Below are positions 1-64,000 of a stretch of 64,000 bases of DNA, one piece after another. Both the position numbers and the translations under genes were made by a program. This DNA comes from Victivallales bacterium. Lineage in GTDB: Bacteria; Verrucomicrobiota; Lentisphaeria; Victivallales; G963678815. The stretch lies in contig OY787460.1 in assembly GCA_963678815.1 (NCBI GenBank), forward strand, positions 7,031,503 to 7,095,502. The letters run 5' to 3'. Position 1 is the stretch's first letter. Every line of letters starts with the position of its first letter. Below the pieces are notes generated by a model. The model did not search any database. It saw only the letters and a list, made by a program, of their open reading frames with translations, and was not told where the DNA came from.

Positions 1-688
1 AACGGTCATTGATTTTAAAAACCGTCTCACCAACGATATACCCCAGATATCCCTTCTCCCCCGATTGGAAAGTCTGGAGATTGGTTGTCTGGGTTTTCCT
101 GACATACCGGGCGGAGTTCACATACTGGTTCATGGTAACGGTCACCCCCCAGTTCCTGGCGGCCGGGGAACACACCTGAGTCACCGCGTTGAGCAGATTC
201 GGCGGCCCGTCCGGACTCAGTTCCGAGGCGTTGCGCATGGCCCCCACAAACACCACCGGTTTATTGGTTTTCAGGGTAATATCCAGGAAAAACGCGCCCT
301 CGGCCATAGTATCAGTGCCGTGAGTGATCACCGCACCGGCTACTTTCGGGTCTTTCAGGATTTCGTCCACTTTTCTACTGAGCTTCGCCCAAATTTCCGG
401 GGTCATCTGGGAGCTGTCGATGTTGCAGAAATTCACCACGCGCAGGTTCGCGATCTTGATTAGTCCGGGCACGGCCTTAATGAGATCGGAACCGGACACC
501 GCCGGAACCGCTGCCTTGGTAGCCGGATCAATCTTTTCGGCGATAGTGCCGCCGGTGGAGATGATTGCAACCGTCGGCAGTTTCTGGTTGCCGCCAATGT
601 TTTCCGGTTTTCCTGCCCCGGCAAATGCACTTGGAACAAACATCAAACCAATCAGCAGGCAAACAAGAAACAATGCGAACCGGTACAT
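1..688 (-). CDS. Periplasmic L-asparaginase (type II), partial; its C-terminus runs off the 5' edge of the window. The ORF track missed it because it is truncated.
   Basis: Reverse-strand translation from the ATG at 686-688 (RBS GGAGG 8 nt upstream) gives MYRFALFLVCLLIGLMFVPSAFAGAG... It carries the asparaginase threonine signature 'TGGTIA' and a second motif 'VITHGTDTM'. An N-terminal signal peptide is present. The plus-strand ORFs 65..463 and 324..743 are shadows of this gene. Confidence 0.8.
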   Translation of the reverse strand, partial: MYRFALFLVCLLIGLMFVPSAFAGAGKPENIGGNQKLPTVAIISTGGTIAEKIDPATKAAVPAVSGSDLIKAVPGLIKIANLRVVNFCNIDSSQMTPEIWAKLSRKVDEILKDPKVAGAVITHGTDTMAEGAFFLDITLKTNKPVVFVGAMRNASELSPDGPPNLLNAVTQVCSPAARNWGVTVTMNQYVNSARYVRKTQTTNLQTFQSGEKGYLGYIVGETVFKINDR

Positions 689-747
689 GAACCAAACCTC
701 CTGTGAAAATTTTTCAGGTGAAACAATAACAGGGGGAAGTTAAAGAA

Positions 748-2013
748 TCAAGAGTAGTTAAGCTGCTGTATCCAGGGAACATTCGGAAATTTCTGCTTGA
801 AGAATGTCGTCATAAGCAGACAAAGAGTTTCAAGGGTAATTTCCCAGTCCAGCGCGTCTTTCCCGAGAGCCTCGACCACGTTGCTGACGTCGAAAATCGC
901 TTCCGAGGAAAAATACGGGAGCAGATCGCCGATAAAATGCATCATGAGTTTTTCGTCGAGAGTCGCATTGGCGATCTTTTCAACCACCGTCACTCCATGG
1001 ACCTTGAGGGTATTGCCCACTGCCATTTCAATGTCCTTCGTGGATACCGGGCTGTTGCCGGTAATATGATAGGTGCGGTTTTCAACGGGCAACGGAAATA
1101 ATTTAGTAATAGCCGACTGAACGAAATCAATCGGGACAAAATAGACGTTGTCTGAAGGAAAAGCTTCGATACGGAGCGGCATATCGGTCCATTCGCTGGG
1201 GTCGAGTTTTTTCTTCGAGCAGAAATGTTTTTTGAATTTGCCGATAAATTCAAGCAGCCGGTAAAACGCCAGCGGCTTGCGGATTTTGCCGTCTGAAAGC
1301 CTGCCGACAATTATCGACGGCCGGTAAATCGTGAACGGGATACCGGATTTCCTTACCAGAGTTTCAGCCTCAAACTTGCTTTTTTCGTAAGAATTGTGGA
1401 AGTCGACGGCCGGGAGTTCATCTTCCATTACCCGGCCCTTGGTAGTCCCTGCCACGTAAGCGGTACTTACATAATGAAAACAATCGACATTATGCTTTTC
1501 CGCGAGTTTGATCATATTCGCCGTGCCGTTGAAATTGATGTCGAAAGTTTTACCGTTCGCATCCTTGCCGAGGTTGACGTCGGCGGCACAGTGGAAGATT
1601 TTGCTGATTCCGGATATACTCTTAAGGTCGATAATCTCAGGATTTGAAACATCACCTTCGATTATCTTGATCCGGTCCATGACTTTCGTGGCAAACTGCG
1701 GAACTCCGTCAAAAACATATTGTTCCCCAAGAATTTCCGCTACGCGCTGATGAGAATTCTGCCGCTCCTGGCGCCTTACCAGGGCATAAATCTCAACCTC
1801 AGGATTGCTTCGCAAAAGATCGGCGGCAAAAGCGCTCCCCACCAGACCGGTTATACCGGTAAGTAAAATTTTCTCCATAAAATATATACAGTCTGTATTT
1901 GAAATTTTAACAGGGACTGATGAATTCCGGCAGATGAATATCGGAACAAGACAGCCTTGAGTAAGTAATACACCAATAATCAAATAAAACAAGGAAAGTA
2001 GATAATTTAACAT
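748..2013 (-). CDS. Extended SDR family protein, NAD-binding-4/thioester-reductase-like (epimerase/dehydratase or fatty acyl reductase-like). The true start may be the internal Met near 1879 (MEKILLTGITGLVG).
   Basis: It has a Rossmann motif 'LLTGITGLVGS' and the catalytic 'YEKSK' (YxxxK). The length and C-terminal extension are typical of NAD_binding_4 proteins. The 45 aa N-terminal extension in the longest ORF is hydrophobic. Confidence 0.55.
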   Translation of the reverse strand: MLNYLLSLFYLIIGVLLTQGCLVPIFICRNSSVPVKISNTDCIYFMEKILLTGITGLVGSAFAADLLRSNPEVEIYALVRRQERQNSHQRVAEILGEQYVFDGVPQFATKVMDRIKIIEGDVSNPEIIDLKSISGISKIFHCAADVNLGKDANGKTFDINFNGTANMIKLAEKHNVDCFHYVSTAYVAGTTKGRVMEDELPAVDFHNSYEKSKFEAETLVRKSGIPFTIYRPSIIVGRLSDGKIRKPLAFYRLLEFIGKFKKHFCSKKKLDPSEWTDMPLRIEAFPSDNVYFVPIDFVQSAITKLFPLPVENRTYHITGNSPVSTKDIEMAVGNTLKVHGVTVVEKIANATLDEKLMMHFIGDLLPYFSSEAIFDVSNVVEALGKDALDWEITLETLCLLMTTFFKQKFPNVPWIQQLNYS

Positions 2014-2156
2014 GGGTTTATCCCAAAAAACCGGAGGAACTGTACCGTAAACCTGAAACCAGATGGAAAATCCGGTGATTTTACCTGAATAATTAGAATT
2101 AGCCGGATTCTGGAATACTTTATTGAAATAGTGAATTTAATCAGGAGATACTTTTC

Positions 2157-2699
2157 ATGAAATGCCCGGCTTGCAAACATCCGTCCATGACCAATGAAGA
2201 AATCGATCTCGGCCTGAAAATCCAGAAATGTCCCCAGTGCGAAGGTATCTGGATCAAGTCAGACAGCTATTTGCACTGGCTTACCCTCCACGGCGAAACC
2301 CTTCCGGAACTGCCGAAAAATATGTCGAAACACCTGCCCGTGGAAGAAAAAAAGGACATCAAAATATGCCCCGACTGCGGACATTTCCTTACCAAGCGCA
2401 AAGTCGGTCACGGAATTGATTTCCATGTCGACCGCTGTGCAACCTGCGGCGGCATCTGGCTCGATAAAAACGAATGGGACATCCTGGAAAGCCGCAATCT
2501 GCACGACGAAATCCATTACATGTTCAGCCGGGAATGGCAGGAAGGCATCGTGAAAACAGAACAGCAGGAATTTTATGATGGTAAAATAGAAGAACTGCTG
2601 GGTACGGAAGACTACAGGAAACTACTGGAATTTTCCGCCTGGATCAAAAGCCATCCCAAAAGCAGCTACATCCTGGCATATATCCGCGACAAACTTTAA
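2157..2699 (+). CDS. Zinc-ribbon (TFIIB-like zinc finger) domain protein
   Basis: Two CxxC...CxxC units are present: CPACK..CPQC and CPDCG..CATCG. It is 180 aa with an RBS-like AGGAGA upstream. Confidence 0.5.
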   Translation: MKCPACKHPSMTNEEIDLGLKIQKCPQCEGIWIKSDSYLHWLTLHGETLPELPKNMSKHLPVEEKKDIKICPDCGHFLTKRKVGHGIDFHVDRCATCGGIWLDKNEWDILESRNLHDEIHYMFSREWQEGIVKTEQQEFYDGKIEELLGTEDYRKLLEFSAWIKSHPKSSYILAYIRDKL

Positions 2700-2728
2700 T
2701 TCAATAATATCCCCCCACCTGTTTATCT

Positions 2729-4750
2729 ATGGAAAGGCCCGTAATGTTACCGCTTGCCGAAAGGAACGAATCCAGCGCCCTGGAAAAAATAACTCTCTCT
2801 GATGCGCTTCCCCGCGAAGGCGTCCTGGCCGAAGAACAATTGCAATTGCCTGAATTTGAACGTTTCAGCTTTTTTGCACCGTTTCAGCCCAATGGTTTTG
2901 CCGTTGCTGATAACAGATGGCCGGACGGCACAAACCGCACTCAGCCGCTGGCAGGTCCGGCTTCGGAAATGGGAAAAATCGAGACCCAGGGTTTGTTTCT
3001 GCTGCTGAAAATCGATTCCGGGAATTACATGGCGCTGCTGCCTTTGCCGGGACCGCAAACAATGTCGTGGCTCGAGCGCCGTGATGAAAATCTATTCGTG
3101 GTATCCGGAAATTTCGGTTCAGGAAAAGTTTCCGGTGAAATTCCGCTACTGGGTTGGGCGTCGGCTTCCGATCCTTACGACGCCTGTTTTAAGCTCTGGC
3201 AGACAATCCTCAAGGACGATTTCTATCGGGCCAACACAACATTCCGCGATAAGAAAACCTATCCCGATATGTTCAAATATCTGGGTTGGTGCAGTTGGGA
3301 ACATTTCCGGCAGGACATTACCGGAGAAAACCTGAAAGAAGCGGTCGATATGCTGAACAAATCGGAAATTCCGGTTCGCTACGCGCTGATCGACGACGGC
3401 CATCTCAAGGAAGCAAACGGTCAGTTGATCGATTCCGCCGCACCAAACGATAAATTTCCCGAAGGCTGGAAACCAGTCTTTGACCAGCGACGGGAAGACC
3501 GGGTAAAATGGTTCGGGCTGTGGCTCAATTTCAATGGCTACTGGAACGCCATCCATCCAGAAAATCAGCTAGGAATAGATGACAATCTGCAGAACCTTAT
3601 CTTTGAAAAAATCTGGGGACGGGAAGCCATTTCAAACGCGAAAGTTCCAAAACCGGGCTTGCTCAGTTCCCTGGCTTTTTACCTGAAAATGATCGGAGAT
3701 GCCGCCCGGTTCGGGTTTGACTTCGTCAAGGTCGACAATCAAGCGAGAAACCTTACCATCAATAAGGCAATGGAACAGCCCGTGACCAAGGCGGCGGGAA
3801 ATTCCCGCGCCCTGGAAACCGCCTGCGCCAGCGAAACCGGAGGACTCATCAACTGTATGGCACACAACAGCATTTGTCTGTTCAACACCCGCCGGAGCGC
3901 CGTTACCAGATGCAGTGAAGATTACCTGATGGGCGACAAATTCCGGGCGAAAGGCCACTTGTATAATTCTTACGTCAATATGTCGTGGCTGGGCTACACC
4001 GTGTGGGGCGATCACGACATGTTTCACTCCAGCGACCCGGAGTCAGGACGAATGATGGCGATATCCAAGGCAATGTCCGGCGGCCCAGTTTACCTTTCCG
4101 ACGTTCCCGACGGCATCAATCCGGACTTCACATTGCCCCTGTGCTACAACGACGGCGAACTGCTGCGTCCGCTGGCGCCAGCGGCGGCCCTGCCGGAAAG
4201 CCTGTTCATCAGTCCGGCACATGAAAACGAGCCTTTCCGGGCAATTGCCCCCCTGACCGGCGGCGCGGCGGCAGTGGCCGTTTACAACCTGACTGAACCC
4301 GACCGGGCTATTCAGGGCTACATTTCAGCCGACGATTACCGGAATGCGGGGATCATGATTCAGCCGCAACCCGAAAAATGGGAAATTCCCCCCGAAGAAT
4401 TGGTTATTTATGACTGGTACTCGGGAAAAGCCAGGAAAATCGGCAGGGAACCCTATACCTTCGGGATGGCGGATTTCACGGACCGGCTGTTTATGCTGTG
4501 TCCGGTTCGCGATGGCTGGGCGGCAATCGGCAGACCGGACAAATATCTCAGTCCCGCCGCAACGGAAATCCTCAGTTCGGATGAAAACTCATTGTTGCTT
4601 AAGGTTGCCGAAGGCGGCGAGATCCTGATCTGGAAGGACTCCGGGGAACCCGTTTCCGAAAACTGCAAGGTTACAAAAATTGACGACAGCTTTTTTAAGG
4701 CGGAAACACCCCGCGGCCGTGATCTGGCAATAAGTTTCAAAGTCAGCTGA
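2729..4750 (+). CDS. GH36-related glycoside hydrolase of the raffinose-synthase/Sip1 family
   Basis: The motif 'LGWCSWEHF' matches the raffinose synthase 'GWCTWDAF' motif. 'ALIDDGH' and 'FVKVDNQ' match the 'GVKVDVQ' motif. The protein is 673 aa. Confidence 0.5.
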   Translation: MERPVMLPLAERNESSALEKITLSDALPREGVLAEEQLQLPEFERFSFFAPFQPNGFAVADNRWPDGTNRTQPLAGPASEMGKIETQGLFLLLKIDSGNYMALLPLPGPQTMSWLERRDENLFVVSGNFGSGKVSGEIPLLGWASASDPYDACFKLWQTILKDDFYRANTTFRDKKTYPDMFKYLGWCSWEHFRQDITGENLKEAVDMLNKSEIPVRYALIDDGHLKEANGQLIDSAAPNDKFPEGWKPVFDQRREDRVKWFGLWLNFNGYWNAIHPENQLGIDDNLQNLIFEKIWGREAISNAKVPKPGLLSSLAFYLKMIGDAARFGFDFVKVDNQARNLTINKAMEQPVTKAAGNSRALETACASETGGLINCMAHNSICLFNTRRSAVTRCSEDYLMGDKFRAKGHLYNSYVNMSWLGYTVWGDHDMFHSSDPESGRMMAISKAMSGGPVYLSDVPDGINPDFTLPLCYNDGELLRPLAPAAALPESLFISPAHENEPFRAIAPLTGGAAAVAVYNLTEPDRAIQGYISADDYRNAGIMIQPQPEKWEIPPEELVIYDWYSGKARKIGREPYTFGMADFTDRLFMLCPVRDGWAAIGRPDKYLSPAATEILSSDENSLLLKVAEGGEILIWKDSGEPVSENCKVTKIDDSFFKAETPRGRDLAISFKVS

Positions 4751-6254
4751 CAAGCTTGCCGGTGAATTTGCCGGGTAATTCCGATGAAGCGATTTCTTTG
4801 CCGCCGGATATTATTCTGAGCCCTTTTCCCTGCCGGTAATGATTTCCGGTGCGGTCATAGAGGATAGTCAATATTTGACCATGATAAGGTATCCTGTCGA
4901 GACAGAAATAATCCCATTCATCCGGTACCAGCGGATTGATTTCCACTGTTTCGTCCGGCCTTGGCCGCAACCCGATCAGGCCATTGATAATCAAGTCGCA
5001 ATAGGTTGAGTGATTGTAATCCTTGCCGCGCTCTTCACCGCCTTTGCCTTCCGACCAGGTTCCGTTTTCCCAGATTTTCAGCCGAGTCCTGGAGATCCAG
5101 TCGCCTGTCTCAGGATTGAGATTTTCGTCAATCCAGGGGACGATTTCTCCATTATCGAGTTTGAGGCGGTGCGAACGGGTATATATTTTTAAAGTTTCAA
5201 AATAGTCTTTTTTATCAACATATTCCTGATGGCGGTTGTTCAGCAAGTTCGCCAGCCCGGTAAGGGTAATTGAGGTGGAAAACGGCCAGCTTGGACCGTT
5301 CCATTTACATTCATGCCCCTGATAAGATATTATGAATTCCGGATGTCGCTGTTCGGCGGTGGTTGGACCAAACGAAGCATAAAATCCCTTGGTATCCATA
5401 AGCTGCCGCCAGGCAACCGACTTATCGGCGCCAGGCAGATTGCAGTACCACGGAGTCAGGCCGTGAAGTTCCCGCACATCCGAAAATTTTCCCTGGTATT
5501 CGCCTTCATGCGGCACAACCTTGAAAAATTCCGCCTCCGGGTCCCACAGCTTTTCCTCGACAAGCCATTTCAGGCTGGCGGCTTTTTCCCGGTATTCGCT
5601 TTCAATATCCTTTTTCCCGGCCATTGCCGCGATTTTCGCAATAGCGGATGCATCGCCAAACTGGTAAGTATTGATTGTTGCGCGATACCCGTTGCCGCTG
5701 ATGGAACACTCCATACCGTCGCGGCTGTCAATCTGCCAGTAAAGACCGTTGGAATCGAGACGTTCCCGCTCCCAGCCTTTGTAGTTTTCAATAAGCCCCG
5801 GCAGGAAACTGATTGTGCTTTCAGCATCCCCGGTCGTACAAAAATATTGCCAGACGGAATCCCCAATCCAGAACGAGTAGTTTCTGGTTGCCCCTTCCCC
5901 GTACAGCCAGAAATTCAGATAGTCTTTCAGGTATTGTCTGTTCCGGAGCCAGCGCCCCTCGCGAACATGGTGTCCGGCGGCGCAACTGATGGTGTTATGA
6001 GGCCCGGCCCATTTTACCGGCGGCAGGAATTCAGTTATTACAAATCCTGACGGAGTTTTTTTGACGTGCTTGCGGAAAGTCCACCACCGGAAATAATAAA
6101 TTTCCTCGATATCTTTGTCCGGACAATTAAAAAGAGGGATATTTTCTTTCAGGAAATTCCACGCCTGCGAGTTCGGGAAAGACTGAACATAAAGCTCCCG
6201 GTCACCTCGGTTGAACTTCTCGATATAGTGTTTGAAAGAGTCAGGATTAAGCAT
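4743..6254 (-). CDS. Six-hairpin (alpha/alpha)6 glycoside hydrolase-like protein (GH63/MGH1-like). The family is uncertain.
   Basis: It is 503 aa, W/Y-rich, and fits the glycosidase context. I did not recognise unambiguous family motifs. Confidence 0.35.
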   Translation of the reverse strand: MLNPDSFKHYIEKFNRGDRELYVQSFPNSQAWNFLKENIPLFNCPDKDIEEIYYFRWWTFRKHVKKTPSGFVITEFLPPVKWAGPHNTISCAAGHHVREGRWLRNRQYLKDYLNFWLYGEGATRNYSFWIGDSVWQYFCTTGDAESTISFLPGLIENYKGWERERLDSNGLYWQIDSRDGMECSISGNGYRATINTYQFGDASAIAKIAAMAGKKDIESEYREKAASLKWLVEEKLWDPEAEFFKVVPHEGEYQGKFSDVRELHGLTPWYCNLPGADKSVAWRQLMDTKGFYASFGPTTAEQRHPEFIISYQGHECKWNGPSWPFSTSITLTGLANLLNNRHQEYVDKKDYFETLKIYTRSHRLKLDNGEIVPWIDENLNPETGDWISRTRLKIWENGTWSEGKGGEERGKDYNHSTYCDLIINGLIGLRPRPDETVEINPLVPDEWDYFCLDRIPYHGQILTILYDRTGNHYRQGKGLRIISGGKEIASSELPGKFTGKLVS

Positions 6255-7374
6255 CTTTTAAAACATCATTATATGGAACTTTCAACAGAAAAAATTCCTT
6301 GATTGAGTCGCAGGCGATATAAAACAACCGTTGCTCGTTGTCGTAGTAGACGTGCGGGTAGCATATATTGTGGAAATCATCGGTTTTATTCCGGATGAGT
6401 TCAATCTTTTTGCTCCAGGTTTCGCAGCCGTCTTTGCTTACCCAGATGGAAAGCGGGTCGCGTTTTTTGGAATTGAAGTTGGAAGTCATTACAATCGCGC
6501 CATCGATCATGGTAATGTCCAGCTTCGTTCCCGGGTTCGGAATATCGGTGGGGTAGGATTTGCTCCAGGTCAAACCATTGTCTTCGCTGTCGGAACGCCA
6601 CAGCGCGCCCCCTCCCGTGCGGATGAACATGGCAAGTTTTCCGGGAGCAATTTCGGCGATATTCGGCTCCCAGAAAGACCGGTCGTATTCAGGATGATGA
6701 ACGTATCCGTGCAGGGAAAAACTTTTTCCCTGGTCGATGGAACGCGCCATACCACAGGCAAATCTTGTTGTCCAGCAACTATTGGCCGCGGGCATTGTCC
6801 GGCCTTCATTATCGACACCGCGCTCATTTTCGTTCCACTCCCAGCCATCGCGAAGTTCAGCCCAGTAAACCGGGAATATCCAAGTACCGTCACTCGCCAC
6901 GAATCCCTTGCGGTAAATATGGTTGGCCACCCCGCCGGGGACACTCACCGGCGTAGTCCAGTTTTCCCCGGAGTCGTCGCCGTAGCTGATAAAAGTCTTG
7001 ATTTCAAAATAATTCGTGTCGAAACAGAACGTATATAGGAACAGCATGGGCCTTGAACCGCCGATAAACAATTCGGTTGACCAAACCGCCCGTTGGCTGT
7101 GGCTGAAAGCTACTTTCGGGGGACTCCAGGTGTTGCCGTCGTCAACGCTGCGGGTCACCAGGACCAAGTTGTCCGGTGACGGCTCCCGTTTGCCGCCGGA
7201 ATAGATGAAACACACCAGCGAACCGTCTTTCATCCGGCGCAGCAGCGGTTCCCTGCCGAAAATCCATTGCTTGTCATCGGCCCTGAAAATGGTTTTCGGT
7301 TCATATGAAAAATGGAAGAATTTCCGTGTCGAGCCGGAAGATTCCTTGAAAAGATCAAATTTTTCAACGTTCAT
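6247..7374 (-). CDS. BNR-repeat sialidase (GH33)-like exo-alpha-sialidase
   Basis: Four Asp-box/BNR repeats are present: SVDDGNTWS, SIDQGKSFS, SDSEDNGLTWS and SKDGCETWS. Confidence 0.6.
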   Translation of the reverse strand: MNVEKFDLFKESSGSTRKFFHFSYEPKTIFRADDKQWIFGREPLLRRMKDGSLVCFIYSGGKREPSPDNLVLVTRSVDDGNTWSPPKVAFSHSQRAVWSTELFIGGSRPMLFLYTFCFDTNYFEIKTFISYGDDSGENWTTPVSVPGGVANHIYRKGFVASDGTWIFPVYWAELRDGWEWNENERGVDNEGRTMPAANSCWTTRFACGMARSIDQGKSFSLHGYVHHPEYDRSFWEPNIAEIAPGKLAMFIRTGGGALWRSDSEDNGLTWSKSYPTDIPNPGTKLDITMIDGAIVMTSNFNSKKRDPLSIWVSKDGCETWSKKIELIRNKTDDFHNICYPHVYYDNEQRLFYIACDSIKEFFLLKVPYNDVLKDA

Positions 7375-7455
7375 TGCAGACTTCTTTCGCGGATTGGATT
7401 AGTTAAACAGAGTTGAAAAATATAACCCGGATTATTGAAATTACGACAAAACTTA

Positions 7456-7510
7456 GGGCATCTCTAAAAAGAACAGCCCGGAGCCGAAAACACTATTATT
7501 AGAGATGTCC
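7456..7510 (-). terminator. Long imperfect inverted repeat (GGCATCTCTAA ... TTAGAGATGtCC) immediately downstream of the DUF1559 gene stop. Putative transcription terminator or processing hairpin.
   Basis: An 11 bp stem with one bulge and a roughly 30 nt loop. It is followed on the minus strand by TAAGTTTTG. Confidence 0.35.
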
Positions 7511-7511
7511 T

Positions 7512-8255
7512 TTATTTATCCGTCCAATCCTGTTCATATACATCGGCGCCGGTCCAGTGGCGGGATTCGACGTGTCCGTCCTTGTACATGAAATTTGCCA
7601 TATTGTTGTGATTCCAGGCGGGAGACCGGAAATGAGTAATCGGCCTGAACGTGTAAAATGCATAAAGCGGGCCTCCAGAATGGTTTATATGTGTGGTAGA
7701 CCAGTAAAAATTAGATTCCCCCATGATCACCGAACCTGGAGCGATCAGGTTGAATTTCCGGTGATAAACCATGTTGCCGCCGCCCACCGGCTGGTATCCC
7801 CATCCGCCGACGCGGATATTTCCATCCTGGAACGAGGTTGCGGTTGGCACGTAATTTGTCGCGTAATAATCCCGCTCCGTTCCACCTCCCCAGCTTGGCG
7901 AATCGCTGGCTCTCATGCTGATGGCCGGACACCAGTATATACCCTCAGGTTGACGCTTTACGTGGTAATACGATCCGGATTTGTCCAACGGCCTCTTCAA
8001 ATATTCATTGATAAAATGTGTATGGATATTATTTAAAGCGTCCGGGGTCCAGTTGTCATTCTCGGACACATAGAAATTCAGTCCTGAATTTATCTGCTTG
8101 AAATTATTGACGCAGGTAATTCTTTTTGCCTGCGCCCGGGCATTTTTCAATGCCGGCAGCAACATTGCCGCAAGTATGGAAATAATAGCTATCACTACCA
8201 GTAACTCAATAAGCGTGAAATCCCTTCTTTCCTGAATTTTTGACTTCCCATTCAT
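7512..8255 (-). CDS. Prepilin-type N-terminal cleavage/methylation domain protein with a DUF1559 (H-X9-DG) domain. A type II secretion pseudopilin-like protein.
   Basis: The N-terminus is '[36 protein letters not shown]'. The C-terminus has 'YKDGHVES' (H-X9-DG). Confidence 0.85.
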
Positions 8256-8280
8256 AAATCACACTCCTTCCAGTTGATTT

Positions 8281-10914
8281 TTATGATCTTTTTACATCAA
8301 ATGAATAAGTTCCCGAACCTGTTTGAAGAACTGTATGGTTTGAATCCCCGCGGACAAACTCAACGCCATCCGCTTCAGATGCCGGATTATTTCTTTCGTA
8401 AATAACAGCATTATCAGCGCATGGAATATGGATTTCGGCGGAAGTTCCCGGCGGAAGTTCTACGTTTAGTTCCAAACAACTGCCGTGATTCAGCCACTGA
8501 CTGCCAATAAAACCAAACGGACTGCCAATGCGAATTGAAACCGACTCGATATCTTCAGGAATAAATGGTTTTATCCTGACTTGTTCGTAACCGGGCTTCA
8601 AAGGTTTTACCCCCGCAAGGTTCCTGTATAACCACGATGCAATACCCCCGATAAGGGCCGGATGATTGCGGGAATCTCCCTGATGGCTGCTCTCGTCCTT
8701 CGGAACCCAGCGTTCGTGGGCGGCCGTGGCATTGTATTCGGTGATCCAGTGCCGCCACGTGCGCGGTTTATCACTCATCGCCAAACTCCAGGCAAGCTCG
8801 TTCCTGCCGGTTTCGCTCAGAAAATCCATAATCGCATAAGTTCCCATAATACCGGTGCGGAAATACAATTCATTTTCCAGTTGGGAACACATTCTTTCAA
8901 TGAAATTATTCTGGTATTGTGCCGGAACGAGATCAAAGTTAAGGGCAATCGCCATCGCACTTTGAGTCCCGTTATCACAACAGCCTTCACGCATGAATTC
9001 AAAGTTGAGGGCGTCCCGGAGAATTTCCGTCCGGGTTTTGTATAATTCCGCATCGGCTTGATTTTCCAGAACTGAAGCTATCCGGGCAACCATGAAAAGC
9101 GAGCGGCAGGCGTAGGCGTTTTCAATGAATTTGCGGGTCGGATGCTCCAGCGCAAGATGATCGCCATAATTACAGTGTCCGGAGGTAAGACCATCATTCC
9201 CCTGGGCGGAAATCAGGAAATCAGCCCAACGTTTGAAATTATCGTAATAACGGACGAGAAAAGATTTGTCGCCATAAGCCATGTAGCACTCCCAGGCAAT
9301 GTGAACAAAACCGTGACTCCAGGGAATATCGCTGCCGATGAGAACCTTGGGCAATGGAGTCAGATAGGGCAGACAGCCATCTGAAAACTGGGTGTCGGCC
9401 ATATCATTAAACCATTTTTCGTAAAATAGCCGCATGTCGAAAAGAGTGCAGAGCGCGTTGGCGCCAAGCTGGGCGTCCCCCGGCCAGCCTTGACGCTCCC
9501 GGCTCGGACAATCCGTCGGCACCGACATTAGATTGGAAAGATATGTGCGTTCACAAAGCTGGTGCAGTTGCATTACGCGTTCATCGGAACATGAAAAACC
9601 ACCGCCGTTCAGAACCGTGCTGTGAACCATGTTCGCACGAATGTTCTCCGGATCGAGTTCACCGTTCCAGCCATTTACCTCAACATAACGGAAACCGTGA
9701 TTCGCAAAGTTAGGGGTGAAGTTTTCAACTTCGTTACTGCGCTTTACATATATGTCTTCATGAATGCTCAAATCCTTCTGGGCGCTGCAGGTGGAAGAAG
9801 CGTTAATCGTCGAATCCGGATTTAATTCTTCAGCAAACCGCAGGGAGATTTTCGTCCCTTCCGGACCTTTTGCATCGATACTTACATGCCCGTTCAGACG
9901 ACTCCCGAAATCAACCGTATAGCGTCCGTCAGGTAACTTGACAATCCGCTCCGGCTTCAGTGTACCGTGAACCTTGACTGACTGCATCTGCGGGGCAAGT
10001 ATTCCGGGAGGAGAACTGAAGTTATTGATCGTTTTCCATGCTGAATCGTCAAAATCCGGCAAGTCCCATCCGGTAAATTCCTTTCCGCCGTCGTAATATT
10101 CCCCTTTCCCGCCGTATTCATAAACGTCATGCCGCCAAAGCCTCAGGTATGGTCCGCGCAATTGATGCTTCCAGCCGGGACCGCTGAAAATGTATTCCAC
10201 ACGCCCGTTGTCAAACTCCAGCATGATTTCAACACTTATCCTCGCCGAAACGAAGATCAATCCAACAGCGTTGCCGCCTTCATTAAGCATAGGCCCGATG
10301 TCATACGCCCGGTAAAGTGCCCGGCCTTTCGCTTCTGAAAGCTGTCCGGGGTTGTATATGTCGTCTCCAACTTTTTCTCCGTTAATGCGGAGCTCATAAA
10401 GATTCATACGGAGAGTGTCGTTGCCGTGGGCTCCCGCGGTGGACGCAACATAGGCACGGGCACGAACCAATGAAGAAACGTTTTTAACTTTGAATTCATT
10501 CCTGGCAAAGCAGGCCGACTGTTTGCCGGGAGCAATATGACACCAAATGTAAGCAAGCCATCCGGCGTTCCAGTCGCGGAGGCTGAAAAAGCCTGTTTCG
10601 AAACGTGCGGGATTGCTCCATCCGCTGCCGCTGCTGCCGGAAGTCCACGCTTGAACCCGCCAGTAATAAGTTGTCTGGATTTTAAGCGGTTCCCCGCCAT
10701 AAAGCACTTCATGTTGTTGCGAAGAAGCAACTATGCCGCTGTCCCAGCAGGTTTTATCAAAGTCTTTGCTAGTGCAAACCTGAATCTGGTACTGTTCCTG
10801 ACGGATATTTCTTCCGTCAGATTCTATTTCCCAGCTGAAACGCGGAAATTCAGAACCGACACCTAACGGTTCATCCAGATGCTCACACCGCATGTTTGAA
10901 ATTTTCAATGCCAT
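8281..10914 (-). CDS. Alpha-L-rhamnosidase (GH78)
   Basis: The N-terminal domain matches Bac_rhamnosid_N: 'PRFSWEIES...QEQYQIQV...WDSGIVASS...VLYGGEPLKIQTTYYWRVQAW'. It is 877 aa, consistent with an (alpha/alpha)6 catalytic domain. Confidence 0.8.
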   Translation of the reverse strand: MALKISNMRCEHLDEPLGVGSEFPRFSWEIESDGRNIRQEQYQIQVCTSKDFDKTCWDSGIVASSQQHEVLYGGEPLKIQTTYYWRVQAWTSGSSGSGWSNPARFETGFFSLRDWNAGWLAYIWCHIAPGKQSACFARNEFKVKNVSSLVRARAYVASTAGAHGNDTLRMNLYELRINGEKVGDDIYNPGQLSEAKGRALYRAYDIGPMLNEGGNAVGLIFVSARISVEIMLEFDNGRVEYIFSGPGWKHQLRGPYLRLWRHDVYEYGGKGEYYDGGKEFTGWDLPDFDDSAWKTINNFSSPPGILAPQMQSVKVHGTLKPERIVKLPDGRYTVDFGSRLNGHVSIDAKGPEGTKISLRFAEELNPDSTINASSTCSAQKDLSIHEDIYVKRSNEVENFTPNFANHGFRYVEVNGWNGELDPENIRANMVHSTVLNGGGFSCSDERVMQLHQLCERTYLSNLMSVPTDCPSRERQGWPGDAQLGANALCTLFDMRLFYEKWFNDMADTQFSDGCLPYLTPLPKVLIGSDIPWSHGFVHIAWECYMAYGDKSFLVRYYDNFKRWADFLISAQGNDGLTSGHCNYGDHLALEHPTRKFIENAYACRSLFMVARIASVLENQADAELYKTRTEILRDALNFEFMREGCCDNGTQSAMAIALNFDLVPAQYQNNFIERMCSQLENELYFRTGIMGTYAIMDFLSETGRNELAWSLAMSDKPRTWRHWITEYNATAAHERWVPKDESSHQGDSRNHPALIGGIASWLYRNLAGVKPLKPGYEQVRIKPFIPEDIESVSIRIGSPFGFIGSQWLNHGSCLELNVELPPGTSAEIHIPCADNAVIYERNNPASEADGVEFVRGDSNHTVLQTGSGTYSFDVKRS

Positions 10915-10932
10915 TTGAATCCTGTGCCTTAT

Positions 10933-11664
10933 TTATTTTTCCGTCCAATCGTTGTTGAACAGAGCCTTGCCTATCCAGTTGTAAGAAGAAACGTGTCCGT
11001 CCTTAAACAGAAAATTAGCGGTTCTGTTATGGATCCAGGAAGGAGCTGACCGATGGTTAATTCTCAGCGTGTTGAATGGATAGAGCATTTTACATGTGTT
11101 CATAACACCACCCGACGGAGCATAATAATTCATCTCACCGAGAATCGGGGTCCCGTTAATAATGTAATTATATTTTCTGTAAGTTAAAGCGCCACTGATA
11201 CCATTATAAAACCATCCCCCCAGCCGGTCATCATTGTCGGTAAGCCCGGTGGTAACATAATTTGAGGCATAATATTCTCCTTCCGGGTCTCCGTTCCATA
11301 CCGGTGAATCACTGGCCTTTGACCCAATTGACGGACACCAGTATAAACCTACCGGAGATGCTCCCAGGGAACTTGAACCGCTATACCTGACCAGTTCCTG
11401 ATTCAAATATTCGTTTACATAATTAACATAACAGCAATTCGCATTAGTCGGGGGCATCCAATTGTTTGAATCGTCCACATAAAAATAGATACCGGAAAAA
11501 ATTTGTTTCATGTTGTTGCCGCAAGTTGATTTTTTTGCCTGTTCCCTGGCCTGTTTCAGCGCCGGCAGCAGCATTGCCGCAAGTATGGAAATGATCGCGA
11601 TCACGACCAACAGCTCGATAAGCGTGAAACTACTTTTCCGGTATTGTCCATGTCGTCGAGTCAT
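10933..11664 (-). CDS. Prepilin-type/DUF1559 (H-X9-DG) pseudopilin-like protein
   Basis: '[36 protein letters not shown]' ... 'FKDGHVSS'. It is a paralog of 7512..8255. Confidence 0.85.
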
Positions 11665-11688
11665 CTCATATCCCTTTTGGATTTTTTA

Positions 11689-14600
11689 CTATTTGAATAT
11701 AACCTTTCCCCAGGTATCCGGACACCTATTGACTCCCTGATCACCATGCCAGACCAAACGTTTTTTAATATTTACATTACCATCACGATCGTTCATGATG
11801 AAAGTAAAACCAATCTGTTTGTCTTTTCCGGGGATGAATGGACAGCGGGTATTAAGGCTCTTCCAAGGAATCGCGCCCTCAATTATGTATCCGTCTTTCA
11901 AATGCTTTGAAATCACATTAGTTCCGCCGTCACCGCCAAGGTATTTCCACCCGATTGCCGCGCTATTGCTTTTCATGGTTTTCGGTACAACAGTTGCATG
12001 GAAATCGTCGTTGCTCATCCGGTATCCCGCCACTTTTTTTGCGGATTTATCATCGGCGAAATCAAAATTGAAAAATAGTTCAATGGCGTCACCGTTCCAC
12101 AGCATTTTCATCCCTTTTGCGGTATTGTCGATTTTATCATCGAATACCCGGATCGCGAAATACAAAAAATTTTTGTCCCAGCCAAGAGCCAATCTGCACG
12201 ATCCGTCCCGAACGCCTTTCCAGTGCCGGTCGCCGCGCGAATCGGTTATCCATGTCGCCGGGGAATTCCGCCACTCGGACAAATTGCCATCGATTTTCAC
12301 CGGTTTTCCAATTCGGTTTTCAGCAACGGCAATGCCGCTTTTATCGAGCATTTCCCTGATTTGCCCGATAGTTTTCACGGAAAGAATCCTGGCGGAAACC
12401 TTTTCCGTTTGATTCTCGGATTTTACGTTTGCAATGATCTCCCCGCCATTTGCCAGCGGAGCAAATTTCAAAGCGCCCAAGGCCACTGTTATGCTCTTTC
12501 CGGCGGCAAGCTGCCTGATTTTCCGCTGTTTATCCGGGCATGACCACTTTGAGGGCAGGGACACGATGGCTAAATCGGCATCCAACGGATTCTTCGTAAG
12601 GTTTTTCACGGTTACAGTCAATTGCGGAGCGTTGCTTTTCCAAGTAAGTCCCGCCGAAGCGTCAAACTGCCTTGCCCCGGGGAAATCAGCTTTCTTCAGA
12701 AGCGCCCTTGCCTTTTCCGGGGAAAGGTCCGGCAGCACCAGATATTTCGGCGCTCCCTCAAGACCAACCTGGAGAATGCCGTTTTTGTCAGGCTGGATAC
12801 TAATTGGTTCACCGAAATAATTGTACAACCTGAACTTAACTCCTTTCAGCGGAATTTCGGCAACGCCTTTGTTTTTCCAGTTCCAGAGGGCCGCCACCGT
12901 GCCGCCGTATGAAGCAAACAGCGAACAACGGTTGAATTCACCCCAGTCAACCACGCCGGCGCCGCGCATATTTGGATCGAGCAGGGAAGTAAAGCCGTTC
13001 ACGGCGATCACTTCCGGACGCGGAGCCATGTCAACTTCAAAATAATTCGGACCGTGCATATAAGTACGGAAAGATATATAACTTATGTATGTTTTATTCG
13101 GCAGTTTGCAATGCCAGAAAAACGGACCGTTGCCAACGCTTGAAGTGATGATGCCTTCGCGAATGAAATATTCCCCTTTATCCTTAAATGCAGGAATTCT
13201 GCGTCCCTGATGATAATGCTGGATGGGAGGCACGTTGAATTTGTGTCCGGAATATCCGCTGGTAACGGAACCGGAATTTTTTTCCGTATTCCACACTTCA
13301 ATTTTCTTTCCGTGTTTGGCGCAGATGTCTTTTATCATATTGTATATCTTATCTTCACCGCCGTGATGGATTTCCGGAGGCTGATCGCCATACAGATGGA
13401 TCGAGACAATATCCAGGTATTTCCAGCCACCAAGTTCCAGCACCTTTTTAGTATATGGAAGCGGTTTTCCGCCCATGTCGGCAGTGGAGCAAATCCCGAT
13501 AACCTTGCAATCAGGATTGGCTTTTTTAGCGGCTATATAAGCAATCTTGAGCAACTCAAAATATTCTTCAGGGACCATTTGGCAGTTGGATTCATTGGTT
13601 ATTTCCCAATAGGTTATTTTTCCTTTGTAACGCAAAACGGTTTCGTAGATGTATTTTTCCCATAATTTAAAATCCGGGAGATAATTTGTTCCGCGTTTAG
13701 CATGCCGCTTCTTCGATATTCTGTCCGATATCCACCAGCACTTTACCTTGCCATACTTCGCAGTGAAGTCTTTCTTCGCGTATCCCATTTCCAGGATCGG
13801 CATCAGGTTGATTCCAGCCTTATCGGCCAGTTCAAGGTATTTATCCGCCAGTTCAAAATCCATTTTTTTCATATCCGGTTTCGGCATCAGGAGTTTGAAA
13901 TACCAGCCGAAGAAACAACGCATCCACCCAAACCCGAGCTGGCGGAACAAAACGTCCTCGCCACAGATTTCATGGGCGCCGAACGGCCAGTGCGGTGATA
14001 CCTTCACCAGCTTCTGCGGCTTGAACACTCCCCAGATGGCCTCTTCTTTTTCGCCCCAGGATGTCGTGAAATGGGCGCGATAGTATCCCCGGGGAAGTTT
14101 CCCGAGATCAAGCTTTTGCGTGCTGTTGCCCTTTGCCGGAATAGCCTTTATGGCGATTTCACCCTTGCGGACAGGCTTTTCCCAGTAATCTTTCACCACA
14201 TATGAAAGTTTTCCGCTTTCCGGCTTGTCGCCGTTGTTCCGGAAATACAAATTCAAAATTGACGGTTCGCCTGCTTTTACCAGGCGGAAATTGTTCGGCA
14301 CTATCGCCCCCAGTTCCATTCTTGCCGCGGGAGCATAGTCAGTCAGCTTGCCTTCTTCGAGCTGAATTCCGTCTATCCAGAAAGACGCGTCGCGCCCTTT
14401 CAGGTTGGTGATACGGATCGGGCAATGCCCCATGAAGGTGAATTTTTTCGGCGCAAAGCTGAATGAATAGCGTTTCCAGTCCTTAGTCAGGAAAAAGTTT
14501 TTCCTAATCTGCTCACCCCTGGACCCGACAATTACGGATACACCCGCTTGGGGTTTTACCGATTTCATCCACACGGACAGCGTATAGGTTTTGCCCAGTT

Positions 14601-15639
14601 CCAGCTTAACCGGATTGAACACTACGCCGGCCCTGGCTGGTATATGCACGTAAAGGCTTTGGTTTCCATCCTTTGCCGTGTCACTTACAATTTCAGGGTC
14701 CGGATACGGTTTAAATCGCTCAAAAGGAGCGCGGTGGCAGTACCGGTTATAAGAACAAAATCCATCGAACGGACCCGTTTCAAAACTTGATCCCTGATTT
14801 ATCAGGTTGCCTTTTTTAACCGGTCTCGTTTTTGGCCTGGATGCCGTAAGAATGTCTTTAACGCTGGGAAGTTTTTCTTCCGGACTGAGTAAAATCGCGA
14901 AATACTTGGCGTCATGGCCTTTCATTGGCGCTCTCAGCTCAAACACGGAATCGATTTTTTTGATTTCCGGCATGTTCCTCTTGCTTTTATACTGGGAAAA
15001 TACCTTATTTTTGAAACCGTCCAGAAAAACCATGCCCAGGTCAATATCGTCCGTAAGCGATATTCTCAGCGTATTTACTGAATTTTTCGGATCTTTCAGA
15101 AAACGTCCGGTTCTGATGGTTTCCGGGAGAGTGAGTGTTTTATTTCCCCAGGTGAGTTTTCTGCCCTTGAGCATGTCGCCATTGAAAAACCATGAGACAT
15201 AAGCTGATTTGGCTTCCCGGTTGAAACAGTCCTGATTAAGTTTTATGTTAATCAGAATTCCGCCCATGGATTCTTTTGCCGTCCTTGAATAACCGATTGC
15301 GGAATTGGGAATTGCCCCCTGGTCGGTAACTGATCCTGCCGCAAGGTCGATGCTTTCCTCTATTCTCATTTCCCTGCCAAGTTTCCCGAGGGAGGGTCGA
15401 AAAACCGGCCCGCAGAATCCCGCCACCCATTTGAGGTTGAATTCCAGCCGGAACCGCTGGGTGTATGCCGCTTTGTTTTGTTTCAGCCAGCGGTAAAAAA
15501 GGATTTTGCCGCTATCGGCGGTAAAATTTCCTTTTCCGGTGAGCTTGAGTTGCAGTTTTTCGTCCGATCCGGCATACGCCAGAACTGAAATAATCGCGGT
15601 TGCGATTACCACACCCAGCATGAAACCTTTTTTTATCAT
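11689..15639 (-). CDS. Large secreted glycoside hydrolase of clan GH-A (TIM barrel) with a C-terminal CBM9-like carbohydrate-binding domain
   Basis: It has a signal peptide (MIKKGFMLGVVIATAIISVLAYAGS). 'ITYWEITNESN' is a clan GH-A acid/base NE motif. The C-terminal 'DGNLSEWRNSPATWITD...LALGWDKNFLYFAIRVFDD' is CBM9/DOMON-like. It is 1316 aa. Confidence 0.5.
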   Translation of the reverse strand: MIKKGFMLGVVIATAIISVLAYAGSDEKLQLKLTGKGNFTADSGKILFYRWLKQNKAAYTQRFRLEFNLKWVAGFCGPVFRPSLGKLGREMRIEESIDLAAGSVTDQGAIPNSAIGYSRTAKESMGGILINIKLNQDCFNREAKSAYVSWFFNGDMLKGRKLTWGNKTLTLPETIRTGRFLKDPKNSVNTLRISLTDDIDLGMVFLDGFKNKVFSQYKSKRNMPEIKKIDSVFELRAPMKGHDAKYFAILLSPEEKLPSVKDILTASRPKTRPVKKGNLINQGSSFETGPFDGFCSYNRYCHRAPFERFKPYPDPEIVSDTAKDGNQSLYVHIPARAGVVFNPVKLELGKTYTLSVWMKSVKPQAGVSVIVGSRGEQIRKNFFLTKDWKRYSFSFAPKKFTFMGHCPIRITNLKGRDASFWIDGIQLEEGKLTDYAPAARMELGAIVPNNFRLVKAGEPSILNLYFRNNGDKPESGKLSYVVKDYWEKPVRKGEIAIKAIPAKGNSTQKLDLGKLPRGYYRAHFTTSWGEKEEAIWGVFKPQKLVKVSPHWPFGAHEICGEDVLFRQLGFGWMRCFFGWYFKLLMPKPDMKKMDFELADKYLELADKAGINLMPILEMGYAKKDFTAKYGKVKCWWISDRISKKRHAKRGTNYLPDFKLWEKYIYETVLRYKGKITYWEITNESNCQMVPEEYFELLKIAYIAAKKANPDCKVIGICSTADMGGKPLPYTKKVLELGGWKYLDIVSIHLYGDQPPEIHHGGEDKIYNMIKDICAKHGKKIEVWNTEKNSGSVTSGYSGHKFNVPPIQHYHQGRRIPAFKDKGEYFIREGIITSSVGNGPFFWHCKLPNKTYISYISFRTYMHGPNYFEVDMAPRPEVIAVNGFTSLLDPNMRGAGVVDWGEFNRCSLFASYGGTVAALWNWKNKGVAEIPLKGVKFRLYNYFGEPISIQPDKNGILQVGLEGAPKYLVLPDLSPEKARALLKKADFPGARQFDASAGLTWKSNAPQLTVTVKNLTKNPLDADLAIVSLPSKWSCPDKQRKIRQLAAGKSITVALGALKFAPLANGGEIIANVKSENQTEKVSARILSVKTIGQIREMLDKSGIAVAENRIGKPVKIDGNLSEWRNSPATWITDSRGDRHWKGVRDGSCRLALGWDKNFLYFAIRVFDDKIDNTAKGMKMLWNGDAIELFFNFDFADDKSAKKVAGYRMSNDDFHATVVPKTMKSNSAAIGWKYLGGDGGTNVISKHLKDGYIIEGAIPWKSLNTRCPFIPGKDKQIGFTFIMNDRDGNVNIKKRLVWHGDQGVNRCPDTWGKVIFK

Positions 15640-15654
15640 ATATTCTCCTATTGT

Positions 15655-16722
15655 TTAGTTTTTTACGAATGTCGGTTTTATATTTTTCCTGAATGTTTTT
15701 TTCACTTTTTTAAGCATTTTTCTCATAATGCCGGAAGCCGCATTCGCGGCAATTTGTTCCCATTTGCAGTCGATAACCGCGACTCCGGGCTTATTCTCAA
15801 TTTCAGACGGATAATTTTTTCGCCGGACAAGCAGATAATCTTCGCCCGGAATCCCCCCGGTCCGTTCGAGTTCCACGTAAACGGAGTCGGCCATTCTGTT
15901 TTCCGCGTATATTCCCCTGAATCCTTTTTTATACAATTCCGGAAGAAACTTCAGGTCGAAAGATTTTGTCGAAAAAAACCGGACGCGCCCATCGGAATCC
16001 AACGAGTGGTCTTTATAAGCCTGCAGTACACCTTTATAGAAGTCTCCTTCCGCACAATGCCTGTTAATAATTATGGTTTTATCAAAGCCTTTATCCAGCA
16101 ATCTGTCCGCGGCAATTCGTCCTTCCTCGAACAGATTGATCACGCAGTAATTAACCCCTTTGGGAATTTCGTTTAAACCCATCTCCAAGGAAATTCCGCC
16201 TTCTCCAACGCTATCTATGATATTACCCGTTACCACGATGGGAACGCCACTTTTTTTCATTTGCGGCAACACGGAAATGAGGGGATTAAGCCATAAAATT
16301 CCGTCAATCTTCAAGTCTTGACATTCATCTTCAAACGATCCGGTAACACCAAATCCGTGCAGAATAATCGAATACATGCCCTGCATGCTGATTTTTTTCA
16401 GCGCTCCCGCAAGAAACATCGACGCATAATAATCCACATGCACCACCCGGTTGTCATACATGGCAATACCAATGACTTTCTGATCTGCACGGGAACCCGG
16501 CACTTCCTGTTTGATAAAGACTCCTACTCCTTTGCGCGATACCAGTACATCAGTGTCAAGCAAATCCTTGATCGCGGCGCGGACGGTTATACGACTGACG
16601 TCAAATTTTTCACAAAGCTGTTTTTCAGAAGGAATTTTGTCTCCGGCCCGTCCTACTTGGACCGTACGGACAAGATAGCGCCTGACGCGCATGTAAAGTG
16701 GGTCCATAATCATTGTCGGCAT
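15655..16722 (-). CDS. Transcriptional regulator with a GntR-family winged-HTH N-terminus and a LacI/periplasmic-binding-protein-type sugar-binding domain
   Basis: The N-terminus is 'IPSEKQLCEKFDVSRITVRAAIKDLLDTDVLVSRKGVGVFIK'. The C-terminal roughly 270 aa resemble a PBP-type I sugar-binding fold. It is a paralog of 53493..54605. Confidence 0.65.
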   Translation of the reverse strand: MPTMIMDPLYMRVRRYLVRTVQVGRAGDKIPSEKQLCEKFDVSRITVRAAIKDLLDTDVLVSRKGVGVFIKQEVPGSRADQKVIGIAMYDNRVVHVDYYASMFLAGALKKISMQGMYSIILHGFGVTGSFEDECQDLKIDGILWLNPLISVLPQMKKSGVPIVVTGNIIDSVGEGGISLEMGLNEIPKGVNYCVINLFEEGRIAADRLLDKGFDKTIIINRHCAEGDFYKGVLQAYKDHSLDSDGRVRFFSTKSFDLKFLPELYKKGFRGIYAENRMADSVYVELERTGGIPGEDYLLVRRKNYPSEIENKPGVAVIDCKWEQIAANAASGIMRKMLKKVKKTFRKNIKPTFVKN

Positions 16723-16731
16723 CCCCTCCAG

Positions 16732-16780
16732 CCTGTTATATCCTGTTATATATAATCAATAATACAGGATATTACAGGAT
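16732..16780. promoter_or_regulatory. Candidate operator. Two direct copies of ATCCTGTTATA are followed by two inverted copies of TACAGGAT, in the divergent promoter region between the GntR/LacI regulator and the sulfotransferase-like gene.
   Basis: Sequence cctgttata-tcctgttata-tataatcaataa-tacaggat-at-tacaggat. The GT..AC palindromic core is typical of GntR-family operators. It sits 10-60 nt upstream of the regulator start codon. Confidence 0.4.
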
Positions 16781-16973
16781 TTGTCAATAGTAATCCCGCT
16801 TTTATGTGCAAAATCTTCATAAATAATTCAGCTATTACCAGCTCCTGAATAGATGAAGCAGAGAGGAATGTATCTTCAGGGAAAGCAAAAACGTTTGCAA
16901 TACACAATATTATGTTTATTTTGGGTCAACAACATTCCTGTATTTTAAAAAATACCGCGTAATGAATTGATCA

Positions 16974-19046
16974 GTGAAAGTCATGAACATGGAACAGCAA
17001 GCCGCAGACAGCCGGATAAAAAATGGTCCCCGCCATCATGTTTTGTTCACCGGGACCGGACGCGCGGGAACAACTTTCCTGATTAAACTCCTTACTGAAC
17101 TGGGACTAGACACCGGTTTTTCCCCGAAAACTAAGGTAGATCCCAATGCCAGGGCCGGGCTTGAACGCTCAATTGATGCTTTTTCCCCATATATTGTCAA
17201 GTCTCCAAGGCTGGCAAAAGAAATTGAAACTATTCTCAATACCCGCAACGTGGTTCTGGATCATGTGTTCGTTCCGGTCCGAGACCTCACTGCGGCGGCA
17301 AAAAGCCGGATTGAAACCACACGAAGTTATTTAAACGATCCCAATACCGCGAAATATGTGCCCGTGGATAAAATTCCCGGCGGATTGACGGGAACAGATG
17401 ATCCCGGCAAACAGGAAACTGTTTTGCTGAAACGGATTTATAACATGATAGAGCAATTGGCTAAAACTGATATCAATGTAACCTTTCTCCATTATCCCAG
17501 GCTGGTTACCGACGTTGATTACCTTTACGCCAAACTTAAACCCATCCTGCAAGATATCTCCCCTGCCGTTTTCAGAAAAACTTTCCATGCGATAGTCGAC
17601 CCGAAGCTGGTTCACTCTTATACCTCGAATGACAACTGGCAGGCGGAAAGTAAAATCGACTTTCCTGTTAACCAAAGCAACAATGAAAGTTGCATTTCCT
17701 CAGAAGAACTTACCGCCACACTGTTTTACGACACCGGCAATGGTTTCAGCGAGGAAGAAAAACTTACATGTAAATATGCGAAAAACGGCTTCCTCCAGTT
17801 TGACTTGTCGAAAATAAAAAATATCAAAAGGCTTCGGCTGGATCCCTGCGAAGCTCCGATGGCCTTGAACTTTATCAGCGCAACCGGAAAATACGGGGAT
17901 AGAATGGAAGACCTCAAAGTATCCGAAATCAACAGTATTAATAATATTAAGGAAAATGATTGGCTGTTTGATAGTTGCGACCCGCAGATACTGTTTGATG
18001 AGCCGGCAGGGGATATTGATGCTCTCACGGTTAAAATGCAAATTATCTGCATCGGGGAACGTATCAGTTCATGGCTGCTGCCGTATAAAATTGAACAACT
18101 GGAATTTCTCCGCCGCAAGTTCGGGCTTAAAGATTTCCAAAATGACTGGAAGGCTTATCAGCAACTGGTAAATAACAATAATACTGATTCTGACGATCAG
18201 GAACAATCAGGAAAACTCAGCAAAATTGTTAAAATGTTTCTGTCTATACTGAAAATGTGTATCAAAAATCCAGGGATTGCGCTGAAGCTTCTTTCGTGGC
18301 GCAGAATGAAATTCGCCGCACTCACACTTGCCGGAAAACATGAGTCTCCGGACAAATTGATTGAGCGATATCAGAATGTCTTCGGCGAATCCCCCCGGGA
18401 TAACAATCATTTAGACAATCTGGCGGCTTCCGCAAGATCACTCAAAGGTGATGTTTTAATATTTCCGGAGAATAACTGGAATTTCAGGATGCGGCGCCCG
18501 CAACATATCGCTTCCGGACTGGGCAAGGCAGGTTTCCGGGTATTTTACTTTTCTCCTGAACCGCTGACGGGAAACGAACAGGGACGTTTCAAAATAACCC
18601 TTCATGCCGATGATCGGGTTTTCGTTTGCAAATTGAATGCCGGGAACGGAATCTTTCAAAACATCACCAGGAAGGAAATGAATCCTGAAATGTTAAAAGA
18701 GTACCAGACATCCATGCAGTCCCTGTTCTGCCGTTTTAATATTCAAAAAACTTTTTCAATCCTGAACCACCCTTTCTGGAAACCCTTGGCCGACGCCTTG
18801 CCGGACAACATTACCGGCTATGACTGCTGCCATATTGGGTCAGAAAACTTTTCGGCTTCGGAGAAACAACTCATCCGCGACGCCGATTTTGCCGTTGCGG
18901 CTTCAGAAAATATCAGGAAGAAAATTTCCGCAATCCGGGACTGCACTCTGATTCCCAATGCATCAAGCAACAACTGGTCTCCCTGCACCCGGCAACTCAT
19001 AAAAGCCATGTCGGTATCATTGTTGATTATCAACAAACGCAAGTGA
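16974..19046 (+). CDS. Multidomain protein with an N-terminal sulfotransferase-like P-loop (5'-PSB-like 'GTGRAGTTFL') and a C-terminal glycosyltransferase-like region. Function uncertain.
   Basis: 'HHVLFTGTGRAGTTFLIKLL' resembles the sulfotransferase 5'-PSB motif. It is 690 aa. Confidence 0.35.
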   Translation: MKVMNMEQQAADSRIKNGPRHHVLFTGTGRAGTTFLIKLLTELGLDTGFSPKTKVDPNARAGLERSIDAFSPYIVKSPRLAKEIETILNTRNVVLDHVFVPVRDLTAAAKSRIETTRSYLNDPNTAKYVPVDKIPGGLTGTDDPGKQETVLLKRIYNMIEQLAKTDINVTFLHYPRLVTDVDYLYAKLKPILQDISPAVFRKTFHAIVDPKLVHSYTSNDNWQAESKIDFPVNQSNNESCISSEELTATLFYDTGNGFSEEEKLTCKYAKNGFLQFDLSKIKNIKRLRLDPCEAPMALNFISATGKYGDRMEDLKVSEINSINNIKENDWLFDSCDPQILFDEPAGDIDALTVKMQIICIGERISSWLLPYKIEQLEFLRRKFGLKDFQNDWKAYQQLVNNNNTDSDDQEQSGKLSKIVKMFLSILKMCIKNPGIALKLLSWRRMKFAALTLAGKHESPDKLIERYQNVFGESPRDNNHLDNLAASARSLKGDVLIFPENNWNFRMRRPQHIASGLGKAGFRVFYFSPEPLTGNEQGRFKITLHADDRVFVCKLNAGNGIFQNITRKEMNPEMLKEYQTSMQSLFCRFNIQKTFSILNHPFWKPLADALPDNITGYDCCHIGSENFSASEKQLIRDADFAVAASENIRKKISAIRDCTLIPNASSNNWSPCTRQLIKAMSVSLLIINKRK

Positions 19047-19394
19047 ATTACGGGAGAATTTCTTTAATCTATTTCGATAGATAGTTTCATATAAATATGA
19101 TTTTAGTTTTAATTTGTAGCGTTGATGAATATTGCCACTCCAGAAGCCCGGGCGCAGTATGGTTTTATAATTCAATAAATTATAAACAACTGCGGCCAGA
19201 TAAAAGGCTATATACTTATGGACAGGACATTTAGGCCAGGCATAAGTTTTATCTTCGGGGGGAATGATATTCGCGGAAAGACATGGAACAATCTCTGTAT
19301 TTTCGCAATTTCCACAGGTAACCGTCTTCCCGGCGAATTCAGCATCTGATTCAAGCATGTATTCACAATTTGAACAATAATACTCTATTTTCAT
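19017..19394 (-). CDS. Small zinc-ribbon protein with a C-terminal hydrophobic segment. It is the last gene of the HD-GYP-like operon.
   Basis: CSNC...CGNC zinc-ribbon motifs. The start ATG lies 1 nt after the upstream gene's stop codon (19395). Confidence 0.4.
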   Translation of the reverse strand: MKIEYYCSNCEYMLESDAEFAGKTVTCGNCENTEIVPCLSANIIPPEDKTYAWPKCPVHKYIAFYLAAVVYNLLNYKTILRPGFWSGNIHQRYKLKLKSYLYETIYRNRLKKFSRNSLAFVDNQQ

Positions 19395-20804
19395 TTATCT
19401 TACCTCACTTAATAAATGGAAGGATAATCCTGTTGCATCTTTAACGGATTGTATTGCGGCGACGGCTTTTTCATCGGGAACAGTTAATAATTTTCCCTCA
19501 TTCAGCGGTAAGCTATCTTGATCGGTGCACACTTTCAGCTCCAGTTTCCCTGACTGCGTCACTGAGGTTGGCTGGACTAAGGCCAGTTCCCCGCCCGTCA
19601 GTTTCACAATGCCGCCGAGGGGATATTTACCGGTCATATTAATAAAGGCATTAACGATTTGCGGTTCCAGGGTGCTGTCAGCGGAAAATTCAGCAAGAAG
19701 TTTTAAAGCGTCATGCGGTTCAATTTCAGGATTGAAAGCGAGAATCCGGTCAAAAGTATCGCAAGTTGATATTATGGAAGTAAATAAATTAATATGTCTA
19801 TTTTCCGCGAATTGAAGATGATGTTCATACGCGCAAACAACAACAAGCTTTTCGATTTGTTTGTCGGAATCGATAATTTGCGCGCTGTTCAAGTGATGCT
19901 GATCGTATATGTCGTCATCAACTTCATCGGAATATTCCTCGTTCATCAACGAACAATCATGAAGGAAGGCCGCTCTGCCCAATTCCTGAAGGCGCACGGA
20001 ATCATCTAACAGTGAAGCCCCAAGATAAATTGCTTGAATACAAACATTTACGGGATGCGTATATCTATATTGGGCAATATAGTGTAAGAAACTCATCATG
20101 AATAAATTATGGGATTTTTTCTTAACATGGTGAATGATCGAGTTAACCAGATAGTCTATTTTCCAAAGCTCAAATGAACAACTGTCCCCGGGGGCTGCCT
20201 GAAGCTCCTTGACAATATCAATTGCTACCATATAAAGCTTTTTCGCGTCAGAAATAAACCTTACTTCAAACTCGCCTTCTTCAACGGTTAAATTATCATC
20301 GTCTTCAATATGTTCCTGCAGGGATACGCATATAAAGCCTTGCGACTTTAAGTGGTCGTTGAGCTGACGCCTTTTTTCAGCTTCCGGGGCGTTACTTATT
20401 AAATCAAGCAAAGCGATAATTTCTTCCGCCGCCACGCCCTCATGGAAATCTATCCTGCTTATCTCTCTCTTTATAAACATTTTGCCAAGATGCACGGAAG
20501 CGGATGAACCATCGTGGTCTATGATAATGTCATCATAAATAAAGTGTTTGCCGTTAAAATCAAGACTGATTATTTTCCGGTCAAGCATTACCTCATGAAA
20601 TCCGTTTACCACGGATTCGGCGGAAGCCAGAACTTTCGGATGTTTGTGATTATAAAGATGTAATTGCCGCTGACACATAAAAATATCAAGCAATACCGGA
20701 GCAAGCTTCCTGCTGAGCTGCAAAGATTCCTTTGATACGGCGTCCAGTTTGTTGTTTTTGTTATTTTCCGGTTCTGGAAGTTCCTGATTAGCTGGCGCAT
20801 TCAT
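19395..20804 (-). CDS. Degenerate HD-GYP-like (HD superfamily) domain protein
   Basis: HD-type motifs are present: 'HHVKKKSH', 'AAFLHDCS' (the HD motif), 'AYEHHLQF', and 'CDTFDRILAFNPEIEPHDALKLLAEF', which matches the HD-GYP 'DvyDAL..R.Y' region. The canonical GYP is absent. It overlaps the upstream gene by 4 nt (ATGA). Confidence 0.45.
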   Translation of the reverse strand: MNAPANQELPEPENNKNNKLDAVSKESLQLSRKLAPVLLDIFMCQRQLHLYNHKHPKVLASAESVVNGFHEVMLDRKIISLDFNGKHFIYDDIIIDHDGSSASVHLGKMFIKREISRIDFHEGVAAEEIIALLDLISNAPEAEKRRQLNDHLKSQGFICVSLQEHIEDDDNLTVEEGEFEVRFISDAKKLYMVAIDIVKELQAAPGDSCSFELWKIDYLVNSIIHHVKKKSHNLFMMSFLHYIAQYRYTHPVNVCIQAIYLGASLLDDSVRLQELGRAAFLHDCSLMNEEYSDEVDDDIYDQHHLNSAQIIDSDKQIEKLVVVCAYEHHLQFAENRHINLFTSIISTCDTFDRILAFNPEIEPHDALKLLAEFSADSTLEPQIVNAFINMTGKYPLGGIVKLTGGELALVQPTSVTQSGKLELKVCTDQDSLPLNEGKLLTVPDEKAVAAIQSVKDATGLSFHLLSEVR

Positions 20805-23407
20805 TTTTTAACTTCCTTTTTTGAGTTCGTCAAATTCGAATTTGGTTTTTGCCGTTTCTTTAATATTCCTGATAAAGTAACAAACGGATATTTCACGGCA
20901 ACCCAAATATTTATGAAAGTATACTTAATTATCTTTGAAAACATCTTTATAATTATCATCGGCAGCTTGCACAATAAAATCAGGATATTTTTAATACCGT
21001 CAATTATTAACCTGAAAAGCTTGATCAGCGGACGAATGACAGGTTTCAATATTCGTTTTACGGTTTTTAAAATTATAGCAGGAACTTTGCATAATGCACT
21101 CCATACGGATTTTACCACATTCAGCACCACCGTAACCATATAGATAAAAGGGCTAATAACAGCCATTATTATCCGTTTCGCCAGCAACAGGTATTTATGA
21201 ATAACGGATTTTATCCGGTCAATAACATATCGCAGAAGCGGGCGCTGCAATTTATCAAAATTCTTTTCTAGCACCAATGCGGCCCTGATCGATTTGTTCA
21301 TCGACAGAACGTATGCCACCCCAAACCGCAATTCATGGTTTTTATTGCGCCGCCATAAGTTGCGTCTGGAAATAAGATGCTCCAGCACTGGAACAGCCGC
21401 CGCTTCGTTTCTGACTCCCATCGCTTCCACGGCCGCAATGCGATATATATTAGCGGACAATCCGTAACGCTCATTTCCTGCAGCGATGCGCGCCAGCACC
21501 GAACCGCTTGACGGCCCTCTGAAGCTGGACAATATTGATATAATAGCAAGTCTGCAAGCCCTGCCGATACTTTTCTTTTGCAGACTTTCCAGCAACATAT
21601 GTTCGGCTTCACGATTATGACGCATTGCGAGTAAATCAAAAGCTGTAAGTTTGTCATCGATATCTTTGCTGTTCAGCAATTCGGAATAAAGCCGGTTTTC
21701 CGTTTCACGAGAATGCAGCAATTGTGAAATAACCTGATACGGCAGCAATGTTTTTTGGCGTATCACTCTTAAAACAAAAGCCGGAATAAATTCTTTCGGA
21801 AGATACTTGTTTAACGCCAGCAGCAATCCGGCTGATTCTTTCTGATTCCTGCTCGAATATTCGAAAAAAAGATTGGATATTGCCGAAACCTGGTCAGGCT
21901 TCAATTTCTTCCAGAATACCTTATTAAATATTTCAACGGAGGAACTGTCTAACTTTGTGAATTGTTTAAATATGGGAATAAGCGTATCATAATCCTTTTT
22001 CCTGAGGTATAGATCCAGCAGGCTTGCCAGCCGGACACAAATATCCATAATTCTTTCTTCCTCCTTTTCGGGAACCAGTAAATTAGTAAGAACATGCAGG
22101 TAGCCAAGTTCAAGATTGGACTGCAAATTCTCAAAGCGGAAATTCAGGAAATCCGAGTTAACTTCGGAAAGTTCCGAAACATGGATTCCCGGAACAGCGG
22201 TATAATTTATCTTCGCCGCCTGAAATAATTTTTCAAGAAAATCATTAATATTAAAGCTTTCCGGTAATCTTTCGTTTATCAGTTGTTTGCGGAAATATTT
22301 AATTAATTCATCGAGTTTTTTCTTAGTCAGCCGCAAAGACGATACATATTTCAGCGTACCATGGTCCCGGTATTCCTTCATTATTACCTGATAGTATTCC
22401 GGGAAATCGAATGAAAAGAGTTTTACGCTGGTAATGATTTTATTTTTCAGGGTCGAATGACAATAATACTTCAGGAGTTTCAACCGTAATTCACTGTCGA
22501 GGAGGCGTGCGGATTTTTCCAGTTGCCGGGCAACATCCTTGCCGTCCTGCGACGAATGCATCAGGATAACGTTCTCCAACCGCTGCATAATGTTAAACAT
22601 TTTCCCCAATGAAATCATTTTAGGATTGTCAGGATCAGCGCTCAGGAAAACCAGTAATTCCGCTACAGCACGCGAATCGGAAAAAACTTGCACCGCAAGC
22701 TGGATTTCACGCTGTATCATGGTATTTTTCGCACCCCGGTGCAACAGGTAATCAATAAACGGGGTTTCTTCAATTCCCGCTTTTTTCAGCCCGGCCAACC
22801 AATTTTTACGGTTCCCGGAGCCTTGCCCCATGAATTCGGTTAAACCGGCCGTTCCGTCTTCTCCGGAAGCGTCAAGATGTGAAGCAAGGTCAATTTCAAT
22901 ACTGCTGATATTTTCCTGGGAAAGAAGGAATTTAGGGCCCCCGGAATTCAGCAGCATCAACGGTTTCATTGCCAGGATGTTGCATAATCCGATAATATCT
23001 TCTTCGCTGATTCCATTCCAGAACCTGAGCTTGCGGACATGGTGCATTTCAAGGACGTTCGCCAGGTCAGCGATCTGCGGATCATCCATGGATATTTGAA
23101 ATTTCGGGGTTATTAGCTTGTCGCCAATCTTTACCACAACCAGACATTGGTGGTATTCAAACAGTTGATTGCAACTGTTGACCAGGCCGGTAACCGAAGT
23201 AGTAACCAGTTTATGGGTCGGCGGATACAGACGAATATTCTTAAATACTTTTTGAACGTTAGCCAAAAAAGAGAAATAAAGCGCCTGCTGATCGCCCTTT
23301 TTTATTTCATCGGAAAATAATTGATATGACTCTTTCAAAGTGTTCCTCGTAAAATAAATTTGTGGTTCCTCGTCAGTAAATATACGTAACGGAAATACCC
23401 GCATCAC
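20801..23407 (-). CDS. Large (868 aa) alpha-helical repeat (HEAT-like) protein with a C-terminal multi-TM segment. Hypothetical.
   Basis: A long ORF with repetitive helical regions and strongly hydrophobic C-terminal helices (IIMAVISPFIYMVTVVLNVV..., ILILLCKLPMIIIKMF). It is first in a three-gene operon. Confidence 0.5.
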   Translation of the reverse strand: MMRVFPLRIFTDEEPQIYFTRNTLKESYQLFSDEIKKGDQQALYFSFLANVQKVFKNIRLYPPTHKLVTTSVTGLVNSCNQLFEYHQCLVVVKIGDKLITPKFQISMDDPQIADLANVLEMHHVRKLRFWNGISEEDIIGLCNILAMKPLMLLNSGGPKFLLSQENISSIEIDLASHLDASGEDGTAGLTEFMGQGSGNRKNWLAGLKKAGIEETPFIDYLLHRGAKNTMIQREIQLAVQVFSDSRAVAELLVFLSADPDNPKMISLGKMFNIMQRLENVILMHSSQDGKDVARQLEKSARLLDSELRLKLLKYYCHSTLKNKIITSVKLFSFDFPEYYQVIMKEYRDHGTLKYVSSLRLTKKKLDELIKYFRKQLINERLPESFNINDFLEKLFQAAKINYTAVPGIHVSELSEVNSDFLNFRFENLQSNLELGYLHVLTNLLVPEKEEERIMDICVRLASLLDLYLRKKDYDTLIPIFKQFTKLDSSSVEIFNKVFWKKLKPDQVSAISNLFFEYSSRNQKESAGLLLALNKYLPKEFIPAFVLRVIRQKTLLPYQVISQLLHSRETENRLYSELLNSKDIDDKLTAFDLLAMRHNREAEHMLLESLQKKSIGRACRLAIISILSSFRGPSSGSVLARIAAGNERYGLSANIYRIAAVEAMGVRNEAAAVPVLEHLISRRNLWRRNKNHELRFGVAYVLSMNKSIRAALVLEKNFDKLQRPLLRYVIDRIKSVIHKYLLLAKRIIMAVISPFIYMVTVVLNVVKSVWSALCKVPAIILKTVKRILKPVIRPLIKLFRLIIDGIKNILILLCKLPMIIIKMFSKIIKYTFINIWVAVKYPFVTLSGILKKRQKPNSNLTNSKKEVKK

Positions 23408-23408
23408 G
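23383..23408 (-). promoter_or_regulatory. Candidate ECF-type promoter, motif copy C: CGTGATG-N15-CGTA. It lies upstream of, and overlaps, the annotated start of 20801..23407.
   Basis: It shares exact architecture with four other sites: 32891-32916, 43666-43691, 47392-47417 and 50752-50777. Confidence 0.45.
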
Positions 23409-23551
23409 CGAAAAACAATAAATTAACCGTAATTAAATAATTCCGGACGGCAACGGCAATGATGAAATTGTATTATTGGGTTTACAGGCTATAGTTTTTG
23501 TGATAAGATTTTCTCAAATAAAAGACAATATTCAATCGAAAAACAAGACAA

Positions 23552-24622
23552 ATGGTTGATACCAGGATTACCTTAATTGAGAAGTTAAAGGATATCGAAA
23601 ATTTCGAATCCTGGCGTGAATTCCATGATTTGTATGCAGGCATAATCATCGGCTGGGCTTGCCGGATGGGATGCCCCCAGACACTTGCCGCAGATGTTTT
23701 GCAGGAAGTAATGGTAACTCTCTTCAGGTCGATGCCTTCGTTTGAATATACTCCCGACAAAGGCTCTTTCAGGTCGTATTTGAAGGTGATTGTCCAGCGG
23801 CGGACGATTGATGCTTTCAGGCGCGAAGGACGCTATCTCACCGTAAACGAAGATGAAAGTAACCTGTTCGATAAAATAGAGATGGAGGAAGCCACCCCAG
23901 GCGAACCTCTGGAAATGGACGGTATCTGGCTCCGGGAAATCCTTGCTCAGGCCCTTAAAGTTTCATACGGCAAGATAGACCAGCAAACTTATAAGGCTTT
24001 TTGCATGTATGTATTGGATGAACTTCCCGCGGAAGAGGTGATCAAGCGTCTCAACATCAAGCGCCTGGGAACACTGTACCAACAGAAAAGCCGGTTTCTG
24101 ATTATTCTCAAAAATTCATTTTTCACGTTGCTTTGTGAATTGTCAAACGGTGAATTCAATGTGGCAAATACGGATAGTATGGACAAGTTGTTCAACTCCG
24201 CGCTTAATGAGTTAATTCAGGGGAAAAGAGAATTGCGGAACACTTTGGTCAAGTCGGATGAATCCATCGCGGCCATTAAAAACGCACAGACAACCATGAA
24301 CCTGATCAAGAAAAATGTCCCCCCCGAAAAAGACGCTTCATACCTGTTCCTGCTGAAAAAAAACGAGCCTGGAACGTGGATCAAACTTCAGAACAAGCTG
24401 ACAATTGGCTCTTCGGATAAATGTGACGTTGTGCTTGATTATGAAGGCGTTTCAGGACTGCACTGTACCGTTGAAAAGACGGAAAAAGGTTTCATCCTCA
24501 ATGACGAAAACAGCACCAACGGAACCTTTGTCAATAAGAGGAAAATTACCGGCCCCATGATCCTGAAAGACGGTGACACCGTCCAAATAGCGCTCTGCCA
24601 CCTGGTCTTTATTACACCGTAA
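23552..24622 (+). CDS. ECF-family sigma factor (regions 2 and 4) fused to a C-terminal FHA (forkhead-associated, phosphothreonine-binding) domain
   Basis: Region 2 reads 'FHDLYAGIIIGWACRMGCPQTLAADVLQEVMVTLFRSMPSFEYTPDKGSFRSYLKVIVQRRTIDAFRREGR'. The region-4-like HTH reads 'YVLDELPAEEVIKRLNIKRLGTLYQQKSRF'. The FHA domain reads 'LTIGSSDKCDVVLDYEGVSGLHCTVEKTEKGFILNDENSTNGTFVNKRKI...DGDTVQI'. Confidence 0.7.
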   Translation: MVDTRITLIEKLKDIENFESWREFHDLYAGIIIGWACRMGCPQTLAADVLQEVMVTLFRSMPSFEYTPDKGSFRSYLKVIVQRRTIDAFRREGRYLTVNEDESNLFDKIEMEEATPGEPLEMDGIWLREILAQALKVSYGKIDQQTYKAFCMYVLDELPAEEVIKRLNIKRLGTLYQQKSRFLIILKNSFFTLLCELSNGEFNVANTDSMDKLFNSALNELIQGKRELRNTLVKSDESIAAIKNAQTTMNLIKKNVPPEKDASYLFLLKKNEPGTWIKLQNKLTIGSSDKCDVVLDYEGVSGLHCTVEKTEKGFILNDENSTNGTFVNKRKITGPMILKDGDTVQIALCHLVFITP

Positions 24623-25834
24623 TTAAAACGGCAACGGCTTCACGGACTTGCCGTCCTTGTTCCTGCGGCATTTTGAAACATCTATAAAGATCAGCCATTT
24701 ACCTTTTTTCAGACAGCTCGCTACGATGGCGTTGCCTTCTAACACCGCCCGTTTGAACATACCCCTTTCGCCGTCATTGGTCACGGTTGTGGAATTCATA
24801 ATCAGCAGGTCATGGGCGGAAACAGGGGCCATCACTTTTTTGGCGCTTCCGGCATTTTGAATAACATTGATCCCAGCCGGATAATTTTTCCTTTTCAGCC
24901 AGCAGGCCACGAATGCGTGTCCCGGAATAATGATTATTACCGGATGCAAACCGGCGTTTTCCCATATCGCGGCCTCGAGCACGGCCAGGTCAAGACAAGT
25001 TCCCTGCTTATATTTCAGCACGTCGTCATGGGAACGGATCTTCTGTCCTTTCTCGAAGGAGGCCGGAACGGTGATGTAACCGATGTCCAGATCTTTGTTC
25101 ATGGTCCGGTGAATCGCCGTCAACATGGCAAGCACACGCATTGGATCACCCGCCTGGTAATCCTCGAAGGAATCAATCCCCGATACTTCCTTGAGCCTCT
25201 TTCTGGACATGCTGACGATTTTCTTTACCGCCGCGGAGTTCGGCCTTACGAACGCACAGAGATTTTCAATGTTTTCCGGGTCCAGGAACCATTCGTTGAA
25301 GGCCAGAATGTCAACCTTCGAGGTCGATGCGTAAAGGGTTTCCTTTGAATCCTTAATGGTCACCACCAGGGCGGCCGAAAGCCGCTCTTCGACCTCCTTG
25401 AACGCCTTGTGCCGGATCGGGATATGAATGTTCCTGAGAGTTACGGATTTTCCCGCGCCGATTGACGGTATGGTCTGGGTCCATTCCCCGGCATAGTCGT
25501 CCGGACTCAACTTTACGGTCACCAGCAGGTTCGGGGTCGCGGTATTGCCGTTATTGGTAACGGTAATGCTCTTTACAAGCTGGTCGCCGAGGTGGACCAG
25601 GAAATAGTTGAACATCGGCTCATAGACAATTTTTACCTTCAGGTCTTTAGCCTTCACGGTTTCTTTCGGGGCCGGAACCGGAGCTTTTTTTACCGGAATC
25701 GGATACTTTCTCACCTTCCCCATCGGTTTAGGGTTCTTGTACATGCTGTTAAGCGCGTCCTCATAATCGTCCGCAACCGCGCCGATCACCATTGACGCCA
25801 CCGCCATCAAACCCAATACAATCTTTCTCTTCAT
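24623..25834 (-). CDS. Secreted transglutaminase-like (Cys-His-Asp papain-fold) domain protein
   Basis: It has a signal peptide. 'QGTCLDLAVLEAAIW' supplies the catalytic Cys and 'IPGHAFVACWL' the His. Its N-terminal roughly 55 aa are near-identical to the neighbouring gene 25831..28269. It overlaps the upstream gene by 4 nt. Confidence 0.5.
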   Translation of the reverse strand: MKRKIVLGLMAVASMVIGAVADDYEDALNSMYKNPKPMGKVRKYPIPVKKAPVPAPKETVKAKDLKVKIVYEPMFNYFLVHLGDQLVKSITVTNNGNTATPNLLVTVKLSPDDYAGEWTQTIPSIGAGKSVTLRNIHIPIRHKAFKEVEERLSAALVVTIKDSKETLYASTSKVDILAFNEWFLDPENIENLCAFVRPNSAAVKKIVSMSRKRLKEVSGIDSFEDYQAGDPMRVLAMLTAIHRTMNKDLDIGYITVPASFEKGQKIRSHDDVLKYKQGTCLDLAVLEAAIWENAGLHPVIIIIPGHAFVACWLKRKNYPAGINVIQNAGSAKKVMAPVSAHDLLIMNSTTVTNDGERGMFKRAVLEGNAIVASCLKKGKWLIFIDVSKCRRNKDGKSVKPLPF

Positions 25835-28269
25835 TTTTTATCCTTTATTTTATTTAACATTTCCAAAGCTGATTTTTTCCAGTATTCATCATCAGTACTA
25901 TCATAGCATTTCTGGTACCAGAATCTTGCTTTTTCATTGTTTTTTGCTATACCGTAACCGCCTTCGTAATAGATATATCCAAAATCATACATTGCATGTT
26001 CAAGTCCTTTGTTGGCGGCCTTTTCATACCATTCAACGGCCTTGACATAATTTTTTGCCACCCCCGAACCTGAATAATACATCGCACCAATAAAAAACGC
26101 AGCGCTCACGTGACCTTTGTCAGCGGCTTTTCTGTACCACTCTAATGCTTTTTCATAGTCCGAACTCAATAATCCGATGCAATACGTAGCCAAGATATTA
26201 CCATTGTCATAAGACTTTTGAAACCAGAGCATTGCCTTGACGCCGTCCTCTTTACAGCCAACGCCGGTAGTATATGCTCTTCCGGTTATATATTGAGCGG
26301 TTGCATCGCCATTTTCCGCCAAACTTAAAACACCGGGAAATGATTCCTTGCAGATTTTTTCAGTTTTTTCTTTTTTTTCTTTCTTATAATTTAAAAATCC
26401 ATACATCTTGTAATACGCTTTTAAATATATTGCGGGAGGATAATCCGCCGCAGCTGATTGCTCCAGATATTTTTTCTCGAGTTTTTTATCATATTTTTCA
26501 GCCGTTCCGTATCGATAAGCCAATGCCATTTGTCCCTGACCTGAAATAGAACTTTTTGATACATCCGGCTTAGAATATCTGGATTTACTCAAAACGGGAG
26601 CAAGGGCAACGCGGAAGCCCAGATCGAGGTGCTGGCCCGACGGCGTGCGCCAGAGACTATAAGTTGACCGGCAGCGCCTGACGATGCAGGACCAGCTGCC
26701 GCCGGAAATCACACGGTCCGAGCCAGTACTGGGCCCTACAGGATCGGTCCGGGAATTGTTGTCGAGTTTGCCAAACCAGTCATTACACCACTCCCAAACG
26801 TTCCCACTCATATCATGAATACCAAGTTCATTACCACTCTTAGACCCCACCGCGTGCGTTTTTTTACCGCTGTTGTCTTTATACCAGCCAACACGATCAA
26901 GATCATTGCTGCCGCTGTACTTATAACCTTTGCCTTTATTCCCTCCTCGCGCCGCATATTCCCATTCCGCTTCCGTAGGAAGACGATAAACATAGCCTTC
27001 CAGTAGACGGCCAGCGGCACGCTCGCGTTCCGTAAGCTTCTCGCAGAACTTTACCGCGTCATTCCAGCTTACTTGTTCTACAGGATTGCTGTTTCCTTTG
27101 AAATGACTCGGATTTGTTCCTATAAGTGTCTGGTATTCTTTTTGCGTTACTTCATACTTCCCGATCCAAAAGCCCTTGCTGATGGTTACACGATCCACCG
27201 GCCCTGTTTCAGCTGTCCCCATCATGAAGCTGCCGGAAGCCACGTAGACTAATTTCATTCTGAGTTCCGGCACCGAAAATGACTTATCCTTGGCTGACTT
27301 TTTTTTCGTTTTATTGATTTTCGTGATACCCGCCTGATCCATCCAGTCTTTACCATAAAAGCGTTTAATATGCTCATCCGTGTAGAAAACAACGCCAAAA
27401 TTTTTGAAATTACGGGGTCTGCTCCAGGCGATAGGAACAATATCGCCCTTTCCGCTTAAACCGCCTCTATAGACGTAATCAAGCGTTTTTTCAGTAAGTG
27501 TTTCACCGGGTTTTATGGGCTTTGTGCCAGTGCTTGGACTTGTAAATATTTTCAAATCTTCCACATAACCCTCTTTTATCAAGAGATTCAGTCCGGCGGC
27601 GCCGTCAGGCGTTGGGAATTTATCATTATGGTCAAGAGCATATTGCATCAAAATAAGGCCAATACAAAGCAAATCGCTGGAAGCATTACTTCTCGTTGTT
27701 TCAAGTTTGTGCTGGGCCTGATGGATCTTGGCGATGCCTGCTTTTCCCAGCCAGTCTTTACCGGTGAAACTTTTAACATTTCCGTCCGTGTAGAGGACAT
27801 TTCCGTAATCCTCGAATTTATCAGAATTGTCCCAGGCGATAGCCGCAATACCGTCACTTTTTTTCAATCCGCCTCTATAGATATAACTATATAAATTTAT
27901 GTCCGAAGCTTTTTCTTTCAGATATTTTTCCTTTTTCAATAATTCCAGTCCTTCATAGTCATTGAGAAAAGGATATTTACCGTCATGGTCCGCGGCATAA
28001 TTATTCAGGGCCGAACCGATTTGTTTCAGGTTACGGATACTTATTTTTTTTATTTTGTCCAAATATGATCTGATATTGTCATTGTCGGCAGATTTTTTCG
28101 GAGTTGCCTCCGGGAGCGTTTTTTTAACGGGAACCGGATGCTTCCTGACTTTACCTATTGGCTTGGAATTCTTGTACATGCCATTAAGCGCGTCCTCGTA
28201 ATCGTCCGCAATTACGCCAGCCGCAACCGACGCCACCACCAGCAAACTCAAGACGATTTTTCTATTCAT
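25831..28269 (-). CDS. Secreted protein with two leaderless DUF1559-like (H-X9-DG) domains, an FGE-sulfatase (SUMF1-like) domain that retains both active-site-position cysteines, and C-terminal Sel1 repeats
   Basis: It has a signal peptide. 'LKQIGSALNNY...YTDGNVKSF' and '...FYTDEHIKRF' are DUF1559-like. The FGE domain reads 'WIGKYEVTQKEYQ...LPTEAEWEYAARGG...GNVWEWCND...GGSWSCIVRRCRS'. Sel1 repeats read 'AMYYSGSGVAKNYVKAVEWYEKAANKG'. Confidence 0.7.
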   Translation of the reverse strand: MNRKIVLSLLVVASVAAGVIADDYEDALNGMYKNSKPIGKVRKHPVPVKKTLPEATPKKSADNDNIRSYLDKIKKISIRNLKQIGSALNNYAADHDGKYPFLNDYEGLELLKKEKYLKEKASDINLYSYIYRGGLKKSDGIAAIAWDNSDKFEDYGNVLYTDGNVKSFTGKDWLGKAGIAKIHQAQHKLETTRSNASSDLLCIGLILMQYALDHNDKFPTPDGAAGLNLLIKEGYVEDLKIFTSPSTGTKPIKPGETLTEKTLDYVYRGGLSGKGDIVPIAWSRPRNFKNFGVVFYTDEHIKRFYGKDWMDQAGITKINKTKKKSAKDKSFSVPELRMKLVYVASGSFMMGTAETGPVDRVTISKGFWIGKYEVTQKEYQTLIGTNPSHFKGNSNPVEQVSWNDAVKFCEKLTERERAAGRLLEGYVYRLPTEAEWEYAARGGNKGKGYKYSGSNDLDRVGWYKDNSGKKTHAVGSKSGNELGIHDMSGNVWEWCNDWFGKLDNNSRTDPVGPSTGSDRVISGGSWSCIVRRCRSTYSLWRTPSGQHLDLGFRVALAPVLSKSRYSKPDVSKSSISGQGQMALAYRYGTAEKYDKKLEKKYLEQSAAADYPPAIYLKAYYKMYGFLNYKKEKKEKTEKICKESFPGVLSLAENGDATAQYITGRAYTTGVGCKEDGVKAMLWFQKSYDNGNILATYCIGLLSSDYEKALEWYRKAADKGHVSAAFFIGAMYYSGSGVAKNYVKAVEWYEKAANKGLEHAMYDFGYIYYEGGYGIAKNNEKARFWYQKCYDSTDDEYWKKSALEMLNKIKDKK

Positions 28270-28522
28270 TTTCCGCCTTTATCTTATTTAACATTCTCAA
28301 GGCATTTTCATATCCATTATCATAAGCCTTCTGAAACCAGTATTTTGTTTTCAAATGATCTTTTGCTATGCCCAGCCCATCATAAAATAACACTCCAATG
28401 CTATACATCGCGGTTTTACTACCTTTCCCGATGGCCTTTTTATACCATTTATTGCTTTGGTATAGTCCTTTGCAACTCCCTAAACACCATCGTAGTATAA
28501 ACATAATACTTTGCGGATGCAT
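28262..28522 (-). other. Out-of-frame continuation of the kinase 28449..31118 C-terminus. These are the terminal Sel1 repeats, displaced by a frameshift that may be authentic or a sequencing error.
   Basis: The alternative-frame peptide 'KWYKKAIGKGSKTAMYSIGVLFYDGLGIAKDHLKTKYWFQKAYDNGYENALRMLNKIKAENE' matches the canonical C-termini of paralogs (…WFQKSYDN…MLNKL / …WYQKAYDNGDKNAKEKLDKLK). The in-frame ending '...KYYVYTTMVFRELQRTIPKQ' does not match them. Confidence 0.6.
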
Positions 28523-31118
28523 CGCCTTTATCGGCTGCTTTTTTATACCATTTCATCGCTTTAGTATAATTTTTCCCCACGCCATAACCGCAACGGTAAA
28601 AATTTCCTATCTTACACATTGCATGAGTATCACCTTTGTCCGCGGCTTTTCTATAAAACTCTAATGCTTTTACATAGTCCTTTTTATTGAACCATATATT
28701 TCCGGTATCATTCAAGGATGAGATTTCTATTTCCATTATAACCTGCTTGGGGATGCCAGCTTTCTCCATCCAATCTTTACCGGTAAAGCTTTTTATTCTT
28801 CCGTCAGAATAGAAAACGCTACCGAAATTCTTAAAATTGCCGGGTTTGTCCCAGGCAACAGGTTTGCCTTCAGAATCTTTTGCCATCAAACCATTCCGAT
28901 AAACATAATCCACGGTTGTTTCTGTCCATGCTTCACCTTTTTTTGCCGGTTTGGTATTAGTATTGGGGCAAGTTAAAATCCTGGGATCTTTTATGTAGTA
29001 TTCTTTCCTCAATACATCCAGACCGGCCGCACCGTTGGTGGCTGGAAAGTGCTGAGCAAAGTCATCAGAATACATTTTCAGAGCGAGTCCAATCTTTTTT
29101 AAATTTATTCTCGCAGCCTCCAACTTACGTGTTGTTTTAATGTCGTTATCAGTTTTTTCTACCGCTTTGGCAATGAGGGTTACGGCTTTCCTGTAGGATG
29201 ACAGGGCTTTATCCCAGTCTTCGGAGGATACGGCGTTGTCGGCGCTGGATACTGCAAGCCGGGCTTCGGCCCAGTCCGCGCCGCCGAATTTGTCGATATC
29301 GGCGCGTTTCACTTTAGCGAGTTGGGCTTCATATTGTTTTTTGATAATAGCCAGTGCGGAAGTTCCAATAGCATAGTTCTTTGCGTGTTTGTATTCCTTT
29401 TCAGACGCCGTGAAGCTTTTCTTAGCTCCCGAAAAATCACCTTTTGCAAGCTTGGCCTTGCCATCATCTTCAAGGCTCTTTGCGCTGTTCCAGATACTTT
29501 TCGCCAGACTCGAAGCGTTGCTCTTTTCCGCGCTTTGTTTCTCCTGTTCCGATCTTTTTGAGGATACCATTGCCGAATTTCGTTCCGAATCGAGCTTTAC
29601 AAGCTTTCTGCATCCGGTTATTACTTCCTGGTATTTACCTAAAGCATTGCCGTAAGATTTGGCGCCAAACAAGGTTTTTGCGGTATTGAGTTTCAGTTTC
29701 AGAGTATCTTTTTTCTTTTGAAATCCGTGTTCGGGAGAAATGCGGCTTAACCTTTCGAACACCATTTCCGCGCGGCTCTTGACCGGAGCGGTTTCGGCGA
29801 GTCCGGCTTTTTCCTTGATCCTGTCCTGCATCGTCCGGGCGTAGGAGTTTTGAGGGTCGATCGACAGTATTTCCGAGGCCGCCGCCGAAGCCGCCGACAA
29901 GTCCCCTTTTCTGAATGAAGACTTCAGTTTCTTTTTAAGGGAATTGAGTTTTTCCTGCGTCTCTTTCGCGAGCTGTTCCTGACGCTGGCGTTCTTCCTCT
30001 GCCGCTTTTTCCCTGGCCAATTGTTCGGCTTTGGACTTCTGGACTTCCCGGTATTTGGTGTAGCCGAAATATCCGCCAGCGCCTATAAGGACAAGAATAA
30101 TCAGCAGAACCGCAATTATTTTGCCGCCGCCGGAGGATTTAGAGGCGCGTTTTACTTTGACTTTTCCCCTCATAGCATTGATAAACTCGTCACAGGAAGC
30201 GTAGCGGTCTGAGCCTTTTTTGGCTAACGCCTTCATCAAAAGCGCGTTTTGTTTTTTATTCAATTGGGGCAAAGGTTCCGGCATCCGGTTTTCCACCAGG
30301 TTCAACATCAAACCGGCGTCGCCCGATTCGAAAACCGACTGGAACGGTACGCCGCCGCTGATCAACTCATAAAGCATACAGGCCAGCGCGTACTGATCGG
30401 TTTCGGGTCCCTGGTTTTTACCCGCCCACTGCTCGGGGGCCATGTAGGGGCGCGTACCGGAGGTGTCGAACTGTTCCCGGGAGACCCGGCCCATCGAACT
30501 GCGGATTTCGGCGGCAAGCCCGAAGTCGAGAACCTTAACTTCTCCATCCGGGGAAATCATGATATTCGACGGTTTTACGTCGCGATGGATGATCTTTTTC
30601 GAATGCGCGAAGTCCAACGCCTGGGCGACTTTTCCGCAGATGTCCAGAGCTTTGTCCAGCGGTACTTTTTTATCCGGGAACTGTTTGCGCCAGTTGGACA
30701 GTGTCGAGCCATTGACATACTCCATCACCACCAGATAACTGTCGGGAAAAACCCGTAAATGTTCCTGGGCGGCGGCGTCAACCTTTTCCACCTTGTGGAG
30801 ATGTTCCAGCGAGGCTATGTATTGGTGTTTCAGCTTGGAGACCATTGCAAAGTTGGACCGGACGTTTTCCAGCTCTTCCGGAACCGCCGAGATCATCGGC
30901 GGCAATACTTTCAATGCGACATTGATCCCTGCCACGGTATCATGCGCCCGGTATACCGCGCCGAACCCGCCAGCTCCCAGTTGCTCGACAAGTTCATAAC
31001 GGTCAATGCGCCCTAACGATCCGGGAGAATTCCCGTTTTCGGTAAGCATGTTGCCAATGGATAAATCCAGATTTTCGCCACTTTCCGTTTTAAAATCGCC
31101 AATATTACTATTATCCAT
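28449..31118 (-). CDS. Hanks-type Ser/Thr protein kinase (receptor-like) with one TM helix, a coiled-coil/TPR-like ectodomain, a leaderless DUF1559-like domain and Sel1 repeats. The 3' end is frameshifted and the true C-terminus is probably at 28262.
   Basis: Kinase motifs GAGGFGAVYRA, VALKVL, IIHRDVKPSNIM, DFGLA and GTRPYMAPEQ are all present. The TM helix is IIAVLLIILVLIGAGGYFGY. The DUF1559-like segment reads 'LKKIGLALKMY...FYSDGRIKSF'. The N-terminal roughly 650 aa are identical to gene 47603..50713. Confidence 0.8.
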   Translation of the reverse strand: MDNSNIGDFKTESGENLDLSIGNMLTENGNSPGSLGRIDRYELVEQLGAGGFGAVYRAHDTVAGINVALKVLPPMISAVPEELENVRSNFAMVSKLKHQYIASLEHLHKVEKVDAAAQEHLRVFPDSYLVVMEYVNGSTLSNWRKQFPDKKVPLDKALDICGKVAQALDFAHSKKIIHRDVKPSNIMISPDGEVKVLDFGLAAEIRSSMGRVSREQFDTSGTRPYMAPEQWAGKNQGPETDQYALACMLYELISGGVPFQSVFESGDAGLMLNLVENRMPEPLPQLNKKQNALLMKALAKKGSDRYASCDEFINAMRGKVKVKRASKSSGGGKIIAVLLIILVLIGAGGYFGYTKYREVQKSKAEQLAREKAAEEERQRQEQLAKETQEKLNSLKKKLKSSFRKGDLSAASAAASEILSIDPQNSYARTMQDRIKEKAGLAETAPVKSRAEMVFERLSRISPEHGFQKKKDTLKLKLNTAKTLFGAKSYGNALGKYQEVITGCRKLVKLDSERNSAMVSSKRSEQEKQSAEKSNASSLAKSIWNSAKSLEDDGKAKLAKGDFSGAKKSFTASEKEYKHAKNYAIGTSALAIIKKQYEAQLAKVKRADIDKFGGADWAEARLAVSSADNAVSSEDWDKALSSYRKAVTLIAKAVEKTDNDIKTTRKLEAARINLKKIGLALKMYSDDFAQHFPATNGAAGLDVLRKEYYIKDPRILTCPNTNTKPAKKGEAWTETTVDYVYRNGLMAKDSEGKPVAWDKPGNFKNFGSVFYSDGRIKSFTGKDWMEKAGIPKQVIMEIEISSLNDTGNIWFNKKDYVKALEFYRKAADKGDTHAMCKIGNFYRCGYGVGKNYTKAMKWYKKAADKGDASAKYYVYTTMVFRELQRTIPKQ

Positions 31119-31143
31119 ATATTTATTCCATCCTGAATTATAA
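29160..31143. repeat. Copy 1 of a roughly 2 kb direct repeat (copy 2 at 48755-50738). About 1.8 kb is identical and a junction of about 180 nt is about 88% identical.
   Basis: Identical six-frame ORFs recur at a constant offset of 19595 nt (for example 29322..29561 and 48917..49156). I compared the junctions directly. Confidence 0.85.
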
Positions 31144-31148
31144 AAAAA

Positions 31149-32852
31149 TCAGCTCTGGTTGGTGGAAGTGTTTTTATTTCCTGAACCCGCGGCGGCGCTT
31201 CTGGCATTGGCGTCGAGCGACTTGTCCAGGACCTGTTCTAAGCGGTCAGCGTTTTTCTCCATTAACTCGACTTTTTCATTTACCATATCTGCCTTAATCT
31301 TGCTGGCATTGGCTTCAGCGTTGGCTTTGGCAATATCGGCCACGGATTTAGCCAGTTCAGCGTTGTCACCGGCCTGTATTGCAAGCATCTGCTCGGGGGC
31401 CATGTTGGCCATCATTTCTTTGAGCTTCATATCATTGCCGGTCTTGATCGCTTCCTGATACTGCTTGAATTCTTCCGGGGAAAGAACCGAGGCCAGTGCT
31501 TCAACGGACTGTCCGGTGCGGTTAGCAATTTTTGTTTTCTCCTCTTCAGCATCGAGCGCTGAACGCTGGGCGCGAAGGTCCAGGCCCATTTCAGCCTTTT
31601 TGATTTTATCTTCGTGCGTAGCCATGTCCTGACTGCGCATTTGGGCGAAATCCTTGTCCTTTTCGGCGCGATCGAAATCGTTTAATTTCGCCTCTTTGCC
31701 CATGTTGTGGTCAAGTTCGATATTTTCGTTTTCCCTGCGGAAATCATCGGCGTCACGCTTAAGTTCCTGGGCTTGTTTCTGTTTTTTCTGTTCGAGCTCA
31801 TGGTTGAGGTCCGCGAGAATTTTCTTGAATTCCACGTCCAACTGTTCTTTGTTCAGATCGTATTCGTAAGCGAGCTGATCGAGCTGTGCCTGAAGGTCTT
31901 TTTCGGTTTTGACGGTATCAAGCTTATCGTCAGAGACGATCCGCCTGGCGCGTTTTTCCAGAACTGCTTTCCGGGCGTCCGCTTCGATATTACCGGCTTT
32001 CTCGCACAACTCCTCATAGGTTTTGCCGAAGAAGGTGACGGCGGCGCAACGGACAAGGACCATGCCGTACCTTTCGGCGGCCCTGGACATAGTCAAGGCA
32101 AGGCGGTTTTCGAAAGCCTCGCGGACATGTGCCGATTTCACCAGGTCGTCGATACTGGCTTCAAGGCACATGCTTCTCACGGCTTCGGTAACTTCATGCT
32201 CCAGGCATTTCCACAAGTTATCATAGCGGACTTCGTTTGATTCCGCGTTTTTTTCCTGGTCTGATTCCGTGTGAACGATCTGGCGTTTGTCCTTCAGGAC
32301 GTTTTCGATCAATGCAAGGGCTTTTTCCGGGTTGAAACGGAAAATAGCCTCGGTGTAAAAGTTAAGCTTCATATCCTCCTTGGAGCGAAGCCCGAGGACG
32401 TTGAAAGGAAGGGCCACATCGCCTGCGTCAACCAAAAAGAAAGACTTATATGCCGGTTCGGAAAAAACACGTTTAAGCAGATTTCCGTCCACGTTGTATG
32501 CGCCGGGTTTCAGAACATCGGTGATCTTGCCGTTTTCCATCACGATGGCTTTGGTGCCTTCCTCAATAATAAGTTTGCCGTCGAGACGCCGCTTAATGGC
32601 GGGAAGGTCAACCCGCTGAAGAAACACTCCGGCCACACGGCGGATCGATCCGTTTACCACCAGGTCGCGCTCTTCCGGGTACAAGGCAGCCCGGCAGCTG
32701 TGACAGAATTCCGCTTCGACGCCTACCCATGAATTGCAGTTGTGACATCTAGTCCATCCGCCGGGAGCGCCGGTGCCGCATTTATTACAGAATCTTGCCT
32801 GTTTGGGAACCCGGTTGCCGCATTTCTCACATTTGTCCGCGAATATACCCAT
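31149..32852 (-). CDS. Double zinc-ribbon plus SPFH/band-7 (flotillin-like) domain protein with a long C-terminal coiled coil. It is the first gene of the kinase operon.
   Basis: The N-terminus has 'CEKCGNRVPKQARFCNKCG' and 'CHNCNSWVGVEAEFCHSCR'. An SPFH-like segment follows. The last roughly 250 aa are a charged E/K/A-rich coiled coil. Confidence 0.5.
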   Translation of the reverse strand: MGIFADKCEKCGNRVPKQARFCNKCGTGAPGGWTRCHNCNSWVGVEAEFCHSCRAALYPEERDLVVNGSIRRVAGVFLQRVDLPAIKRRLDGKLIIEEGTKAIVMENGKITDVLKPGAYNVDGNLLKRVFSEPAYKSFFLVDAGDVALPFNVLGLRSKEDMKLNFYTEAIFRFNPEKALALIENVLKDKRQIVHTESDQEKNAESNEVRYDNLWKCLEHEVTEAVRSMCLEASIDDLVKSAHVREAFENRLALTMSRAAERYGMVLVRCAAVTFFGKTYEELCEKAGNIEADARKAVLEKRARRIVSDDKLDTVKTEKDLQAQLDQLAYEYDLNKEQLDVEFKKILADLNHELEQKKQKQAQELKRDADDFRRENENIELDHNMGKEAKLNDFDRAEKDKDFAQMRSQDMATHEDKIKKAEMGLDLRAQRSALDAEEEKTKIANRTGQSVEALASVLSPEEFKQYQEAIKTGNDMKLKEMMANMAPEQMLAIQAGDNAELAKSVADIAKANAEANASKIKADMVNEKVELMEKNADRLEQVLDKSLDANARSAAAGSGNKNTSTNQS

Positions 32853-32890
32853 TTCACACCTCCTGCCTTATAAATAATTTTCACATATTT

Positions 32891-32916
32891 TACGTAACAA
32901 AAACATCCACCTCACG
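32891..32916 (-). promoter_or_regulatory. Candidate ECF-type promoter, motif copy A (CGTGAGG-N15-CGTA), 39 nt upstream of the 31149..32852 start
   Basis: An RBS (AGGAGGTG) lies between the motif and the start codon. Confidence 0.5.
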
Positions 32917-32962
32917 CGAAATAATGAATTTACCGCGATAACATAAAAAACGTTTTGCAAAC

Positions 32963-35900
32963 CTATTTAAGCTTATCTAACTTTTCCTTGGCATTTTTAT
33001 CACCGTTGTCATATGCCTTCTGATACCAGCGCTTTGCCTCGGTGAGGTCTTTTGTGACTCCCCAGCCATTCTTGTACATATCCGCGATATAATTCATTGC
33101 GTCCGTATTGCCCATGCCGGCGGCTTTCTTATACAACTCCATGGCTTTTTCGTAGTCTTTTTCAACCCCATTCCCCCAATAATACATATTCCCGACGCTT
33201 CTTATCCCGTTCGGATCTTCTTTGTCAGCGGATTTTCTGTACCATTTCAGAGCTTCGACGTAGTCTTTTTTTACTCCATATCCCCAATAATACATATTCC
33301 CGACATAAACCATTGCTTTCGTATCACCGTTATCCGCGGCTTTTTTATACCACTTAATAGCTTCCAGGTCATCTTTTTTGACCCCTTCTCTGCCATTATA
33401 ATATATCAGCGCGATATAATTCATTGCTTTGGTATTACCTTTATCCGCGGCTTTTTTATACCACTTAACAGCTTCGTGACCGTCCTCTTTAACCCCATAA
33501 CCGTTAAGATACATATTCCCGATATAAATCATGGCTTTGATATTGCCATTTGCCGCGGCTTTTTTATACCACTTCAGGGCTTCGGGATTATCTTCTTTAA
33601 CGCCGCGTCCATTATAATACATGTGTCCAATGCCAGCCATCGCATCAGGATTACCTTTATCGGCGGCTTTCCGGTAGTATTCCAAAGCTTTTGAATACTC
33701 TTTTTTGTCATAATGCTTTTTCCCGGTTTCATACCAGGCGTCGGCGTTTTTCTTATCGATCAGTTTACTTACGCCTGCTTTTTCCATCCAGTCTTTGCCG
33801 GAAAAGCCTGAAACATGGCCATCAGCATAAAGGACGTTTCCGAAGTCCTTGAAGTTTCCGTGCTTATCCCAGGCGACAGGGGTATCGCCGCCTTTGCCGT
33901 AAACCGCGCCTCCCCGGTAAACATAATCCACAGTGGCTTCGGTTAATTTTTCTCCGGGTTTCGCGGGTTTGGTGTCCGTAGCCGGACATATGAATATTTT
34001 CGGTTCGGTGAGATATTCCTCTTTTCTCAACAATTCAAACCCGGCGGCTCCATCGGGAGCCGGAAACTTGTTTTTATAGTCCATTGCGTACATGCACAGC
34101 GCCAAGCCGATCTGTTTCAGATTGTTCGCATCGCTTATCTTTTTAGCTTTCAACCGGGCGTGTGCAAGCGCTGACTCTATGGCTTGCCGCATTTCCGCGC
34201 TGATTTCTACAGACGCGGATACCTCCATGCCCTGATTGATAAATTTTACGGTTTCAGTCCCGCCCGGCAGCCTGCAGATTTGATTCAGAACCGCATTCAC
34301 CTGATTCAGATGCGAACTCAACATTCTCAGACTGTCGCTTGAAGCGCAAACGGCGTTCAGGCGCAAAATGTAACCGTTTTGGTTATTTTTCACCGACAGC
34401 AAGACATGTTTCGTCAGCGGAATCTTGTTCTTTTCCGCCAACGGTTCCGGTATTTTCGCGGCGACGCTGACAAATTCCGGTTTGCCCCCGGCAAGTTTTT
34501 TCAGTTCGCTTGAACCGTCAGCGGTTCTTTGATAGAGGGATTTGATCAGCAACTCTTTCGTGCCGAATGAAAGAATATTATCCGGGAGCTGGGCAATATA
34601 CAGTTTTACATTATTATCATCATAGAACAGATAAATATCCCTGGAATTATATTTTTCTCTGGTTTCGGCAACGTCTCCCATATCGCTGACGGCTCTTTTC
34701 AAGTCGAACGGACGGTTGAATTGAGCGTTGACGATAAATGGGATTGACGGCTTTTCCGGATTGATAATTCCGGGCAGGACAACGCCAACGGAAACACTTT
34801 CAATATTTTCAGGATTAATCCCATATTCATTAAGCTTATTTTTAAATTTGGGATTAACCTGTAAGAACTCCTGGTATTTTGAAAATATTTCTTTAATCGA
34901 GAGTAATTTCCGCACATCAATAGACGCAACAACATTGCAGTTGACGGGCAGCATGTCGGTTAGAGTAATTTTTTTAGGGGGAGCAGGCTCTTTCTTTTGA
35001 ACGCGTTTTTGTTTTGCGGCTTCCGGCTTTTTCTGAATTTCCTTTTTCTGAGGAATAACGATTTTTTCCTGTTGAACGTAATTTTGTTCTTCCGCGACCG
35101 GCGGTTTTTTCAGACTCCCGGTATTTACTGTATCGGATTTACTGGTAAGCATGGCGATAAATATTCCGGCAAATACCGCAACTACTCCCGCCAGACATAA
35201 TCCGCCCCATATCAGCAGGCTTTTCTTTCCGGAACCATTCCCGGTTTTATTCATCGATTCAGCTTTTTTACGGCCAACGTTTGAAACACCCGGCGCTTTT
35301 ACCGCTTTTATGTCGTTGGTCAGGGCGGCGACGGAATCGTAACGGTCTGCGGCTTCCGGCTCCAGGCACTTGAGGATGATGCTGTCCCATTGTTTGTTAT
35401 GGCCGAGTTCGGACGGCAGTTTAAAGCGTCCTTTCGCCTTTTTGCCGGTCAGCATGCGATAGATTATCAAACCTAAAGCATAGATGTCGCTTCTGGCGGT
35501 TGCCTCCCCGCCTTCCTGCTGTTCCGGGGCCATGTATTCGTAAGTTCCCAAAAGGGAACCCGTGGTGGTCCTGGACGACTGCCCTGAGCCTTTCATAGTG
35601 GCCATGCCGCCGATCGACAAGTCCGCAGATTGCGCCCCACCCATGGTCAGGCGGATCGACTGGTCGATCATATTGCGCAGGTAATCGGACCCGACCACTT
35701 TCGCCAGTCCGAAATCGGCGATCTTGACATTATTTCTGGAATCCATCAGAATATTGGATGGTTTCAGGTCGCGGTGAACCACGCCTTCCTGGAAGTTGTG
35801 GGCATAATTCAGGGCGTCGCAGATTTGCAGCGATAATTCCCTGACGTCTTTATCGCTGAAACTTCCTTTCTCCCGGATTTCATCTTCAAGGGTTTTCGGC

Positions 35901-36232
35901 TTGCCCTCGTCGCTTTCCACATAATCCATAACCAGATAGTAAAGCCCATCATTTGCGCCGATGAAATTGACATGGACAATATTGGGGTGGCTCAAATCAG
36001 CCATGACCCTTGCTTCGATTTTGAACCTGTCGATGAAACTGCCGTTAGCCGAAAGATCCGGAGGAAGAACTTTGAGCGCATAGCGTTTGTGCATCTGAAT
36101 ATTTTCCACCATGTACACTTCGCCCATGCCGCCTTTGCCCAGCAAAGCCAATACCCGGTATTCGCCAATAACTGATCCTGTTTTTAAAATTGTTCCGACC
36201 TCTTCCGACATTTTCGGTAAAATCCTTATCAT
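32963..36232 (-). CDS. Hanks-type Ser/Thr receptor kinase with a TM helix, a leaderless DUF1559-like domain and Sel1 repeats
   Basis: Kinase motifs GKGGMGEVY, ALKVL, VVHRDLKPSNILMD, DFGLAKV and GTYEYMAPEQ. The TM helix is LLIWGGLCLAGVVAVFAGIFIAML. The DUF1559-like segment reads 'LKQIGLALCMYAMDY...LYADGHVSGF'. About 8 Sel1 repeats follow. Confidence 0.8.
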   Translation of the reverse strand: MIRILPKMSEEVGTILKTGSVIGEYRVLALLGKGGMGEVYMVENIQMHKRYALKVLPPDLSANGSFIDRFKIEARVMADLSHPNIVHVNFIGANDGLYYLVMDYVESDEGKPKTLEDEIREKGSFSDKDVRELSLQICDALNYAHNFQEGVVHRDLKPSNILMDSRNNVKIADFGLAKVVGSDYLRNMIDQSIRLTMGGAQSADLSIGGMATMKGSGQSSRTTTGSLLGTYEYMAPEQQEGGEATARSDIYALGLIIYRMLTGKKAKGRFKLPSELGHNKQWDSIILKCLEPEAADRYDSVAALTNDIKAVKAPGVSNVGRKKAESMNKTGNGSGKKSLLIWGGLCLAGVVAVFAGIFIAMLTSKSDTVNTGSLKKPPVAEEQNYVQQEKIVIPQKKEIQKKPEAAKQKRVQKKEPAPPKKITLTDMLPVNCNVVASIDVRKLLSIKEIFSKYQEFLQVNPKFKNKLNEYGINPENIESVSVGVVLPGIINPEKPSIPFIVNAQFNRPFDLKRAVSDMGDVAETREKYNSRDIYLFYDDNNVKLYIAQLPDNILSFGTKELLIKSLYQRTADGSSELKKLAGGKPEFVSVAAKIPEPLAEKNKIPLTKHVLLSVKNNQNGYILRLNAVCASSDSLRMLSSHLNQVNAVLNQICRLPGGTETVKFINQGMEVSASVEISAEMRQAIESALAHARLKAKKISDANNLKQIGLALCMYAMDYKNKFPAPDGAAGFELLRKEEYLTEPKIFICPATDTKPAKPGEKLTEATVDYVYRGGAVYGKGGDTPVAWDKHGNFKDFGNVLYADGHVSGFSGKDWMEKAGVSKLIDKKNADAWYETGKKHYDKKEYSKALEYYRKAADKGNPDAMAGIGHMYYNGRGVKEDNPEALKWYKKAAANGNIKAMIYIGNMYLNGYGVKEDGHEAVKWYKKAADKGNTKAMNYIALIYYNGREGVKKDDLEAIKWYKKAADNGDTKAMVYVGNMYYWGYGVKKDYVEALKWYRKSADKEDPNGIRSVGNMYYWGNGVEKDYEKAMELYKKAAGMGNTDAMNYIADMYKNGWGVTKDLTEAKRWYQKAYDNGDKNAKEKLDKLK

Positions 36233-36237
36233 TAAAT

Positions 36238-39200
36238 TTAAAGCTTATTCAACATGTCTTGGGCGCGCTTTTTCTGGTAACTGAACGTGCTGTTGTCATA
36301 AGATTTCTGAAACCAGAGCCTTGCCTGAATACTGTTTTTCTTTATTCCGTAACCGCCTTGGAGATAGAGGATGCCGATGGAATACATGGCGTTCGAGTTT
36401 TTCTTTTTGGACGCCTTCAAAAACCAGCTCATGGCATCCATATAATTTTTTGCGACGCCGTGGCCGTTCTGGTACATGAGCCCGATTGAAGTCATTGCCG
36501 GCGCACTGCCTTTATCGGCGGCCTTTTTATACCATTCCATGGCTTTGTCATAATTTTTAGTTATGCCATATCCCCCTTGGGTGTATGTAAAACCGAGGTT
36601 GTTCATTGCGAGGGTATTGCCTCTTTTGGCGGCTTTCTTGTACCATTCCACCGCGGTTGTATAATCTTTGTCTACACCTTGACCGTATTTATAAAACTGA
36701 GCAATACTATTCATGGCTCTGGTGTCACCTTTATCGGCGGCCTTTGTATACCATTCCATGGCTTTTGAATAGTCTTTGGTAACACCTAATCCATATTTGT
36801 ACACATTTGCGATATTTTTCATGGCCGTGGTATTGCCTTTGCCGGCGCCTTTTTTATACCACAGTAACGCCATATGGGAGCTTTTGCTTACCCCATAGCC
36901 ATTCTGGTACATATAACCAATATTGCCTAATGCGGAAGTATTGCCATTATCGGCGGCCTTTTTGTACCATTCCATGGCCTTTGAGTAATTTTTAGCAAAA
37001 CCTTTACCATTCAGGTACAATTGTCCGATCATGTTCATGGAATATGAATTACCTGCATCAGCCGCTTTTTTGAACCAGTCAAACGCTTTGAAATAATTTT
37101 TCGGCAAGCCCTCTCCGCCGATGTAATACAGCATGGCAATGGAATGCATTGCCACGGAGTCACCTTTGTCCGCCAACTTTTCATACCATTCCAAAGCCTT
37201 GGAATAGTCTTTTTGCACTCCGTTCCCAAGTTTATACATAAACGCAATATTGTTGATTGAAAGCTTGTCGCCTTTGGCGGCGGCTTTTTTGTACCATTCC
37301 ATGGCTTTGGTGTAATCTTTTTTAAGACCGCCGATCCCCCATGAATAGAATCTTCCGAGAGTGTTCATGGCCTTTACTTCGCCATTTTCGGCGGCTTTTT
37401 TATACCATTCCAAAGCTTTGGTATAGTCCTTTTTGACGCCATAGCCGTAATTGTAGAATCTCCCGATATCGTACATTGCGGTTGCAAGTCCTTTATCGGC
37501 GGCTTTTTTATACCATTCCAAGGCTTTGGCGTAATCTTTATCAACGCCGTTAGTTCCCAGGTAATAGATGTAACCGATCATGTACATCGACATTCTGTTG
37601 CCTTTACCGGCGGCCTTTTTAAACCATTCCAATGCCTTAACATAATTTTTATCAACGCCGTTACCGCCGTAGAAATAGATGTCGCCGATATCGGACAACG
37701 CCCTGTCATTCCCTTTTTCCGCCGCTTGTTTTAACCATTTCAAGGCTTCCGCGAAATTTTTTTCAACTCCTTCGCCTTTATAAAATTTCTTGCCGACATT
37801 ATACAGGCCCGTGGTGTTGCCTTTTTTCGCGGCTTTTTCATACCACTCAATGGCTTTCACATCATCTTTGGTGATGCCGTCAGCACCGTAATAATAATAA
37901 TTCCCGATTTTGATCATCGAGGAAGTATTGCCTTTTTCGGCGGCTTTTTTGTACCATTTTATCGCTTCGGAGGTATCTTTTTTGACACCATAACCATGCT
38001 GATACATATACCCTATGTTACTGATCGCGGCAATATTGTAATTCGCGGCGGCTTTTTTATACCATTCCATGGCCTTGGCATAGTTTTGATCTATTCCATA
38101 GCCACCTTTATAATACAAGTTCGCAATACCGTTCATTGCGTAAGCGCTGCCTTTACCGGCGGCTTTTTTATACCATTCCAAAGCTTTAGAATAATCCTTT
38201 TTTACCCCGTATCCCATTTTGTACATACGCGCGATATTCATCATTCCGCATACACCACCATTGTCGGCGGCTTTGGTAAACCATTTCAAGGCTTTGGAAT
38301 AATCCTTGTCTACTCCATAACCGCCTTTGCTGTAAATGAATCCTATACAGGTTATGGCATCTATATAGTCTTTTTCGGCGGCTTTTTTGTACCAGCGCAA
38401 TGCTTTTACATAATCTTTTTTAACGCCAACTCCGCCATCATAAATACTTCCCAGATTATGTATTGCTACAACATGACCTTTTTCCGCGGCTTTATGAGAC
38501 CATTCCCTTGTTTTTGCATAATCCAATTTTATGCCTTCTACGCCTTTGAGTCCCCCGTATAACATTGCAATTTGATTCATTGCATCAGCATTATCTTTTT
38601 CGGCGGCTTTTTTATACCAATACATGGCTTTGCTGGCAGTCTGTTTATAATCAGCGCCTTCTTCATGTGGAAAACAACAGGTTTCATATGCAATGCCAAC
38701 GGCCAACTGAGCTATCGGATCTCCTGATTCAGCCAGCTTCAAGGCAGCAGGGAAACACTTTTTCGCGATTTCATTTGCTTTTTGCGGGAGTTCCTCGAAT
38801 CCCAACCGTCCATACAGGTAACAGTATGCTTCGTATAACTGTGCGGAGGGATAGCCCGTTCCGGCAGCCTGTTTATATAGTTTTGCTGCGAGTTTTTTGT
38901 CAACTTTTCCTGCCAAGCCATATTCGTAACAGGTTGCCTGGTCCATAAGTTTTTGGCTTTTGACGGTTCCCGTCAATCCGTCTTTCAGCTTCTTCAATAT
39001 TAAAGCTATTTTCCGGTTTGATTCATAACCTTTTACCGCTTTTGCTTTTTCATACAGTCTTTCCGCCTGCCACAACAATTGGTTTTTCTCCGCTTTTTCG
39101 GCTTTGGCAACTAATGCGTTGAATTCCGTAATGTGCCCTTGGGCGGTTTTTATTCCTTCCAAAGCAACCTTGCTGTCCCGGTAGCCGGGAATTTTCAATG

Positions 39201-41316
39201 CTTCCTTGAATTTCACAACCGCTTGTTCCCACTGGTGGTTTTTCATCGACTTATCAGCTACCGTCATGGCTTGCTCGAAACGGTTGCGCCGCATTTTCAA
39301 GATGCCGGCCTTAGCGGTTTCCACCGCCTTGGGAATAAGTTTCGTGGCTGTCTGGTATTCAGCCATGGCTTGTTCCCACTGCTCGGACGCGGCGGCTTTG
39401 TCAGCGCGCAACAGCGCCAGCCGCGCATCAGCCCAGTAAGAGCCGCCGAACTTGTCCAGTTCGGCGCGTTCAATATTACGTGAAAGCAGACTTTTATTAA
39501 ACGTTTCTTTACTTAATGATAAATTGTAAGTTCCCCTGGCATATTGTGTTGCGTGTCTGTATTCCTTGTTCGCCGCGGCAAAGCTTTTAACAGCGCCGGA
39601 AAAATCACCTTTGGAAAATTTATTTTTTCCAGAATCTTTCAGTTTTTCGGCGTTGTTCCAAACTTTTTTAGCCAACTTCACGGAATCGTTTTTTTCCGCG
39701 ACCTTACGGTTTGTTTCAAGCTTTTTAGTGGCGGCAACCGCGGAATTCCGTTCCGAGTCGAGTTTCTTGAGATTGCGGCAGCCGGTTATGAGGTCCTGAT
39801 ATTTTCCCAGGGCGTCACCGTAAGATTTGGCTTCGTATAAATTATCCGCGGTTTTAAGCATCAGCCTGAGATTGGTTTTCCTTTGGCCGAATCCATGTTC
39901 CGATGATATGGGACTTATGCTTTCGAAAGCTATTTCCGCACGGCTTTTTATCGGGGCGGTTTCGGAAAGTCCGGCTTTTTCCTTGATCCTTGCCTGCATC
40001 TGCCGGGCATAAGCGTTTTGAGAGTCGATCGCCAGGATGTCTGCCGCCGCCGAAGACGCGATTGAAAAGTTACCCGACCTGAACGCCGAATCCAGCTTTA
40101 CTTTGAGCGTGTTCAGCTTTTCCCGGGTTTCCCGGGCCAGCTGTTCCTGACGCTGACGTTCCTCCTCGGCGGCCTTTTCCTTTGCCAACTGTTCGGCCTT
40201 GGCCTTCTGGATTTCCATGTATTTGGAATAACCGATGTATCCGCCGAATCCCAATCCCACAATTACAATCAGGAAAATAACCACCGCAATAACCGACCTG
40301 GACGATTTTTTGCCGCCAGTTGAATTTCTTCTGGTTATCTTTACCTTGTCTCCGCCGAGAGCGCCGATGAACTCCGTACAACTCGCAAAACGTTCTTCGG
40401 GAGTTTTAGCCAGCGCTTTTTTGAGAATCAGGTTCTGTTTTTTGGTAAGCTCGGAAAGCGGTTCCACTGATTCGCTTTTGATAACATTCATCATCAACAT
40501 TGTGTCGCCGGTATCGAAAACCGACTGGAACGGAACCTTGCCGGATATGAGCTCGTAGAACATGCAGGCAAGGGCGTACTGATCGGTTTCCGGACCCTGG
40601 TGTTTTCCTGCCCACTGCTCAGGGGCCATGTACGGGCGTGTGCCGGAAGTGTCGAACTGCTCCTGGGAAACCCGTCCCATTGAACTGCGGATCTCGGCGG
40701 CAAGCCCGAAATCAAGAACCTTAACATCCCCCTCGGGGGAAATCATTATGTTGGAAGGTTTCACATCGCGGTGAATAATCTTTTTTGAGTGCGCGAAATC
40801 CAGGGCCTGCGCGACTTGCGCACAGATGTTCACGGCCCTGTCCGGCGGCACTTTTCTGTCGGAAAACTGCTTGCGCCAGTTGGAGAGAGTCGATCCGGTA
40901 ACATACTCCATCACCACCAGGTAACTGTCGGGGAAAACCCGCAGGCGCTCCTGTGCCGCCGCATCAGCCTTTTGTACTTTGTGAAGATGTTCAAGCGATG
41001 CAATGTTCGGATGTTTGAGCTTGGAAACCAGCGCAAAATTCGAGCGCACGTTTTCCAGCTCTTCCGGAATGGCCGAAATCATCGGCGGCAGTACCTTTAC
41101 CGCAACATCGATTTGGGCGATGGTATCGCGCGCACGGTAAACGGCGCCGAAACCTCCGGCGCCCAGTTTTTCAGTAAGTTCGTAGCGGTCTATGCGGCCT
41201 AATGAATCAGTTGAAGGTTCATCCATGGTTGGCATGTTGCCAATTGATAAATCAAGGTTCTTTTCCTGCCCGTCACCTCCGACAGTGTTATAATCGCCTA
41301 TACTGTTTTCGTCCAT
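36238..41316 (-). CDS. Giant (1692 aa) Hanks-type Ser/Thr receptor kinase with a TM helix, a TPR/coiled-coil ectodomain and about 25 Sel1 repeats
   Basis: Kinase motifs GAGGFGAVYRARD, VAVKVL, IIHRDVKPSNIM and DFGLA. The TM helix is VIAVVIFLIVIVGLGFGGYIGY. Sel1 units of the type '(A/G)xxxxGxGVxKDxxKAxxWYKKAAxxG' recur many times. Confidence 0.8.
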   Translation of the reverse strand: MDENSIGDYNTVGGDGQEKNLDLSIGNMPTMDEPSTDSLGRIDRYELTEKLGAGGFGAVYRARDTIAQIDVAVKVLPPMISAIPEELENVRSNFALVSKLKHPNIASLEHLHKVQKADAAAQERLRVFPDSYLVVMEYVTGSTLSNWRKQFSDRKVPPDRAVNICAQVAQALDFAHSKKIIHRDVKPSNIMISPEGDVKVLDFGLAAEIRSSMGRVSQEQFDTSGTRPYMAPEQWAGKHQGPETDQYALACMFYELISGKVPFQSVFDTGDTMLMMNVIKSESVEPLSELTKKQNLILKKALAKTPEERFASCTEFIGALGGDKVKITRRNSTGGKKSSRSVIAVVIFLIVIVGLGFGGYIGYSKYMEIQKAKAEQLAKEKAAEEERQRQEQLARETREKLNTLKVKLDSAFRSGNFSIASSAAADILAIDSQNAYARQMQARIKEKAGLSETAPIKSRAEIAFESISPISSEHGFGQRKTNLRLMLKTADNLYEAKSYGDALGKYQDLITGCRNLKKLDSERNSAVAATKKLETNRKVAEKNDSVKLAKKVWNNAEKLKDSGKNKFSKGDFSGAVKSFAAANKEYRHATQYARGTYNLSLSKETFNKSLLSRNIERAELDKFGGSYWADARLALLRADKAAASEQWEQAMAEYQTATKLIPKAVETAKAGILKMRRNRFEQAMTVADKSMKNHQWEQAVVKFKEALKIPGYRDSKVALEGIKTAQGHITEFNALVAKAEKAEKNQLLWQAERLYEKAKAVKGYESNRKIALILKKLKDGLTGTVKSQKLMDQATCYEYGLAGKVDKKLAAKLYKQAAGTGYPSAQLYEAYCYLYGRLGFEELPQKANEIAKKCFPAALKLAESGDPIAQLAVGIAYETCCFPHEEGADYKQTASKAMYWYKKAAEKDNADAMNQIAMLYGGLKGVEGIKLDYAKTREWSHKAAEKGHVVAIHNLGSIYDGGVGVKKDYVKALRWYKKAAEKDYIDAITCIGFIYSKGGYGVDKDYSKALKWFTKAADNGGVCGMMNIARMYKMGYGVKKDYSKALEWYKKAAGKGSAYAMNGIANLYYKGGYGIDQNYAKAMEWYKKAAANYNIAAISNIGYMYQHGYGVKKDTSEAIKWYKKAAEKGNTSSMIKIGNYYYYGADGITKDDVKAIEWYEKAAKKGNTTGLYNVGKKFYKGEGVEKNFAEALKWLKQAAEKGNDRALSDIGDIYFYGGNGVDKNYVKALEWFKKAAGKGNRMSMYMIGYIYYLGTNGVDKDYAKALEWYKKAADKGLATAMYDIGRFYNYGYGVKKDYTKALEWYKKAAENGEVKAMNTLGRFYSWGIGGLKKDYTKAMEWYKKAAAKGDKLSINNIAFMYKLGNGVQKDYSKALEWYEKLADKGDSVAMHSIAMLYYIGGEGLPKNYFKAFDWFKKAADAGNSYSMNMIGQLYLNGKGFAKNYSKAMEWYKKAADNGNTSALGNIGYMYQNGYGVSKSSHMALLWYKKGAGKGNTTAMKNIANVYKYGLGVTKDYSKAMEWYTKAADKGDTRAMNSIAQFYKYGQGVDKDYTTAVEWYKKAAKRGNTLAMNNLGFTYTQGGYGITKNYDKAMEWYKKAADKGSAPAMTSIGLMYQNGHGVAKNYMDAMSWFLKASKKKNSNAMYSIGILYLQGGYGIKKNSIQARLWFQKSYDNSTFSYQKKRAQDMLNKL

Positions 41317-41337
41317 TGTGCTTCTTTTTATGTTAAG

Positions 41338-41371
41338 TCAGGAGTCAACCACCATTCCGGTCAACTCCTGA
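41338..41371 (-). other. Imperfect inverted repeat (TCAGGAGTCAACC ... GGTCAACTCCTGA) in the 82 nt gap between the lipoprotein gene and the giant kinase gene. Possible attenuator, processing site or protein-binding site.
   Basis: The stem is 8 plus 3 bp with 2 mismatches. No U-run follows on the transcript strand. A direct repeat GATATCAGGATATCAGGA lies adjacent on the transcript strand. Confidence 0.3.
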
Positions 41372-41398
41372 TATCCTGATATCGCCCGAATCCGTTTA

Positions 41399-42373
41399 TT
41401 ATTTTCTGAACAGATAGGAAATCAGTTCATTGACTCTGCCGTTAAGAGACCGCTGGTGGTATTCCTGGATTTCCGTCATTCCCTTGTTGACCAGGCCGTG
41501 GGGATAATCCTTCTTCCGGTAAACGAATTCCACGGTCAAAGTTTTCCGGGTGCGCTTGGTTTCCACGCAGGAAAGTACGCCCGGAAACTTTGCCACTTTT
41601 TTCAGCATCAGATTGATCCCTATCTGTTCTCTCGGCTGATTTCGCTCAAGGGTATCATAGAAAACGCCCCTGTCGAGGTCCGCGAATGCGGTCCTGAAAA
41701 TGTTCATGTCGAATTTGACGATAACGGCGGAAAGCCCGGCCATTTCCCGTTTTGAAACTTTAGCTACCCATTTTGCGCTTTTCTCAGCCAGTTTGTCGGC
41801 AAGGCTGTCAATGGCGTCGTCTTTATCGAATTTCCGGTCGCCTTTTGCGGTAATTTTGGTCCTGGCCAGCAGAGTATTTATTCCCCGGGCGTTTTTCAAA
41901 TACTCGCAAATAGTGCGGTTGATGGTAATTTCGGTTTTGCCTTTGTAAATAATGGATTTCCCGAGTTTGTCGAGTTTCCCGAGTGAATTCCTTATCGAAA
42001 CAACCAAATATGGATTTTTCGAGGAAACTTCAAATCCGGAATTCGCGATTGCTCCCGTAACGGACCTGCCAACGGCGTCAAAATCACTGGTTTTGGTTTC
42101 ATTTATCACACTCACGACAATTCTGGAAGGTGATACGTCGGTGAAATACCTTAATGGTTTAACATGTTTTGTAACCGAAGGTTTTTTCTTCTCAGGTGGA
42201 GCTGGCGGTTTCGGTCTTGGTTTCGGCGGCAATGGTTTTTTCTGATCCTGAATGCTTCCTGATACCGGCAGCACTTCATCATGTATGATCGGCTTGGTTG
42301 ACGGGCATCCGGTCATGAGTAAGGTTACTCCCAGGACCGCCACCGCTATTTTTATTTTTGTGATGGTTTTCAT
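41399..42373 (-). CDS. Lipoprotein (lipobox LLMTGC) with a Pro/Lys-rich linker. Hypothetical.
   Basis: The signal peptide plus Cys is 'AVLGVTLLMTGC'. A PPKPRPKPPAPPEKKKP linker follows. Confidence 0.5.
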   Translation of the reverse strand: MKTITKIKIAVAVLGVTLLMTGCPSTKPIIHDEVLPVSGSIQDQKKPLPPKPRPKPPAPPEKKKPSVTKHVKPLRYFTDVSPSRIVVSVINETKTSDFDAVGRSVTGAIANSGFEVSSKNPYLVVSIRNSLGKLDKLGKSIIYKGKTEITINRTICEYLKNARGINTLLARTKITAKGDRKFDKDDAIDSLADKLAEKSAKWVAKVSKREMAGLSAVIVKFDMNIFRTAFADLDRGVFYDTLERNQPREQIGINLMLKKVAKFPGVLSCVETKRTRKTLTVEFVYRKKDYPHGLVNKGMTEIQEYHQRSLNGRVNELISYLFRK

Positions 42374-42420
42374 TTTTATACTCTCCTGTAATAGGTTTGT
42401 TGATTATGATCTATCCGGCT

Positions 42421-43632
42421 TTACCGGGCACGGGTCATTAATCTGAACCCGGAAAAGACAAACACCAGCACCAGGATAATGGCAATAAGCACAACCGCAC
42501 CGCCGCCGATACCAATTATCAGATAGGTATTTTCTTCCCAGAACGTTTTTAGTTTTGTGTTTGATGATTGTTCTTCTTCAAATTTGCCGTCGAAAGTCCC
42601 GCCCCAGAGGATTTTATTGTTCTTGAAATCCCTGAGCTTTACGTCAACCATCAAACTTGCTTCGTTCTCATCGCCTTTGGCGTTGATAACTCTGGCGATC
42701 AGGTAGGTATTGGTGCGCGAACCGTATTTTCCCTTGCTTACCGCATTCGGATTGACATTGTACATTTTCTCCAACTTCTTCATGATTTCAGAAAGCTTTT
42801 TCGCCGAATACGTTGGGGAATTCGCTTCAAGGTCAATCGCAATATCTCTAATCTCCAGAGGGTCTACGGAAGAAGGATTGGCGTAAATTGCCATATTTTT
42901 GTCACCGGCGGAAACGAACTGTGAAATCAGGACATCCGAAACGGCACTCGCTTTTTTTCCTATAACCGGCAATACGAAAACATTGCATTCCGGCAATTTA
43001 TTCTGCTCAACGGCAAGCTTTTCCTTGATCTGTCTGCCGGCATCCCTTACGGCTTTCATCAGGGTGTCCGGAACTTCTTCCCTTTTGATGGCGCCCCGGT
43101 AACGGCCGGTAACGTTTCCTTCCCAGATCTGTTCGCCGGTTTCAATTCTGGACAAGGTCAATGTTGCCCGGAAAACCGCGGTCCCGTCGGAATCAGTATT
43201 AGCTTCCCTGATTACGCCGTACAGATATGCCTGAACGCCTTTGAAATCTCCGAATTTCTGCAACGTTTTGGCATCCATGATGTCGCCGCGCTTATGCGCC
43301 AGTTCAATTTCCTTGGTCAGGAGGCCCCATTCAACCTCTTTGCGGGTATAAAACTTGAAGCGGCTTTTCAGGTTGTGAAGGGCGGCCCGGAATGTCGTAT
43401 TGTATCCTTTCCGGTCACCGGCAAGGCCGATAAACGCAATTGAGTCAACTCCCCTGACTTTGCTTGCCGCAGCCATTTTCGAGACAGCTTCTTCCGCGGC
43501 TTTTTCAACCGCGTAATCCATGTCCCGTTCGCCATCCGCCCAAGCCAGCAGCGACAACACGCATAAGATGCAAACCGCAAGACCCGACTTCAGGAACTTT
43601 ACCTTTCTCAATTTCATCCTAAACCTCCTCAA
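42421..43632 (-). CDS. Secreted two-domain protein with a C-terminal TM anchor. Hypothetical, possibly LpoB/TolB-N-like folds.
   Basis: It has a signal peptide and a C-terminal TM helix 'YLIIGIGGGAVVLIAIILVLVFVF'. Confidence 0.45.
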   Translation of the reverse strand: MRRFRMKLRKVKFLKSGLAVCILCVLSLLAWADGERDMDYAVEKAAEEAVSKMAAASKVRGVDSIAFIGLAGDRKGYNTTFRAALHNLKSRFKFYTRKEVEWGLLTKEIELAHKRGDIMDAKTLQKFGDFKGVQAYLYGVIREANTDSDGTAVFRATLTLSRIETGEQIWEGNVTGRYRGAIKREEVPDTLMKAVRDAGRQIKEKLAVEQNKLPECNVFVLPVIGKKASAVSDVLISQFVSAGDKNMAIYANPSSVDPLEIRDIAIDLEANSPTYSAKKLSEIMKKLEKMYNVNPNAVSKGKYGSRTNTYLIARVINAKGDENEASLMVDVKLRDFKNNKILWGGTFDGKFEEEQSSNTKLKTFWEENTYLIIGIGGGAVVLIAIILVLVFVFSGFRLMTRAR

Positions 43633-43665
43633 TTTGTTTTTTAAACAGTTTTGTTATAATTATTG

Positions 43666-43691
43666 TACGTAAGCAAAAAAACCGCCTCACG
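43666..43691 (-). promoter_or_regulatory. Candidate ECF-type promoter, motif copy B (CGTGAGG-N15-CGTA), 34 nt upstream of the 42421..43632 start
   Basis: An RBS (GGAGGTTT) follows. Confidence 0.5.
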
Positions 43692-43739
43692 CCTAGACCG
43701 TTATTATTTATCCATAAAATTTTCCCGGAAAATATCGCC

Positions 43740-45338
43740 TTAATCATTCAGGAAATACTGTTTAAACGTAGTAACTTCGGCAATTCCCGACTCAGGGGGT
43801 AATTTTGTTTCAGGCTCGAGCCAATACCATTTCTCATTTTCTTCAACCAGGGCAAACGAATCATGCTTATACCGGATGGCCCATTTTTTCGAGGTATTTA
43901 CCTCTACCGCGGTCAAGGGAAGCCATTTATTGATGATGATGTATGATTCGGGAATACTGTCATATCTGGAAACGGCAATTCCGGAAATAGCGTCTTTAAC
44001 CTGATTTTTTGTCAAGTCATGTACCGAGTCAAATGACGAACTGCCCCGTTCAATATCATTCAGATAGGTTTTGTAAACCCTTAATTTCAAAACAATGTTA
44101 TTGTTGACGGCAATACCGCCCAAGACAAGATCGATTTCCGATTGTACGGGAATGGACTGTTTTTTTGCCCCGATCCGCTGATTGTCGATAAATGAGCCGT
44201 TGGAAGAAGTGTCCGTAACCCAGGCCATATCATCGTCCACCCCTATTTTGCAGTGCAGTCCGCTGATCCGGCAGTTTTCGTAAATCATTCTCTGCCGGTC
44301 CCACGGCGGACTTTCATCCGGGCCGGGAAGTTTTCTGATAATAACGTCGGCGTCCCGGGAGCGTCCGAAAGTAATTTCTCCGTTCAGCAGATGGATTCGC
44401 CGTCCTGAATTCGTGAACAGCGTCAAACTGCTGTATTTTTTGCTCGGGGCGGGAGGAATCGTCAATTTGGGCCTTTGCTGATATCCTATCCCGGATAGCG
44501 GAATAGCGGAAAAGAGGATAAGTTCCGTCCACAGGTCGGTTTTTTTCAGACTGTCGAGCAGGTCGTTCAGCGAACCGCCGGAATCCTGGGCGTTTCGCAG
44601 AATGTCCAGGGCCAAATTCGGATCGCCGCCATAGCCTTCCTGCTTGATGTCGCCGATAGAGATTGTTAAATTGTCCAGAATTTTGTCCTTTGACGTATGC
44701 TGGGAATACACATCTATGGTGATCTGCTGATCAAAGCACATCAATTGTCCGTTCATTTCGTAGGAAAAATAAAAATCAACGGCCTGGGCCGTACCGATAT
44801 TGGCAAGTTTAGGTTTGTAGTTTACATAAACTTCCCTCGGCGCTGAAAGCCGGGCAAAACGCAGCGGCTGTTCCTTGAAGGATGCTTCATAGGGAAATTT
44901 CAGGAACAATCGAAAATTAGCTGCGTTCCGCGATTCCCTGGAAACCGGGGTAAACCTGAAGGATATCGATGAAGTGGTTTCCGCGATAAAAATAGCCGAT
45001 CCCTTGTTCCATTCACACTGGAAATGGGGACAATCCGAGCTGAATCCGCCGTATACCGGTTCAACTTTCGGTGCGGGTCCAGGCTGCCGGACGTCATTGC
45101 CGGTCAGGGGATTATCACTGTCAACCAGGGTCTTCTGCATTGACACGATCTTTTCCCCAACGGTATCATCGGTTTTTGCAGTTTGATTCCGTGCGCTTTC
45201 ATTTACAGTATCAGGTTTTCCTTCAACTGTTTCTGAAAGTTTTTGTTCAGCTCCTGCCGATGTCAGCTTTGTTCCGCAGCTCATACAAACGACATCCGAG
45301 GCGCCAACTGAACTTTCACATTCAGGGCAGACAGGCAT
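43740..45338 (-). CDS. N-terminal zinc-ribbon plus C-terminal FHA domain protein
   Basis: The zinc ribbon is 'CPECESSVGASDVVCMSCG'. The FHA domain reads 'GEITFGRSRDADVIIRK...ISGLHCKIGVDDDMAWVTDTSSNGSFIDNQRI'. Confidence 0.7.
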   Translation of the reverse strand: MPVCPECESSVGASDVVCMSCGTKLTSAGAEQKLSETVEGKPDTVNESARNQTAKTDDTVGEKIVSMQKTLVDSDNPLTGNDVRQPGPAPKVEPVYGGFSSDCPHFQCEWNKGSAIFIAETTSSISFRFTPVSRESRNAANFRLFLKFPYEASFKEQPLRFARLSAPREVYVNYKPKLANIGTAQAVDFYFSYEMNGQLMCFDQQITIDVYSQHTSKDKILDNLTISIGDIKQEGYGGDPNLALDILRNAQDSGGSLNDLLDSLKKTDLWTELILFSAIPLSGIGYQQRPKLTIPPAPSKKYSSLTLFTNSGRRIHLLNGEITFGRSRDADVIIRKLPGPDESPPWDRQRMIYENCRISGLHCKIGVDDDMAWVTDTSSNGSFIDNQRIGAKKQSIPVQSEIDLVLGGIAVNNNIVLKLRVYKTYLNDIERGSSSFDSVHDLTKNQVKDAISGIAVSRYDSIPESYIIINKWLPLTAVEVNTSKKWAIRYKHDSFALVEENEKWYWLEPETKLPPESGIAEVTTFKQYFLND

Positions 45339-45475
45339 TAAATTTTCCCCTTATAAACAAAGTAATGATTTTAAATATCCCCATAATCATTAAAAATTCA
45401 AACAGTTAAAACATTTTCCGTCAGGCTGTTTCACAAAATGATTACGTAAATCACCCTAACGAAAAAGAGTATAAC

Positions 45476-47338
45476 TCAATCGCATGGCTTTGCCAAGACA
45501 ATTCTGAACCCAAGATTACGGTTTTTGTACGATTTATTGTGCTCAATCCGATTTGCGCTGCGGCATGAACCCGCCGGACTGTCCCAGGCTCCCCCCCGGG
45601 CAATCCTTGTATATGCGGATGCCTTGCCGACAGGATCGGTACTTGCCGAGTCCGCATAATTGCTTTTTGAATCATTGCACCATTCCCACACGTTGCCGTG
45701 CATGTCATGGATACCCCACGCGTTAGGCTGACGTGAACCCGCTTTCTCCGGAACGTCATCTTTTGAGCCGAAATTAGCGAATTCGCCAAGTTCATCGATC
45801 ATGCTGCCGCAGGAATAATCGGTTTTGGTTCCGGCCCGGCAGCAGTATTCCCATTCCGCTTCGGTCGGGAGCCGGAATACATATCCGGCGGGAATGCTGG
45901 ATTTCACATACTTGTTTAACTTCCGGCAGAACCGTTCCGCGTCAGTCCATGAAATATCCCTGACAGGTTTGTCTCCCGTATCAATTTTTTTGTCGCTCTC
46001 TTTGCTGCTGTCATCGCTCCCGGAGAAACTCAGAAGCGGTTTATTGCCGGTTTCCTTCTTTTTTTCTTCCGTAAGTGCCTTCATATCGCCAGACATCACG
46101 GCGTTATATTCCGCTTCCGTGATTTCTTTTTTGGATATCCAGAATTTATTTGAGATTTTCACTGTCCTTACCGGTTTTTCGTCGGAATTTCCTTTTTCCG
46201 ATCCCATCTGGAATTTCCCGGGGGATATTTCAACAAATTCTATCCCTATCAGCTTTTTCTCGGGATTTTTCACCGGACTGGCCACCGGGACCGGAGGTTG
46301 CGGTTTAACTCCTTTTTCTTCACTGCCGCCGCCAGACATGCCGATCCTTATCGCCTCAAAACAAATTATAAACGCAATGATTACAGCAGCAGCTATAGCC
46401 ATTACCCGATACCACGAGCGGCGTTCACCCGCATTCATGGCTTCTTTCAATTCCGCGGCGAACCCTCCGGCAGTGGGACGGTTGTTGGGATTCTTGTCCA
46501 GCGCCGCCATAACCACCGAGGCTATCCGTTTGTTAAGGCGCGGAGCGGCCTTGCTCAAAGGTTCAGGTTCTTCCGTTCTCAGCACTTCCAGGGTTTCGTG
46601 TACGGTCAATCCTTCCACCTGGAATGGAAATTTCCCGGAAAAAGCCTCGTAAGCCATGATCCCGAGCGCATAGACATCTCCGGACGGAGCATTCGGGACA
46701 TCAGTATTTCTGGAGGTTTTCTCCGGCGGAATATATGCGGGAGTACCGGAAATATATCCTGTTTGAGTATGGTATATCAGGCTGTCCGCTTCCATGGGCT
46801 TCATTAATCCAAAGTCCAGGAGCTTGATTTCGTCATGACTGTCAAGCATTATGTTGTTCGGTTTTATGTCGCGATGGGTCAACCCCTTATCATGCAGTTT
46901 GGCGAGAATTTCCGCGACTCTGGCAATGATGGCAATCTTCCTTTTCAGTGTCAGGTCTTTTCTGAATACTTCACATAATGTCTGTCCTTCCACGAACTCC
47001 ATGGCGAAATACAGCCAGCCGTCATCATTCCCGCAGTCGAACACCTTTACGCAGCCGGGAATATCCAGCCCCGCCTGAATATGGATTTCCCGCTGAAAAC
47101 GTTCCTGCTCTTCCGAAGTTTGATTTACGTCACGCTTCAGTATTTTCAAGGCAACCTTGCGCTTGAGCTTGGTGTCGTGAGCGCGAAATACGGTTGCCAT
47201 GCCCCCTTCGCCAACGCGTTCCAGATCCTCATATTTCCCCAGCTTCGCGCCGTCAGGCGGACATATACAGGTAGTGGTCTCTGATTTGTCCTCTAAAGCG
47301 GCCAGTTTTACCGTCTTCTTTTCTGGGTCATTGTTCAT
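45476..47338 (-). CDS. Hanks-type Ser/Thr receptor kinase with a TM helix and a C-terminal FGE-sulfatase-like domain. The FGE domain lacks the Cys pair, so it is probably a non-catalytic sensor.
   Basis: Kinase motifs GEGGMATVFRAHD, VALKILK, LTHRDIKPNNIMLD, DFGLMK and GTPAYIPPEK. The TM helix is WYRVMAIAAAVIIAFIICF. The FGE domain reads 'WISKKEITEAEYNAV...LPTEAEWEYCCRAG...GNVWEWCND...GGAWDSPAGSCRS'. Confidence 0.8.
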   Translation of the reverse strand: MNNDPEKKTVKLAALEDKSETTTCICPPDGAKLGKYEDLERVGEGGMATVFRAHDTKLKRKVALKILKRDVNQTSEEQERFQREIHIQAGLDIPGCVKVFDCGNDDGWLYFAMEFVEGQTLCEVFRKDLTLKRKIAIIARVAEILAKLHDKGLTHRDIKPNNIMLDSHDEIKLLDFGLMKPMEADSLIYHTQTGYISGTPAYIPPEKTSRNTDVPNAPSGDVYALGIMAYEAFSGKFPFQVEGLTVHETLEVLRTEEPEPLSKAAPRLNKRIASVVMAALDKNPNNRPTAGGFAAELKEAMNAGERRSWYRVMAIAAAVIIAFIICFEAIRIGMSGGGSEEKGVKPQPPVPVASPVKNPEKKLIGIEFVEISPGKFQMGSEKGNSDEKPVRTVKISNKFWISKKEITEAEYNAVMSGDMKALTEEKKKETGNKPLLSFSGSDDSSKESDKKIDTGDKPVRDISWTDAERFCRKLNKYVKSSIPAGYVFRLPTEAEWEYCCRAGTKTDYSCGSMIDELGEFANFGSKDDVPEKAGSRQPNAWGIHDMHGNVWEWCNDSKSNYADSASTDPVGKASAYTRIARGGAWDSPAGSCRSANRIEHNKSYKNRNLGFRIVLAKPCD

Positions 47339-47391
47339 TATATCTGTTTACGCTTCATTTTGTATTTCATTTTGCCCCATGTAACATATAT

Positions 47392-47417
47392 TACGGCTGA
47401 ATTATATCAACATCACG
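47392..47417 (-). promoter_or_regulatory. Candidate ECF-type promoter, motif copy D (CGTGATG-N15-CGTA), 54 nt upstream of the kinase start at 47338
   Basis: The surrounding 40 nt (TGTAACATATATTACGG..ATTATATCAACATCACGG) are about 90% identical to copy E at 50740-50780. Confidence 0.5.
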
Positions 47418-47472
47418 GTTTTTATAAAAAAATCTGCACATATTTCCCTCTGGGCGAGGTTTCACCGGGCCG

Positions 47473-47489
47473 CCAAGGATAATCCTTGG
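47473..47489. promoter_or_regulatory. Perfect 17 nt palindrome CCAAGGATAATCCTTGG in the kinase intergenic region. It is flanked by two copies of the direct repeat GAGGTTTCACCGRGCCG at 47456-47472 and 47570-47586.
   Basis: Observed directly in the sequence. It lies between the stop of 47603..50713 and promoter motif copy D. Confidence 0.4.
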
Positions 47490-47602
47490 ATTATAACGGC
47501 ATTGCTCCGTTGCGCTGACAATGCATCCCTCCATAAGCCCCTCTGTTCGCGGCATTTTTTTGGGAGGACGAGGTTTCACCGAGCCGTATTGAAATTTACC
47601 AT

Positions 47603-50600
47603 TCATTTTTTTATTATTGGGCCAAGCACGACGCGGAAACCCAGGTCGCAGGGCGTGTACCCAGGCGAATTGCCGCCCCGAATCGCCGACCGGCAGCGCC
47701 TGGCGCGGCTGCCCCAACTGCCGCCGCGATTCACGCGGGCCGAGCCTGTACCAGGCCCTGCAGGATCGCTTTGTGTACCGCTGCCATATTCCCCATACCA
47801 GTCATTACACCACTCCCACACATTGCCACTCATATCGTATAGCCCAAGTTCATTACCACTCTTAGTCCTAACTTCATGCGTTTTCTTTCCACTGTTGCCA
47901 TCGTACCAGCCCACACGGTCAAGATCATCACTCCCGCTGTATTTGTAACCACGGCTCTTAGCCCCCCCACGCGCTGCGTATTCCCACTCAGCCTCCGTGG
48001 GTAAACGGTATGCATAACCTTCCGGCAAACGGCCAGCAGCACGTTCACGTTGCGTAAGCCTTTCACAGAATTTTACTGCGTCATTCCAACTAACTTGTTC
48101 CACCGGATTGTTGCTGCCTTTGAAATGACTCGGATTCGTTCCCATAAGATCCTGGTACTCGCTTTGCGTTACCTCGTACTTTCCGATCCAGTAGCCACGG
48201 CTGATCGTTACGCGATGCACCGGCTTCTCATCACTGTTGCCGTCATTCGAGCCCATATTAAAGCTACCTGGGGAAACATACGCAAACTTCATATCCAGTC
48301 CGGGTACCGTCCAGGAATTATCTTTAACGGGACCATCCCACAAGCTTTTCGTGAAATTCTCGATTTCCACCGAAAGTTTGGACAAGCTATTTTTCGCGGT
48401 AGCGTCAAGATACGTGGTTGAAACACTGCGTAATTCCTTCAACGCCGCATCGCAGAACTTACGGGCGGACGGAACATTACTCTTTGACAGCGCCTTGGCA
48501 TAATATACCCGCGCGGTTTTCATAGACTTTTTATAATCGGCTTTCGCGGCAACTCGCTTACGCGCAAACTCAGCTCCGCTTCGAGCATCGTTATTATTCT
48601 CGTATCCGGGGATCTGCATTGCTTCTTTATATTTTGCTTCAGCATCATCCCACTGTTTATTATTCAGCAGTTTTTTCGCTTCAGCCATGAGCCTATCATA
48701 TTTGGCCTTGCGCTGGGCGCGGAGTATTGCCGCAATATCGTTTTGGGTTTTTGGCACCGCTTTGGCAATGAGGGTTACGGCTTTCCGGTAGGATGACAGG
48801 GCTTTATCCCAGTCTTCGGAGGAAACCGCGTTGTCGGCGCTGGATACTGCAAGACGCGCTTCGGCCCAGTCCGCGCCGCCGAATTTGTTTAGGTCAGCGC
48901 GTTTCACCTTGGCTAATTGGGCTTCATATTGTTTTTTGATAATAGCCAGTGCGGAAGTTCCAATAGCATAGTTCTTTGCGTGTTTGTATTCCTTTTCAGA
49001 CGCCGTGAAGCTTTTCTTAGCTCCCGAAAAATCACCTTTTGCAAGCTTGGCCTTGCCATCATCTTCAAGGCTCTTTGCGCTGTTCCAGATACTTTTCGCC
49101 AGACTCGAAGCGTTGCTCTTTTCCGCGCTTTGTTTCTCCTGTTCCGATCTTTTTGAGGATACCATTGCCGAATTTCGTTCCGAATCGAGCTTTACAAGCT
49201 TTCTGCATCCGGTTATTACTTCCTGGTATTTACCTAAAGCATTGCCGTAAGATTTGGCGCCAAACAAGGTTTTTGCGGTATTGAGTTTCAGTTTCAGAGT
49301 ATCTTTTTTCTTTTGAAATCCGTGTTCGGGAGAAATGCGGCTTAACCTTTCGAACACCATTTCCGCGCGGCTCTTGACCGGAGCGGTTTCGGCGAGTCCG
49401 GCTTTTTCCTTGATCCTGTCCTGCATCGTCCGGGCGTAGGAGTTTTGAGGGTCGATCGACAGTATTTCCGAGGCCGCCGCCGAAGCCGCCGACAAGTCCC
49501 CTTTTCTGAATGAAGACTTCAGTTTCTTTTTAAGGGAATTGAGTTTTTCCTGCGTCTCTTTCGCGAGCTGTTCCTGACGCTGGCGTTCTTCCTCTGCCGC
49601 TTTTTCCCTGGCCAATTGTTCGGCTTTGGACTTCTGGACTTCCCGGTATTTGGTGTAGCCGAAATATCCGCCAGCGCCTATAAGGACAAGAATAATCAGC
49701 AGAACCGCAATTATTTTGCCGCCGCCGGAGGATTTAGAGGCGCGTTTTACTTTGACTTTTCCCCTCATAGCATTGATAAACTCGTCACAGGAAGCGTAGC
49801 GGTCTGAGCCTTTTTTGGCTAACGCCTTCATCAAAAGCGCGTTTTGTTTTTTATTCAATTGGGGCAAAGGTTCCGGCATCCGGTTTTCCACCAGGTTCAA
49901 CATCAAACCGGCGTCGCCCGATTCGAAAACCGACTGGAACGGTACGCCGCCGCTGATCAACTCATAAAGCATACAGGCCAGCGCGTACTGATCGGTTTCG
50001 GGTCCCTGGTTTTTACCCGCCCACTGCTCGGGGGCCATGTAGGGGCGCGTACCGGAGGTGTCGAACTGTTCCCGGGAGACCCGGCCCATCGAACTGCGGA
50101 TTTCGGCGGCAAGCCCGAAGTCGAGAACCTTAACTTCTCCATCCGGGGAAATCATGATATTCGACGGTTTCACGTCGCGATGGATGATCTTTTTCGAATG
50201 CGCGAAGTCCAACGCCTGGGCGACTTTTCCGCAGATGTCCAGAGCTTTGTCCAGCGGTACTTTTTTATCCGGGAACTGTTTGCGCCAGTTGGACAGTGTC
50301 GAGCCATTGACATACTCCATCACCACCAGATAACTGTCGGGAAAAACCCGTAAATGTTCCTGGGCGGCGGCGTCAACCTTTTCCACCTTGTGGAGATGTT
50401 CCAGCGAGGCTATGTATTGGTGTTTCAGCTTGGAGACCATTGCAAAGTTGGACCGGACGTTTTCCAGCTCTTCCGGAACCGCCGAGATCATCGGCGGCAA
50501 TACTTTCAATGCGACATTGATCCCTGCCACGGTATCATGCGCCCGGTATACCGCGCCGAACCCGCCAGCTCCCAGTTGCTCGACAAGTTCATAACGGTCA

Positions 50601-50713
50601 ATGCGCCCTAACGATCCGGGAGAATTCCCGTTTTCGGTAAGCATGTTGCCAATGGATAAATCCAGATTTTCGCCACTTTCCGTTTTAAAATCGCCAATAT
50701 TACTATTATCCAT
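47603..50713 (-). CDS. Hanks-type Ser/Thr receptor kinase with a TM helix, a coiled-coil/TPR-like ectodomain and a C-terminal FGE-sulfatase-like domain. The first active-site Cys position is Ser.
   Basis: The N-terminal roughly 650 aa are identical to 28449..31118. The C-terminal FGE domain reads 'WIGKYEVTQSEYQ...LPTEAEWEYAARGG...GNVWEWCND...GGSWGSRARRCRS'. Confidence 0.8.
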   Translation of the reverse strand: MDNSNIGDFKTESGENLDLSIGNMLTENGNSPGSLGRIDRYELVEQLGAGGFGAVYRAHDTVAGINVALKVLPPMISAVPEELENVRSNFAMVSKLKHQYIASLEHLHKVEKVDAAAQEHLRVFPDSYLVVMEYVNGSTLSNWRKQFPDKKVPLDKALDICGKVAQALDFAHSKKIIHRDVKPSNIMISPDGEVKVLDFGLAAEIRSSMGRVSREQFDTSGTRPYMAPEQWAGKNQGPETDQYALACMLYELISGGVPFQSVFESGDAGLMLNLVENRMPEPLPQLNKKQNALLMKALAKKGSDRYASCDEFINAMRGKVKVKRASKSSGGGKIIAVLLIILVLIGAGGYFGYTKYREVQKSKAEQLAREKAAEEERQRQEQLAKETQEKLNSLKKKLKSSFRKGDLSAASAAASEILSIDPQNSYARTMQDRIKEKAGLAETAPVKSRAEMVFERLSRISPEHGFQKKKDTLKLKLNTAKTLFGAKSYGNALGKYQEVITGCRKLVKLDSERNSAMVSSKRSEQEKQSAEKSNASSLAKSIWNSAKSLEDDGKAKLAKGDFSGAKKSFTASEKEYKHAKNYAIGTSALAIIKKQYEAQLAKVKRADLNKFGGADWAEARLAVSSADNAVSSEDWDKALSSYRKAVTLIAKAVPKTQNDIAAILRAQRKAKYDRLMAEAKKLLNNKQWDDAEAKYKEAMQIPGYENNNDARSGAEFARKRVAAKADYKKSMKTARVYYAKALSKSNVPSARKFCDAALKELRSVSTTYLDATAKNSLSKLSVEIENFTKSLWDGPVKDNSWTVPGLDMKFAYVSPGSFNMGSNDGNSDEKPVHRVTISRGYWIGKYEVTQSEYQDLMGTNPSHFKGSNNPVEQVSWNDAVKFCERLTQRERAAGRLPEGYAYRLPTEAEWEYAARGGAKSRGYKYSGSDDLDRVGWYDGNSGKKTHEVRTKSGNELGLYDMSGNVWEWCNDWYGEYGSGTQSDPAGPGTGSARVNRGGSWGSRARRCRSAIRGGNSPGYTPCDLGFRVVLGPIIKK

Positions 50714-50738
50714 ATACTTATTCCATCTTGAATTATCT
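48755..50738. repeat. Copy 2 of the roughly 2 kb direct repeat (copy 1 at 29160-31143)
   Basis: See copy 1. Confidence 0.85.
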
Positions 50739-50751
50739 TTGTAACATATAT

Positions 50752-50777
50752 TACGGAGGGATTATATCAACATCACG
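50752..50777 (-). promoter_or_regulatory. Candidate ECF-type promoter, motif copy E (CGTGATG-N15-CGTA), 39 nt upstream of the kinase start at 50713
   Basis: Same architecture as copies A-D. Confidence 0.5.
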
Positions 50778-51058
50778 GATGAAAAACTAAGAGGACGCAT
50801 TTCAGATGCCGGTATTCAAGCGGTCCACGGCAACACATCGTGACCGCCTTGCCTTTGAATCGCCGGTTTGCGGACGGACATGCAAGTGACCATAATCAAA
50901 GTCTTTCCATCACCCGTGTTTTACGAAAAATCCGATTATATAAACCTTGCCTGAAATATCCCATTAATTTACATGTTTATAGCTGATTATTATATATAAC
51001 CGGATATCAAAATATCACTTTACTGGATATATAATTATATACACACTAAGGAGGCAAT

Positions 51059-52036
51059 ATGGATTTTTCATATAATGATTTCGACCGGGAATTCTGGGAA
51101 GACAATCTTTCCGGCTTTGTTCCGGAAAAGCTTTATGACATACATGCCCATTTGTGGACTCTGGAAGGCCAGGATCAGCTTCCGGCGGAAAAAAGCTCCA
51201 TTCATCCTGAAATCGATTTTGACGGATTGAGAGAGTGGGGTTGCAAACTGTTTCCGGAACGCGAAGTTCATTTCCTGATTCTCGGTACTCCGCTTCCAGG
51301 CATGGATGTCGAGAACCATAATTCCTGGTTGGCGGAGCAGGTCAAAAGCGATCCGGATTCTGTTGGCGGAATGCTCATTACCCCCGGAACAACTCAGGAG
51401 GAGCTTGAATATGGTTTCGGGAAATTGGGATTCGATGCGGTCAAACCTTACCGGCTGTTCGCGAAGGATCCCAAAAACGCGGATATTACTGATTTTCTCC
51501 CCGAATCACTTCTCGAAGTAATAAATTCGCATGGCAAAGCGGTGATGCTTCATTTGTCGAAACCGGAAGGCGCGGACAATCAAAAGAATCTTGATGATTT
51601 GCGTTATTTTACCCGGAAATATCCTGAAATCAAATGGATATTGGCGCACTGCGCCAGGGCATTCAATCCGTTGTTCCTGGAGAAATCAATTCACAATTTG
51701 AAATATATCCCTAATCTCTGGTATGGCACATCCGCGGTAAATAACCTTTATTCACATTATTTACTTCTGAAACATGAGTGCATCAACCGGATCATGTTCG
51801 GATCGGACAACGTGCTCGCGGGATGTTCGCGCGGCAAATACATCAGTTACGCCCGGGCCTGGCAATACTACCGGGGACAGGAAAACCTGGAACACTGCGA
51901 TTCCCGCGCAACTTTGGTAATTTACGAGCAGCTGCTCCAACAAAAACGCGCCGCCGAAATGCTCGAATTATCCAGTTCCGATATCGATAAATTATTTTTT
52001 GAAAATGCACAAAATTTGATCCGGAATCTAAAATGA
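51059..52036 (+). CDS. Amidohydrolase-2 family metal-dependent TIM-barrel hydrolase
   Basis: 'LYDIHAHLW' is the His-x-His metal motif. The RBS AAGGAGG lies 6 nt upstream. It overlaps the downstream gene by 4 nt. Confidence 0.55.
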   Translation: MDFSYNDFDREFWEDNLSGFVPEKLYDIHAHLWTLEGQDQLPAEKSSIHPEIDFDGLREWGCKLFPEREVHFLILGTPLPGMDVENHNSWLAEQVKSDPDSVGGMLITPGTTQEELEYGFGKLGFDAVKPYRLFAKDPKNADITDFLPESLLEVINSHGKAVMLHLSKPEGADNQKNLDDLRYFTRKYPEIKWILAHCARAFNPLFLEKSIHNLKYIPNLWYGTSAVNNLYSHYLLLKHECINRIMFGSDNVLAGCSRGKYISYARAWQYYRGQENLEHCDSRATLVIYEQLLQQKRAAEMLELSSSDIDKLFFENAQNLIRNLK

Positions 52037-53355
52037 AAACATCAAAAACTCAACAACTTTATTGTCGCGCCAAAGAAATAATACCTGGCGGAAGCCAGTT
52101 ATTGAGCAAGCGTCCGGAAATTTTTGCTCCCGGACAATGGCCCGGTTATTTTTCCAGGGCTTCCGGTTGCGAAGTATGGGATCTGGACGGTAATCATTAC
52201 TATGACTTTTCCACGAATAATGTCGGTGCGACTCTGCTTGGATACGCAAACCCGGAGGTGAATCGCGCAGTACAAGCAGTCATTGATTCTGGAACTATGT
52301 CAAGTCTGAATCCTCCGGAAGAAGTCGATCTGGCGGAACGGCTGCTGGCGATCCACCCCTGGGCGGAACAGGCCAGGTTCGCAAGAACCGGTGGAGAAGC
52401 TATGGCCGTAGCCGTCAGGATCGCTCGCGCAACCACCGGACTCTCCAAGGTCGCCGTTGCCGGATATCACGGTTGGCATGACTGGTATCTCGCCGCTAAT
52501 CTTGGCGACAGCAACGCATTAAAAGGACAACTGTTGCCGGGACTTGCCCCTGAAGGAGTCCCCGAAGAACTTCGCGGAACAACCGTTCCTTTTGTGCACA
52601 ATGATATTGATGCCTTTGACAAAGTCATTGCCGGCCACGGCAACGAACTTGCGGCAATCGTCATGGAAACCTGCCGTCACAATGCTCCGCGGACAGGATA
52701 TCTTGAATATGTCAAGTCCCAGGCGGAAAAGCATGGCATCCTCCTGATCTTCGATGAAATCACGATTGGCTGGCGGTTGATTTTCGGCGGTGCACATTTG
52801 CTGTACGGGGTAAATCCGGATATCGCGGTTTTTTCAAAATCTCTCGGAAACGGCTTCCCGATTGCCGCGATTGTCGGAACCCGAAACGCCATGACTGCCG
52901 CCAATAGCACCTTTGTCAGCAGCTCTTACTGGACCGACCGCACCGGTCCAGCCGCCGCTCTGTCTACACTGGAGGAAATGCGGAAACACAACGTCTCAGG
53001 GCATGTTGCGGGAATTGGGAAAAGCGTCATGGAAATTCTTCGCCGGGAGATTGCGGAAAATGCTTTTCCCGCCAGTGTTTCCGATGGTTTTCCGTGCTTT
53101 GTCCGGCTGGTATTTTCAGGAGAAAAGGGGAACGTCATGCGGACGCTTTACACGCAGTTGATGCTGAAAGAAGGCTTCCTGGCGGGAAGCGCGTTTTACC
53201 CCACCTTGGCCCATACCCCGGAGTTGGCTGCAAAGTTTGCCGAAGCCTGTAGAAAGGTTTTTCCCGAACTCAAGCGAATGCTGAAAACCGGAAGACCGGA
53301 GGATTTCCTTAACGGTCCCGAAGCCCATACCGGTTTCAAGCGCCTGGTTGATTGA
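52033..53355 (+). CDS. Class III pyridoxal-phosphate aminotransferase (glutamate-1-semialdehyde aminomutase-like)
   Basis: 'FDEITIGWR' and 'FSKSLGNGFPIAAIVG' carry the PLP-lysine region. The protein is 440 aa. Confidence 0.75.
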   Translation: MKTSKTQQLYCRAKEIIPGGSQLLSKRPEIFAPGQWPGYFSRASGCEVWDLDGNHYYDFSTNNVGATLLGYANPEVNRAVQAVIDSGTMSSLNPPEEVDLAERLLAIHPWAEQARFARTGGEAMAVAVRIARATTGLSKVAVAGYHGWHDWYLAANLGDSNALKGQLLPGLAPEGVPEELRGTTVPFVHNDIDAFDKVIAGHGNELAAIVMETCRHNAPRTGYLEYVKSQAEKHGILLIFDEITIGWRLIFGGAHLLYGVNPDIAVFSKSLGNGFPIAAIVGTRNAMTAANSTFVSSSYWTDRTGPAAALSTLEEMRKHNVSGHVAGIGKSVMEILRREIAENAFPASVSDGFPCFVRLVFSGEKGNVMRTLYTQLMLKEGFLAGSAFYPTLAHTPELAAKFAEACRKVFPELKRMLKTGRPEDFLNGPEAHTGFKRLVD

Positions 53356-53382
53356 ACATTCTGGTCACAATGATCCCAGGCT

Positions 53383-53416
53383 GCGGATTCCATTTTCCGG
53401 AAATCCCCGCTTTTTT
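53383..53416 (+). terminator. Rho-independent terminator after the aminotransferase gene
   Basis: GCGGATTCCATTTTCCGGAAATCCCCGC followed by TTTTTT. The core palindrome is TTTCCGGAAA. Confidence 0.5.
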
Positions 53417-53426
53417 GCAAATCCTG

Positions 53427-53455
53427 TTGACATTTATAGAAACTGCCTGTATAAT
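53427..53455 (+). promoter_or_regulatory. Consensus sigma70-type promoter TTGACA-N17-TATAAT upstream of the GntR/LacI regulator 53493..54605. CCTGT motifs overlap both hexamers.
   Basis: The sequence ccTGTTGACAtttatagaaactgcCTGTATAATtg was read directly. Confidence 0.5.
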
Positions 53456-53492
53456 TGATATATAACCGAATATAACCAAGATAAAGAAAAAC

Positions 53493-54605
53493 ATGCTTGA
53501 AAGCAAGAAAAGTTTAGTTTATAAGGGGTTGAAGAAGAAACTCTTAAGCAACAAATACCCGCCAATGTTCAAATTACCCAAGGAAATTGAACTGGCTAAA
53601 GAGTTCAATGTGTCAAGAATAACTATCCGCCCGGCGCTGGAAAAACTGGAGAAGGAAGGGCTTATTATTCGCAGACCCTCAAAAGGAACATTCGTCAAAG
53701 GTTCCCGGCCAAGTAATAAATTTCTTATTATCCACAGCAAAATAGACGACTATTCAAACACATCCGTATATATTCTGCAAGGAATAATACAAAAAACTTT
53801 AGAAGAAAACATTACAACAATTTCCTGTGAGAAAGATTTTATTGAGGGGCTTTCGGCCGAAAAGTTTGCCTCTTTTGTCAACGAGAACGGATTTTCCGGC
53901 ATAATTACCATCGACCGTAATTTCACGGGCCGGGAACCTTACCTGGAATCATTGCAAAACTTATCGATACCGGTTGTACTGCCACACGCGTTTCCTCAGG
54001 ACAGCAAAGTTACCGGTTTCAGCGTAACCCGAGTTGATGAGCAGGCGGCGCGAACAAAAGCCATAGATTATCTGACGCAAAAAGGACATCGCCGGATAGC
54101 CTCGATTTTTCCCAAAAACGCTCCTTCGCTCCGCGGTTTTACATTGGCGGAATACAGAAGTATGCTTACTGAGCATAATGCAGACAATGATGCACAGTTA
54201 ATTGTTAATGTTCCTTTGGCAAAAATCCAAGTGGAACGGATTGTAAGAAAATTGATGGCAATGCCTGAACCGCCGTCGGCAATAATATGCTATTCGGATT
54301 TCTTCGCCACCTATGTTTATCAGGCATTGCGGCAAATGCACCTGCGGGTTCCGGAAGACATCGCGGTAATGGGAACCTGTGGTTATCCGGGCGCGGCGCT
54401 TCTTGATCCGCCATTATCTACGATTGACTACCAGTATCATAAACAAGGCAGGATGTGCGTTGAACTGCTGTTAAAAGAATCGGAGGAAAAAAATCAAGGT
54501 GAAAGGATTCCGGAAACGTTTATCGATTCAATACTTGTCGAACGGAAAAGTACAGACTCAAAAGCAAAAAAAAGGAGTGTGGCTTATGTACAAAAAGTTC
54601 AATAA
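53493..54605 (+). CDS. Transcriptional regulator with a GntR-type HTH N-terminus and a LacI/PBP-type sugar-binding domain. A paralog of 15655..16722.
   Basis: The N-terminus is '[42 protein letters not shown]'. Confidence 0.65.
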
Positions 54606-55359
54606 TTTCATCATAATGGGATTAACCGGTTTCCGGTTAATGCGGAAGCATCGTTTTTTTACCCTTATAGAACTCCTGGTTGTAATTGCTATTATTTCTA
54701 TATTAGCTTCAATGCTGTTGCCGGCGCTCTCGAAAGCTCGTATGACGGCACGGAGAATCAGCTGTTTAAACAAAATGAAGCAAGTAGCAACCGCGACATT
54801 TCTATATGCCGACGACAATAATGGCGAAGCGCCCTGGTTCTACTCATCCAACGGCTCATGGCCCTGGTTCCTTTACAACTGGAATTCGGGAGGCTGTCTT
54901 GGATCGTATCTGGCCGTATCGGAAGACTATCTATTGACCGGCGGTAAAAGCAAGGAAATCTGTCCGCCCGCCCAGTGTCCTTGCGGCGGAACCGATGGCA
55001 CGCAGAGCCCGATCTATTACAAAACCTCGACAAACCTCATGCCAAATATCAGTTATTCTTTTAATTACAACCTGATAACCCGTTCCACCACTAGTTTTCA
55101 GAAATTGAACCGGGTATCAACCCCGTCACACCGGATGCTGCTCATTGGCGCCGGAAAAGACGATTGGAACAATACCACCGCCATTGTCAGCGCGATACAA
55201 GTATATTACCGGCCCTATGTATCGTTTCGGCACGAATCAATGACGAATGTATCTTTTGTCGACGGTCACTGCGCCTCCTGTTCATATTCCCAGGTTCCGG
55301 CCAGTTACGGTATATCGAGTGTTGATCCTTATAAATTCTGGCGGGAATGGAACCCGTAA
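54586..55359 (+). CDS. Prepilin-type/DUF1559 (H-X9-DG) pseudopilin-like protein. The start is probably the internal Met MYKKF.
   Basis: '[36 protein letters not shown]' ... 'FVDGHCAS'. The longer ORF beginning at 54499 would overlap the regulator gene. Confidence 0.8.
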
Positions 55360-55420
55360 TGAGAATAGTGTTTTTGAGGCGGAAGCAACTCCATTTAACA
55401 ATTAAAGGAATTTTTTTAAG

Positions 55421-56962
55421 ATGGCATCAATGACAGAACTTTTTTTGGACAACGAATTTCTTGAATGGACCCCCGGAGTGACCAGGGAGCTTCATCGCCC
55501 CGTAAAATATAACCTCAATCCTGTATTGCGTCCTGAAAAATGGTGGGAGACCCACTGCATCCTCCCCAATGCCGTACTCTATGATAAAGAGGAAAAGCTC
55601 TTCAAGATGTGGTATCGGACCGGACCGGCGGGAAAATTGACGGAGGCAATTGACGGACACGTTAGCTATACCGGCTACGCGATAAGCGCGGACGGCATCA
55701 ACTGGGAACGTCCGGAATTGGGTATTTTTGAAATTGGCGGCAGGCGGGACCACAATATTGTTTTGAAAAGCGAAGTGAATGCCAGGCATGGCAATGTTTC
55801 AGCCGAGCAGGGAAAAAAAGCGTTTATTCTCTCGGTGGTGCCGAATCCGCATCCCGCGGATGAAAATGAAAAGTACGTTTGCATGTTCGCCGACATGGGA
55901 CGGCGAGGCTGTTACTTGGGCTATTCAAAGGATGGTATTCACTGGCGGCGCGAGCCGGAACCATTTTGGCAGACACCGGTAGACGTTACACGGTGGGGAG
56001 ATGACACGCTGAAAAGCATGATCTATGACCATCTGCGGCAAAAATGGGTCATTTACCGGCGGGTGATCCCGCAGGAAAGCGAACGCCTGGTTGCCCGGCC
56101 CGGCGATGAAAACTGGCGGCAGCCCGAACGCATAACCCGGATTATGGCATATGCTGACAGCCGCGATCTGAAGAAATGGGAAAATCACCGGGTTATCATG
56201 ATTCCCGACGCCGATGATCCGGGGGATACTGAATTTTATGGTTTCTCGTGTTACAACTACGCAAATGCATATGTGGGATATTTGTGGATCTATCATACCG
56301 CACCGGATAATGAAACCATCGACATTCAACTGGTCACCAGCCGGAACGGTATTGATTTTACGCGCTGCGCCGGCCGGTCAGTATACCTTCCGGCCAGTCC
56401 CCAAGGCAGTTTCGACCGCATGATTTGCACAAGTTATATGGCTGAACCGATGATTGTTGACGATACCGTTTATATATTTTACGGCGGTACGAATATTGAC
56501 CACGGCGGATCCGCTATGGGACAGGGAAAATTACAGCAGGCGGCGGGTATGGCAACTTTCAAACGTGACCGGTTTGTAAATCTGTATTCCAGCGGCAACA
56601 TGCCGTCATATATAGTAACCAAACCCTTTATCGTCAAACATTCGGATATTTATGTCAATGCCGGCACTTGGGGCGGCGGTTCAGTAAAAGCAAGCGTCTT
56701 GACGCGCGACTGGCGGCAAGTCAGCGGTTATGAATGTGAAAACTTTATTCCCGTCAGCGGCAACGCGCTGGATCATCCGTTAATCTGGAAAAACAAGAAC
56801 GGAATCGCGGAACTGAAAGACCGCGAAGTCAGGCTCAGGCTCCATCTGGACCAGGCACGAGTTCATGCCCTGACTTTTGACAATGCCGCCAGGCCTTTGG
56901 GAAAACTTCCCGATCTGCCTGACTATGGCGGCCCCCGGGATTGCAGGCCGGTCGACGTATAG
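55421..56962 (+). CDS. Putative beta-propeller glycoside hydrolase (GH43/GH130-like fold). Family uncertain.
   Basis: It is 513 aa with a W/Y/G-rich, propeller-like composition and sits between a DUF1559 gene and secreted CAZyme-like genes. Confidence 0.3.
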   Translation: MASMTELFLDNEFLEWTPGVTRELHRPVKYNLNPVLRPEKWWETHCILPNAVLYDKEEKLFKMWYRTGPAGKLTEAIDGHVSYTGYAISADGINWERPELGIFEIGGRRDHNIVLKSEVNARHGNVSAEQGKKAFILSVVPNPHPADENEKYVCMFADMGRRGCYLGYSKDGIHWRREPEPFWQTPVDVTRWGDDTLKSMIYDHLRQKWVIYRRVIPQESERLVARPGDENWRQPERITRIMAYADSRDLKKWENHRVIMIPDADDPGDTEFYGFSCYNYANAYVGYLWIYHTAPDNETIDIQLVTSRNGIDFTRCAGRSVYLPASPQGSFDRMICTSYMAEPMIVDDTVYIFYGGTNIDHGGSAMGQGKLQQAAGMATFKRDRFVNLYSSGNMPSYIVTKPFIVKHSDIYVNAGTWGGGSVKASVLTRDWRQVSGYECENFIPVSGNALDHPLIWKNKNGIAELKDREVRLRLHLDQARVHALTFDNAARPLGKLPDLPDYGGPRDCRPVDV

Positions 56963-57020
56963 TTTTAAACAAAAAAATGTCTTTCAAGTGAGGTAATTAA
57001 AAAATCTGAAAAGATTTAAT

Positions 57021-57070
57021 GATGTGGGGAAGGGCAATCCTTTTGAGGAAAGGTTTTTCTTTTTCCCCAA
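57021..57070 (+). terminator. Weak hairpin plus T-tract (CCTTTtgaggAAAGG followed by TTTTTCTTTTT) after 55421..56962. Possible terminator.
   Basis: A short 5 bp stem followed by a T-rich run. Confidence 0.25.
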
Positions 57071-57129
57071 TTTCCCAAGACTTTTTAAATTGGCTCAAAT
57101 ATCCGATAAATAGCTACGGTTAAGGAGAA

Positions 57130-60084
57130 ATGATTATGCGGAAAAAAATGTTAACTGCCTTCCTGACAGTTGCGGCATTGAATCTATTGGCAAATCCCAA
57201 CGCAAAAGTCCTGGTGAACTACAAGGACGAATTAGTATCTGGCAAACAGAAGAATATTCGTCTCAGCGCCAAACATAACTATATCAGAAGAACTCAAAAA
57301 TATTATATCAATAAGCCGGGAGCGTTGCTGTTTACCAATAAAGGCTGCAAAGCAAAACATGTCGGAATTAATATCGCCATTCCAAGAGACATACTGGAGA
57401 AAGTAAAAGGCAAGCCGCTGCGTTTTTCCGCCAAAGTAAAAAAAATAACCGGCAACGGTGATTTCAAAACCAAACTACGGACCTGGCATCGCGACAAAAA
57501 AAACAAATGGACGCTAAAAATGGCTTCTCCCCGGGCCTGGGCCGACACCAAGCCGGGTGCGTGGAACCGCCTGGAACTCAACTGCGTCATCCCGAATGAC
57601 CCGGAAATAAATTTCGCCGGTTTCCAGACCGGATTCTGGGTAACACCCGATGAAACGGTATTTGTGCTGGATGAACCTGTGCTTGAATTGCTGACCGGAT
57701 CACGGGCAACATCATACTCTTCCGACATGCTCTGGTACGCCGCGGAAAATGAGGGCAAAATCGATATAGTGAAGGACGGACGCCCGAACGCCGCCATAGT
57801 CACGGAGAAAAATCCTACAAAATGTGTGGCTTACGCGGTCAGGGAACTTAATGACCATCTTGAAATGTGTACCGGCGCGCGGCTTCCGGTGATTACCGAC
57901 GATAAAAACTTCAAGGGGCCTGAAATCCATATCGGCAAAACCCGCTTGTCCGAACAATTCTGTATCACTCCGCAATCTCTGCCGCCAAGCAGTTGGATAA
58001 TCAGACGGGCCGGCAAAGCCATTATCATAAGCGGCGGCGACAAAGACAAGGGGCTCAGTCCATTACATAAAGCATGCAGGCCGCTGGGAACGCTCTTCGC
58101 CGTCTATGAATTTCTGGAAAGATTTCTGGGCGTTCGCTGGTACTGGCCCGGCAAGATCGGCATTGTCGCACCCAAACGCGAAAATTTGTCATTTACGAAA
58201 TTAAACCTCAGCGGCGCCCCAAGCTATGATATTCGCTATTTCGCTTACTGTCAGCCGGTTGGGGGCAATGTACGTGAAGTCAGGAAATGGTGGCTGCGCA
58301 TGCGCCGCGGCAATCCGGGCGACGGTCAGCAGAAAGGCAACCACTCTTACGAGGACTGGCCGACGCGTTTCGGCAAAACCCATCCGGAATATTTCGCAAT
58401 CCAGAAAGACGGCAAACCAAAAACCAGCGGCAAGCCCGGGGGCGGACATGTATGCATGAGCAATCCGAAAGTTTTCGAGCAGAAGCTGGCCGATGTGCTG
58501 CGGGAATTTAAAAAAACCAATTACAGCAAGGTGATGCCAGGGGACGCCAATGCCCTGTTATACTGTCAGTGTCCGCAATGCCTGAAAAAAATTAACGTAA
58601 CAGCGCCGCGAAGCGGCAGATACAGCAATGCGGTATGGGGCTTTGCCAACAAAGTCGCTGAAGCGGTGGCCAGAAAAGTTCCGGGCAAATATATCACTTG
58701 CTGCGCCTATGCCGGTTATCAGGACCCGCCGGACTTTACACTCATGCCGAATATTGTCGTCACATTGTGTCTGATTCGTAAAGCCCCGCCGTTCGCCGTA
58801 TACATGCCGGACGGCAAAAAAGATTACGTCGAAATAATCAAAAGGTGGGAAAAAACCGGCGCTCAATTCCTGATCTGGGATTACTGGGACATCACGCGGC
58901 GGAAAAAAAACCTGACATTCGCCGCGCCGTCTATTTTTCCGCACGCAATAAAAGAATTCTTTTTGCTTGATTGCGGAATCGCCAGGGGGCATCATATCGA
59001 ACTGCCCTTCAACCGTTCCTCGGACGGAAAAAGAATGAATCAATGGACGGACTGGATTTACGACGCATTAAACACTTATGTCGCCATGCGCTTGATGTGG
59101 GACATGAGTACCGATGTGGATAAACTGCTGGATGAATTCTATGTTTCGTTTTACGGACCGGATGCAGGACCGTGGATAAAAAAATTCTATACGGAAATGG
59201 AAAAAGCCTTCTCCGATCCGAATACCAAAAACGGCCCTTCTTTCAATTGGGGCTGGGAAACTGTTTGGGTGAAGACCTATCCGCCGAAGTTTGTCAAACG
59301 GGTCATGGGATATCTCAGGCTAGCCGTGAAATCGGCTAGGGGTCAAGAACCTTATGCAACCCGGGCCCAAAAAACTCTCGAAGGCTTCCTGCCGTTCGAA
59401 AATGGCAGCAAAAGATTTTCGGTTAAAGCCGGGGCGGAGATCAAGCCGCCAAAACTGAAAATAGCCAAAATTAAATCGGCGCCCCGAATTGACGGCAGGG
59501 GAAATGACGAATGTTGGAATAAAGCCGCGGCCACCGGATTTTTCAAGGAAAACTTTAACGTCGCGGCCACCAGAGCAAAAACTCAAGCGTGGGTCGCGTA
59601 TGACGATAACTATCTCTATTTGCTGATAAAGGCGTTTTTCCCGAAAGGGGCTCCGCTCAACATTTCCGCCAACGCCAGCCGGGACAGCAATCTTTGGCTG
59701 AATGAAAGCTGTGAATTCTTTATCTCGGATGGAAAGAAAAGATATCAGTTTATTGTCAGCGCAAATAACGCCCTGCTTGACTCCTTCGACCAAAACGTGA
59801 AACAGCTCGCGATTCTCGACGAAAGGCTGAAGTGGCAGTGCGAAGGAGTAAAATATGCCGCCAAGATTAATCAAGGATATTGGATGGCGGAACTGGCAAT
59901 ACCTTTAAAAGAAATTGATTTTAATCCCGCGAACGGACCGTGGAAAATCAATTTCATGCGTAATTTCTATTACAAAGACGGAAAAAAGGGGAAATGGAAT
60001 CATAATATTACCTGCTGGAGTCCAAATTATGGTGGTTTTATCGACATGTCCCGTTATGGAGATTTATCAGTTGTGAAAAAATAA
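57130..60084 (+). CDS. Large secreted protein. It is a putative glycoside hydrolase-like (DUF4838-type) protein with a C-terminal CBM9-like domain.
   Basis: It has a signal peptide (MIMRKKMLTAFLTVAALNLLANP). The C-terminal 'RIDGRGNDECWNKAAATGFF...AWVAYDDNYLYLLIKAF' is CBM9-like. Confidence 0.4.
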   Translation: MIMRKKMLTAFLTVAALNLLANPNAKVLVNYKDELVSGKQKNIRLSAKHNYIRRTQKYYINKPGALLFTNKGCKAKHVGINIAIPRDILEKVKGKPLRFSAKVKKITGNGDFKTKLRTWHRDKKNKWTLKMASPRAWADTKPGAWNRLELNCVIPNDPEINFAGFQTGFWVTPDETVFVLDEPVLELLTGSRATSYSSDMLWYAAENEGKIDIVKDGRPNAAIVTEKNPTKCVAYAVRELNDHLEMCTGARLPVITDDKNFKGPEIHIGKTRLSEQFCITPQSLPPSSWIIRRAGKAIIISGGDKDKGLSPLHKACRPLGTLFAVYEFLERFLGVRWYWPGKIGIVAPKRENLSFTKLNLSGAPSYDIRYFAYCQPVGGNVREVRKWWLRMRRGNPGDGQQKGNHSYEDWPTRFGKTHPEYFAIQKDGKPKTSGKPGGGHVCMSNPKVFEQKLADVLREFKKTNYSKVMPGDANALLYCQCPQCLKKINVTAPRSGRYSNAVWGFANKVAEAVARKVPGKYITCCAYAGYQDPPDFTLMPNIVVTLCLIRKAPPFAVYMPDGKKDYVEIIKRWEKTGAQFLIWDYWDITRRKKNLTFAAPSIFPHAIKEFFLLDCGIARGHHIELPFNRSSDGKRMNQWTDWIYDALNTYVAMRLMWDMSTDVDKLLDEFYVSFYGPDAGPWIKKFYTEMEKAFSDPNTKNGPSFNWGWETVWVKTYPPKFVKRVMGYLRLAVKSARGQEPYATRAQKTLEGFLPFENGSKRFSVKAGAEIKPPKLKIAKIKSAPRIDGRGNDECWNKAAATGFFKENFNVAATRAKTQAWVAYDDNYLYLLIKAFFPKGAPLNISANASRDSNLWLNESCEFFISDGKKRYQFIVSANNALLDSFDQNVKQLAILDERLKWQCEGVKYAAKINQGYWMAELAIPLKEIDFNPANGPWKINFMRNFYYKDGKKGKWNHNITCWSPNYGGFIDMSRYGDLSVVKK

Positions 60085-60273
60085 ATAGAACCATATTAAC
60101 TCGAACTTACCAGCAGACATGATGGCCTTTTCCCGTTTTACTGGCTCGATCCGCTTGATGCTGATACGGTGGGGCCTGACCACTGTGATTTCTCGGAACC
60201 GTTACAAGAAAATCAGCCTAATTTGCACCTGTTTTTGTGTTGATTTATTCCAGATAGCAATATTTTAAGTTGT

Positions 60274-62346
60274 CTACTTCGGATCAGGCAGTTTCTTGGG
60301 ATCGAGATTTTTAAGATTTTTAAGATTCTTTTTGAATTCTTTCAATATTCGGGGGATATGGGTTTTTCTGATTCCGATTCCTCCGGCGCGAGGTTCTACG
60401 GGCTTAGTCAGTTCGTAGAGTTTTTTCCAGTCTTTTTCAAGAATGCGGCTTTGTTCCACGATCTTCCGCAACGCTGTTTTCCGGGCTGAAATATCTTTCT
60501 TTTCATTAATAATGAAAGCGAAGCGCTCAAAAATTTTCATCCAGTTTGTCAGTATTTTCGCATCGAGAATGAATTTTTCAGGAAACTTGTTGTTTTCAGC
60601 CAGTTCCTCGGCCTTTTTACAATTTTCTACAAGTATTTTCAGTTCCAAAGGAGTTTTATATTCAAATCCGGCGAGGGCTTTCTCTTCAAGGCTTTCGCTT
60701 TTTTTGCCGGACAGGACTTTACACATGTATTTAATTGCGCGGCGGGAAAACGCCCTGGAGTCGGCGGATATTGCAATAGCGAGTTCCGGATACTCTTGCA
60801 TAATTATAATGTCCGCCGCCAAATCAGGATCAGAAAAACCGTGCCTTTGCGCCCATGAAGCCGCAAATTCATGCGGGGTCCGTCCAGACACGTTCCATGC
60901 GTATTCCGCCGCCGCCTGGATATTGAAAGCGTCAAACTGCCAGCAGGACCACATAATTGCCCTTTGCAAGCCCACATTTACTATCTCGCTTACTCTTTCT
61001 TTGATAAACAGAGGGGTTTTAAACGGCATGGTATATGCAACCTCGGGCATAATCAGCATTATCAGAGGCATTACTCCGACGTTGTATCCCTTTCTTTTCA
61101 GCTCTCTTATGGACGGAGGGATGATAAACTCCGGATTCAGGCGATAAGTTTTTGAGCCATTGTAATAATCAATTTCCACATTTCGGGGAACATTCTTGAA
61201 TATTTCCAGGTTATATGGATAGCTTCCCTGGGACAGCAGAAGATTAAGTGCCGGCTTCGAATTGCCCTTGATGGCTTTTTTATAAGCTTTTAACAGGCAA
61301 TTCACTTCGCTCATGTACTGTTTTTCAATATTTCCTTTGTTCTTGAAACTTTCCGTAAGCCAAATTGAGAATCTGCCTATTTGCGAAGGAGAACCCGCCT
61401 GACTTATTATTTGGCTGAAAATCTCATCAACAAGCTGCCTGGTTTTAGGATGGGAATAGCATAAATACTTGTCTTTCCCGGTTGTCTCGCTGGCATCGAT
61501 TATTTCCGGAAGCGCCTTTTCAAATTTACCGGCAAGAAAAGAGCCGATGTGAATAAGGTGCGGAATCATTGAGATATTGTAATTTTTTGCGATGGTGATC
61601 GCCTTTAAAGGTAATTTCAGACTGGGCTTTCCACCTTTTTCCTGCAATCTTATCTGCGTATAGTGAATATTGCCTTTCATGGCCGCATACTTGTATAAAA
61701 GATCTTCATAAAAATCTTTTCCCCGCACGGATAAAACCTGTCTTGGCGAAAAATCCGCCATACTTTGAGCCCGTTCCCGCAAGTCAGGCCAATCGACTAT
61801 TCTGACAAACGGCATGGCAATCTTCCGGGAAGCTGAAGGTCCGTTCAACAATTGTTCGAGGGTGACAATCGAGTAGAAAATTCCGGGAGAATCATTTGCA
61901 ACAAGCCGGATTGTCAACCCCTGTTCATTTTTTTCGCATAAAATCGCATAAGCCTGTTCTTTGTTGGGGCGGTATTTTAAATGTTCTTCCAGCAGGCCGC
62001 GGGATTTTTCCCCGTTTGACAATTTGTCGATGATTATATTCATTTTCGCATTTTTCGCCGTACTTGAAAGCTCGGAGCCAAAACGTTTCAGCCAGCGTTT
62101 CTGAAAATTTTTGAGAAATTGCTTTTCCAAAGGCGAAGCACCTTTATAAAGTTTTATCGAACAGTCATCAGAACTGAATACATACGCTTTGCCGCTGAAA
62201 GCCAGTTCCTGAGGCAGCGGATGCAAGTTCCGTTCGATTTTAACTATCCCCTTTCTCGATAAAACGATTTCCTGTTGCGCCAGGCAACTGAAACAAGCCG
62301 TGAACAAAAGCGGGAAAATGACGGTTTTGATTCTCATGTAATTCAT
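60274..62346 (-). CDS. Secreted hypothetical protein, possibly a glycoside hydrolase
   Basis: It has a signal peptide (MNYMRIKTVIFPLLFTACFSCLAQQ), is 690 aa, and is adjacent to a DUF1559 gene. Confidence 0.35.
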   Translation of the reverse strand: MNYMRIKTVIFPLLFTACFSCLAQQEIVLSRKGIVKIERNLHPLPQELAFSGKAYVFSSDDCSIKLYKGASPLEKQFLKNFQKRWLKRFGSELSSTAKNAKMNIIIDKLSNGEKSRGLLEEHLKYRPNKEQAYAILCEKNEQGLTIRLVANDSPGIFYSIVTLEQLLNGPSASRKIAMPFVRIVDWPDLRERAQSMADFSPRQVLSVRGKDFYEDLLYKYAAMKGNIHYTQIRLQEKGGKPSLKLPLKAITIAKNYNISMIPHLIHIGSFLAGKFEKALPEIIDASETTGKDKYLCYSHPKTRQLVDEIFSQIISQAGSPSQIGRFSIWLTESFKNKGNIEKQYMSEVNCLLKAYKKAIKGNSKPALNLLLSQGSYPYNLEIFKNVPRNVEIDYYNGSKTYRLNPEFIIPPSIRELKRKGYNVGVMPLIMLIMPEVAYTMPFKTPLFIKERVSEIVNVGLQRAIMWSCWQFDAFNIQAAAEYAWNVSGRTPHEFAASWAQRHGFSDPDLAADIIIMQEYPELAIAISADSRAFSRRAIKYMCKVLSGKKSESLEEKALAGFEYKTPLELKILVENCKKAEELAENNKFPEKFILDAKILTNWMKIFERFAFIINEKKDISARKTALRKIVEQSRILEKDWKKLYELTKPVEPRAGGIGIRKTHIPRILKEFKKNLKNLKNLDPKKLPDPK

Positions 62347-62361
62347 CCTTATTACGCTAAA

Positions 62362-63051
62362 TTATTCTTTTACTCCAAGCCATGACAGCTTGCAGGAATC
62401 GTTCCCCCAGGCGCTGTTTTCAGAGTGGGGATAATCATTGGTTCCGACTGTAGCTGCATGCATATCCATATACAATATGTTGATTCTTCCATTATGCGGC
62501 CTTGTATGCTTGCTGACATTCCAGTCCAGATATTCTGATTGTGCCGAAGTGTCTCCCGCAAGTATGGTTTCGGAAGGATACTTATATTTTACCACGGGAA
62601 GGAAATCTTCCGGAGAATTCGTGTCCGTTATTCTGTAATTGAGTCCGTAATCGACATAGAATCTGTATTTCGTTTGGTTATCGTCAATATACGCCCCAAT
62701 CTGTTTACCTGCTACTACTCCAACGGCGGGACAAATATAAAGCGATTCGTCAACGACATTGCCCATACCGCTGACCCTTCTATGCGGAGGCGCATATATG
62801 CCGGCCCTGTACAGGTCGCCGAACCAGTAGTAGCTGCTTGACCAATCCTGTTTCCATGAAGGAAAAAATTTGAAATCACCGGAATAAACAGCCAGCGACT
62901 GTCCCAATTGTTTTTGATTTGACACGCATTGTATGCACAGTGCCGTCTCTCTCGCCTTTTTCAATGCTGGTAGCAGCATTGCCGCTAAGATGGAAATTAT
63001 GGCGATAACAACAAGCAACTCAATGAGCGTGAAATAGACTGACTTCTTCAT
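62362..63051 (-). CDS. Prepilin-type/DUF1559 pseudopilin-like protein
   Basis: The N-terminus is '[36 protein letters not shown]'. Confidence 0.85.
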
Positions 63052-64000
63052 ACTATTCTCCTTTCCTTGTTTTTCCCTTTTACATATTGCTCAAGAGGAA
63101 TGAGTTCGTGATATAATTTTTCAGGATGAAGGCCTTCTCTCGCAATGATTTCGCTACGCAGGGGACCGGGGAAATCGTCATTAAAATCATTAGGCATTTT
63201 TATCCTTTTTTTCTGAATGCAGCTTTCGTAGATTCCCATGATTATGTTAACTCCTTTTAATGAATTCTCAAGATTGTTCAGATGAGGCTTGCCAATCAAA
63301 CTCATTGCCGCCGCCCTGGTGAATTCCCGCTGCCCTGCCCTGTCGTCTTTAAAAAAATCGGTGGGATATTTTTCAGGCTTGCTCATTCCTTCCGTCTGCC
63401 ATCCGCAATCGCCCCTTATCTTCCACCAGGCACGGCCTTTTTCTCCCCATATGTCAAACTCGAAATTCATCCAGAAATTGTTCTCGCCCGGTACGCCGAT
63501 GGAATCCTTCGAGCACTCGATAAGAAATTGAATACCCCCGGGAAACGTCAGATTCGCCATTATGCTTGCGGGACATTGTGAATGACAACAGTAATCTTCC
63601 GCCCCGTAAGCCGCCGCCCAAATGGTTTCGGGATACCTGTCTCCAAGCCAGTAAAGCAACATGTCTATGGCGTGCGTGCCAATATCCATTATATTAGCCT
63701 TGACCACGCACCTTATAAAGCTTATCCGGCCTATCCTCTCCGAATCAATGATATCCTTTATCCAATTGACGCAGGCATAATACCTTCTTTGCATATTGAC
63801 GACAATTTTCATGCCGCTCGCTTTTTCTATACGCTTCAGTTCCATGCCTTCAGCAGGCGTATTGACAAAAGGTTTTTCCAGGATGACAAGCTTGACTCCG
63901 TATCTTGCGGCCGTCCGGACAGGTTCCAGCCTGACTGTAGGCTTTGTCACGATATGCAAAATGTCCGGCTTCTCATGCTTAAGCATCTCCTCAAGATTAA
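63048..64000 (-). CDS. Gfo/Idh/MocA family NAD(P)-dependent oxidoreductase, partial. Its N-terminus lies beyond the window end.
   Basis: '[35 protein letters not shown]' matches the 'DAVYIATPNxxH...GKHVLCEKP' region. The reading frame is open through position 64000. Confidence 0.65.

What the first reader, a model, noticed from the sequence alone, without database searches (positions are those of the whole stretch)
24623..50713. Island of paralogous receptor kinases with combinatorial Sel1, FGE and DUF1559 ectodomains, plus secreted domain-sharing proteins
Five active-looking Hanks kinases (K, HRD and DFG are all present) share one layout: kinase, a roughly 20 aa linker, a single TM helix, a coiled-coil region and a variable ectodomain. 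The ectodomains are assembled from three recurring modules. Sel1 repeats range from 2 to about 25 copies. FGE-sulfatase-like domains occur in three kinases. Leaderless DUF1559 domains occur in two. The same modules recur in a kinase-less secreted protein (25831..28269). Kinase operons begin with zinc-ribbon proteins (SPFH at 31149; FHA at 43740). This is a strikingly modular sensory system whose ligands are unknown. Given the flanking glycosidases, they may be glycan or mucin-derived signals.
Basis: partly seen in the sequence, partly recalled or inferred. Interest (0 to 1): 0.6.

Follow-up and report, generated by a model that had tools for sequence, protein, structure and literature searches.

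The report
Receptor-kinase regulon with swapped sensor domains
A probable Lentisphaerota genome carries five membrane receptor kinases that have exchanged their outer sensor domains, and these kinases sit in a conserved gene set that shares one special promoter and includes an unusual sigma factor fused to a phospho-threonine-binding (FHA) domain.

Summary
Five intact Hanks-type Ser/Thr kinases lie on the minus strand, each with one TM helix. Their C-terminal ectodomains are built from Sel1 repeats, FGE-like domains and a leaderless pilin-head (DUF1559-type) module.

Corrections:
- FGE-like domains occur in two kinases (K4, K5) plus the secreted protein g2, not in three kinases.
- The layout is not uniform.
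- K1's 3' end is decayed.

New findings:
1. K1 and K5 share a 1.8-kb tract with 3 mismatches, then have unrelated ectodomains. The kinase tree and the ectodomain tree disagree, so domain swapping is supported.
2. The island is an expanded version of a gene set conserved in Lentisphaerota: an ECF sigma fused to FHA, a Zn-ribbon-FHA protein, a Zn-ribbon-SPFH protein, LpoB-like proteins, and three kinase orthogroups.
3. A promoter-like motif, GCGTGAG-N16-CG(T/A)A, precedes five island operons (0.12 sites expected by chance). Variants of it precede orthologous genes in three relatives.
4. The FGE-like domains are closest to the DGR variable protein TvpA. No reverse transcriptase or template repeat lies in the window.

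Best reading: several receptor kinases signal through FHA adaptors to an ECF sigma, which drives a self-regulating regulon. The ligands are unknown, and the glycan idea has no support. This is a new variant of a known kind.

The parts
50752..50776 (-). Promoter-like motif GTGATG-N15-CGTA, 38 nt upstream of K5
   Evidence: 5 sites found, 0.12 expected by chance. The surrounding 39 nt match the K4 site at 35 of 39 positions.
47603..50713 (-). K5: kinase (aa 41-307), TM (334-353), helical stalk (to about aa 800), TvpA-type FGE-like domain (813-1029)
47645..47713 (-). K5 segment equivalent to a DGR variable region (aa 1001-1023, between GGSW and LGFR)
   Evidence: Codon-position pattern against g2 is inverted relative to the scaffold.
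48734..50736 (-). Direct repeat copy 2 (5' part of K5 plus 23 nt upstream)
   Evidence: 98.8% identity over 2003 bp; 3 mismatches from -23 to +1796
47392..47416 (-). Promoter-like motif, 53 nt upstream of K4
45476..47338 (-). K4: kinase (36-290), TM (312-334), FGE-like domain (367-614)
   Evidence: Full-length orthologue in L085 at 45% identity.
43740..45338 (-). g9: Zn-ribbon, beta-rich region of unknown fold, canonical FHA domain (GR, SxxH and NG all present), C-terminal domain
   Evidence: only 5 clusters among 5.8e9 proteins
43666..43690 (-). Promoter-like motif, 33 nt upstream of g8
42421..43632 (-). g8: LpoB-like protein with an N-terminal signal or anchor and a C-terminal TM helix
41399..42373 (-). 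g7: predicted lipoprotein with no family hit, conserved next to g8 in L082
36238..41316 (-). K3: kinase (45-311), TM (342-363), stalk (to about aa 795), about 23 Sel1 repeats
32963..36232 (-). K2: kinase with a long activation-loop insert, TM (339-362), unassigned region (about aa 420-690), pilin-head module (691-824), 7 Sel1 repeats
32891..32915 (-). Promoter-like motif, 38 nt upstream of g4
31149..32852 (-). g4: double Zn-ribbon, SPFH/Band 7 domain, long charged helical tail
   Evidence: Orthologues: 61% (L085), 47% (L082), 24% (L. profundi).
28449..31118 (-). K1: kinase, TM and stalk near-identical to K5, then pilin-head module (665-792) and 2 Sel1 repeats
29139..31141 (-). Direct repeat copy 1 (5' part of K1 plus 23 nt upstream)
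28272..28448 (-). Decayed remnant of two further Sel1 repeats and the C-terminal cap of K1 (two frameshifts and an in-frame TAG)
25831..28269 (-). g2: signal peptide, 2 pilin-head modules (66-179, 191-318), FGE-like domain (340-555), 4 Sel1 repeats
26623..26691 (-). g2 segment equivalent to a DGR variable region (aa 527-549)
24623..25834 (-). g1: signal peptide shared with g2, Ig-like region, transglutaminase-like Cys-His core; homologous to the N-terminus of NCBIfam ProA
23552..24622 (+). ECF-type sigma-70 factor with a C-terminal FHA domain (sigma-FHA)
   Evidence: (TIGR02937 50.2 bits vs 42.9 cut-off)
23383..23407 (-). Fifth promoter-like motif, 44 nt upstream of the probable TTG start (23338) of the 845-aa ORF
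19395..23338 (-). Two overlapping ORFs of unknown function behind the fifth motif. The first has a weak HEAT hit and a hydrophobic C-terminus. The second is 469 aa and may contain an HD domain.
   Evidence: Membership in the regulon rests on the motif alone.

Best explanation
The region is a lineage-specific expansion of a conserved Lentisphaerota signalling regulon.

**Proposed mechanism**
1. Five single-pass Hanks-type receptor kinases expose interchangeable ligand-binding modules to the periplasm or cell surface. The modules are a TvpA-type C-type-lectin/FGE-like domain, Sel1 arrays and a pilin-head DUF1559 module.
2. Ligand binding activates the cytoplasmic kinase, which autophosphorylates. 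Candidate sites include the conserved N-terminal tandem motif [LV]S[IV]G[DN]MxT.
3. The phospho-threonines are read by the FHA proteins of the cluster: the Zn-ribbon-FHA protein g9 and the ECF sigma-FHA fusion.
4. The sigma factor is thereby recruited and activated. It transcribes the island's own operons from GCGTGAG-N16-CG(T/A)A promoters, which creates a feedback loop.
5. The Zn-ribbon-SPFH protein probably scaffolds the kinases in the membrane.
6. g2 is a soluble paralogue of the ectodomains and may act as a co-receptor or decoy.

**Evolution:** new receptor specificities arise by duplication, gene conversion of the kinase-stalk half, and swapping of the 3' ectodomain cassettes.

**Shown here:** the domain architecture, the module swapping, the conserved synteny and the shared promoter motif.

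**Inferred:** the topology, phospho-docking, which sigma factor reads the motif, the ligands and the physiological output.
For: **Domains**
- Kinase, FGE, Sel1, FHA, SPFH and sigma domains are supported.
- The catalytic motifs and single TM helices are visible in the translations.

**Module swapping**
- K1 and K5 differ at 3 positions from -23 to +1796. Identity then decays to about 85% and is lost after +1980.
- Module identities conflict with the kinase tree.

**Conserved synteny**
- L082 carries sigma-FHA, a group-A kinase, g1, an FGE protein, g9, g8, g7, a group-B kinase and g4.
- L085 carries g9, g4 and sigma-FHA, followed by two kinase-FGE genes.
- Lentisphaera profundi carries sigma-FHA, a K5-type kinase (kinase-stalk-FGE), a K4-type kinase (kinase-FGE), a g4-like gene and a caspase.

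**Sigma-FHA family**
- There are 28 homologous clusters, all with Sigma70_r2 plus FHA. Every named source is Lentisphaerota.

**Promoter motif**
- 5 sites in the window against 0.12 expected. All lie on the coding strand, 33-53 nt upstream of start codons.
- Variants lie upstream of orthologous genes in L082, L085 and L. profundi.
- The shape (a -35-like block, a T-rich spacer, then CGTA/CGAA) resembles ECF promoters. This rests on my own knowledge of the sigmaW/X/M consensus.
- No anti-sigma gene is present. Direct kinase-to-ECF regulation has precedent in PknT/EcfP and PknS/EcfK (PMC13147305, PMC7826278).

**N-terminal motif**
- In the six-frame translation of the window it occurs only in the group-A kinases. 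It recurs in their orthologues.
Against: - No biochemical data exist.
- In the sigma-FHA family the canonical phosphate-binding Arg of FHA (the GR motif) is present in only 5 of 28 members. In the window protein it is Ser. Phospho-threonine binding by the sigma factor is therefore uncertain.
- The sigma 2.2 region lacks only the first Asp of DxxDxxQE and has no conserved ECF43-like Thr.
- The sigma-FHA gene itself has no copy of the motif. One sampled homologue (L088) has no kinase within 10 kb.
- The motif patterns for the relatives were derived after inspecting those loci, so their statistics are inflated.
- No PP2C phosphatase gene is in the window.
- The motif could be read by another sigma factor or a repressor.
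- Periplasmic location of the ectodomains is inferred only from the single TM helix and from the signal peptide on the paralogue g2.
Confidence: 0.45

Rival explanations
1. Glycan or mucin sensing. The kinases would detect carbohydrate breakdown products and regulate the neighbouring glycosidase loci.
For: - Glycoside hydrolase genes, GntR regulators and N_methyl/DUF1559 pseudopilin genes flank the island.
- The pilin-head module of K1, K2 and g2 is related to those pseudopilins.
- C-type-lectin folds can bind sugars (general knowledge).
Against: - The promoter motif occurs only inside the island and not at the glycosidase genes.
- Syntenic clusters in relatives are not next to glycosidases in L082, L085 or L. 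profundi.
- The partners that are conserved are FHA, SPFH, LpoB-like and caspase proteins.
Confidence: 0.12
2. A surface-surveillance or conflict system against phages, predators or competitors. Hypervariable lectin-like receptors would detect foreign surfaces and trigger a defensive regulon. The FGE-like ectodomains of K5 and g2 could be remote targets of a diversity-generating retroelement (DGR) located elsewhere in the genome.
For: - All three FGE-like domains match the DGR variable protein TvpA far better than they match true FGEs.
- Between g2 and K5, the 23 codons equivalent to a variable region differ at codon positions 1/2/3 in 14/11/7 cases. The 196 scaffold codons differ in 29/32/88 cases (Fisher p = 1.6e-4).
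- Caspase genes adjoin the cluster in L082 and L. profundi, and in the latter the caspase gene has the promoter motif.
- g1 is homologous to the N-terminus of the NCBIfam 'anti-phage protein ProA'.
- Kinase-CLec proteins are known DGR targets in cyanobacteria (PMC7517822). FGS domains are known as conflict-system sensors (PMC7159879).
Against: - The window contains no reverse transcriptase motif, no template repeat and no GC hairpin after the variable-region equivalents. The same scan did find TR/VR pairs in four control loci.
- The corresponding segment of K4 is conserved with its orthologue (17/23 aa against 97/202 in the scaffold).
- The third-base pattern between g2 and K5 is only partly of the NNC/NNT type.
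- PADLOC returns only generic kinase hits.
- The ProA match is 230 bits against a 1500-bit cut-off.
Confidence: 0.2
3. Cell-envelope homeostasis or stress signalling. The kinases would monitor peptidoglycan or outer-membrane state, as PASTA kinases do. The LpoB-like lipoproteins and the SPFH protein would be envelope partners, and an ECF sigma would be the classic envelope-stress output.
For: - LpoB-like hits in g8 and additional LpoB genes in L082.
- Sel1 repeats are listed among peptidoglycan-associating domains (PMC7159879).
- An SPFH membrane scaffold is present, and ExbB/ExbD genes lie in the L085 cluster.
- The output is ECF-type.
Against: - The LpoB hits are weak (28 bits; far below the NCBIfam cut-off).
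- No peptidoglycan synthase or hydrolase genes are in the island.
- The rapid turnover of ectodomains fits changing external ligands better than a conserved envelope cue.
Confidence: 0.2
4. The near-identical 2-kb repeat, and therefore the K1/K5 pair, is an assembly artefact, and the island has fewer kinases than it appears to.
For: A 1.8-kb tract with 3 mismatches, 19.6 kb from its copy, is the kind of repeat that can be mis-joined.
Against: - Both copies run in frame into different, otherwise intact or recognisably decayed 3' parts.
- Identity falls gradually (100%, 98%, 89%, 78%, then unrelated), as at a gene-conversion boundary.
- K3 is a third paralogue, diverged to 71% identity over the same stretch.
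- The contig is reported as 8.6 Mb.
Confidence: 0.05

Closest known systems
Receptor Hanks kinase to ECF sigma pathways: PknT/EcfP (Vibrio parahaemolyticus) and PknS/EcfK (Xanthomonas citri), ECF43-type
   Same: - A transmembrane Ser/Thr kinase with a periplasmic repeat domain is encoded next to an ECF sigma factor, with no anti-sigma factor.
- The kinase has an N-terminal extension before the catalytic domain (PMC13147305, PMC7826278).
   Different: - Here the sigma factor carries a C-terminal FHA domain, which those papers do not mention.
- Several kinases from three orthogroups accompany one sigma factor.
- A second FHA protein and an SPFH protein are conserved partners.
- Sigma region 2.2 keeps one acidic residue and shows no conserved Thr.
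Kinase-CLec (FGE-type) variable proteins of diversity-generating retroelements and their paralogues (cyanobacteria); Treponema TvpA
   Same: - An N-terminal Ser/Thr kinase is grafted to a C-terminal FGE-type C-type-lectin domain.
- The proteins form paralogue families within a genome (PMC7517822).
- TvpA is the best solved match for all three domains here.
   Different: - No reverse transcriptase or template repeat lies in the 64-kb window.
- These proteins are single-pass membrane proteins, whereas the cyanobacterial ones are mostly cytosolic.
- In g2 the domain is internal rather than C-terminal.
Expanded membrane Ser/Thr kinases with periplasmic TPR/WD40 arrays in Planctomycetota (e.g. Ca. 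Uabimicrobium amorphum)
   Same: - Cytoplasmic kinase, one TM helix and long C-terminal periplasmic repeat arrays.
- Species-specific clades attributed to duplication or recombination (PMC11032199).
   Different: - Here the expansion is a small island embedded in a conserved regulon with an identifiable sigma factor and promoter motif.
- The ectodomains include FGE-like and pilin-head modules.
Type VI secretion threonine-phosphorylation pathway (PpkA, Fha1, TagR/Q/S/T)
   Same: A receptor Ser/Thr kinase, an FHA protein and periplasmic or lipoprotein partners.
   Different: - No T6SS structural genes are in the window or in the related loci.
- The Pfam TssO hits on K1 and K5 (32 and 30.5 bits) cover only the TM helix plus the charged helix.
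DUF1559 / prepilin-type N-terminal-methylation proteins of PVC bacteria
   Same: The ectodomain module aligns with the region just after the pilin helix of the window's own DUF1559 proteins. It also has a pilin-like fold.
   Different: - It has no prepilin leader and no hydrophobic helix.
- It is short (about 120 aa) and internal, fused to kinases, vWA proteins and others.

Membership tests
Hanks-type (eukaryote-like) Ser/Thr protein kinases | Pkinase domain above the Pfam gathering score | tested here: met
   All five score 152-165 bits against a 31.7-bit cut-off.
Hanks-type (eukaryote-like) Ser/Thr protein kinases | Catalytic motifs: G-loop, VAIK Lys, HRDxKxxN, DFG, APE | tested here: met
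   Read directly from the translations. K4 has GxGxxA and PPE variants.
Hanks-type (eukaryote-like) Ser/Thr protein kinases | Phosphotransfer activity | not testable with these tools
   Needs biochemistry.
Formylglycine-generating enzymes (catalytic FGE/SUMF1) | FGE-sulfatase domain above the Pfam threshold | tested here: met
   g2, K4 and K5 score 159-170 bits against a 23.3-bit cut-off.
Formylglycine-generating enzymes (catalytic FGE/SUMF1) | The two copper-binding catalytic cysteines (GGS-x2-C-x4-C) | tested here: not met
   K4 and K5 keep only the second Cys. g2 has both aligned (alignment), but the first lies in the hypervariable stretch.
Formylglycine-generating enzymes (catalytic FGE/SUMF1) | Closest relatives are true FGEs | tested here: not met
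   TvpA scores E 6e-42, 3e-33 and 3e-20. The best true FGE scores 4e-21, 1e-17 and 1e-13.
DGR variable proteins | FGE-type C-type-lectin domain | tested here: met
   Sequence similarity to TvpA (2Y3C).
DGR variable proteins | A template repeat whose mismatches fall at adenines, plus a reverse transcriptase | tested here: not met
   None found in the 64-kb window. Control loci L006, L049, L068 and L070 scored positive with the same scan. The rest of the genome could not be searched.
DGR variable proteins | Hypervariability confined to the variable region, mainly at codon positions 1 and 2 | tested here: inconclusive
   Present between the paralogues g2 and K5 (p = 1.6e-4). Absent between K4 and its orthologue. 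Positive selection would give the same pattern.
Sel1-like repeat proteins | Sel1 repeats above the Pfam threshold | tested here: met
   K1 46.5, g2 88.7, K2 200.9 and K3 591.8 bits against a 30.7-bit cut-off. The DNA shows a 108/111-nt periodicity.
DUF1559 (SBP_bac_10) / pseudopilin-like proteins | Pfam DUF1559 hit above threshold | tested here: inconclusive
   Window copies: only K2, at 21.4 vs 23.3 bits. 8 of 10 homologues of the module pass (30-45 bits).
DUF1559 (SBP_bac_10) / pseudopilin-like proteins | Pilin-type fold of the globular part | tested here: met
DUF1559 (SBP_bac_10) / pseudopilin-like proteins | Prepilin leader and N-terminal methylation motif | tested here: not met
   Absent from all four module copies. 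Present in the flanking full-length genes.
Kinase-regulated ECF sigma factors (ECF43-like) | ECF sigma co-encoded with Ser/Thr kinase(s) and no anti-sigma factor | tested here: met
   TIGR02937 scores 50.2 against a 42.9 cut-off. Kinases are adjacent in 4 of 5 sampled neighbourhoods.
Kinase-regulated ECF sigma factors (ECF43-like) | Sigma 2.2 acidic DxxD replaced by uncharged residues with a conserved Thr | tested here: inconclusive
   The first Asp is absent in all 28 homologues. The second Asp is retained, and no conserved Thr is seen.
Kinase-regulated ECF sigma factors (ECF43-like) | [quoted passage not shown] | not testable with these tools
   Needs biochemistry.
Anti-phage protein ProA (NCBIfam NF058533) | Full-length match above the curated cut-off | tested here: not met
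   g1 scores 230 bits against 1500 and covers only profile positions 10-313 of 1903. No PADLOC hit.
T6SS threonine-phosphorylation pathway | Linkage to T6SS core genes | tested here: not met
   No T6SS families in the window or in loci L082, L085 and L087.

The most novel reading that the evidence does not exclude
The sigma-FHA protein would be a new class of ECF sigma factor. It would be controlled by FHA-mediated docking on phosphorylated receptor kinases. Several kinases would feed into it, and their lectin-like ectodomains would be swapped by recombination and possibly diversified by a remote DGR. Together this would form a bacterial, receptor-repertoire-style surface-surveillance regulon with its own promoter code.
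Probability: 0.2. Interest if true: 0.75.

Novelty: new variant of a known kind. Interest (0 to 1): 0.5.

Why it matters
For most bacterial receptor Ser/Thr kinases, neither the ligand nor the downstream output is known.

This cluster supplies, in one place, the main elements of a testable pathway:
- a set of paralogous receptors whose sensor halves have been exchanged;
- two FHA readers;
- a dedicated sigma factor;
- a recognisable promoter motif that defines the regulon in at least four Lentisphaerota genomes.

If the sigma-FHA link holds, it adds a new way of controlling ECF sigma factors.

The cluster also extends the TvpA-type lectin scaffold to periplasmic receptor kinases in the PVC group. 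That scaffold is otherwise known from DGR hypervariation.

Finally, it shows a leaderless pilin-head domain used as a receptor ectodomain.

Tried and rejected
**Searches that returned little or nothing**
- Exact look-ups of window proteins found nothing, although 100% identical proteins on an 8.6-Mb contig are in the protein database. The source genome and its remaining sequence could therefore not be read.
- A genome-contig scan with K4 gave only distant relatives (30% or less over the full length).
- A metagenome scan with the g9 alignment gave one 4-kb locus.
- Four literature searches for 'ProA' as an anti-phage protein found nothing relevant.
- PADLOC gave only generic kinase models.
- PDB sequence searches found nothing for g1, g4, g8, the K2 middle region and the 469-aa ORF.
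- There are no tRNA genes and no Rfam matches.

**Structure predictions**
- The AF2 model of g9 had pLDDT 46 and was not used for fold search.

**DGR tests in the window**
- All were negative: YxDD reverse-transcriptase motif, sliding identity of the variable-region equivalents, an adenine-mismatch scan with positive controls, and a downstream hairpin search.

**Other**
- The generic sigma-70 promoter and terminator scan was uninformative.
- A T6SS link suggested by the TssO Pfam hits was rejected because no T6SS genes are present.


Full report
**What is there**

All large ORFs between 24.6 and 50.7 kb lie on the minus strand. In transcription order they are:
- K5 (47603-50713)
- K4 (45476-47338)
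- g9 (43740-45338)
- g8 (42421-43632)
- g7 (41399-42373)
- K3 (36238-41316)
- K2 (32963-36232)
- g4 (31149-32852)
- K1 (28449-31118)
- g2 (25831-28269)
- g1 (24623-25834)

Pfam results:
- A strong Pkinase domain in K1-K5.
- FGE-sulfatase in K4, K5 and g2 only.
- Sel1 in K1, K2, K3 and g2.
- A double Zn-ribbon plus SPFH in g4.
- A Zn-ribbon plus FHA in g9.
- A weak LpoB-like hit in g8.

The translations show the full set of catalytic motifs in all five kinases. Each has one TM helix 20-30 aa after the kinase domain. g1 and g2 share a signal peptide and about 60 N-terminal residues (58% identity).

**The DUF1559 claim**

Pfam gives only a sub-threshold hit, in K2. Other evidence:
- The four copies of the ~120-aa module (two in g2, one each in K1 and K2) align with the window's own N_methyl/DUF1559 pseudopilin genes. 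The aligned stretch begins just after the pilin helix (hhalign 89%, E 2e-6).
- A profile search of 1.84 billion representative proteins finds 1908 proteins with the module.
- 8 of 10 sampled proteins pass the Pfam DUF1559 threshold at internal positions. One is another kinase fusion and one is a vWA protein.

The module is therefore a widespread, leaderless pilin-head domain.

**Shuffling**

- A 2003-bp direct repeat (29139-31141 and 48734-50736) is 98.8% identical.
- From -23 to +1796 relative to the start codons there are only 3 mismatches. Identity then falls to about 85% and disappears after +1980. This looks like a recent gene-conversion or duplication tract inside an older homology.
- Beyond the repeat, K1 continues into a pilin-head module plus Sel1 that is 53% identical to the matching part of K2. 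K5 continues into more stalk, shared with K3, and an FGE-like domain 68% identical to that of g2.
- K1's far end is decayed. Two further Sel1 repeats and the conserved C-terminal cap survive only in other reading frames at 28272-28448.
- A kinase-domain tree that includes relatives resolves three orthogroups:
  - Group A: K1, K3, K5, a kinase in L082 and a 962-aa L. profundi kinase.
  - Group B: K2 and kinases in L082 and L085.
  - Group C: K4, a kinase in L085 and a 618-aa L. profundi kinase.
- Ectodomains differ within groups A and B: FGE, DUF4384, Sel1, pilin-head plus Sel1, or none. Ectodomain swapping on a conserved kinase half is therefore supported.

**Conserved context**

The window's proteins exist at 100% identity on an 8.6-Mb NCBI/ENA contig. 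The DNA of that contig could not be fetched.

- **L082.** A 68%-identical g1 homologue led to this locus. It carries, in order, a divergent Sigma70_r2-FHA gene, a group-A kinase, g1, a stand-alone FGE protein, g9, g8, g7, a group-B kinase, an unknown protein and g4. A caspase-TPR gene and LpoB genes lie upstream.
- **g9.** The g9 family is rare, with 5 clusters among 5.8e9 proteins.
- **L085.** Here g9 is followed by g4 (61% identity) and the sigma-FHA gene (54%). Two kinase-FGE genes follow.
- **Lentisphaera profundi.** This genome has sigma-FHA, an IS66 element, a K5-type kinase (kinase-stalk-FGE), a K4-type kinase (kinase-FGE), a g4-like gene and a caspase.
- **Sigma-FHA in the window.** It passes the NCBIfam ECF model.
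- **Sigma-FHA family.** 28 homologous clusters all share the fusion. Every named source is Victivallales, Victivallaceae or Lentisphaera.
- **L088.** One sampled homologue has no kinase within 10 kb.

**A shared promoter motif**

- The regions upstream of K5 and K4 share a 39-nt element identical at 35 positions. The regions upstream of g4 and g8 share a second element.
- Both fit GTGAKG-N15-CGTA. This pattern occurs five times in the window against 0.12 expected, and no shuffle of 100 reached five.
- All five sites are on the minus strand. They lie upstream of K5, K4, g8, g4 and a neighbouring 845-aa ORF, whose likely TTG start with a GAGGAA ribosome-binding site is 44 nt downstream.
- Related forms lie upstream of orthologous genes in relatives:
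  - GCGTGAGA-N15-CGAA before g9, g8 and g4 in L082.
  - The same form before two operons in L085.
  - GTCAGA-N15-CGAA before the kinase operon, the g4-like gene and the caspase gene in L. profundi.
- Those patterns were fitted after inspection, so their statistics are inflated. The common geometry at orthologous positions still provides independent support.
- A conserved -35-like block, a T-rich spacer and a CGTA/CGAA box is the shape of ECF promoters. This rests on my own knowledge of the sigmaW/X/M consensus.
- The only sigma gene in the cluster is sigma-FHA.

**The FGE-like domains**

- All three match the DGR variable protein TvpA (2Y3C) far better than they match true FGEs.
- K4 and K5 lack the first catalytic cysteine.
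- Between the paralogues g2 and K5, the 23 codons between GGSW and LGFR are the equivalent of a DGR variable region. They differ at codon positions 1/2/3 in 14/11/7 cases. The 196 scaffold codons differ in 29/32/88 cases (Fisher p = 1.6e-4).
- The window has no reverse-transcriptase motif, no template repeat and no downstream hairpin. My adenine-mismatch scan did detect TR/VR pairs in four control loci.
- The same segment of K4 is conserved with its orthologue.
- The domains are therefore non-catalytic lectin-type binding modules. Past or remote DGR action on the K5/g2 type remains possible but unproven.

**Mechanism**

The best-supported model is a multi-receptor kinase pathway with FHA readers and an ECF sigma output that feeds back on its own operons.
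- Precedents are PknT/EcfP and PknS/EcfK (PMC13147305, PMC7826278).
- A candidate docking site is the tandem N-terminal motif [LV]S[IV]G[DN]MxT. It is unique to the group-A kinases in the window and is conserved in their orthologues.

Caveats:
- The FHA domain of g9 is canonical. The sigma-FHA family lacks the phosphate-binding Arg in 23 of 28 members, including the window protein.
- Sigma region 2.2 is only partly ECF43-like.

**What the system responds to**

This remains open.
- The glycan idea has no positive support.
- Envelope-surveillance and conflict readings are each compatible with part of the evidence: LpoB-like proteins, Sel1, SPFH, neighbouring caspases, the TvpA-type lectin and the ProA-like N-terminal domain of g1.

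**Novelty**

- Membrane Ser/Thr kinases with periplasmic repeat arrays and lineage-specific expansion are known in the PVC group (PMC11032199).
- Kinase-CLec fusions are known (PMC7517822).
- New here: the conserved Lentisphaerota regulon with its promoter motif, the ECF sigma-FHA fusion (not mentioned in the main text of the ECF classification paper), the pilin-head ectodomain, and the very recent gene-conversion tract.
- I rate it a new variant of a known kind, of moderate interest.

Noticed in passing
window 28272-28448: Downstream of the K1 stop codon the DNA still encodes two Sel1 repeats and the C-terminal cap (…YWFQKAYDNGYENALRMLNKIKAENE) in other reading frames. They are interrupted by two frameshifts and a TAG. 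The old stop codon overlapped the g2 start codon.
   Followed up: yes
window 25680-25953 and 28113-28372: A duplicated unit (72% identical) joins the end of a Sel1 array to the signal peptide and N-terminus of the next gene. This explains why g1 and g2 share their first ~60 residues.
   Followed up: partly
window 24623-25834 (g1): Residues 85-402 match positions 10-313 of the 1903-position NCBIfam model 'anti-phage protein ProA' (E 4e-68, far below the family cut-off). The protein has a transglutaminase-like Cys-His core. No paper on ProA was found in the library.
   Followed up: partly
L081 1-11425: A distant g1 homologue (34% identity) begins with a Zn-ribbon instead of a signal peptide. It directly follows a Zn-ribbon-SPFH gene, in an operon with two AAA ATPases and several ~200-aa coiled-coil proteins. 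This suggests an older g1/SPFH partnership that does not involve kinases.
   Followed up: partly
window 23552-24622 and 28 homologues: In the sigma-FHA family the FHA 'GR' arginine is replaced by S, N or T in 23 of 28 members. SxxH and NG are conserved. A Lys often lies two residues further on.
   Followed up: partly
window 50714-50790 and 47339-47430: K5 and K4 belong to different kinase orthogroups (about 31% identical proteins). Even so, they have a near-identical 39-nt upstream element (35/39): CCGTGATGTTGATATAAT-N4-CCGTAATATATGTTACA.
   Followed up: yes
window 19395-23407: Two overlapping ORFs of unknown function lie behind the fifth promoter-like site. One is 845 aa from the probable TTG start at 23338, with a weak HEAT hit and a hydrophobic tail. 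The other is 469 aa with a faint HD-domain-like hit. They may belong to the same regulon.
   Followed up: partly
window 7512-8255, 10933-11664, 54499-55359, 62362-63051: Four prepilin-type (N_methyl, DUF1559-like) genes sit beside glycoside-hydrolase and CBM genes and GntR regulators. Their 5' ends share conserved DNA (8067-8220, 11476-11629 and 62948-63035).
   Followed up: no
K1 and K5 aa 333-408: Pfam TssO (T6SS-iii) scores just above its gathering threshold (32 and 30.5 bits against 29.2) on the TM helix plus the charged helix. No T6SS genes are nearby, so the hit is probably compositional.
   Followed up: partly
L006, L049, L068, L070: My adenine-mismatch scan found clear DGR template/variable repeat pairs (83-100% of mismatches at A) next to FGE-like genes. 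The loci come from a cyanobacterium, a Cytophagia MAG, a Bacteroidia MAG and Methylumidiphilus. They were used only as positive controls.
   Followed up: no
L087 11265-13095 (Lentisphaera profundi): An IS66 element (TnpB plus a DDE transposase) sits between the sigma-FHA gene and the kinase-FGE genes.
   Followed up: no

What the first reader, a model, noticed from the sequence alone, without database searches (positions are those of the whole stretch)
29160..31143. A 2 kb near-perfect direct repeat gives two kinase genes identical kinase/TM/coiled-coil modules with different sensor C-termini
The 5' roughly 1.95 kb of genes 28449..31118 and 47603..50713 are the same sequence. About 1.8 kb is identical and the distal roughly 180 nt junction is about 88% identical. 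Downstream of that, one gene encodes a leaderless DUF1559 domain plus Sel1 repeats, and the other a coiled-coil extension plus an FGE-like domain. Identity also continues about 25 nt upstream of the start codon. One copy sits inside an operon and the other has its own promoter. This looks like recent gene conversion or cassette shuffling of sensor domains onto a fixed signalling chassis. The 19.6 kb direct repeats could also mediate deletion or inversion of the intervening island. An assembly artifact is an alternative explanation.
Basis: seen in the sequence. Interest (0 to 1): 0.65.

Follow-up and report, generated by a model that had tools for sequence, protein, structure and literature searches.

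The report
Gene-converted receptor kinase paralogs
Two membrane receptor-type Ser/Thr kinase genes 19.6 kb apart share a real 2-kb repeat whose central 1.8 kb was very recently made identical by recombination between gene copies, an ordinary process shown here in an unusually clean, multi-copy example.

Summary
The repeat is real. Window 29139-31141 matches 48734-50736 at a fixed offset of 19,595 nt. It has three strata: 23 nt upstream of the ATG (2 mismatches), a 1,797-nt core covering codons 1-599 (1 synonymous mismatch), and a 183-nt tail covering codons 600-660 (21 mismatches, mostly synonymous). Homology then stops. The step in divergence is highly significant (p about 1e-20). This fits a recent gene-conversion tract nested in an older duplication.

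The shared module is an intact Hanks-type kinase, one TM helix and a confidently modelled all-alpha stalk. The C-termini differ. K1 has a compact leaderless DUF1559-type domain plus Sel1 repeats, and its end is frameshifted and truncated. K5 has a helical extension plus an FGE/C-type-lectin domain.

The same 8.6-Mb contig holds two more near-identical copies outside the window, and a 70% copy (K3) lies inside it. K5 equals K1 in its 5' part and P0121 in its 3' part, so at least three recent exchanges occurred. Neighbouring genes are unique, which rules out a larger segmental duplication.

Homologs in two other genomes are targets of diversity-generating retroelements. No such element is in this window. 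Verdict: confirmed, well explained, a new member of known kinds, of moderate interest.

The parts
29139..31141 (-). Repeat copy A, the 5' 2.0 kb of K1. It comprises a 23-nt leader (31119-31141), a recently homogenised core (29322-31121) and an older, diverged tail (29139-29321).
48734..50736 (-). Repeat copy B, the 5' 2.0 kb of K5. It comprises a leader (50714-50736), a core (48917-50716) and a tail (48734-48916).
28449..31118 (-). K1, 889 aa. Hanks kinase (aa 41-307; GAGGFG48, VALK67, HRD178, DFG198, APE227), TM helix at aa 334-352, all-alpha stalk to aa 659, compact leaderless DUF1559-type domain (about aa 673-800), and 2 Sel1 repeats.
28277..28512 (-). Degenerate remainder of K1's Sel1 array. 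Repeat homology continues in the two other frames past the annotated stop, so there are at least 2 frameshifts plus an in-frame TAG. The ancestral ORF end (NKIKAENE*) overlapped the ATG of gene 6.
47603..50713 (-). K5, 1036 aa. Same kinase, TM and stalk, then a helical extension and an FGE-sulfatase (C-type-lectin-fold) domain at aa 813-1029.
36238..41316 (-). K3, 1692 aa. The third in-window copy of the same chassis (about 70% aa identity, 51-86% nt identity by 90-nt windows; unrelated upstream region), followed by 21 Sel1 repeats.
32963..36232 (-). K2, 1089 aa. It has a different kinase domain (about 28% identity), but its extracytoplasmic DUF1559-type domain plus Sel1 is 53% identical to K1's sensor. 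This records an older sensor swap.
45476..47338 (-). K4, 620 aa. Kinase plus FGE-sulfatase, immediately downstream of K5. It is a singleton at 90% identity in the genome.
25831..28269 (-). Gene 6, 812 aa. Signal peptide, DUF1559-type domain, FGE-sulfatase and 4 Sel1 repeats, with no kinase. A secreted protein built from the same sensor modules.
31149..32852 (-). Zinc-ribbon plus SPFH/Band 7 gene. Its stop codon lies 30 nt upstream of K1's ATG. The repeat ends 7 nt short of this stop codon.
43740..45338 (-). Zinc-ribbon plus FHA protein, a candidate phospho-threonine reader for the kinases. It is syntenic with the homolog in L005.
23552..24622 (+). Sigma-70 region 2 plus FHA protein, a candidate transcriptional output of the island. 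It is syntenic with the homolog in L005.

Best explanation
K1 and K5 are two members of a family of receptor-type Hanks Ser/Thr kinases. Each has a cytoplasmic kinase, one TM helix, a roughly 300-aa all-alpha extracytoplasmic stalk and a variable C-terminal ligand-binding head. At least five members sit on one 8.6-Mb chromosome. An older duplication gave K1 and K5 a common 2.0-kb 5' module, running from 23 nt upstream of the ATG to codon 660, which is the end of the stalk fold. That module is now about 10% diverged at its two edges. Very recently, homologous recombination without exchange of flanks (interlocus gene conversion) overwrote 1.8 kb of it, from about 3 nt upstream of the ATG to codon 599, leaving one synonymous difference. 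The family as a whole is a patchwork. K1, K5 and P0003 share an identical core. K1 and P0003 share one tail type. K5 and P0121 share the other tail type and an identical FGE head. At least three recent exchanges are therefore required. The most parsimonious reading is that K5 was P0121-like throughout and received the K1/P0003-type 5' part. Shown here: the strata, the mosaic, the intact kinase motifs, the topology and the domain content. Inferred: the RecA-type mechanism, the direction of transfer, and the functional consequence. That consequence would be that sensors with different heads drive an identical kinase, so several inputs feed one output, probably through the FHA proteins and the sigma-70-FHA protein encoded in the same island. 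Also inferred is that recombination between the two direct repeats could delete or duplicate the 19.6-kb interval.
For: Three divergence strata of 8.7%, 0.06% and 11.5%, with Fisher p = 1.5e-20 and the breakpoint at codon 599/600. Tail differences are mostly synonymous, so constraint alone cannot explain the identical core. P0001 (K1), P0002 (K5), P0003 and P0121 all lie on one 8,611,128-bp contig, and P0003 and P0121 are not encoded in the window. Mosaic: K5 has 0 aa differences from K1 in columns 1-612 and 0 from P0121 in columns 574-1063, and K1 differs from P0003 at 4 positions before column 661. Eight neighbouring island proteins found in the collection are singletons at 90% identity, so identity is confined to the kinase genes. 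The upstream flanks of K1, K5 and K3 are unrelated beyond 23 nt. Homology ends where the confidently modelled stalk (pLDDT 93.5) ends. The same 5'-module homogenisation, visible at third codon positions, occurs between tandem kinase-FGE paralogs in unrelated contigs (L035, L004, L007).
Against: DNA is available only for K1, K5 and K3, so the mosaic involving P0003 and P0121 is seen at protein level only. Donor and recipient cannot be assigned. No reads are available to confirm each copy with its unique flanks. No closely related genome exists in the searched collections (the next homolog is 55% identical), so the ancestral state and the presence or absence of the 19.6-kb interval could not be examined. 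The functional statements are untested.
Confidence: 0.8

Rival explanations
1. A single recent duplication. A 2-kb kinase-TM-stalk module was copied once from one gene and fused in front of a different sensor, with no later conversion.
For: Both copies start at the same point 23 nt upstream of the ATG and end at a fold boundary. Module fusion clearly happened earlier in this family.
Against: One event predicts uniform divergence along the copied segment. Observed divergence is 0.06% in the core and 9-11% at both edges, with mostly synonymous changes. The four non-synonymous tail differences of K5 are shared with P0121, so they pre-existed in another gene and did not arise after a recent copy.
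Confidence: 0.07
2. An assembly or polishing artefact. The two copies are truly more different, or one is spurious, and multi-mapped reads homogenised or mis-joined them.
For: Near-identical 2-kb repeats are a classic trouble spot. No reads could be examined. The look-up of encoding contigs holds no independent assembly of these genes.
Against: The source is a single 8.6-Mb contig. Each copy runs in frame into a different, independently supported sensor domain and into unique flanks. A core SNP and graded variants (P0121 about 96%, P0003 N-terminal differences) are preserved rather than collapsed. Polishing cannot turn 10% divergence into identity across exactly 1.8 kb with sharp edges. Long ORFs across the window argue for a low error rate.
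Confidence: 0.07
3. A programmed sensor-switching system. The constant chassis would act as a recombination platform for moving sensor cassettes between expressed and silent loci, like pilin or polymorphic-toxin cassettes, possibly replacing the DGR that relatives use.
For: A constant N-terminal part with variable C-terminal heads. A decayed K1 head and a kinase-less sensor gene lie next to it. Homologs in two other genomes are DGR targets, so head diversity is evidently selected in this family. There were several recent exchanges.
Against: No recombinase, transposase, RT, Avd or template repeat is present in the window. There are no promoterless cassette fragments carrying junction homology. 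The recent tract homogenises the constant part rather than moving a head. The K5 and P0121 heads are identical, so there is no sign of active diversification. Everything observed is explained by ordinary homologous recombination.
Confidence: 0.05

Closest known systems
Interlocus (ectopic) gene conversion and concerted evolution of bacterial paralogs. Examples are tufA/tufB and rRNA operons (own knowledge), PE_PGRS pairs (PMC1762029), and the prokaryote-wide survey in PMC6053082.
   Same: A tract of near-identity nested within older, more diverged homology. Flanks are not exchanged. Different segments of one gene group with different paralogs.
   Different: The converted genes here are large multidomain receptor kinases. 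The tract covers only the signalling chassis and leaves unrelated sensor heads untouched. At least four copies take part.
DGR variable proteins with a Ser/Thr kinase fused to an FGE-sulfatase/C-type-lectin domain (category b12 of Wu et al. 2018, PMC5758913; cyanobacterial STK-CLec targets and their dispersed paralogs without an RT, Vallota-Eastman et al. 2020, PMC7517822).
   Same: K5, P0121 and P0003 have the kinase-to-C-terminal-FGE architecture. Their homologs P0004 (L002) and P0009 (L005) have bona fide TR/VR pairs with adenine-specific mismatches next to an RT plus HRDC or Avd gene. Paralogs lacking a nearby RT are also described in the literature.
   Different: No RT, accessory gene or TR lies in this 64-kb window, and none from this genome appears among the top RT homologs. 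The repeat under study lies at the 5' end, not at the VR. These proteins are membrane-anchored with an extracytoplasmic head, whereas most cyanobacterial examples are predicted to be cytosolic.
C-terminal cassette displacement in polymorphic toxin systems such as Rhs and CdiA (Zhang et al. 2012, PMC3482391).
   Same: A conserved N-terminal body, diverse C-terminal domains, and recombination through the conserved part as the means of reassortment.
   Different: These are sensor heads, not toxins. There are no immunity genes and no orphan cassettes with junction homology. The analogy is evolutionary only, and this is not a member of that family.
Receptor-type Hanks kinases such as PknB/PrkC with PASTA domains (own knowledge).
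   Same: A cytoplasmic Hanks kinase, a single TM helix and an extracytoplasmic ligand-binding region, with FHA-domain partners encoded nearby.
   Different: The stalk is a roughly 300-aa helical-hairpin domain with no significant solved structural neighbour. The heads are FGE/CLec, DUF1559-type or Sel1 arrays rather than PASTA.

Membership tests
Hanks-type Ser/Thr protein kinase (Pfam PF00069) | Profile match above the curated cut-off | tested here: met
   152 bits against a cut-off of 31.7, for both K1 and K5
Hanks-type Ser/Thr protein kinase (Pfam PF00069) | Catalytic motifs present: Gly-rich loop, VAIK lysine, HRD, DFG, APE | tested here: met
   GAGGFG48, VALK67, HRD178, DFG198, APE227
Hanks-type Ser/Thr protein kinase (Pfam PF00069) | Phosphotransfer activity | not testable with these tools
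   Needs biochemistry
Interlocus gene conversion tract | A near-identical segment flanked on both sides by homologous but clearly more diverged sequence | tested here: met
   8.7% / 0.06% / 11.5% divergence
Interlocus gene conversion tract | A statistically significant breakpoint, also visible at synonymous sites | tested here: met
   Fisher p = 1.5e-20; maximum chi-square 0 of 2,000 permutations; 11 of 15 changed tail codons (600-660) are synonymous
Interlocus gene conversion tract | Different segments of one gene group with different paralogs | tested here: met
   K5 equals K1 in the 5' part and equals P0121 in the 3' part, at protein level only
Interlocus gene conversion tract | Flanking genes are not duplicated, so this is a patch rather than a segmental duplication | tested here: met
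   Eight neighbouring proteins are singletons at 90% identity; upstream flanks are unrelated
Interlocus gene conversion tract | Non-reciprocal transfer with an identified donor and recipient | not testable with these tools
   Needs DNA of P0003 and P0121, or related strains
DGR variable (target) protein | C-terminal FGE-sulfatase/C-type-lectin domain | tested here: met
   K5 FGE-sulfatase, 170 bits, aa 813-1029
DGR variable (target) protein | A cognate template repeat differing from the VR only at adenines | tested here: not met
   No TR-like copy of K5's 3' end in the window.
DGR variable (target) protein | An RT plus Avd or HRDC accessory gene nearby | tested here: not met
   No Pfam RT hit and no tblastn hit with E < 0.7 in the window. 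No RT from the 8.6-Mb contig in the top 120 homologs, which is inconclusive for the genome as a whole.
DGR variable (target) protein | Homologs elsewhere are demonstrable DGR targets | tested here: met
   L002: 17 of 17 mismatches at TR adenines. L005: 14 of 15.
DUF1559 / H-X9-DG pseudopilin-like domain (PF07596), for K1's head | Profile match above the curated cut-off | tested here: not met
   16.3 bits against a cut-off of 23.3 (E 0.011), and only profile positions 14-41 are matched
DUF1559 / H-X9-DG pseudopilin-like domain (PF07596), for K1's head | Significant homology to proteins that carry PF07596 | tested here: met
   Nine hits, E 6e-31 to 1e-16, 40-50% identity, all PF07596
DUF1559 / H-X9-DG pseudopilin-like domain (PF07596), for K1's head | N-terminal prepilin or membrane segment, and the H-X9-DG motif | tested here: not met
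   The N-terminal segment is absent in K1 and K2 (leaderless). DG is kept but His is replaced by Phe.
Cassette-switching system (pilin or polymorphic-toxin type) | Promoterless partial cassettes sharing junction homology with the expressed gene, or a dedicated recombinase | tested here: not met
   No chassis fragments beyond K1, K3 and K5. No recombinase or transposase domains.

The most novel reading that the evidence does not exclude
The constant 2-kb chassis is kept identical across four or more loci because it serves as a recombination platform. This would let the population reassort or replace sensor heads (FGE/CLec, DUF1559-type, Sel1) on one kinase output. It would be a recombination-based counterpart of the DGR hypermutation that homologs in two other genomes apply to the same receptor family. 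K1's decayed head and the kinase-less gene 6 would then be spent or silent cassettes.
Probability: 0.1. Interest if true: 0.7.

Novelty: new member of a known kind. Interest (0 to 1): 0.38.

Why it matters
It is a clean, datable example of concerted evolution acting on only one half of multidomain bacterial receptors. The signalling chassis is held identical across several loci while the ligand-binding heads stay different. That predicts several inputs converging on one kinase specificity and possible hetero-oligomers through identical TM and stalk segments. It also predicts a chromosome region prone to a 19.6-kb deletion or duplication. The same receptor family is hypermutated by DGRs in two other genomes, which marks these heads as binding surfaces under diversifying pressure. 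The family would therefore suit a comparison of two routes to receptor diversity. Practically, it warns annotators and assemblers that these kinase families contain kb-scale exact repeats.

Tried and rejected
(1) Exact-protein look-ups of K1, K5, P0003 and P0121 in the contig index found nothing. There was therefore no independent assembly and no DNA for the two out-of-window paralogs.

(2) The genome-contig scan with the chassis found one distant Verrucomicrobiota locus only. The source genome and close relatives are not in that collection, so the presence or absence of the 19.6-kb interval could not be compared.

(3) A DGR as an explanation of the repeat was rejected. DGRs rewrite about 130 nt at the 3' end, not 1.8 kb at the 5' end. 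The window has no RT, Avd, HRDC or TR. The L002 RT probe returned no hit from the 8.6-Mb contig among the 120 hits listed.

(4) A larger segmental duplication was rejected, because all neighbouring proteins are singletons at 90% identity.

(5) Purifying selection as the cause of identity was rejected, because synonymous sites are identical in the core but diverged in the tail.

(6) The Pfam 'TssO' hit at aa 333-408 was dismissed as a TM-plus-charged-helix composition match (30-32 bits, at threshold).

(7) A Foldseek search of the stalk model against the PDB gave no significant match.

(8) The metagenome scan mostly returned generic kinase domains. It was useful only for showing that tandem kinase-FGE clusters and 5'-module similarity are common.

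(9) Literature searches for gene conversion among bacterial Hanks kinases, and for the source organism, were unproductive. The nearest labelled homologs are Victivallaceae and Lentisphaeria MAGs.
Full report
OBSERVATION. A whole-window repeat search and an ungapped comparison at offset 19,595 show that 29139-31141 and 48734-50736 are direct copies on the same strand. Both are the 5' parts of minus-strand genes: K1 (28449..31118, 889 aa) and K5 (47603..50713, 1036 aa). On the coding strand the repeat has three strata.
- A 23-nt leader directly upstream of the ATG, with 2 mismatches (8.7%).
- Codons 1-599, 1,797 nt, with one synonymous mismatch (0.06%).
- Codons 600-660, 183 nt, with 21 mismatches (11.5%). 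Eleven of the changed codons are synonymous and four are not.
After codon 660 there is no homology. Upstream of the leader the flanks are unrelated: K1's leader follows the TGA of the preceding gene plus a T7 run, while K5's leader follows a 345-nt intergenic region. The step in divergence is not chance. Fisher p is 1.5e-20, and a maximum chi-square scan puts the breakpoint at codon 599/600 (window 29321/29322), with no permutation out of 2,000 reaching the observed value.

WHAT THE SHARED MODULE IS. Pfam finds a Hanks-type protein kinase at residues 41-307 of both proteins (152 bits). The Gly-loop, VALK, HRD, DFG and APE motifs are intact, and there is a single hydrophobic helix at 334-352. 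An AlphaFold model of residues 320-660, using 34 family sequences, is confident (mean pLDDT 93.5, pTM 0.77) and all-alpha. One helix of about 70 residues contains the TM segment and continues outward, followed by helical hairpins. The last helix ends at residue 659, which is where K1/K5 homology stops. Foldseek finds no significant solved neighbour, only weak TPR-like similarities. The inferred topology is kinase inside, stalk and head outside.

THE DIFFERENT HEADS. K5 continues with a helical extension and an FGE-sulfatase (C-type-lectin-fold) domain at 813-1029 (170 bits). K1 continues with a roughly 125-aa domain that Pfam scores only below threshold for DUF1559/SBP_bac_10 (E 0.011). However, this domain is 40-50% identical (E 6e-31 to 1e-16) to free-standing 212-235-aa proteins that carry PF07596 and are labelled 'prepilin-type processing-associated H-X9-DG protein' or 'DUF1559' in Victivallaceae MAGs. 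K1 lacks their N-terminal membrane segment and has Phe in place of the motif's His. 'Leaderless DUF1559 domain' is therefore a fair description. Two Sel1 repeats follow.

The stretch 28512-28462 contains an in-frame TAG, and 28462-28277 ends in '...NKIKAENE*', overlapping the ATG of the next gene. K1's head therefore carries at least two frameshifts and one nonsense codon and has lost about 80 residues.

THE FAMILY IS LARGER THAN TWO. A search with the shared 653 residues returned K1 and K5 themselves and a third protein, P0003 (1003 aa, 99% identical), all on one contig of 8,611,128 bp. The 90% cluster of K5 contains a fourth, P0121 (1041 aa), on the same contig. Neither is encoded in the window. 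Inside the window, K3 (36238..41316) has the same chassis at about 70% amino-acid identity, followed by 21 Sel1 repeats.

The four close copies form a mosaic.
- K5 has no amino-acid difference from K1 in alignment columns 1-612.
- K5 has no difference from P0121 in columns 574-1063. All 38 K5/P0121 differences lie in columns 3-573.
- K1 differs from P0003 at only four N-terminal positions before column 661.
- P0003 shares two of those N-terminal states with P0121 and has a different FGE head, roughly 80% identical to K5's by eye from the alignment.
No tree can explain this, so at least three recent exchanges are needed. The most parsimonious reading is that K5 was P0121-like along its length and received the K1/P0003-type 5' 1.8 kb. 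Direction cannot be proved without the DNA of the other two copies.

WHY GENE CONVERSION AND NOT THE ALTERNATIVES. A single recent duplication predicts uniform divergence. Instead a near-zero core is flanked on both sides by divergence of about 10%, and K5's four non-synonymous tail states already exist in P0121. Selection cannot make synonymous sites identical. A larger segmental duplication is excluded. K4, K3, gene 6, the Band 7 gene, the FHA gene, the amidohydrolase and two further genes are each the sole member of their 90% cluster on that contig.

An assembly artefact is unlikely for four reasons.
- The source is one 8.6-Mb contig.
- Each copy continues in frame into a different, independently supported domain.
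- A core SNP and graded variants are preserved.
- Long intact ORFs across the window indicate low error.
Without reads the artefact cannot be formally excluded, and I give it about 7%. No recombinase, transposase or retroelement gene is present in the window. The simplest mechanism is RecA-type homologous recombination between paralogs. The 5' end of the shared region coincides with the end of available homology, as expected for such tracts. Because the copies are direct repeats, crossing-over between them would delete or tandemly duplicate the 19,595-bp interval. A deletion would leave K5's upstream region, the chassis and K1's head, and would remove K2, K3, K4 and the FHA gene. It could not invert the interval.

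OLDER MODULE SHUFFLING. K1's head is 53% identical (E 5e-69) to the extracytoplasmic part of its neighbour K2, whose kinase domain is only about 28% identical to the chassis. Gene 6 (25831..28269) is a secreted protein with a signal peptide, a DUF1559-type domain, an FGE domain and Sel1 repeats, but no kinase. The heads have therefore been reassorted repeatedly, at domain boundaries, over a longer time scale.

CONTEXT AND RELATIVES. From 23.5 to 50.7 kb the window is a signalling island. It contains five Hanks kinases (K1-K5), a sigma-70-region-2/FHA protein, a zinc-ribbon/FHA protein, a zinc-ribbon/SPFH protein and an LpoB-like protein. A Victivallaceae MAG contig (L005) is partly syntenic. 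It has a sigma-70/FHA gene (41% identity, E 2e-96), a chassis-FGE kinase (P0009), a zinc-ribbon/FHA gene (34% identity, E 9e-98) and another kinase. Between them lie a reverse transcriptase, a bAvd gene and a template repeat. That repeat differs from the 3' end of the kinase gene at 15 positions, 14 of them adenines in the template.

The closest homolog outside the source genome, P0004 (55% identity, locus L002), is likewise followed by an HRDC gene, an RT and a template repeat, with 17 of 17 mismatches at template adenines. In two other genomes, then, this receptor's FGE tip is hypermutated by diversity-generating retroelements. This architecture is already catalogued (PMC5758913 category b12; PMC7517822, which also describes dispersed kinase-CLec paralogs lacking an RT).

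In the present window there is no RT, accessory gene or template. K5 and P0121 have identical tips. K5 and P0003 differ in that region mainly at the positions that are adenine-encoded in the two templates. Past DGR activity in this lineage is possible but not shown. The DGR does not explain the 5' repeat.

GENERALITY. Among 85 loci fetched, 24 carry two or more kinase domains, often kinase-FGE genes in tandem. Several have elevated identity confined to the 5' kinase module: L035 (963 nt, 93.7%), L007 (795 nt, 89%) and L004 (about 1.1 kb, 87%). L004 also has a mosaic of 5' and 3' affinities among its five kinases. In L035 third-codon-position differences are 8-18% in the module and 28-70% in the rest, and about 100 nt of leader is shared. 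Short-read metagenome assemblies would break at exact 2-kb repeats, so more extreme cases are probably under-sampled. The window's repeat is therefore a very recent instance of a recurrent process in this gene family.

COMPARISON WITH WHAT IS KNOWN, AND NOVELTY. Mechanistically this is interlocus gene conversion and concerted evolution, which is well known in bacteria (PMC6053082, PMC1762029). The proteins are receptor-type Hanks kinases related to known DGR targets. The evolutionary logic of a constant body with exchangeable C-terminal heads resembles polymorphic toxin loci (PMC3482391). The defining features of that family, orphan cassettes and immunity genes, are absent. I found no description of conversion among bacterial Hanks kinase paralogs in the searchable literature, but nothing here needs a new mechanism. 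I rate it a new member of known kinds, with interest 0.38. The most novel reading not excluded is that chassis identity is maintained as a platform for head reassortment, functionally replacing the DGR of relatives. I give that reading a probability of about 0.1.

LIMITS. There is no read data. There is no DNA for P0003 or P0121, and no close relative genome. Promoter and operon statements rest on spacing and consensus matches only. All functional statements are inference.

Noticed in passing
window 28277-28512 (- strand): K1's Sel1 array continues beyond its annotated stop in the other two frames, with at least 2 frameshifts and an in-frame TAG. The annotated C-terminal 20 residues are out-of-frame. 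The ancestral ORF end overlapped the ATG of gene 6. K1's sensor head is decaying while its chassis is pristine.
   Followed up: yes
L002 3510-3638 / 5333-5461 and L005 9245-9381 / 10904-11040: The two nearest homologs of K5 in other genomes are targets of complete DGRs (RT plus HRDC, or RT plus bAvd). Their TR/VR mismatches fall at template adenines in 17 of 17 and 14 of 15 cases. L005 is also syntenic with the window's FHA and sigma genes. L073 has RT-like hits next to kinase-FGE genes as well.
   Followed up: yes
window 47606-47740 (K5 3' end), compared with P0003: In the region equivalent to a DGR variable region, K5 and P0121 are identical. K5 and P0003 differ mainly at the positions that are adenine-encoded in the L002 and L005 templates. 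This is compatible with past DGR diversification in this lineage but is not proof of it.
   Followed up: partly
window 25685-25837 vs 28120-28272: The start of gene 6 and the start of the next gene (24623..25834, weak transglutaminase-like hit) share a 153-nt repeat at 78%. It covers the end of the preceding Sel1 gene and an 80%-identical signal peptide (MxRKIVL...ADDYEDALN.MYKN). This looks like a trace of tandem duplication of a gene-junction unit. Gene 6 itself is signal peptide, DUF1559-type domain, FGE and Sel1, without a kinase.
   Followed up: partly
L035 2338-3300 vs 5071-6022; L004 6463-7555 vs 9968-11061 and 2668-3529 vs 14511-15393; L007 6464-7256 vs 9412-10204: Unrelated metagenomic contigs with tandem kinase or kinase-FGE genes show elevated identity restricted to the 5' kinase module. 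In L035 this is also seen at third codon positions and in about 100 nt of leader. Partial homogenisation of these paralogs appears to be recurrent.
   Followed up: partly
window 8048-8220, 11457-11629, 62941-63034 (- strand): Three small genes with a prepilin N-methylation motif, one with a weak DUF1559 hit (7512..8255, 10933..11664, 62362..63051), share 94-173-nt 5' repeats at 74-83% identity. They sit next to glycoside hydrolase genes (rhamnosidase, GH20-like, CBM9 proteins). A fourth such gene lies at 54499..55359.
   Followed up: no
window 33743-34195 (K2) and 28704-29138 (K1): In the kinase-fused DUF1559-type domains the His of the H-X9-DG motif is replaced by Phe (GNFKN/GNFKD), whereas all free-standing homologs keep GNH.
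   Followed up: no
window 36363-38535 (K3): There are 21 Sel1 repeats with 108/111-nt periodicity at 60-84% nt identity. This long internally repetitive array is itself a likely substrate for expansion and contraction.
   Followed up: no
L002 28-169 and 1-56, 365-420, 2669-2724, 6038-6131, 6862-6917: The DGR-bearing contig carries a 7-nt tandem array (TTATTGG) and multiple copies of a palindromic REP-like element (TTGCGTTGGGTCAACGCAAGCTAC), one of them inside the kinase gene.
   Followed up: no
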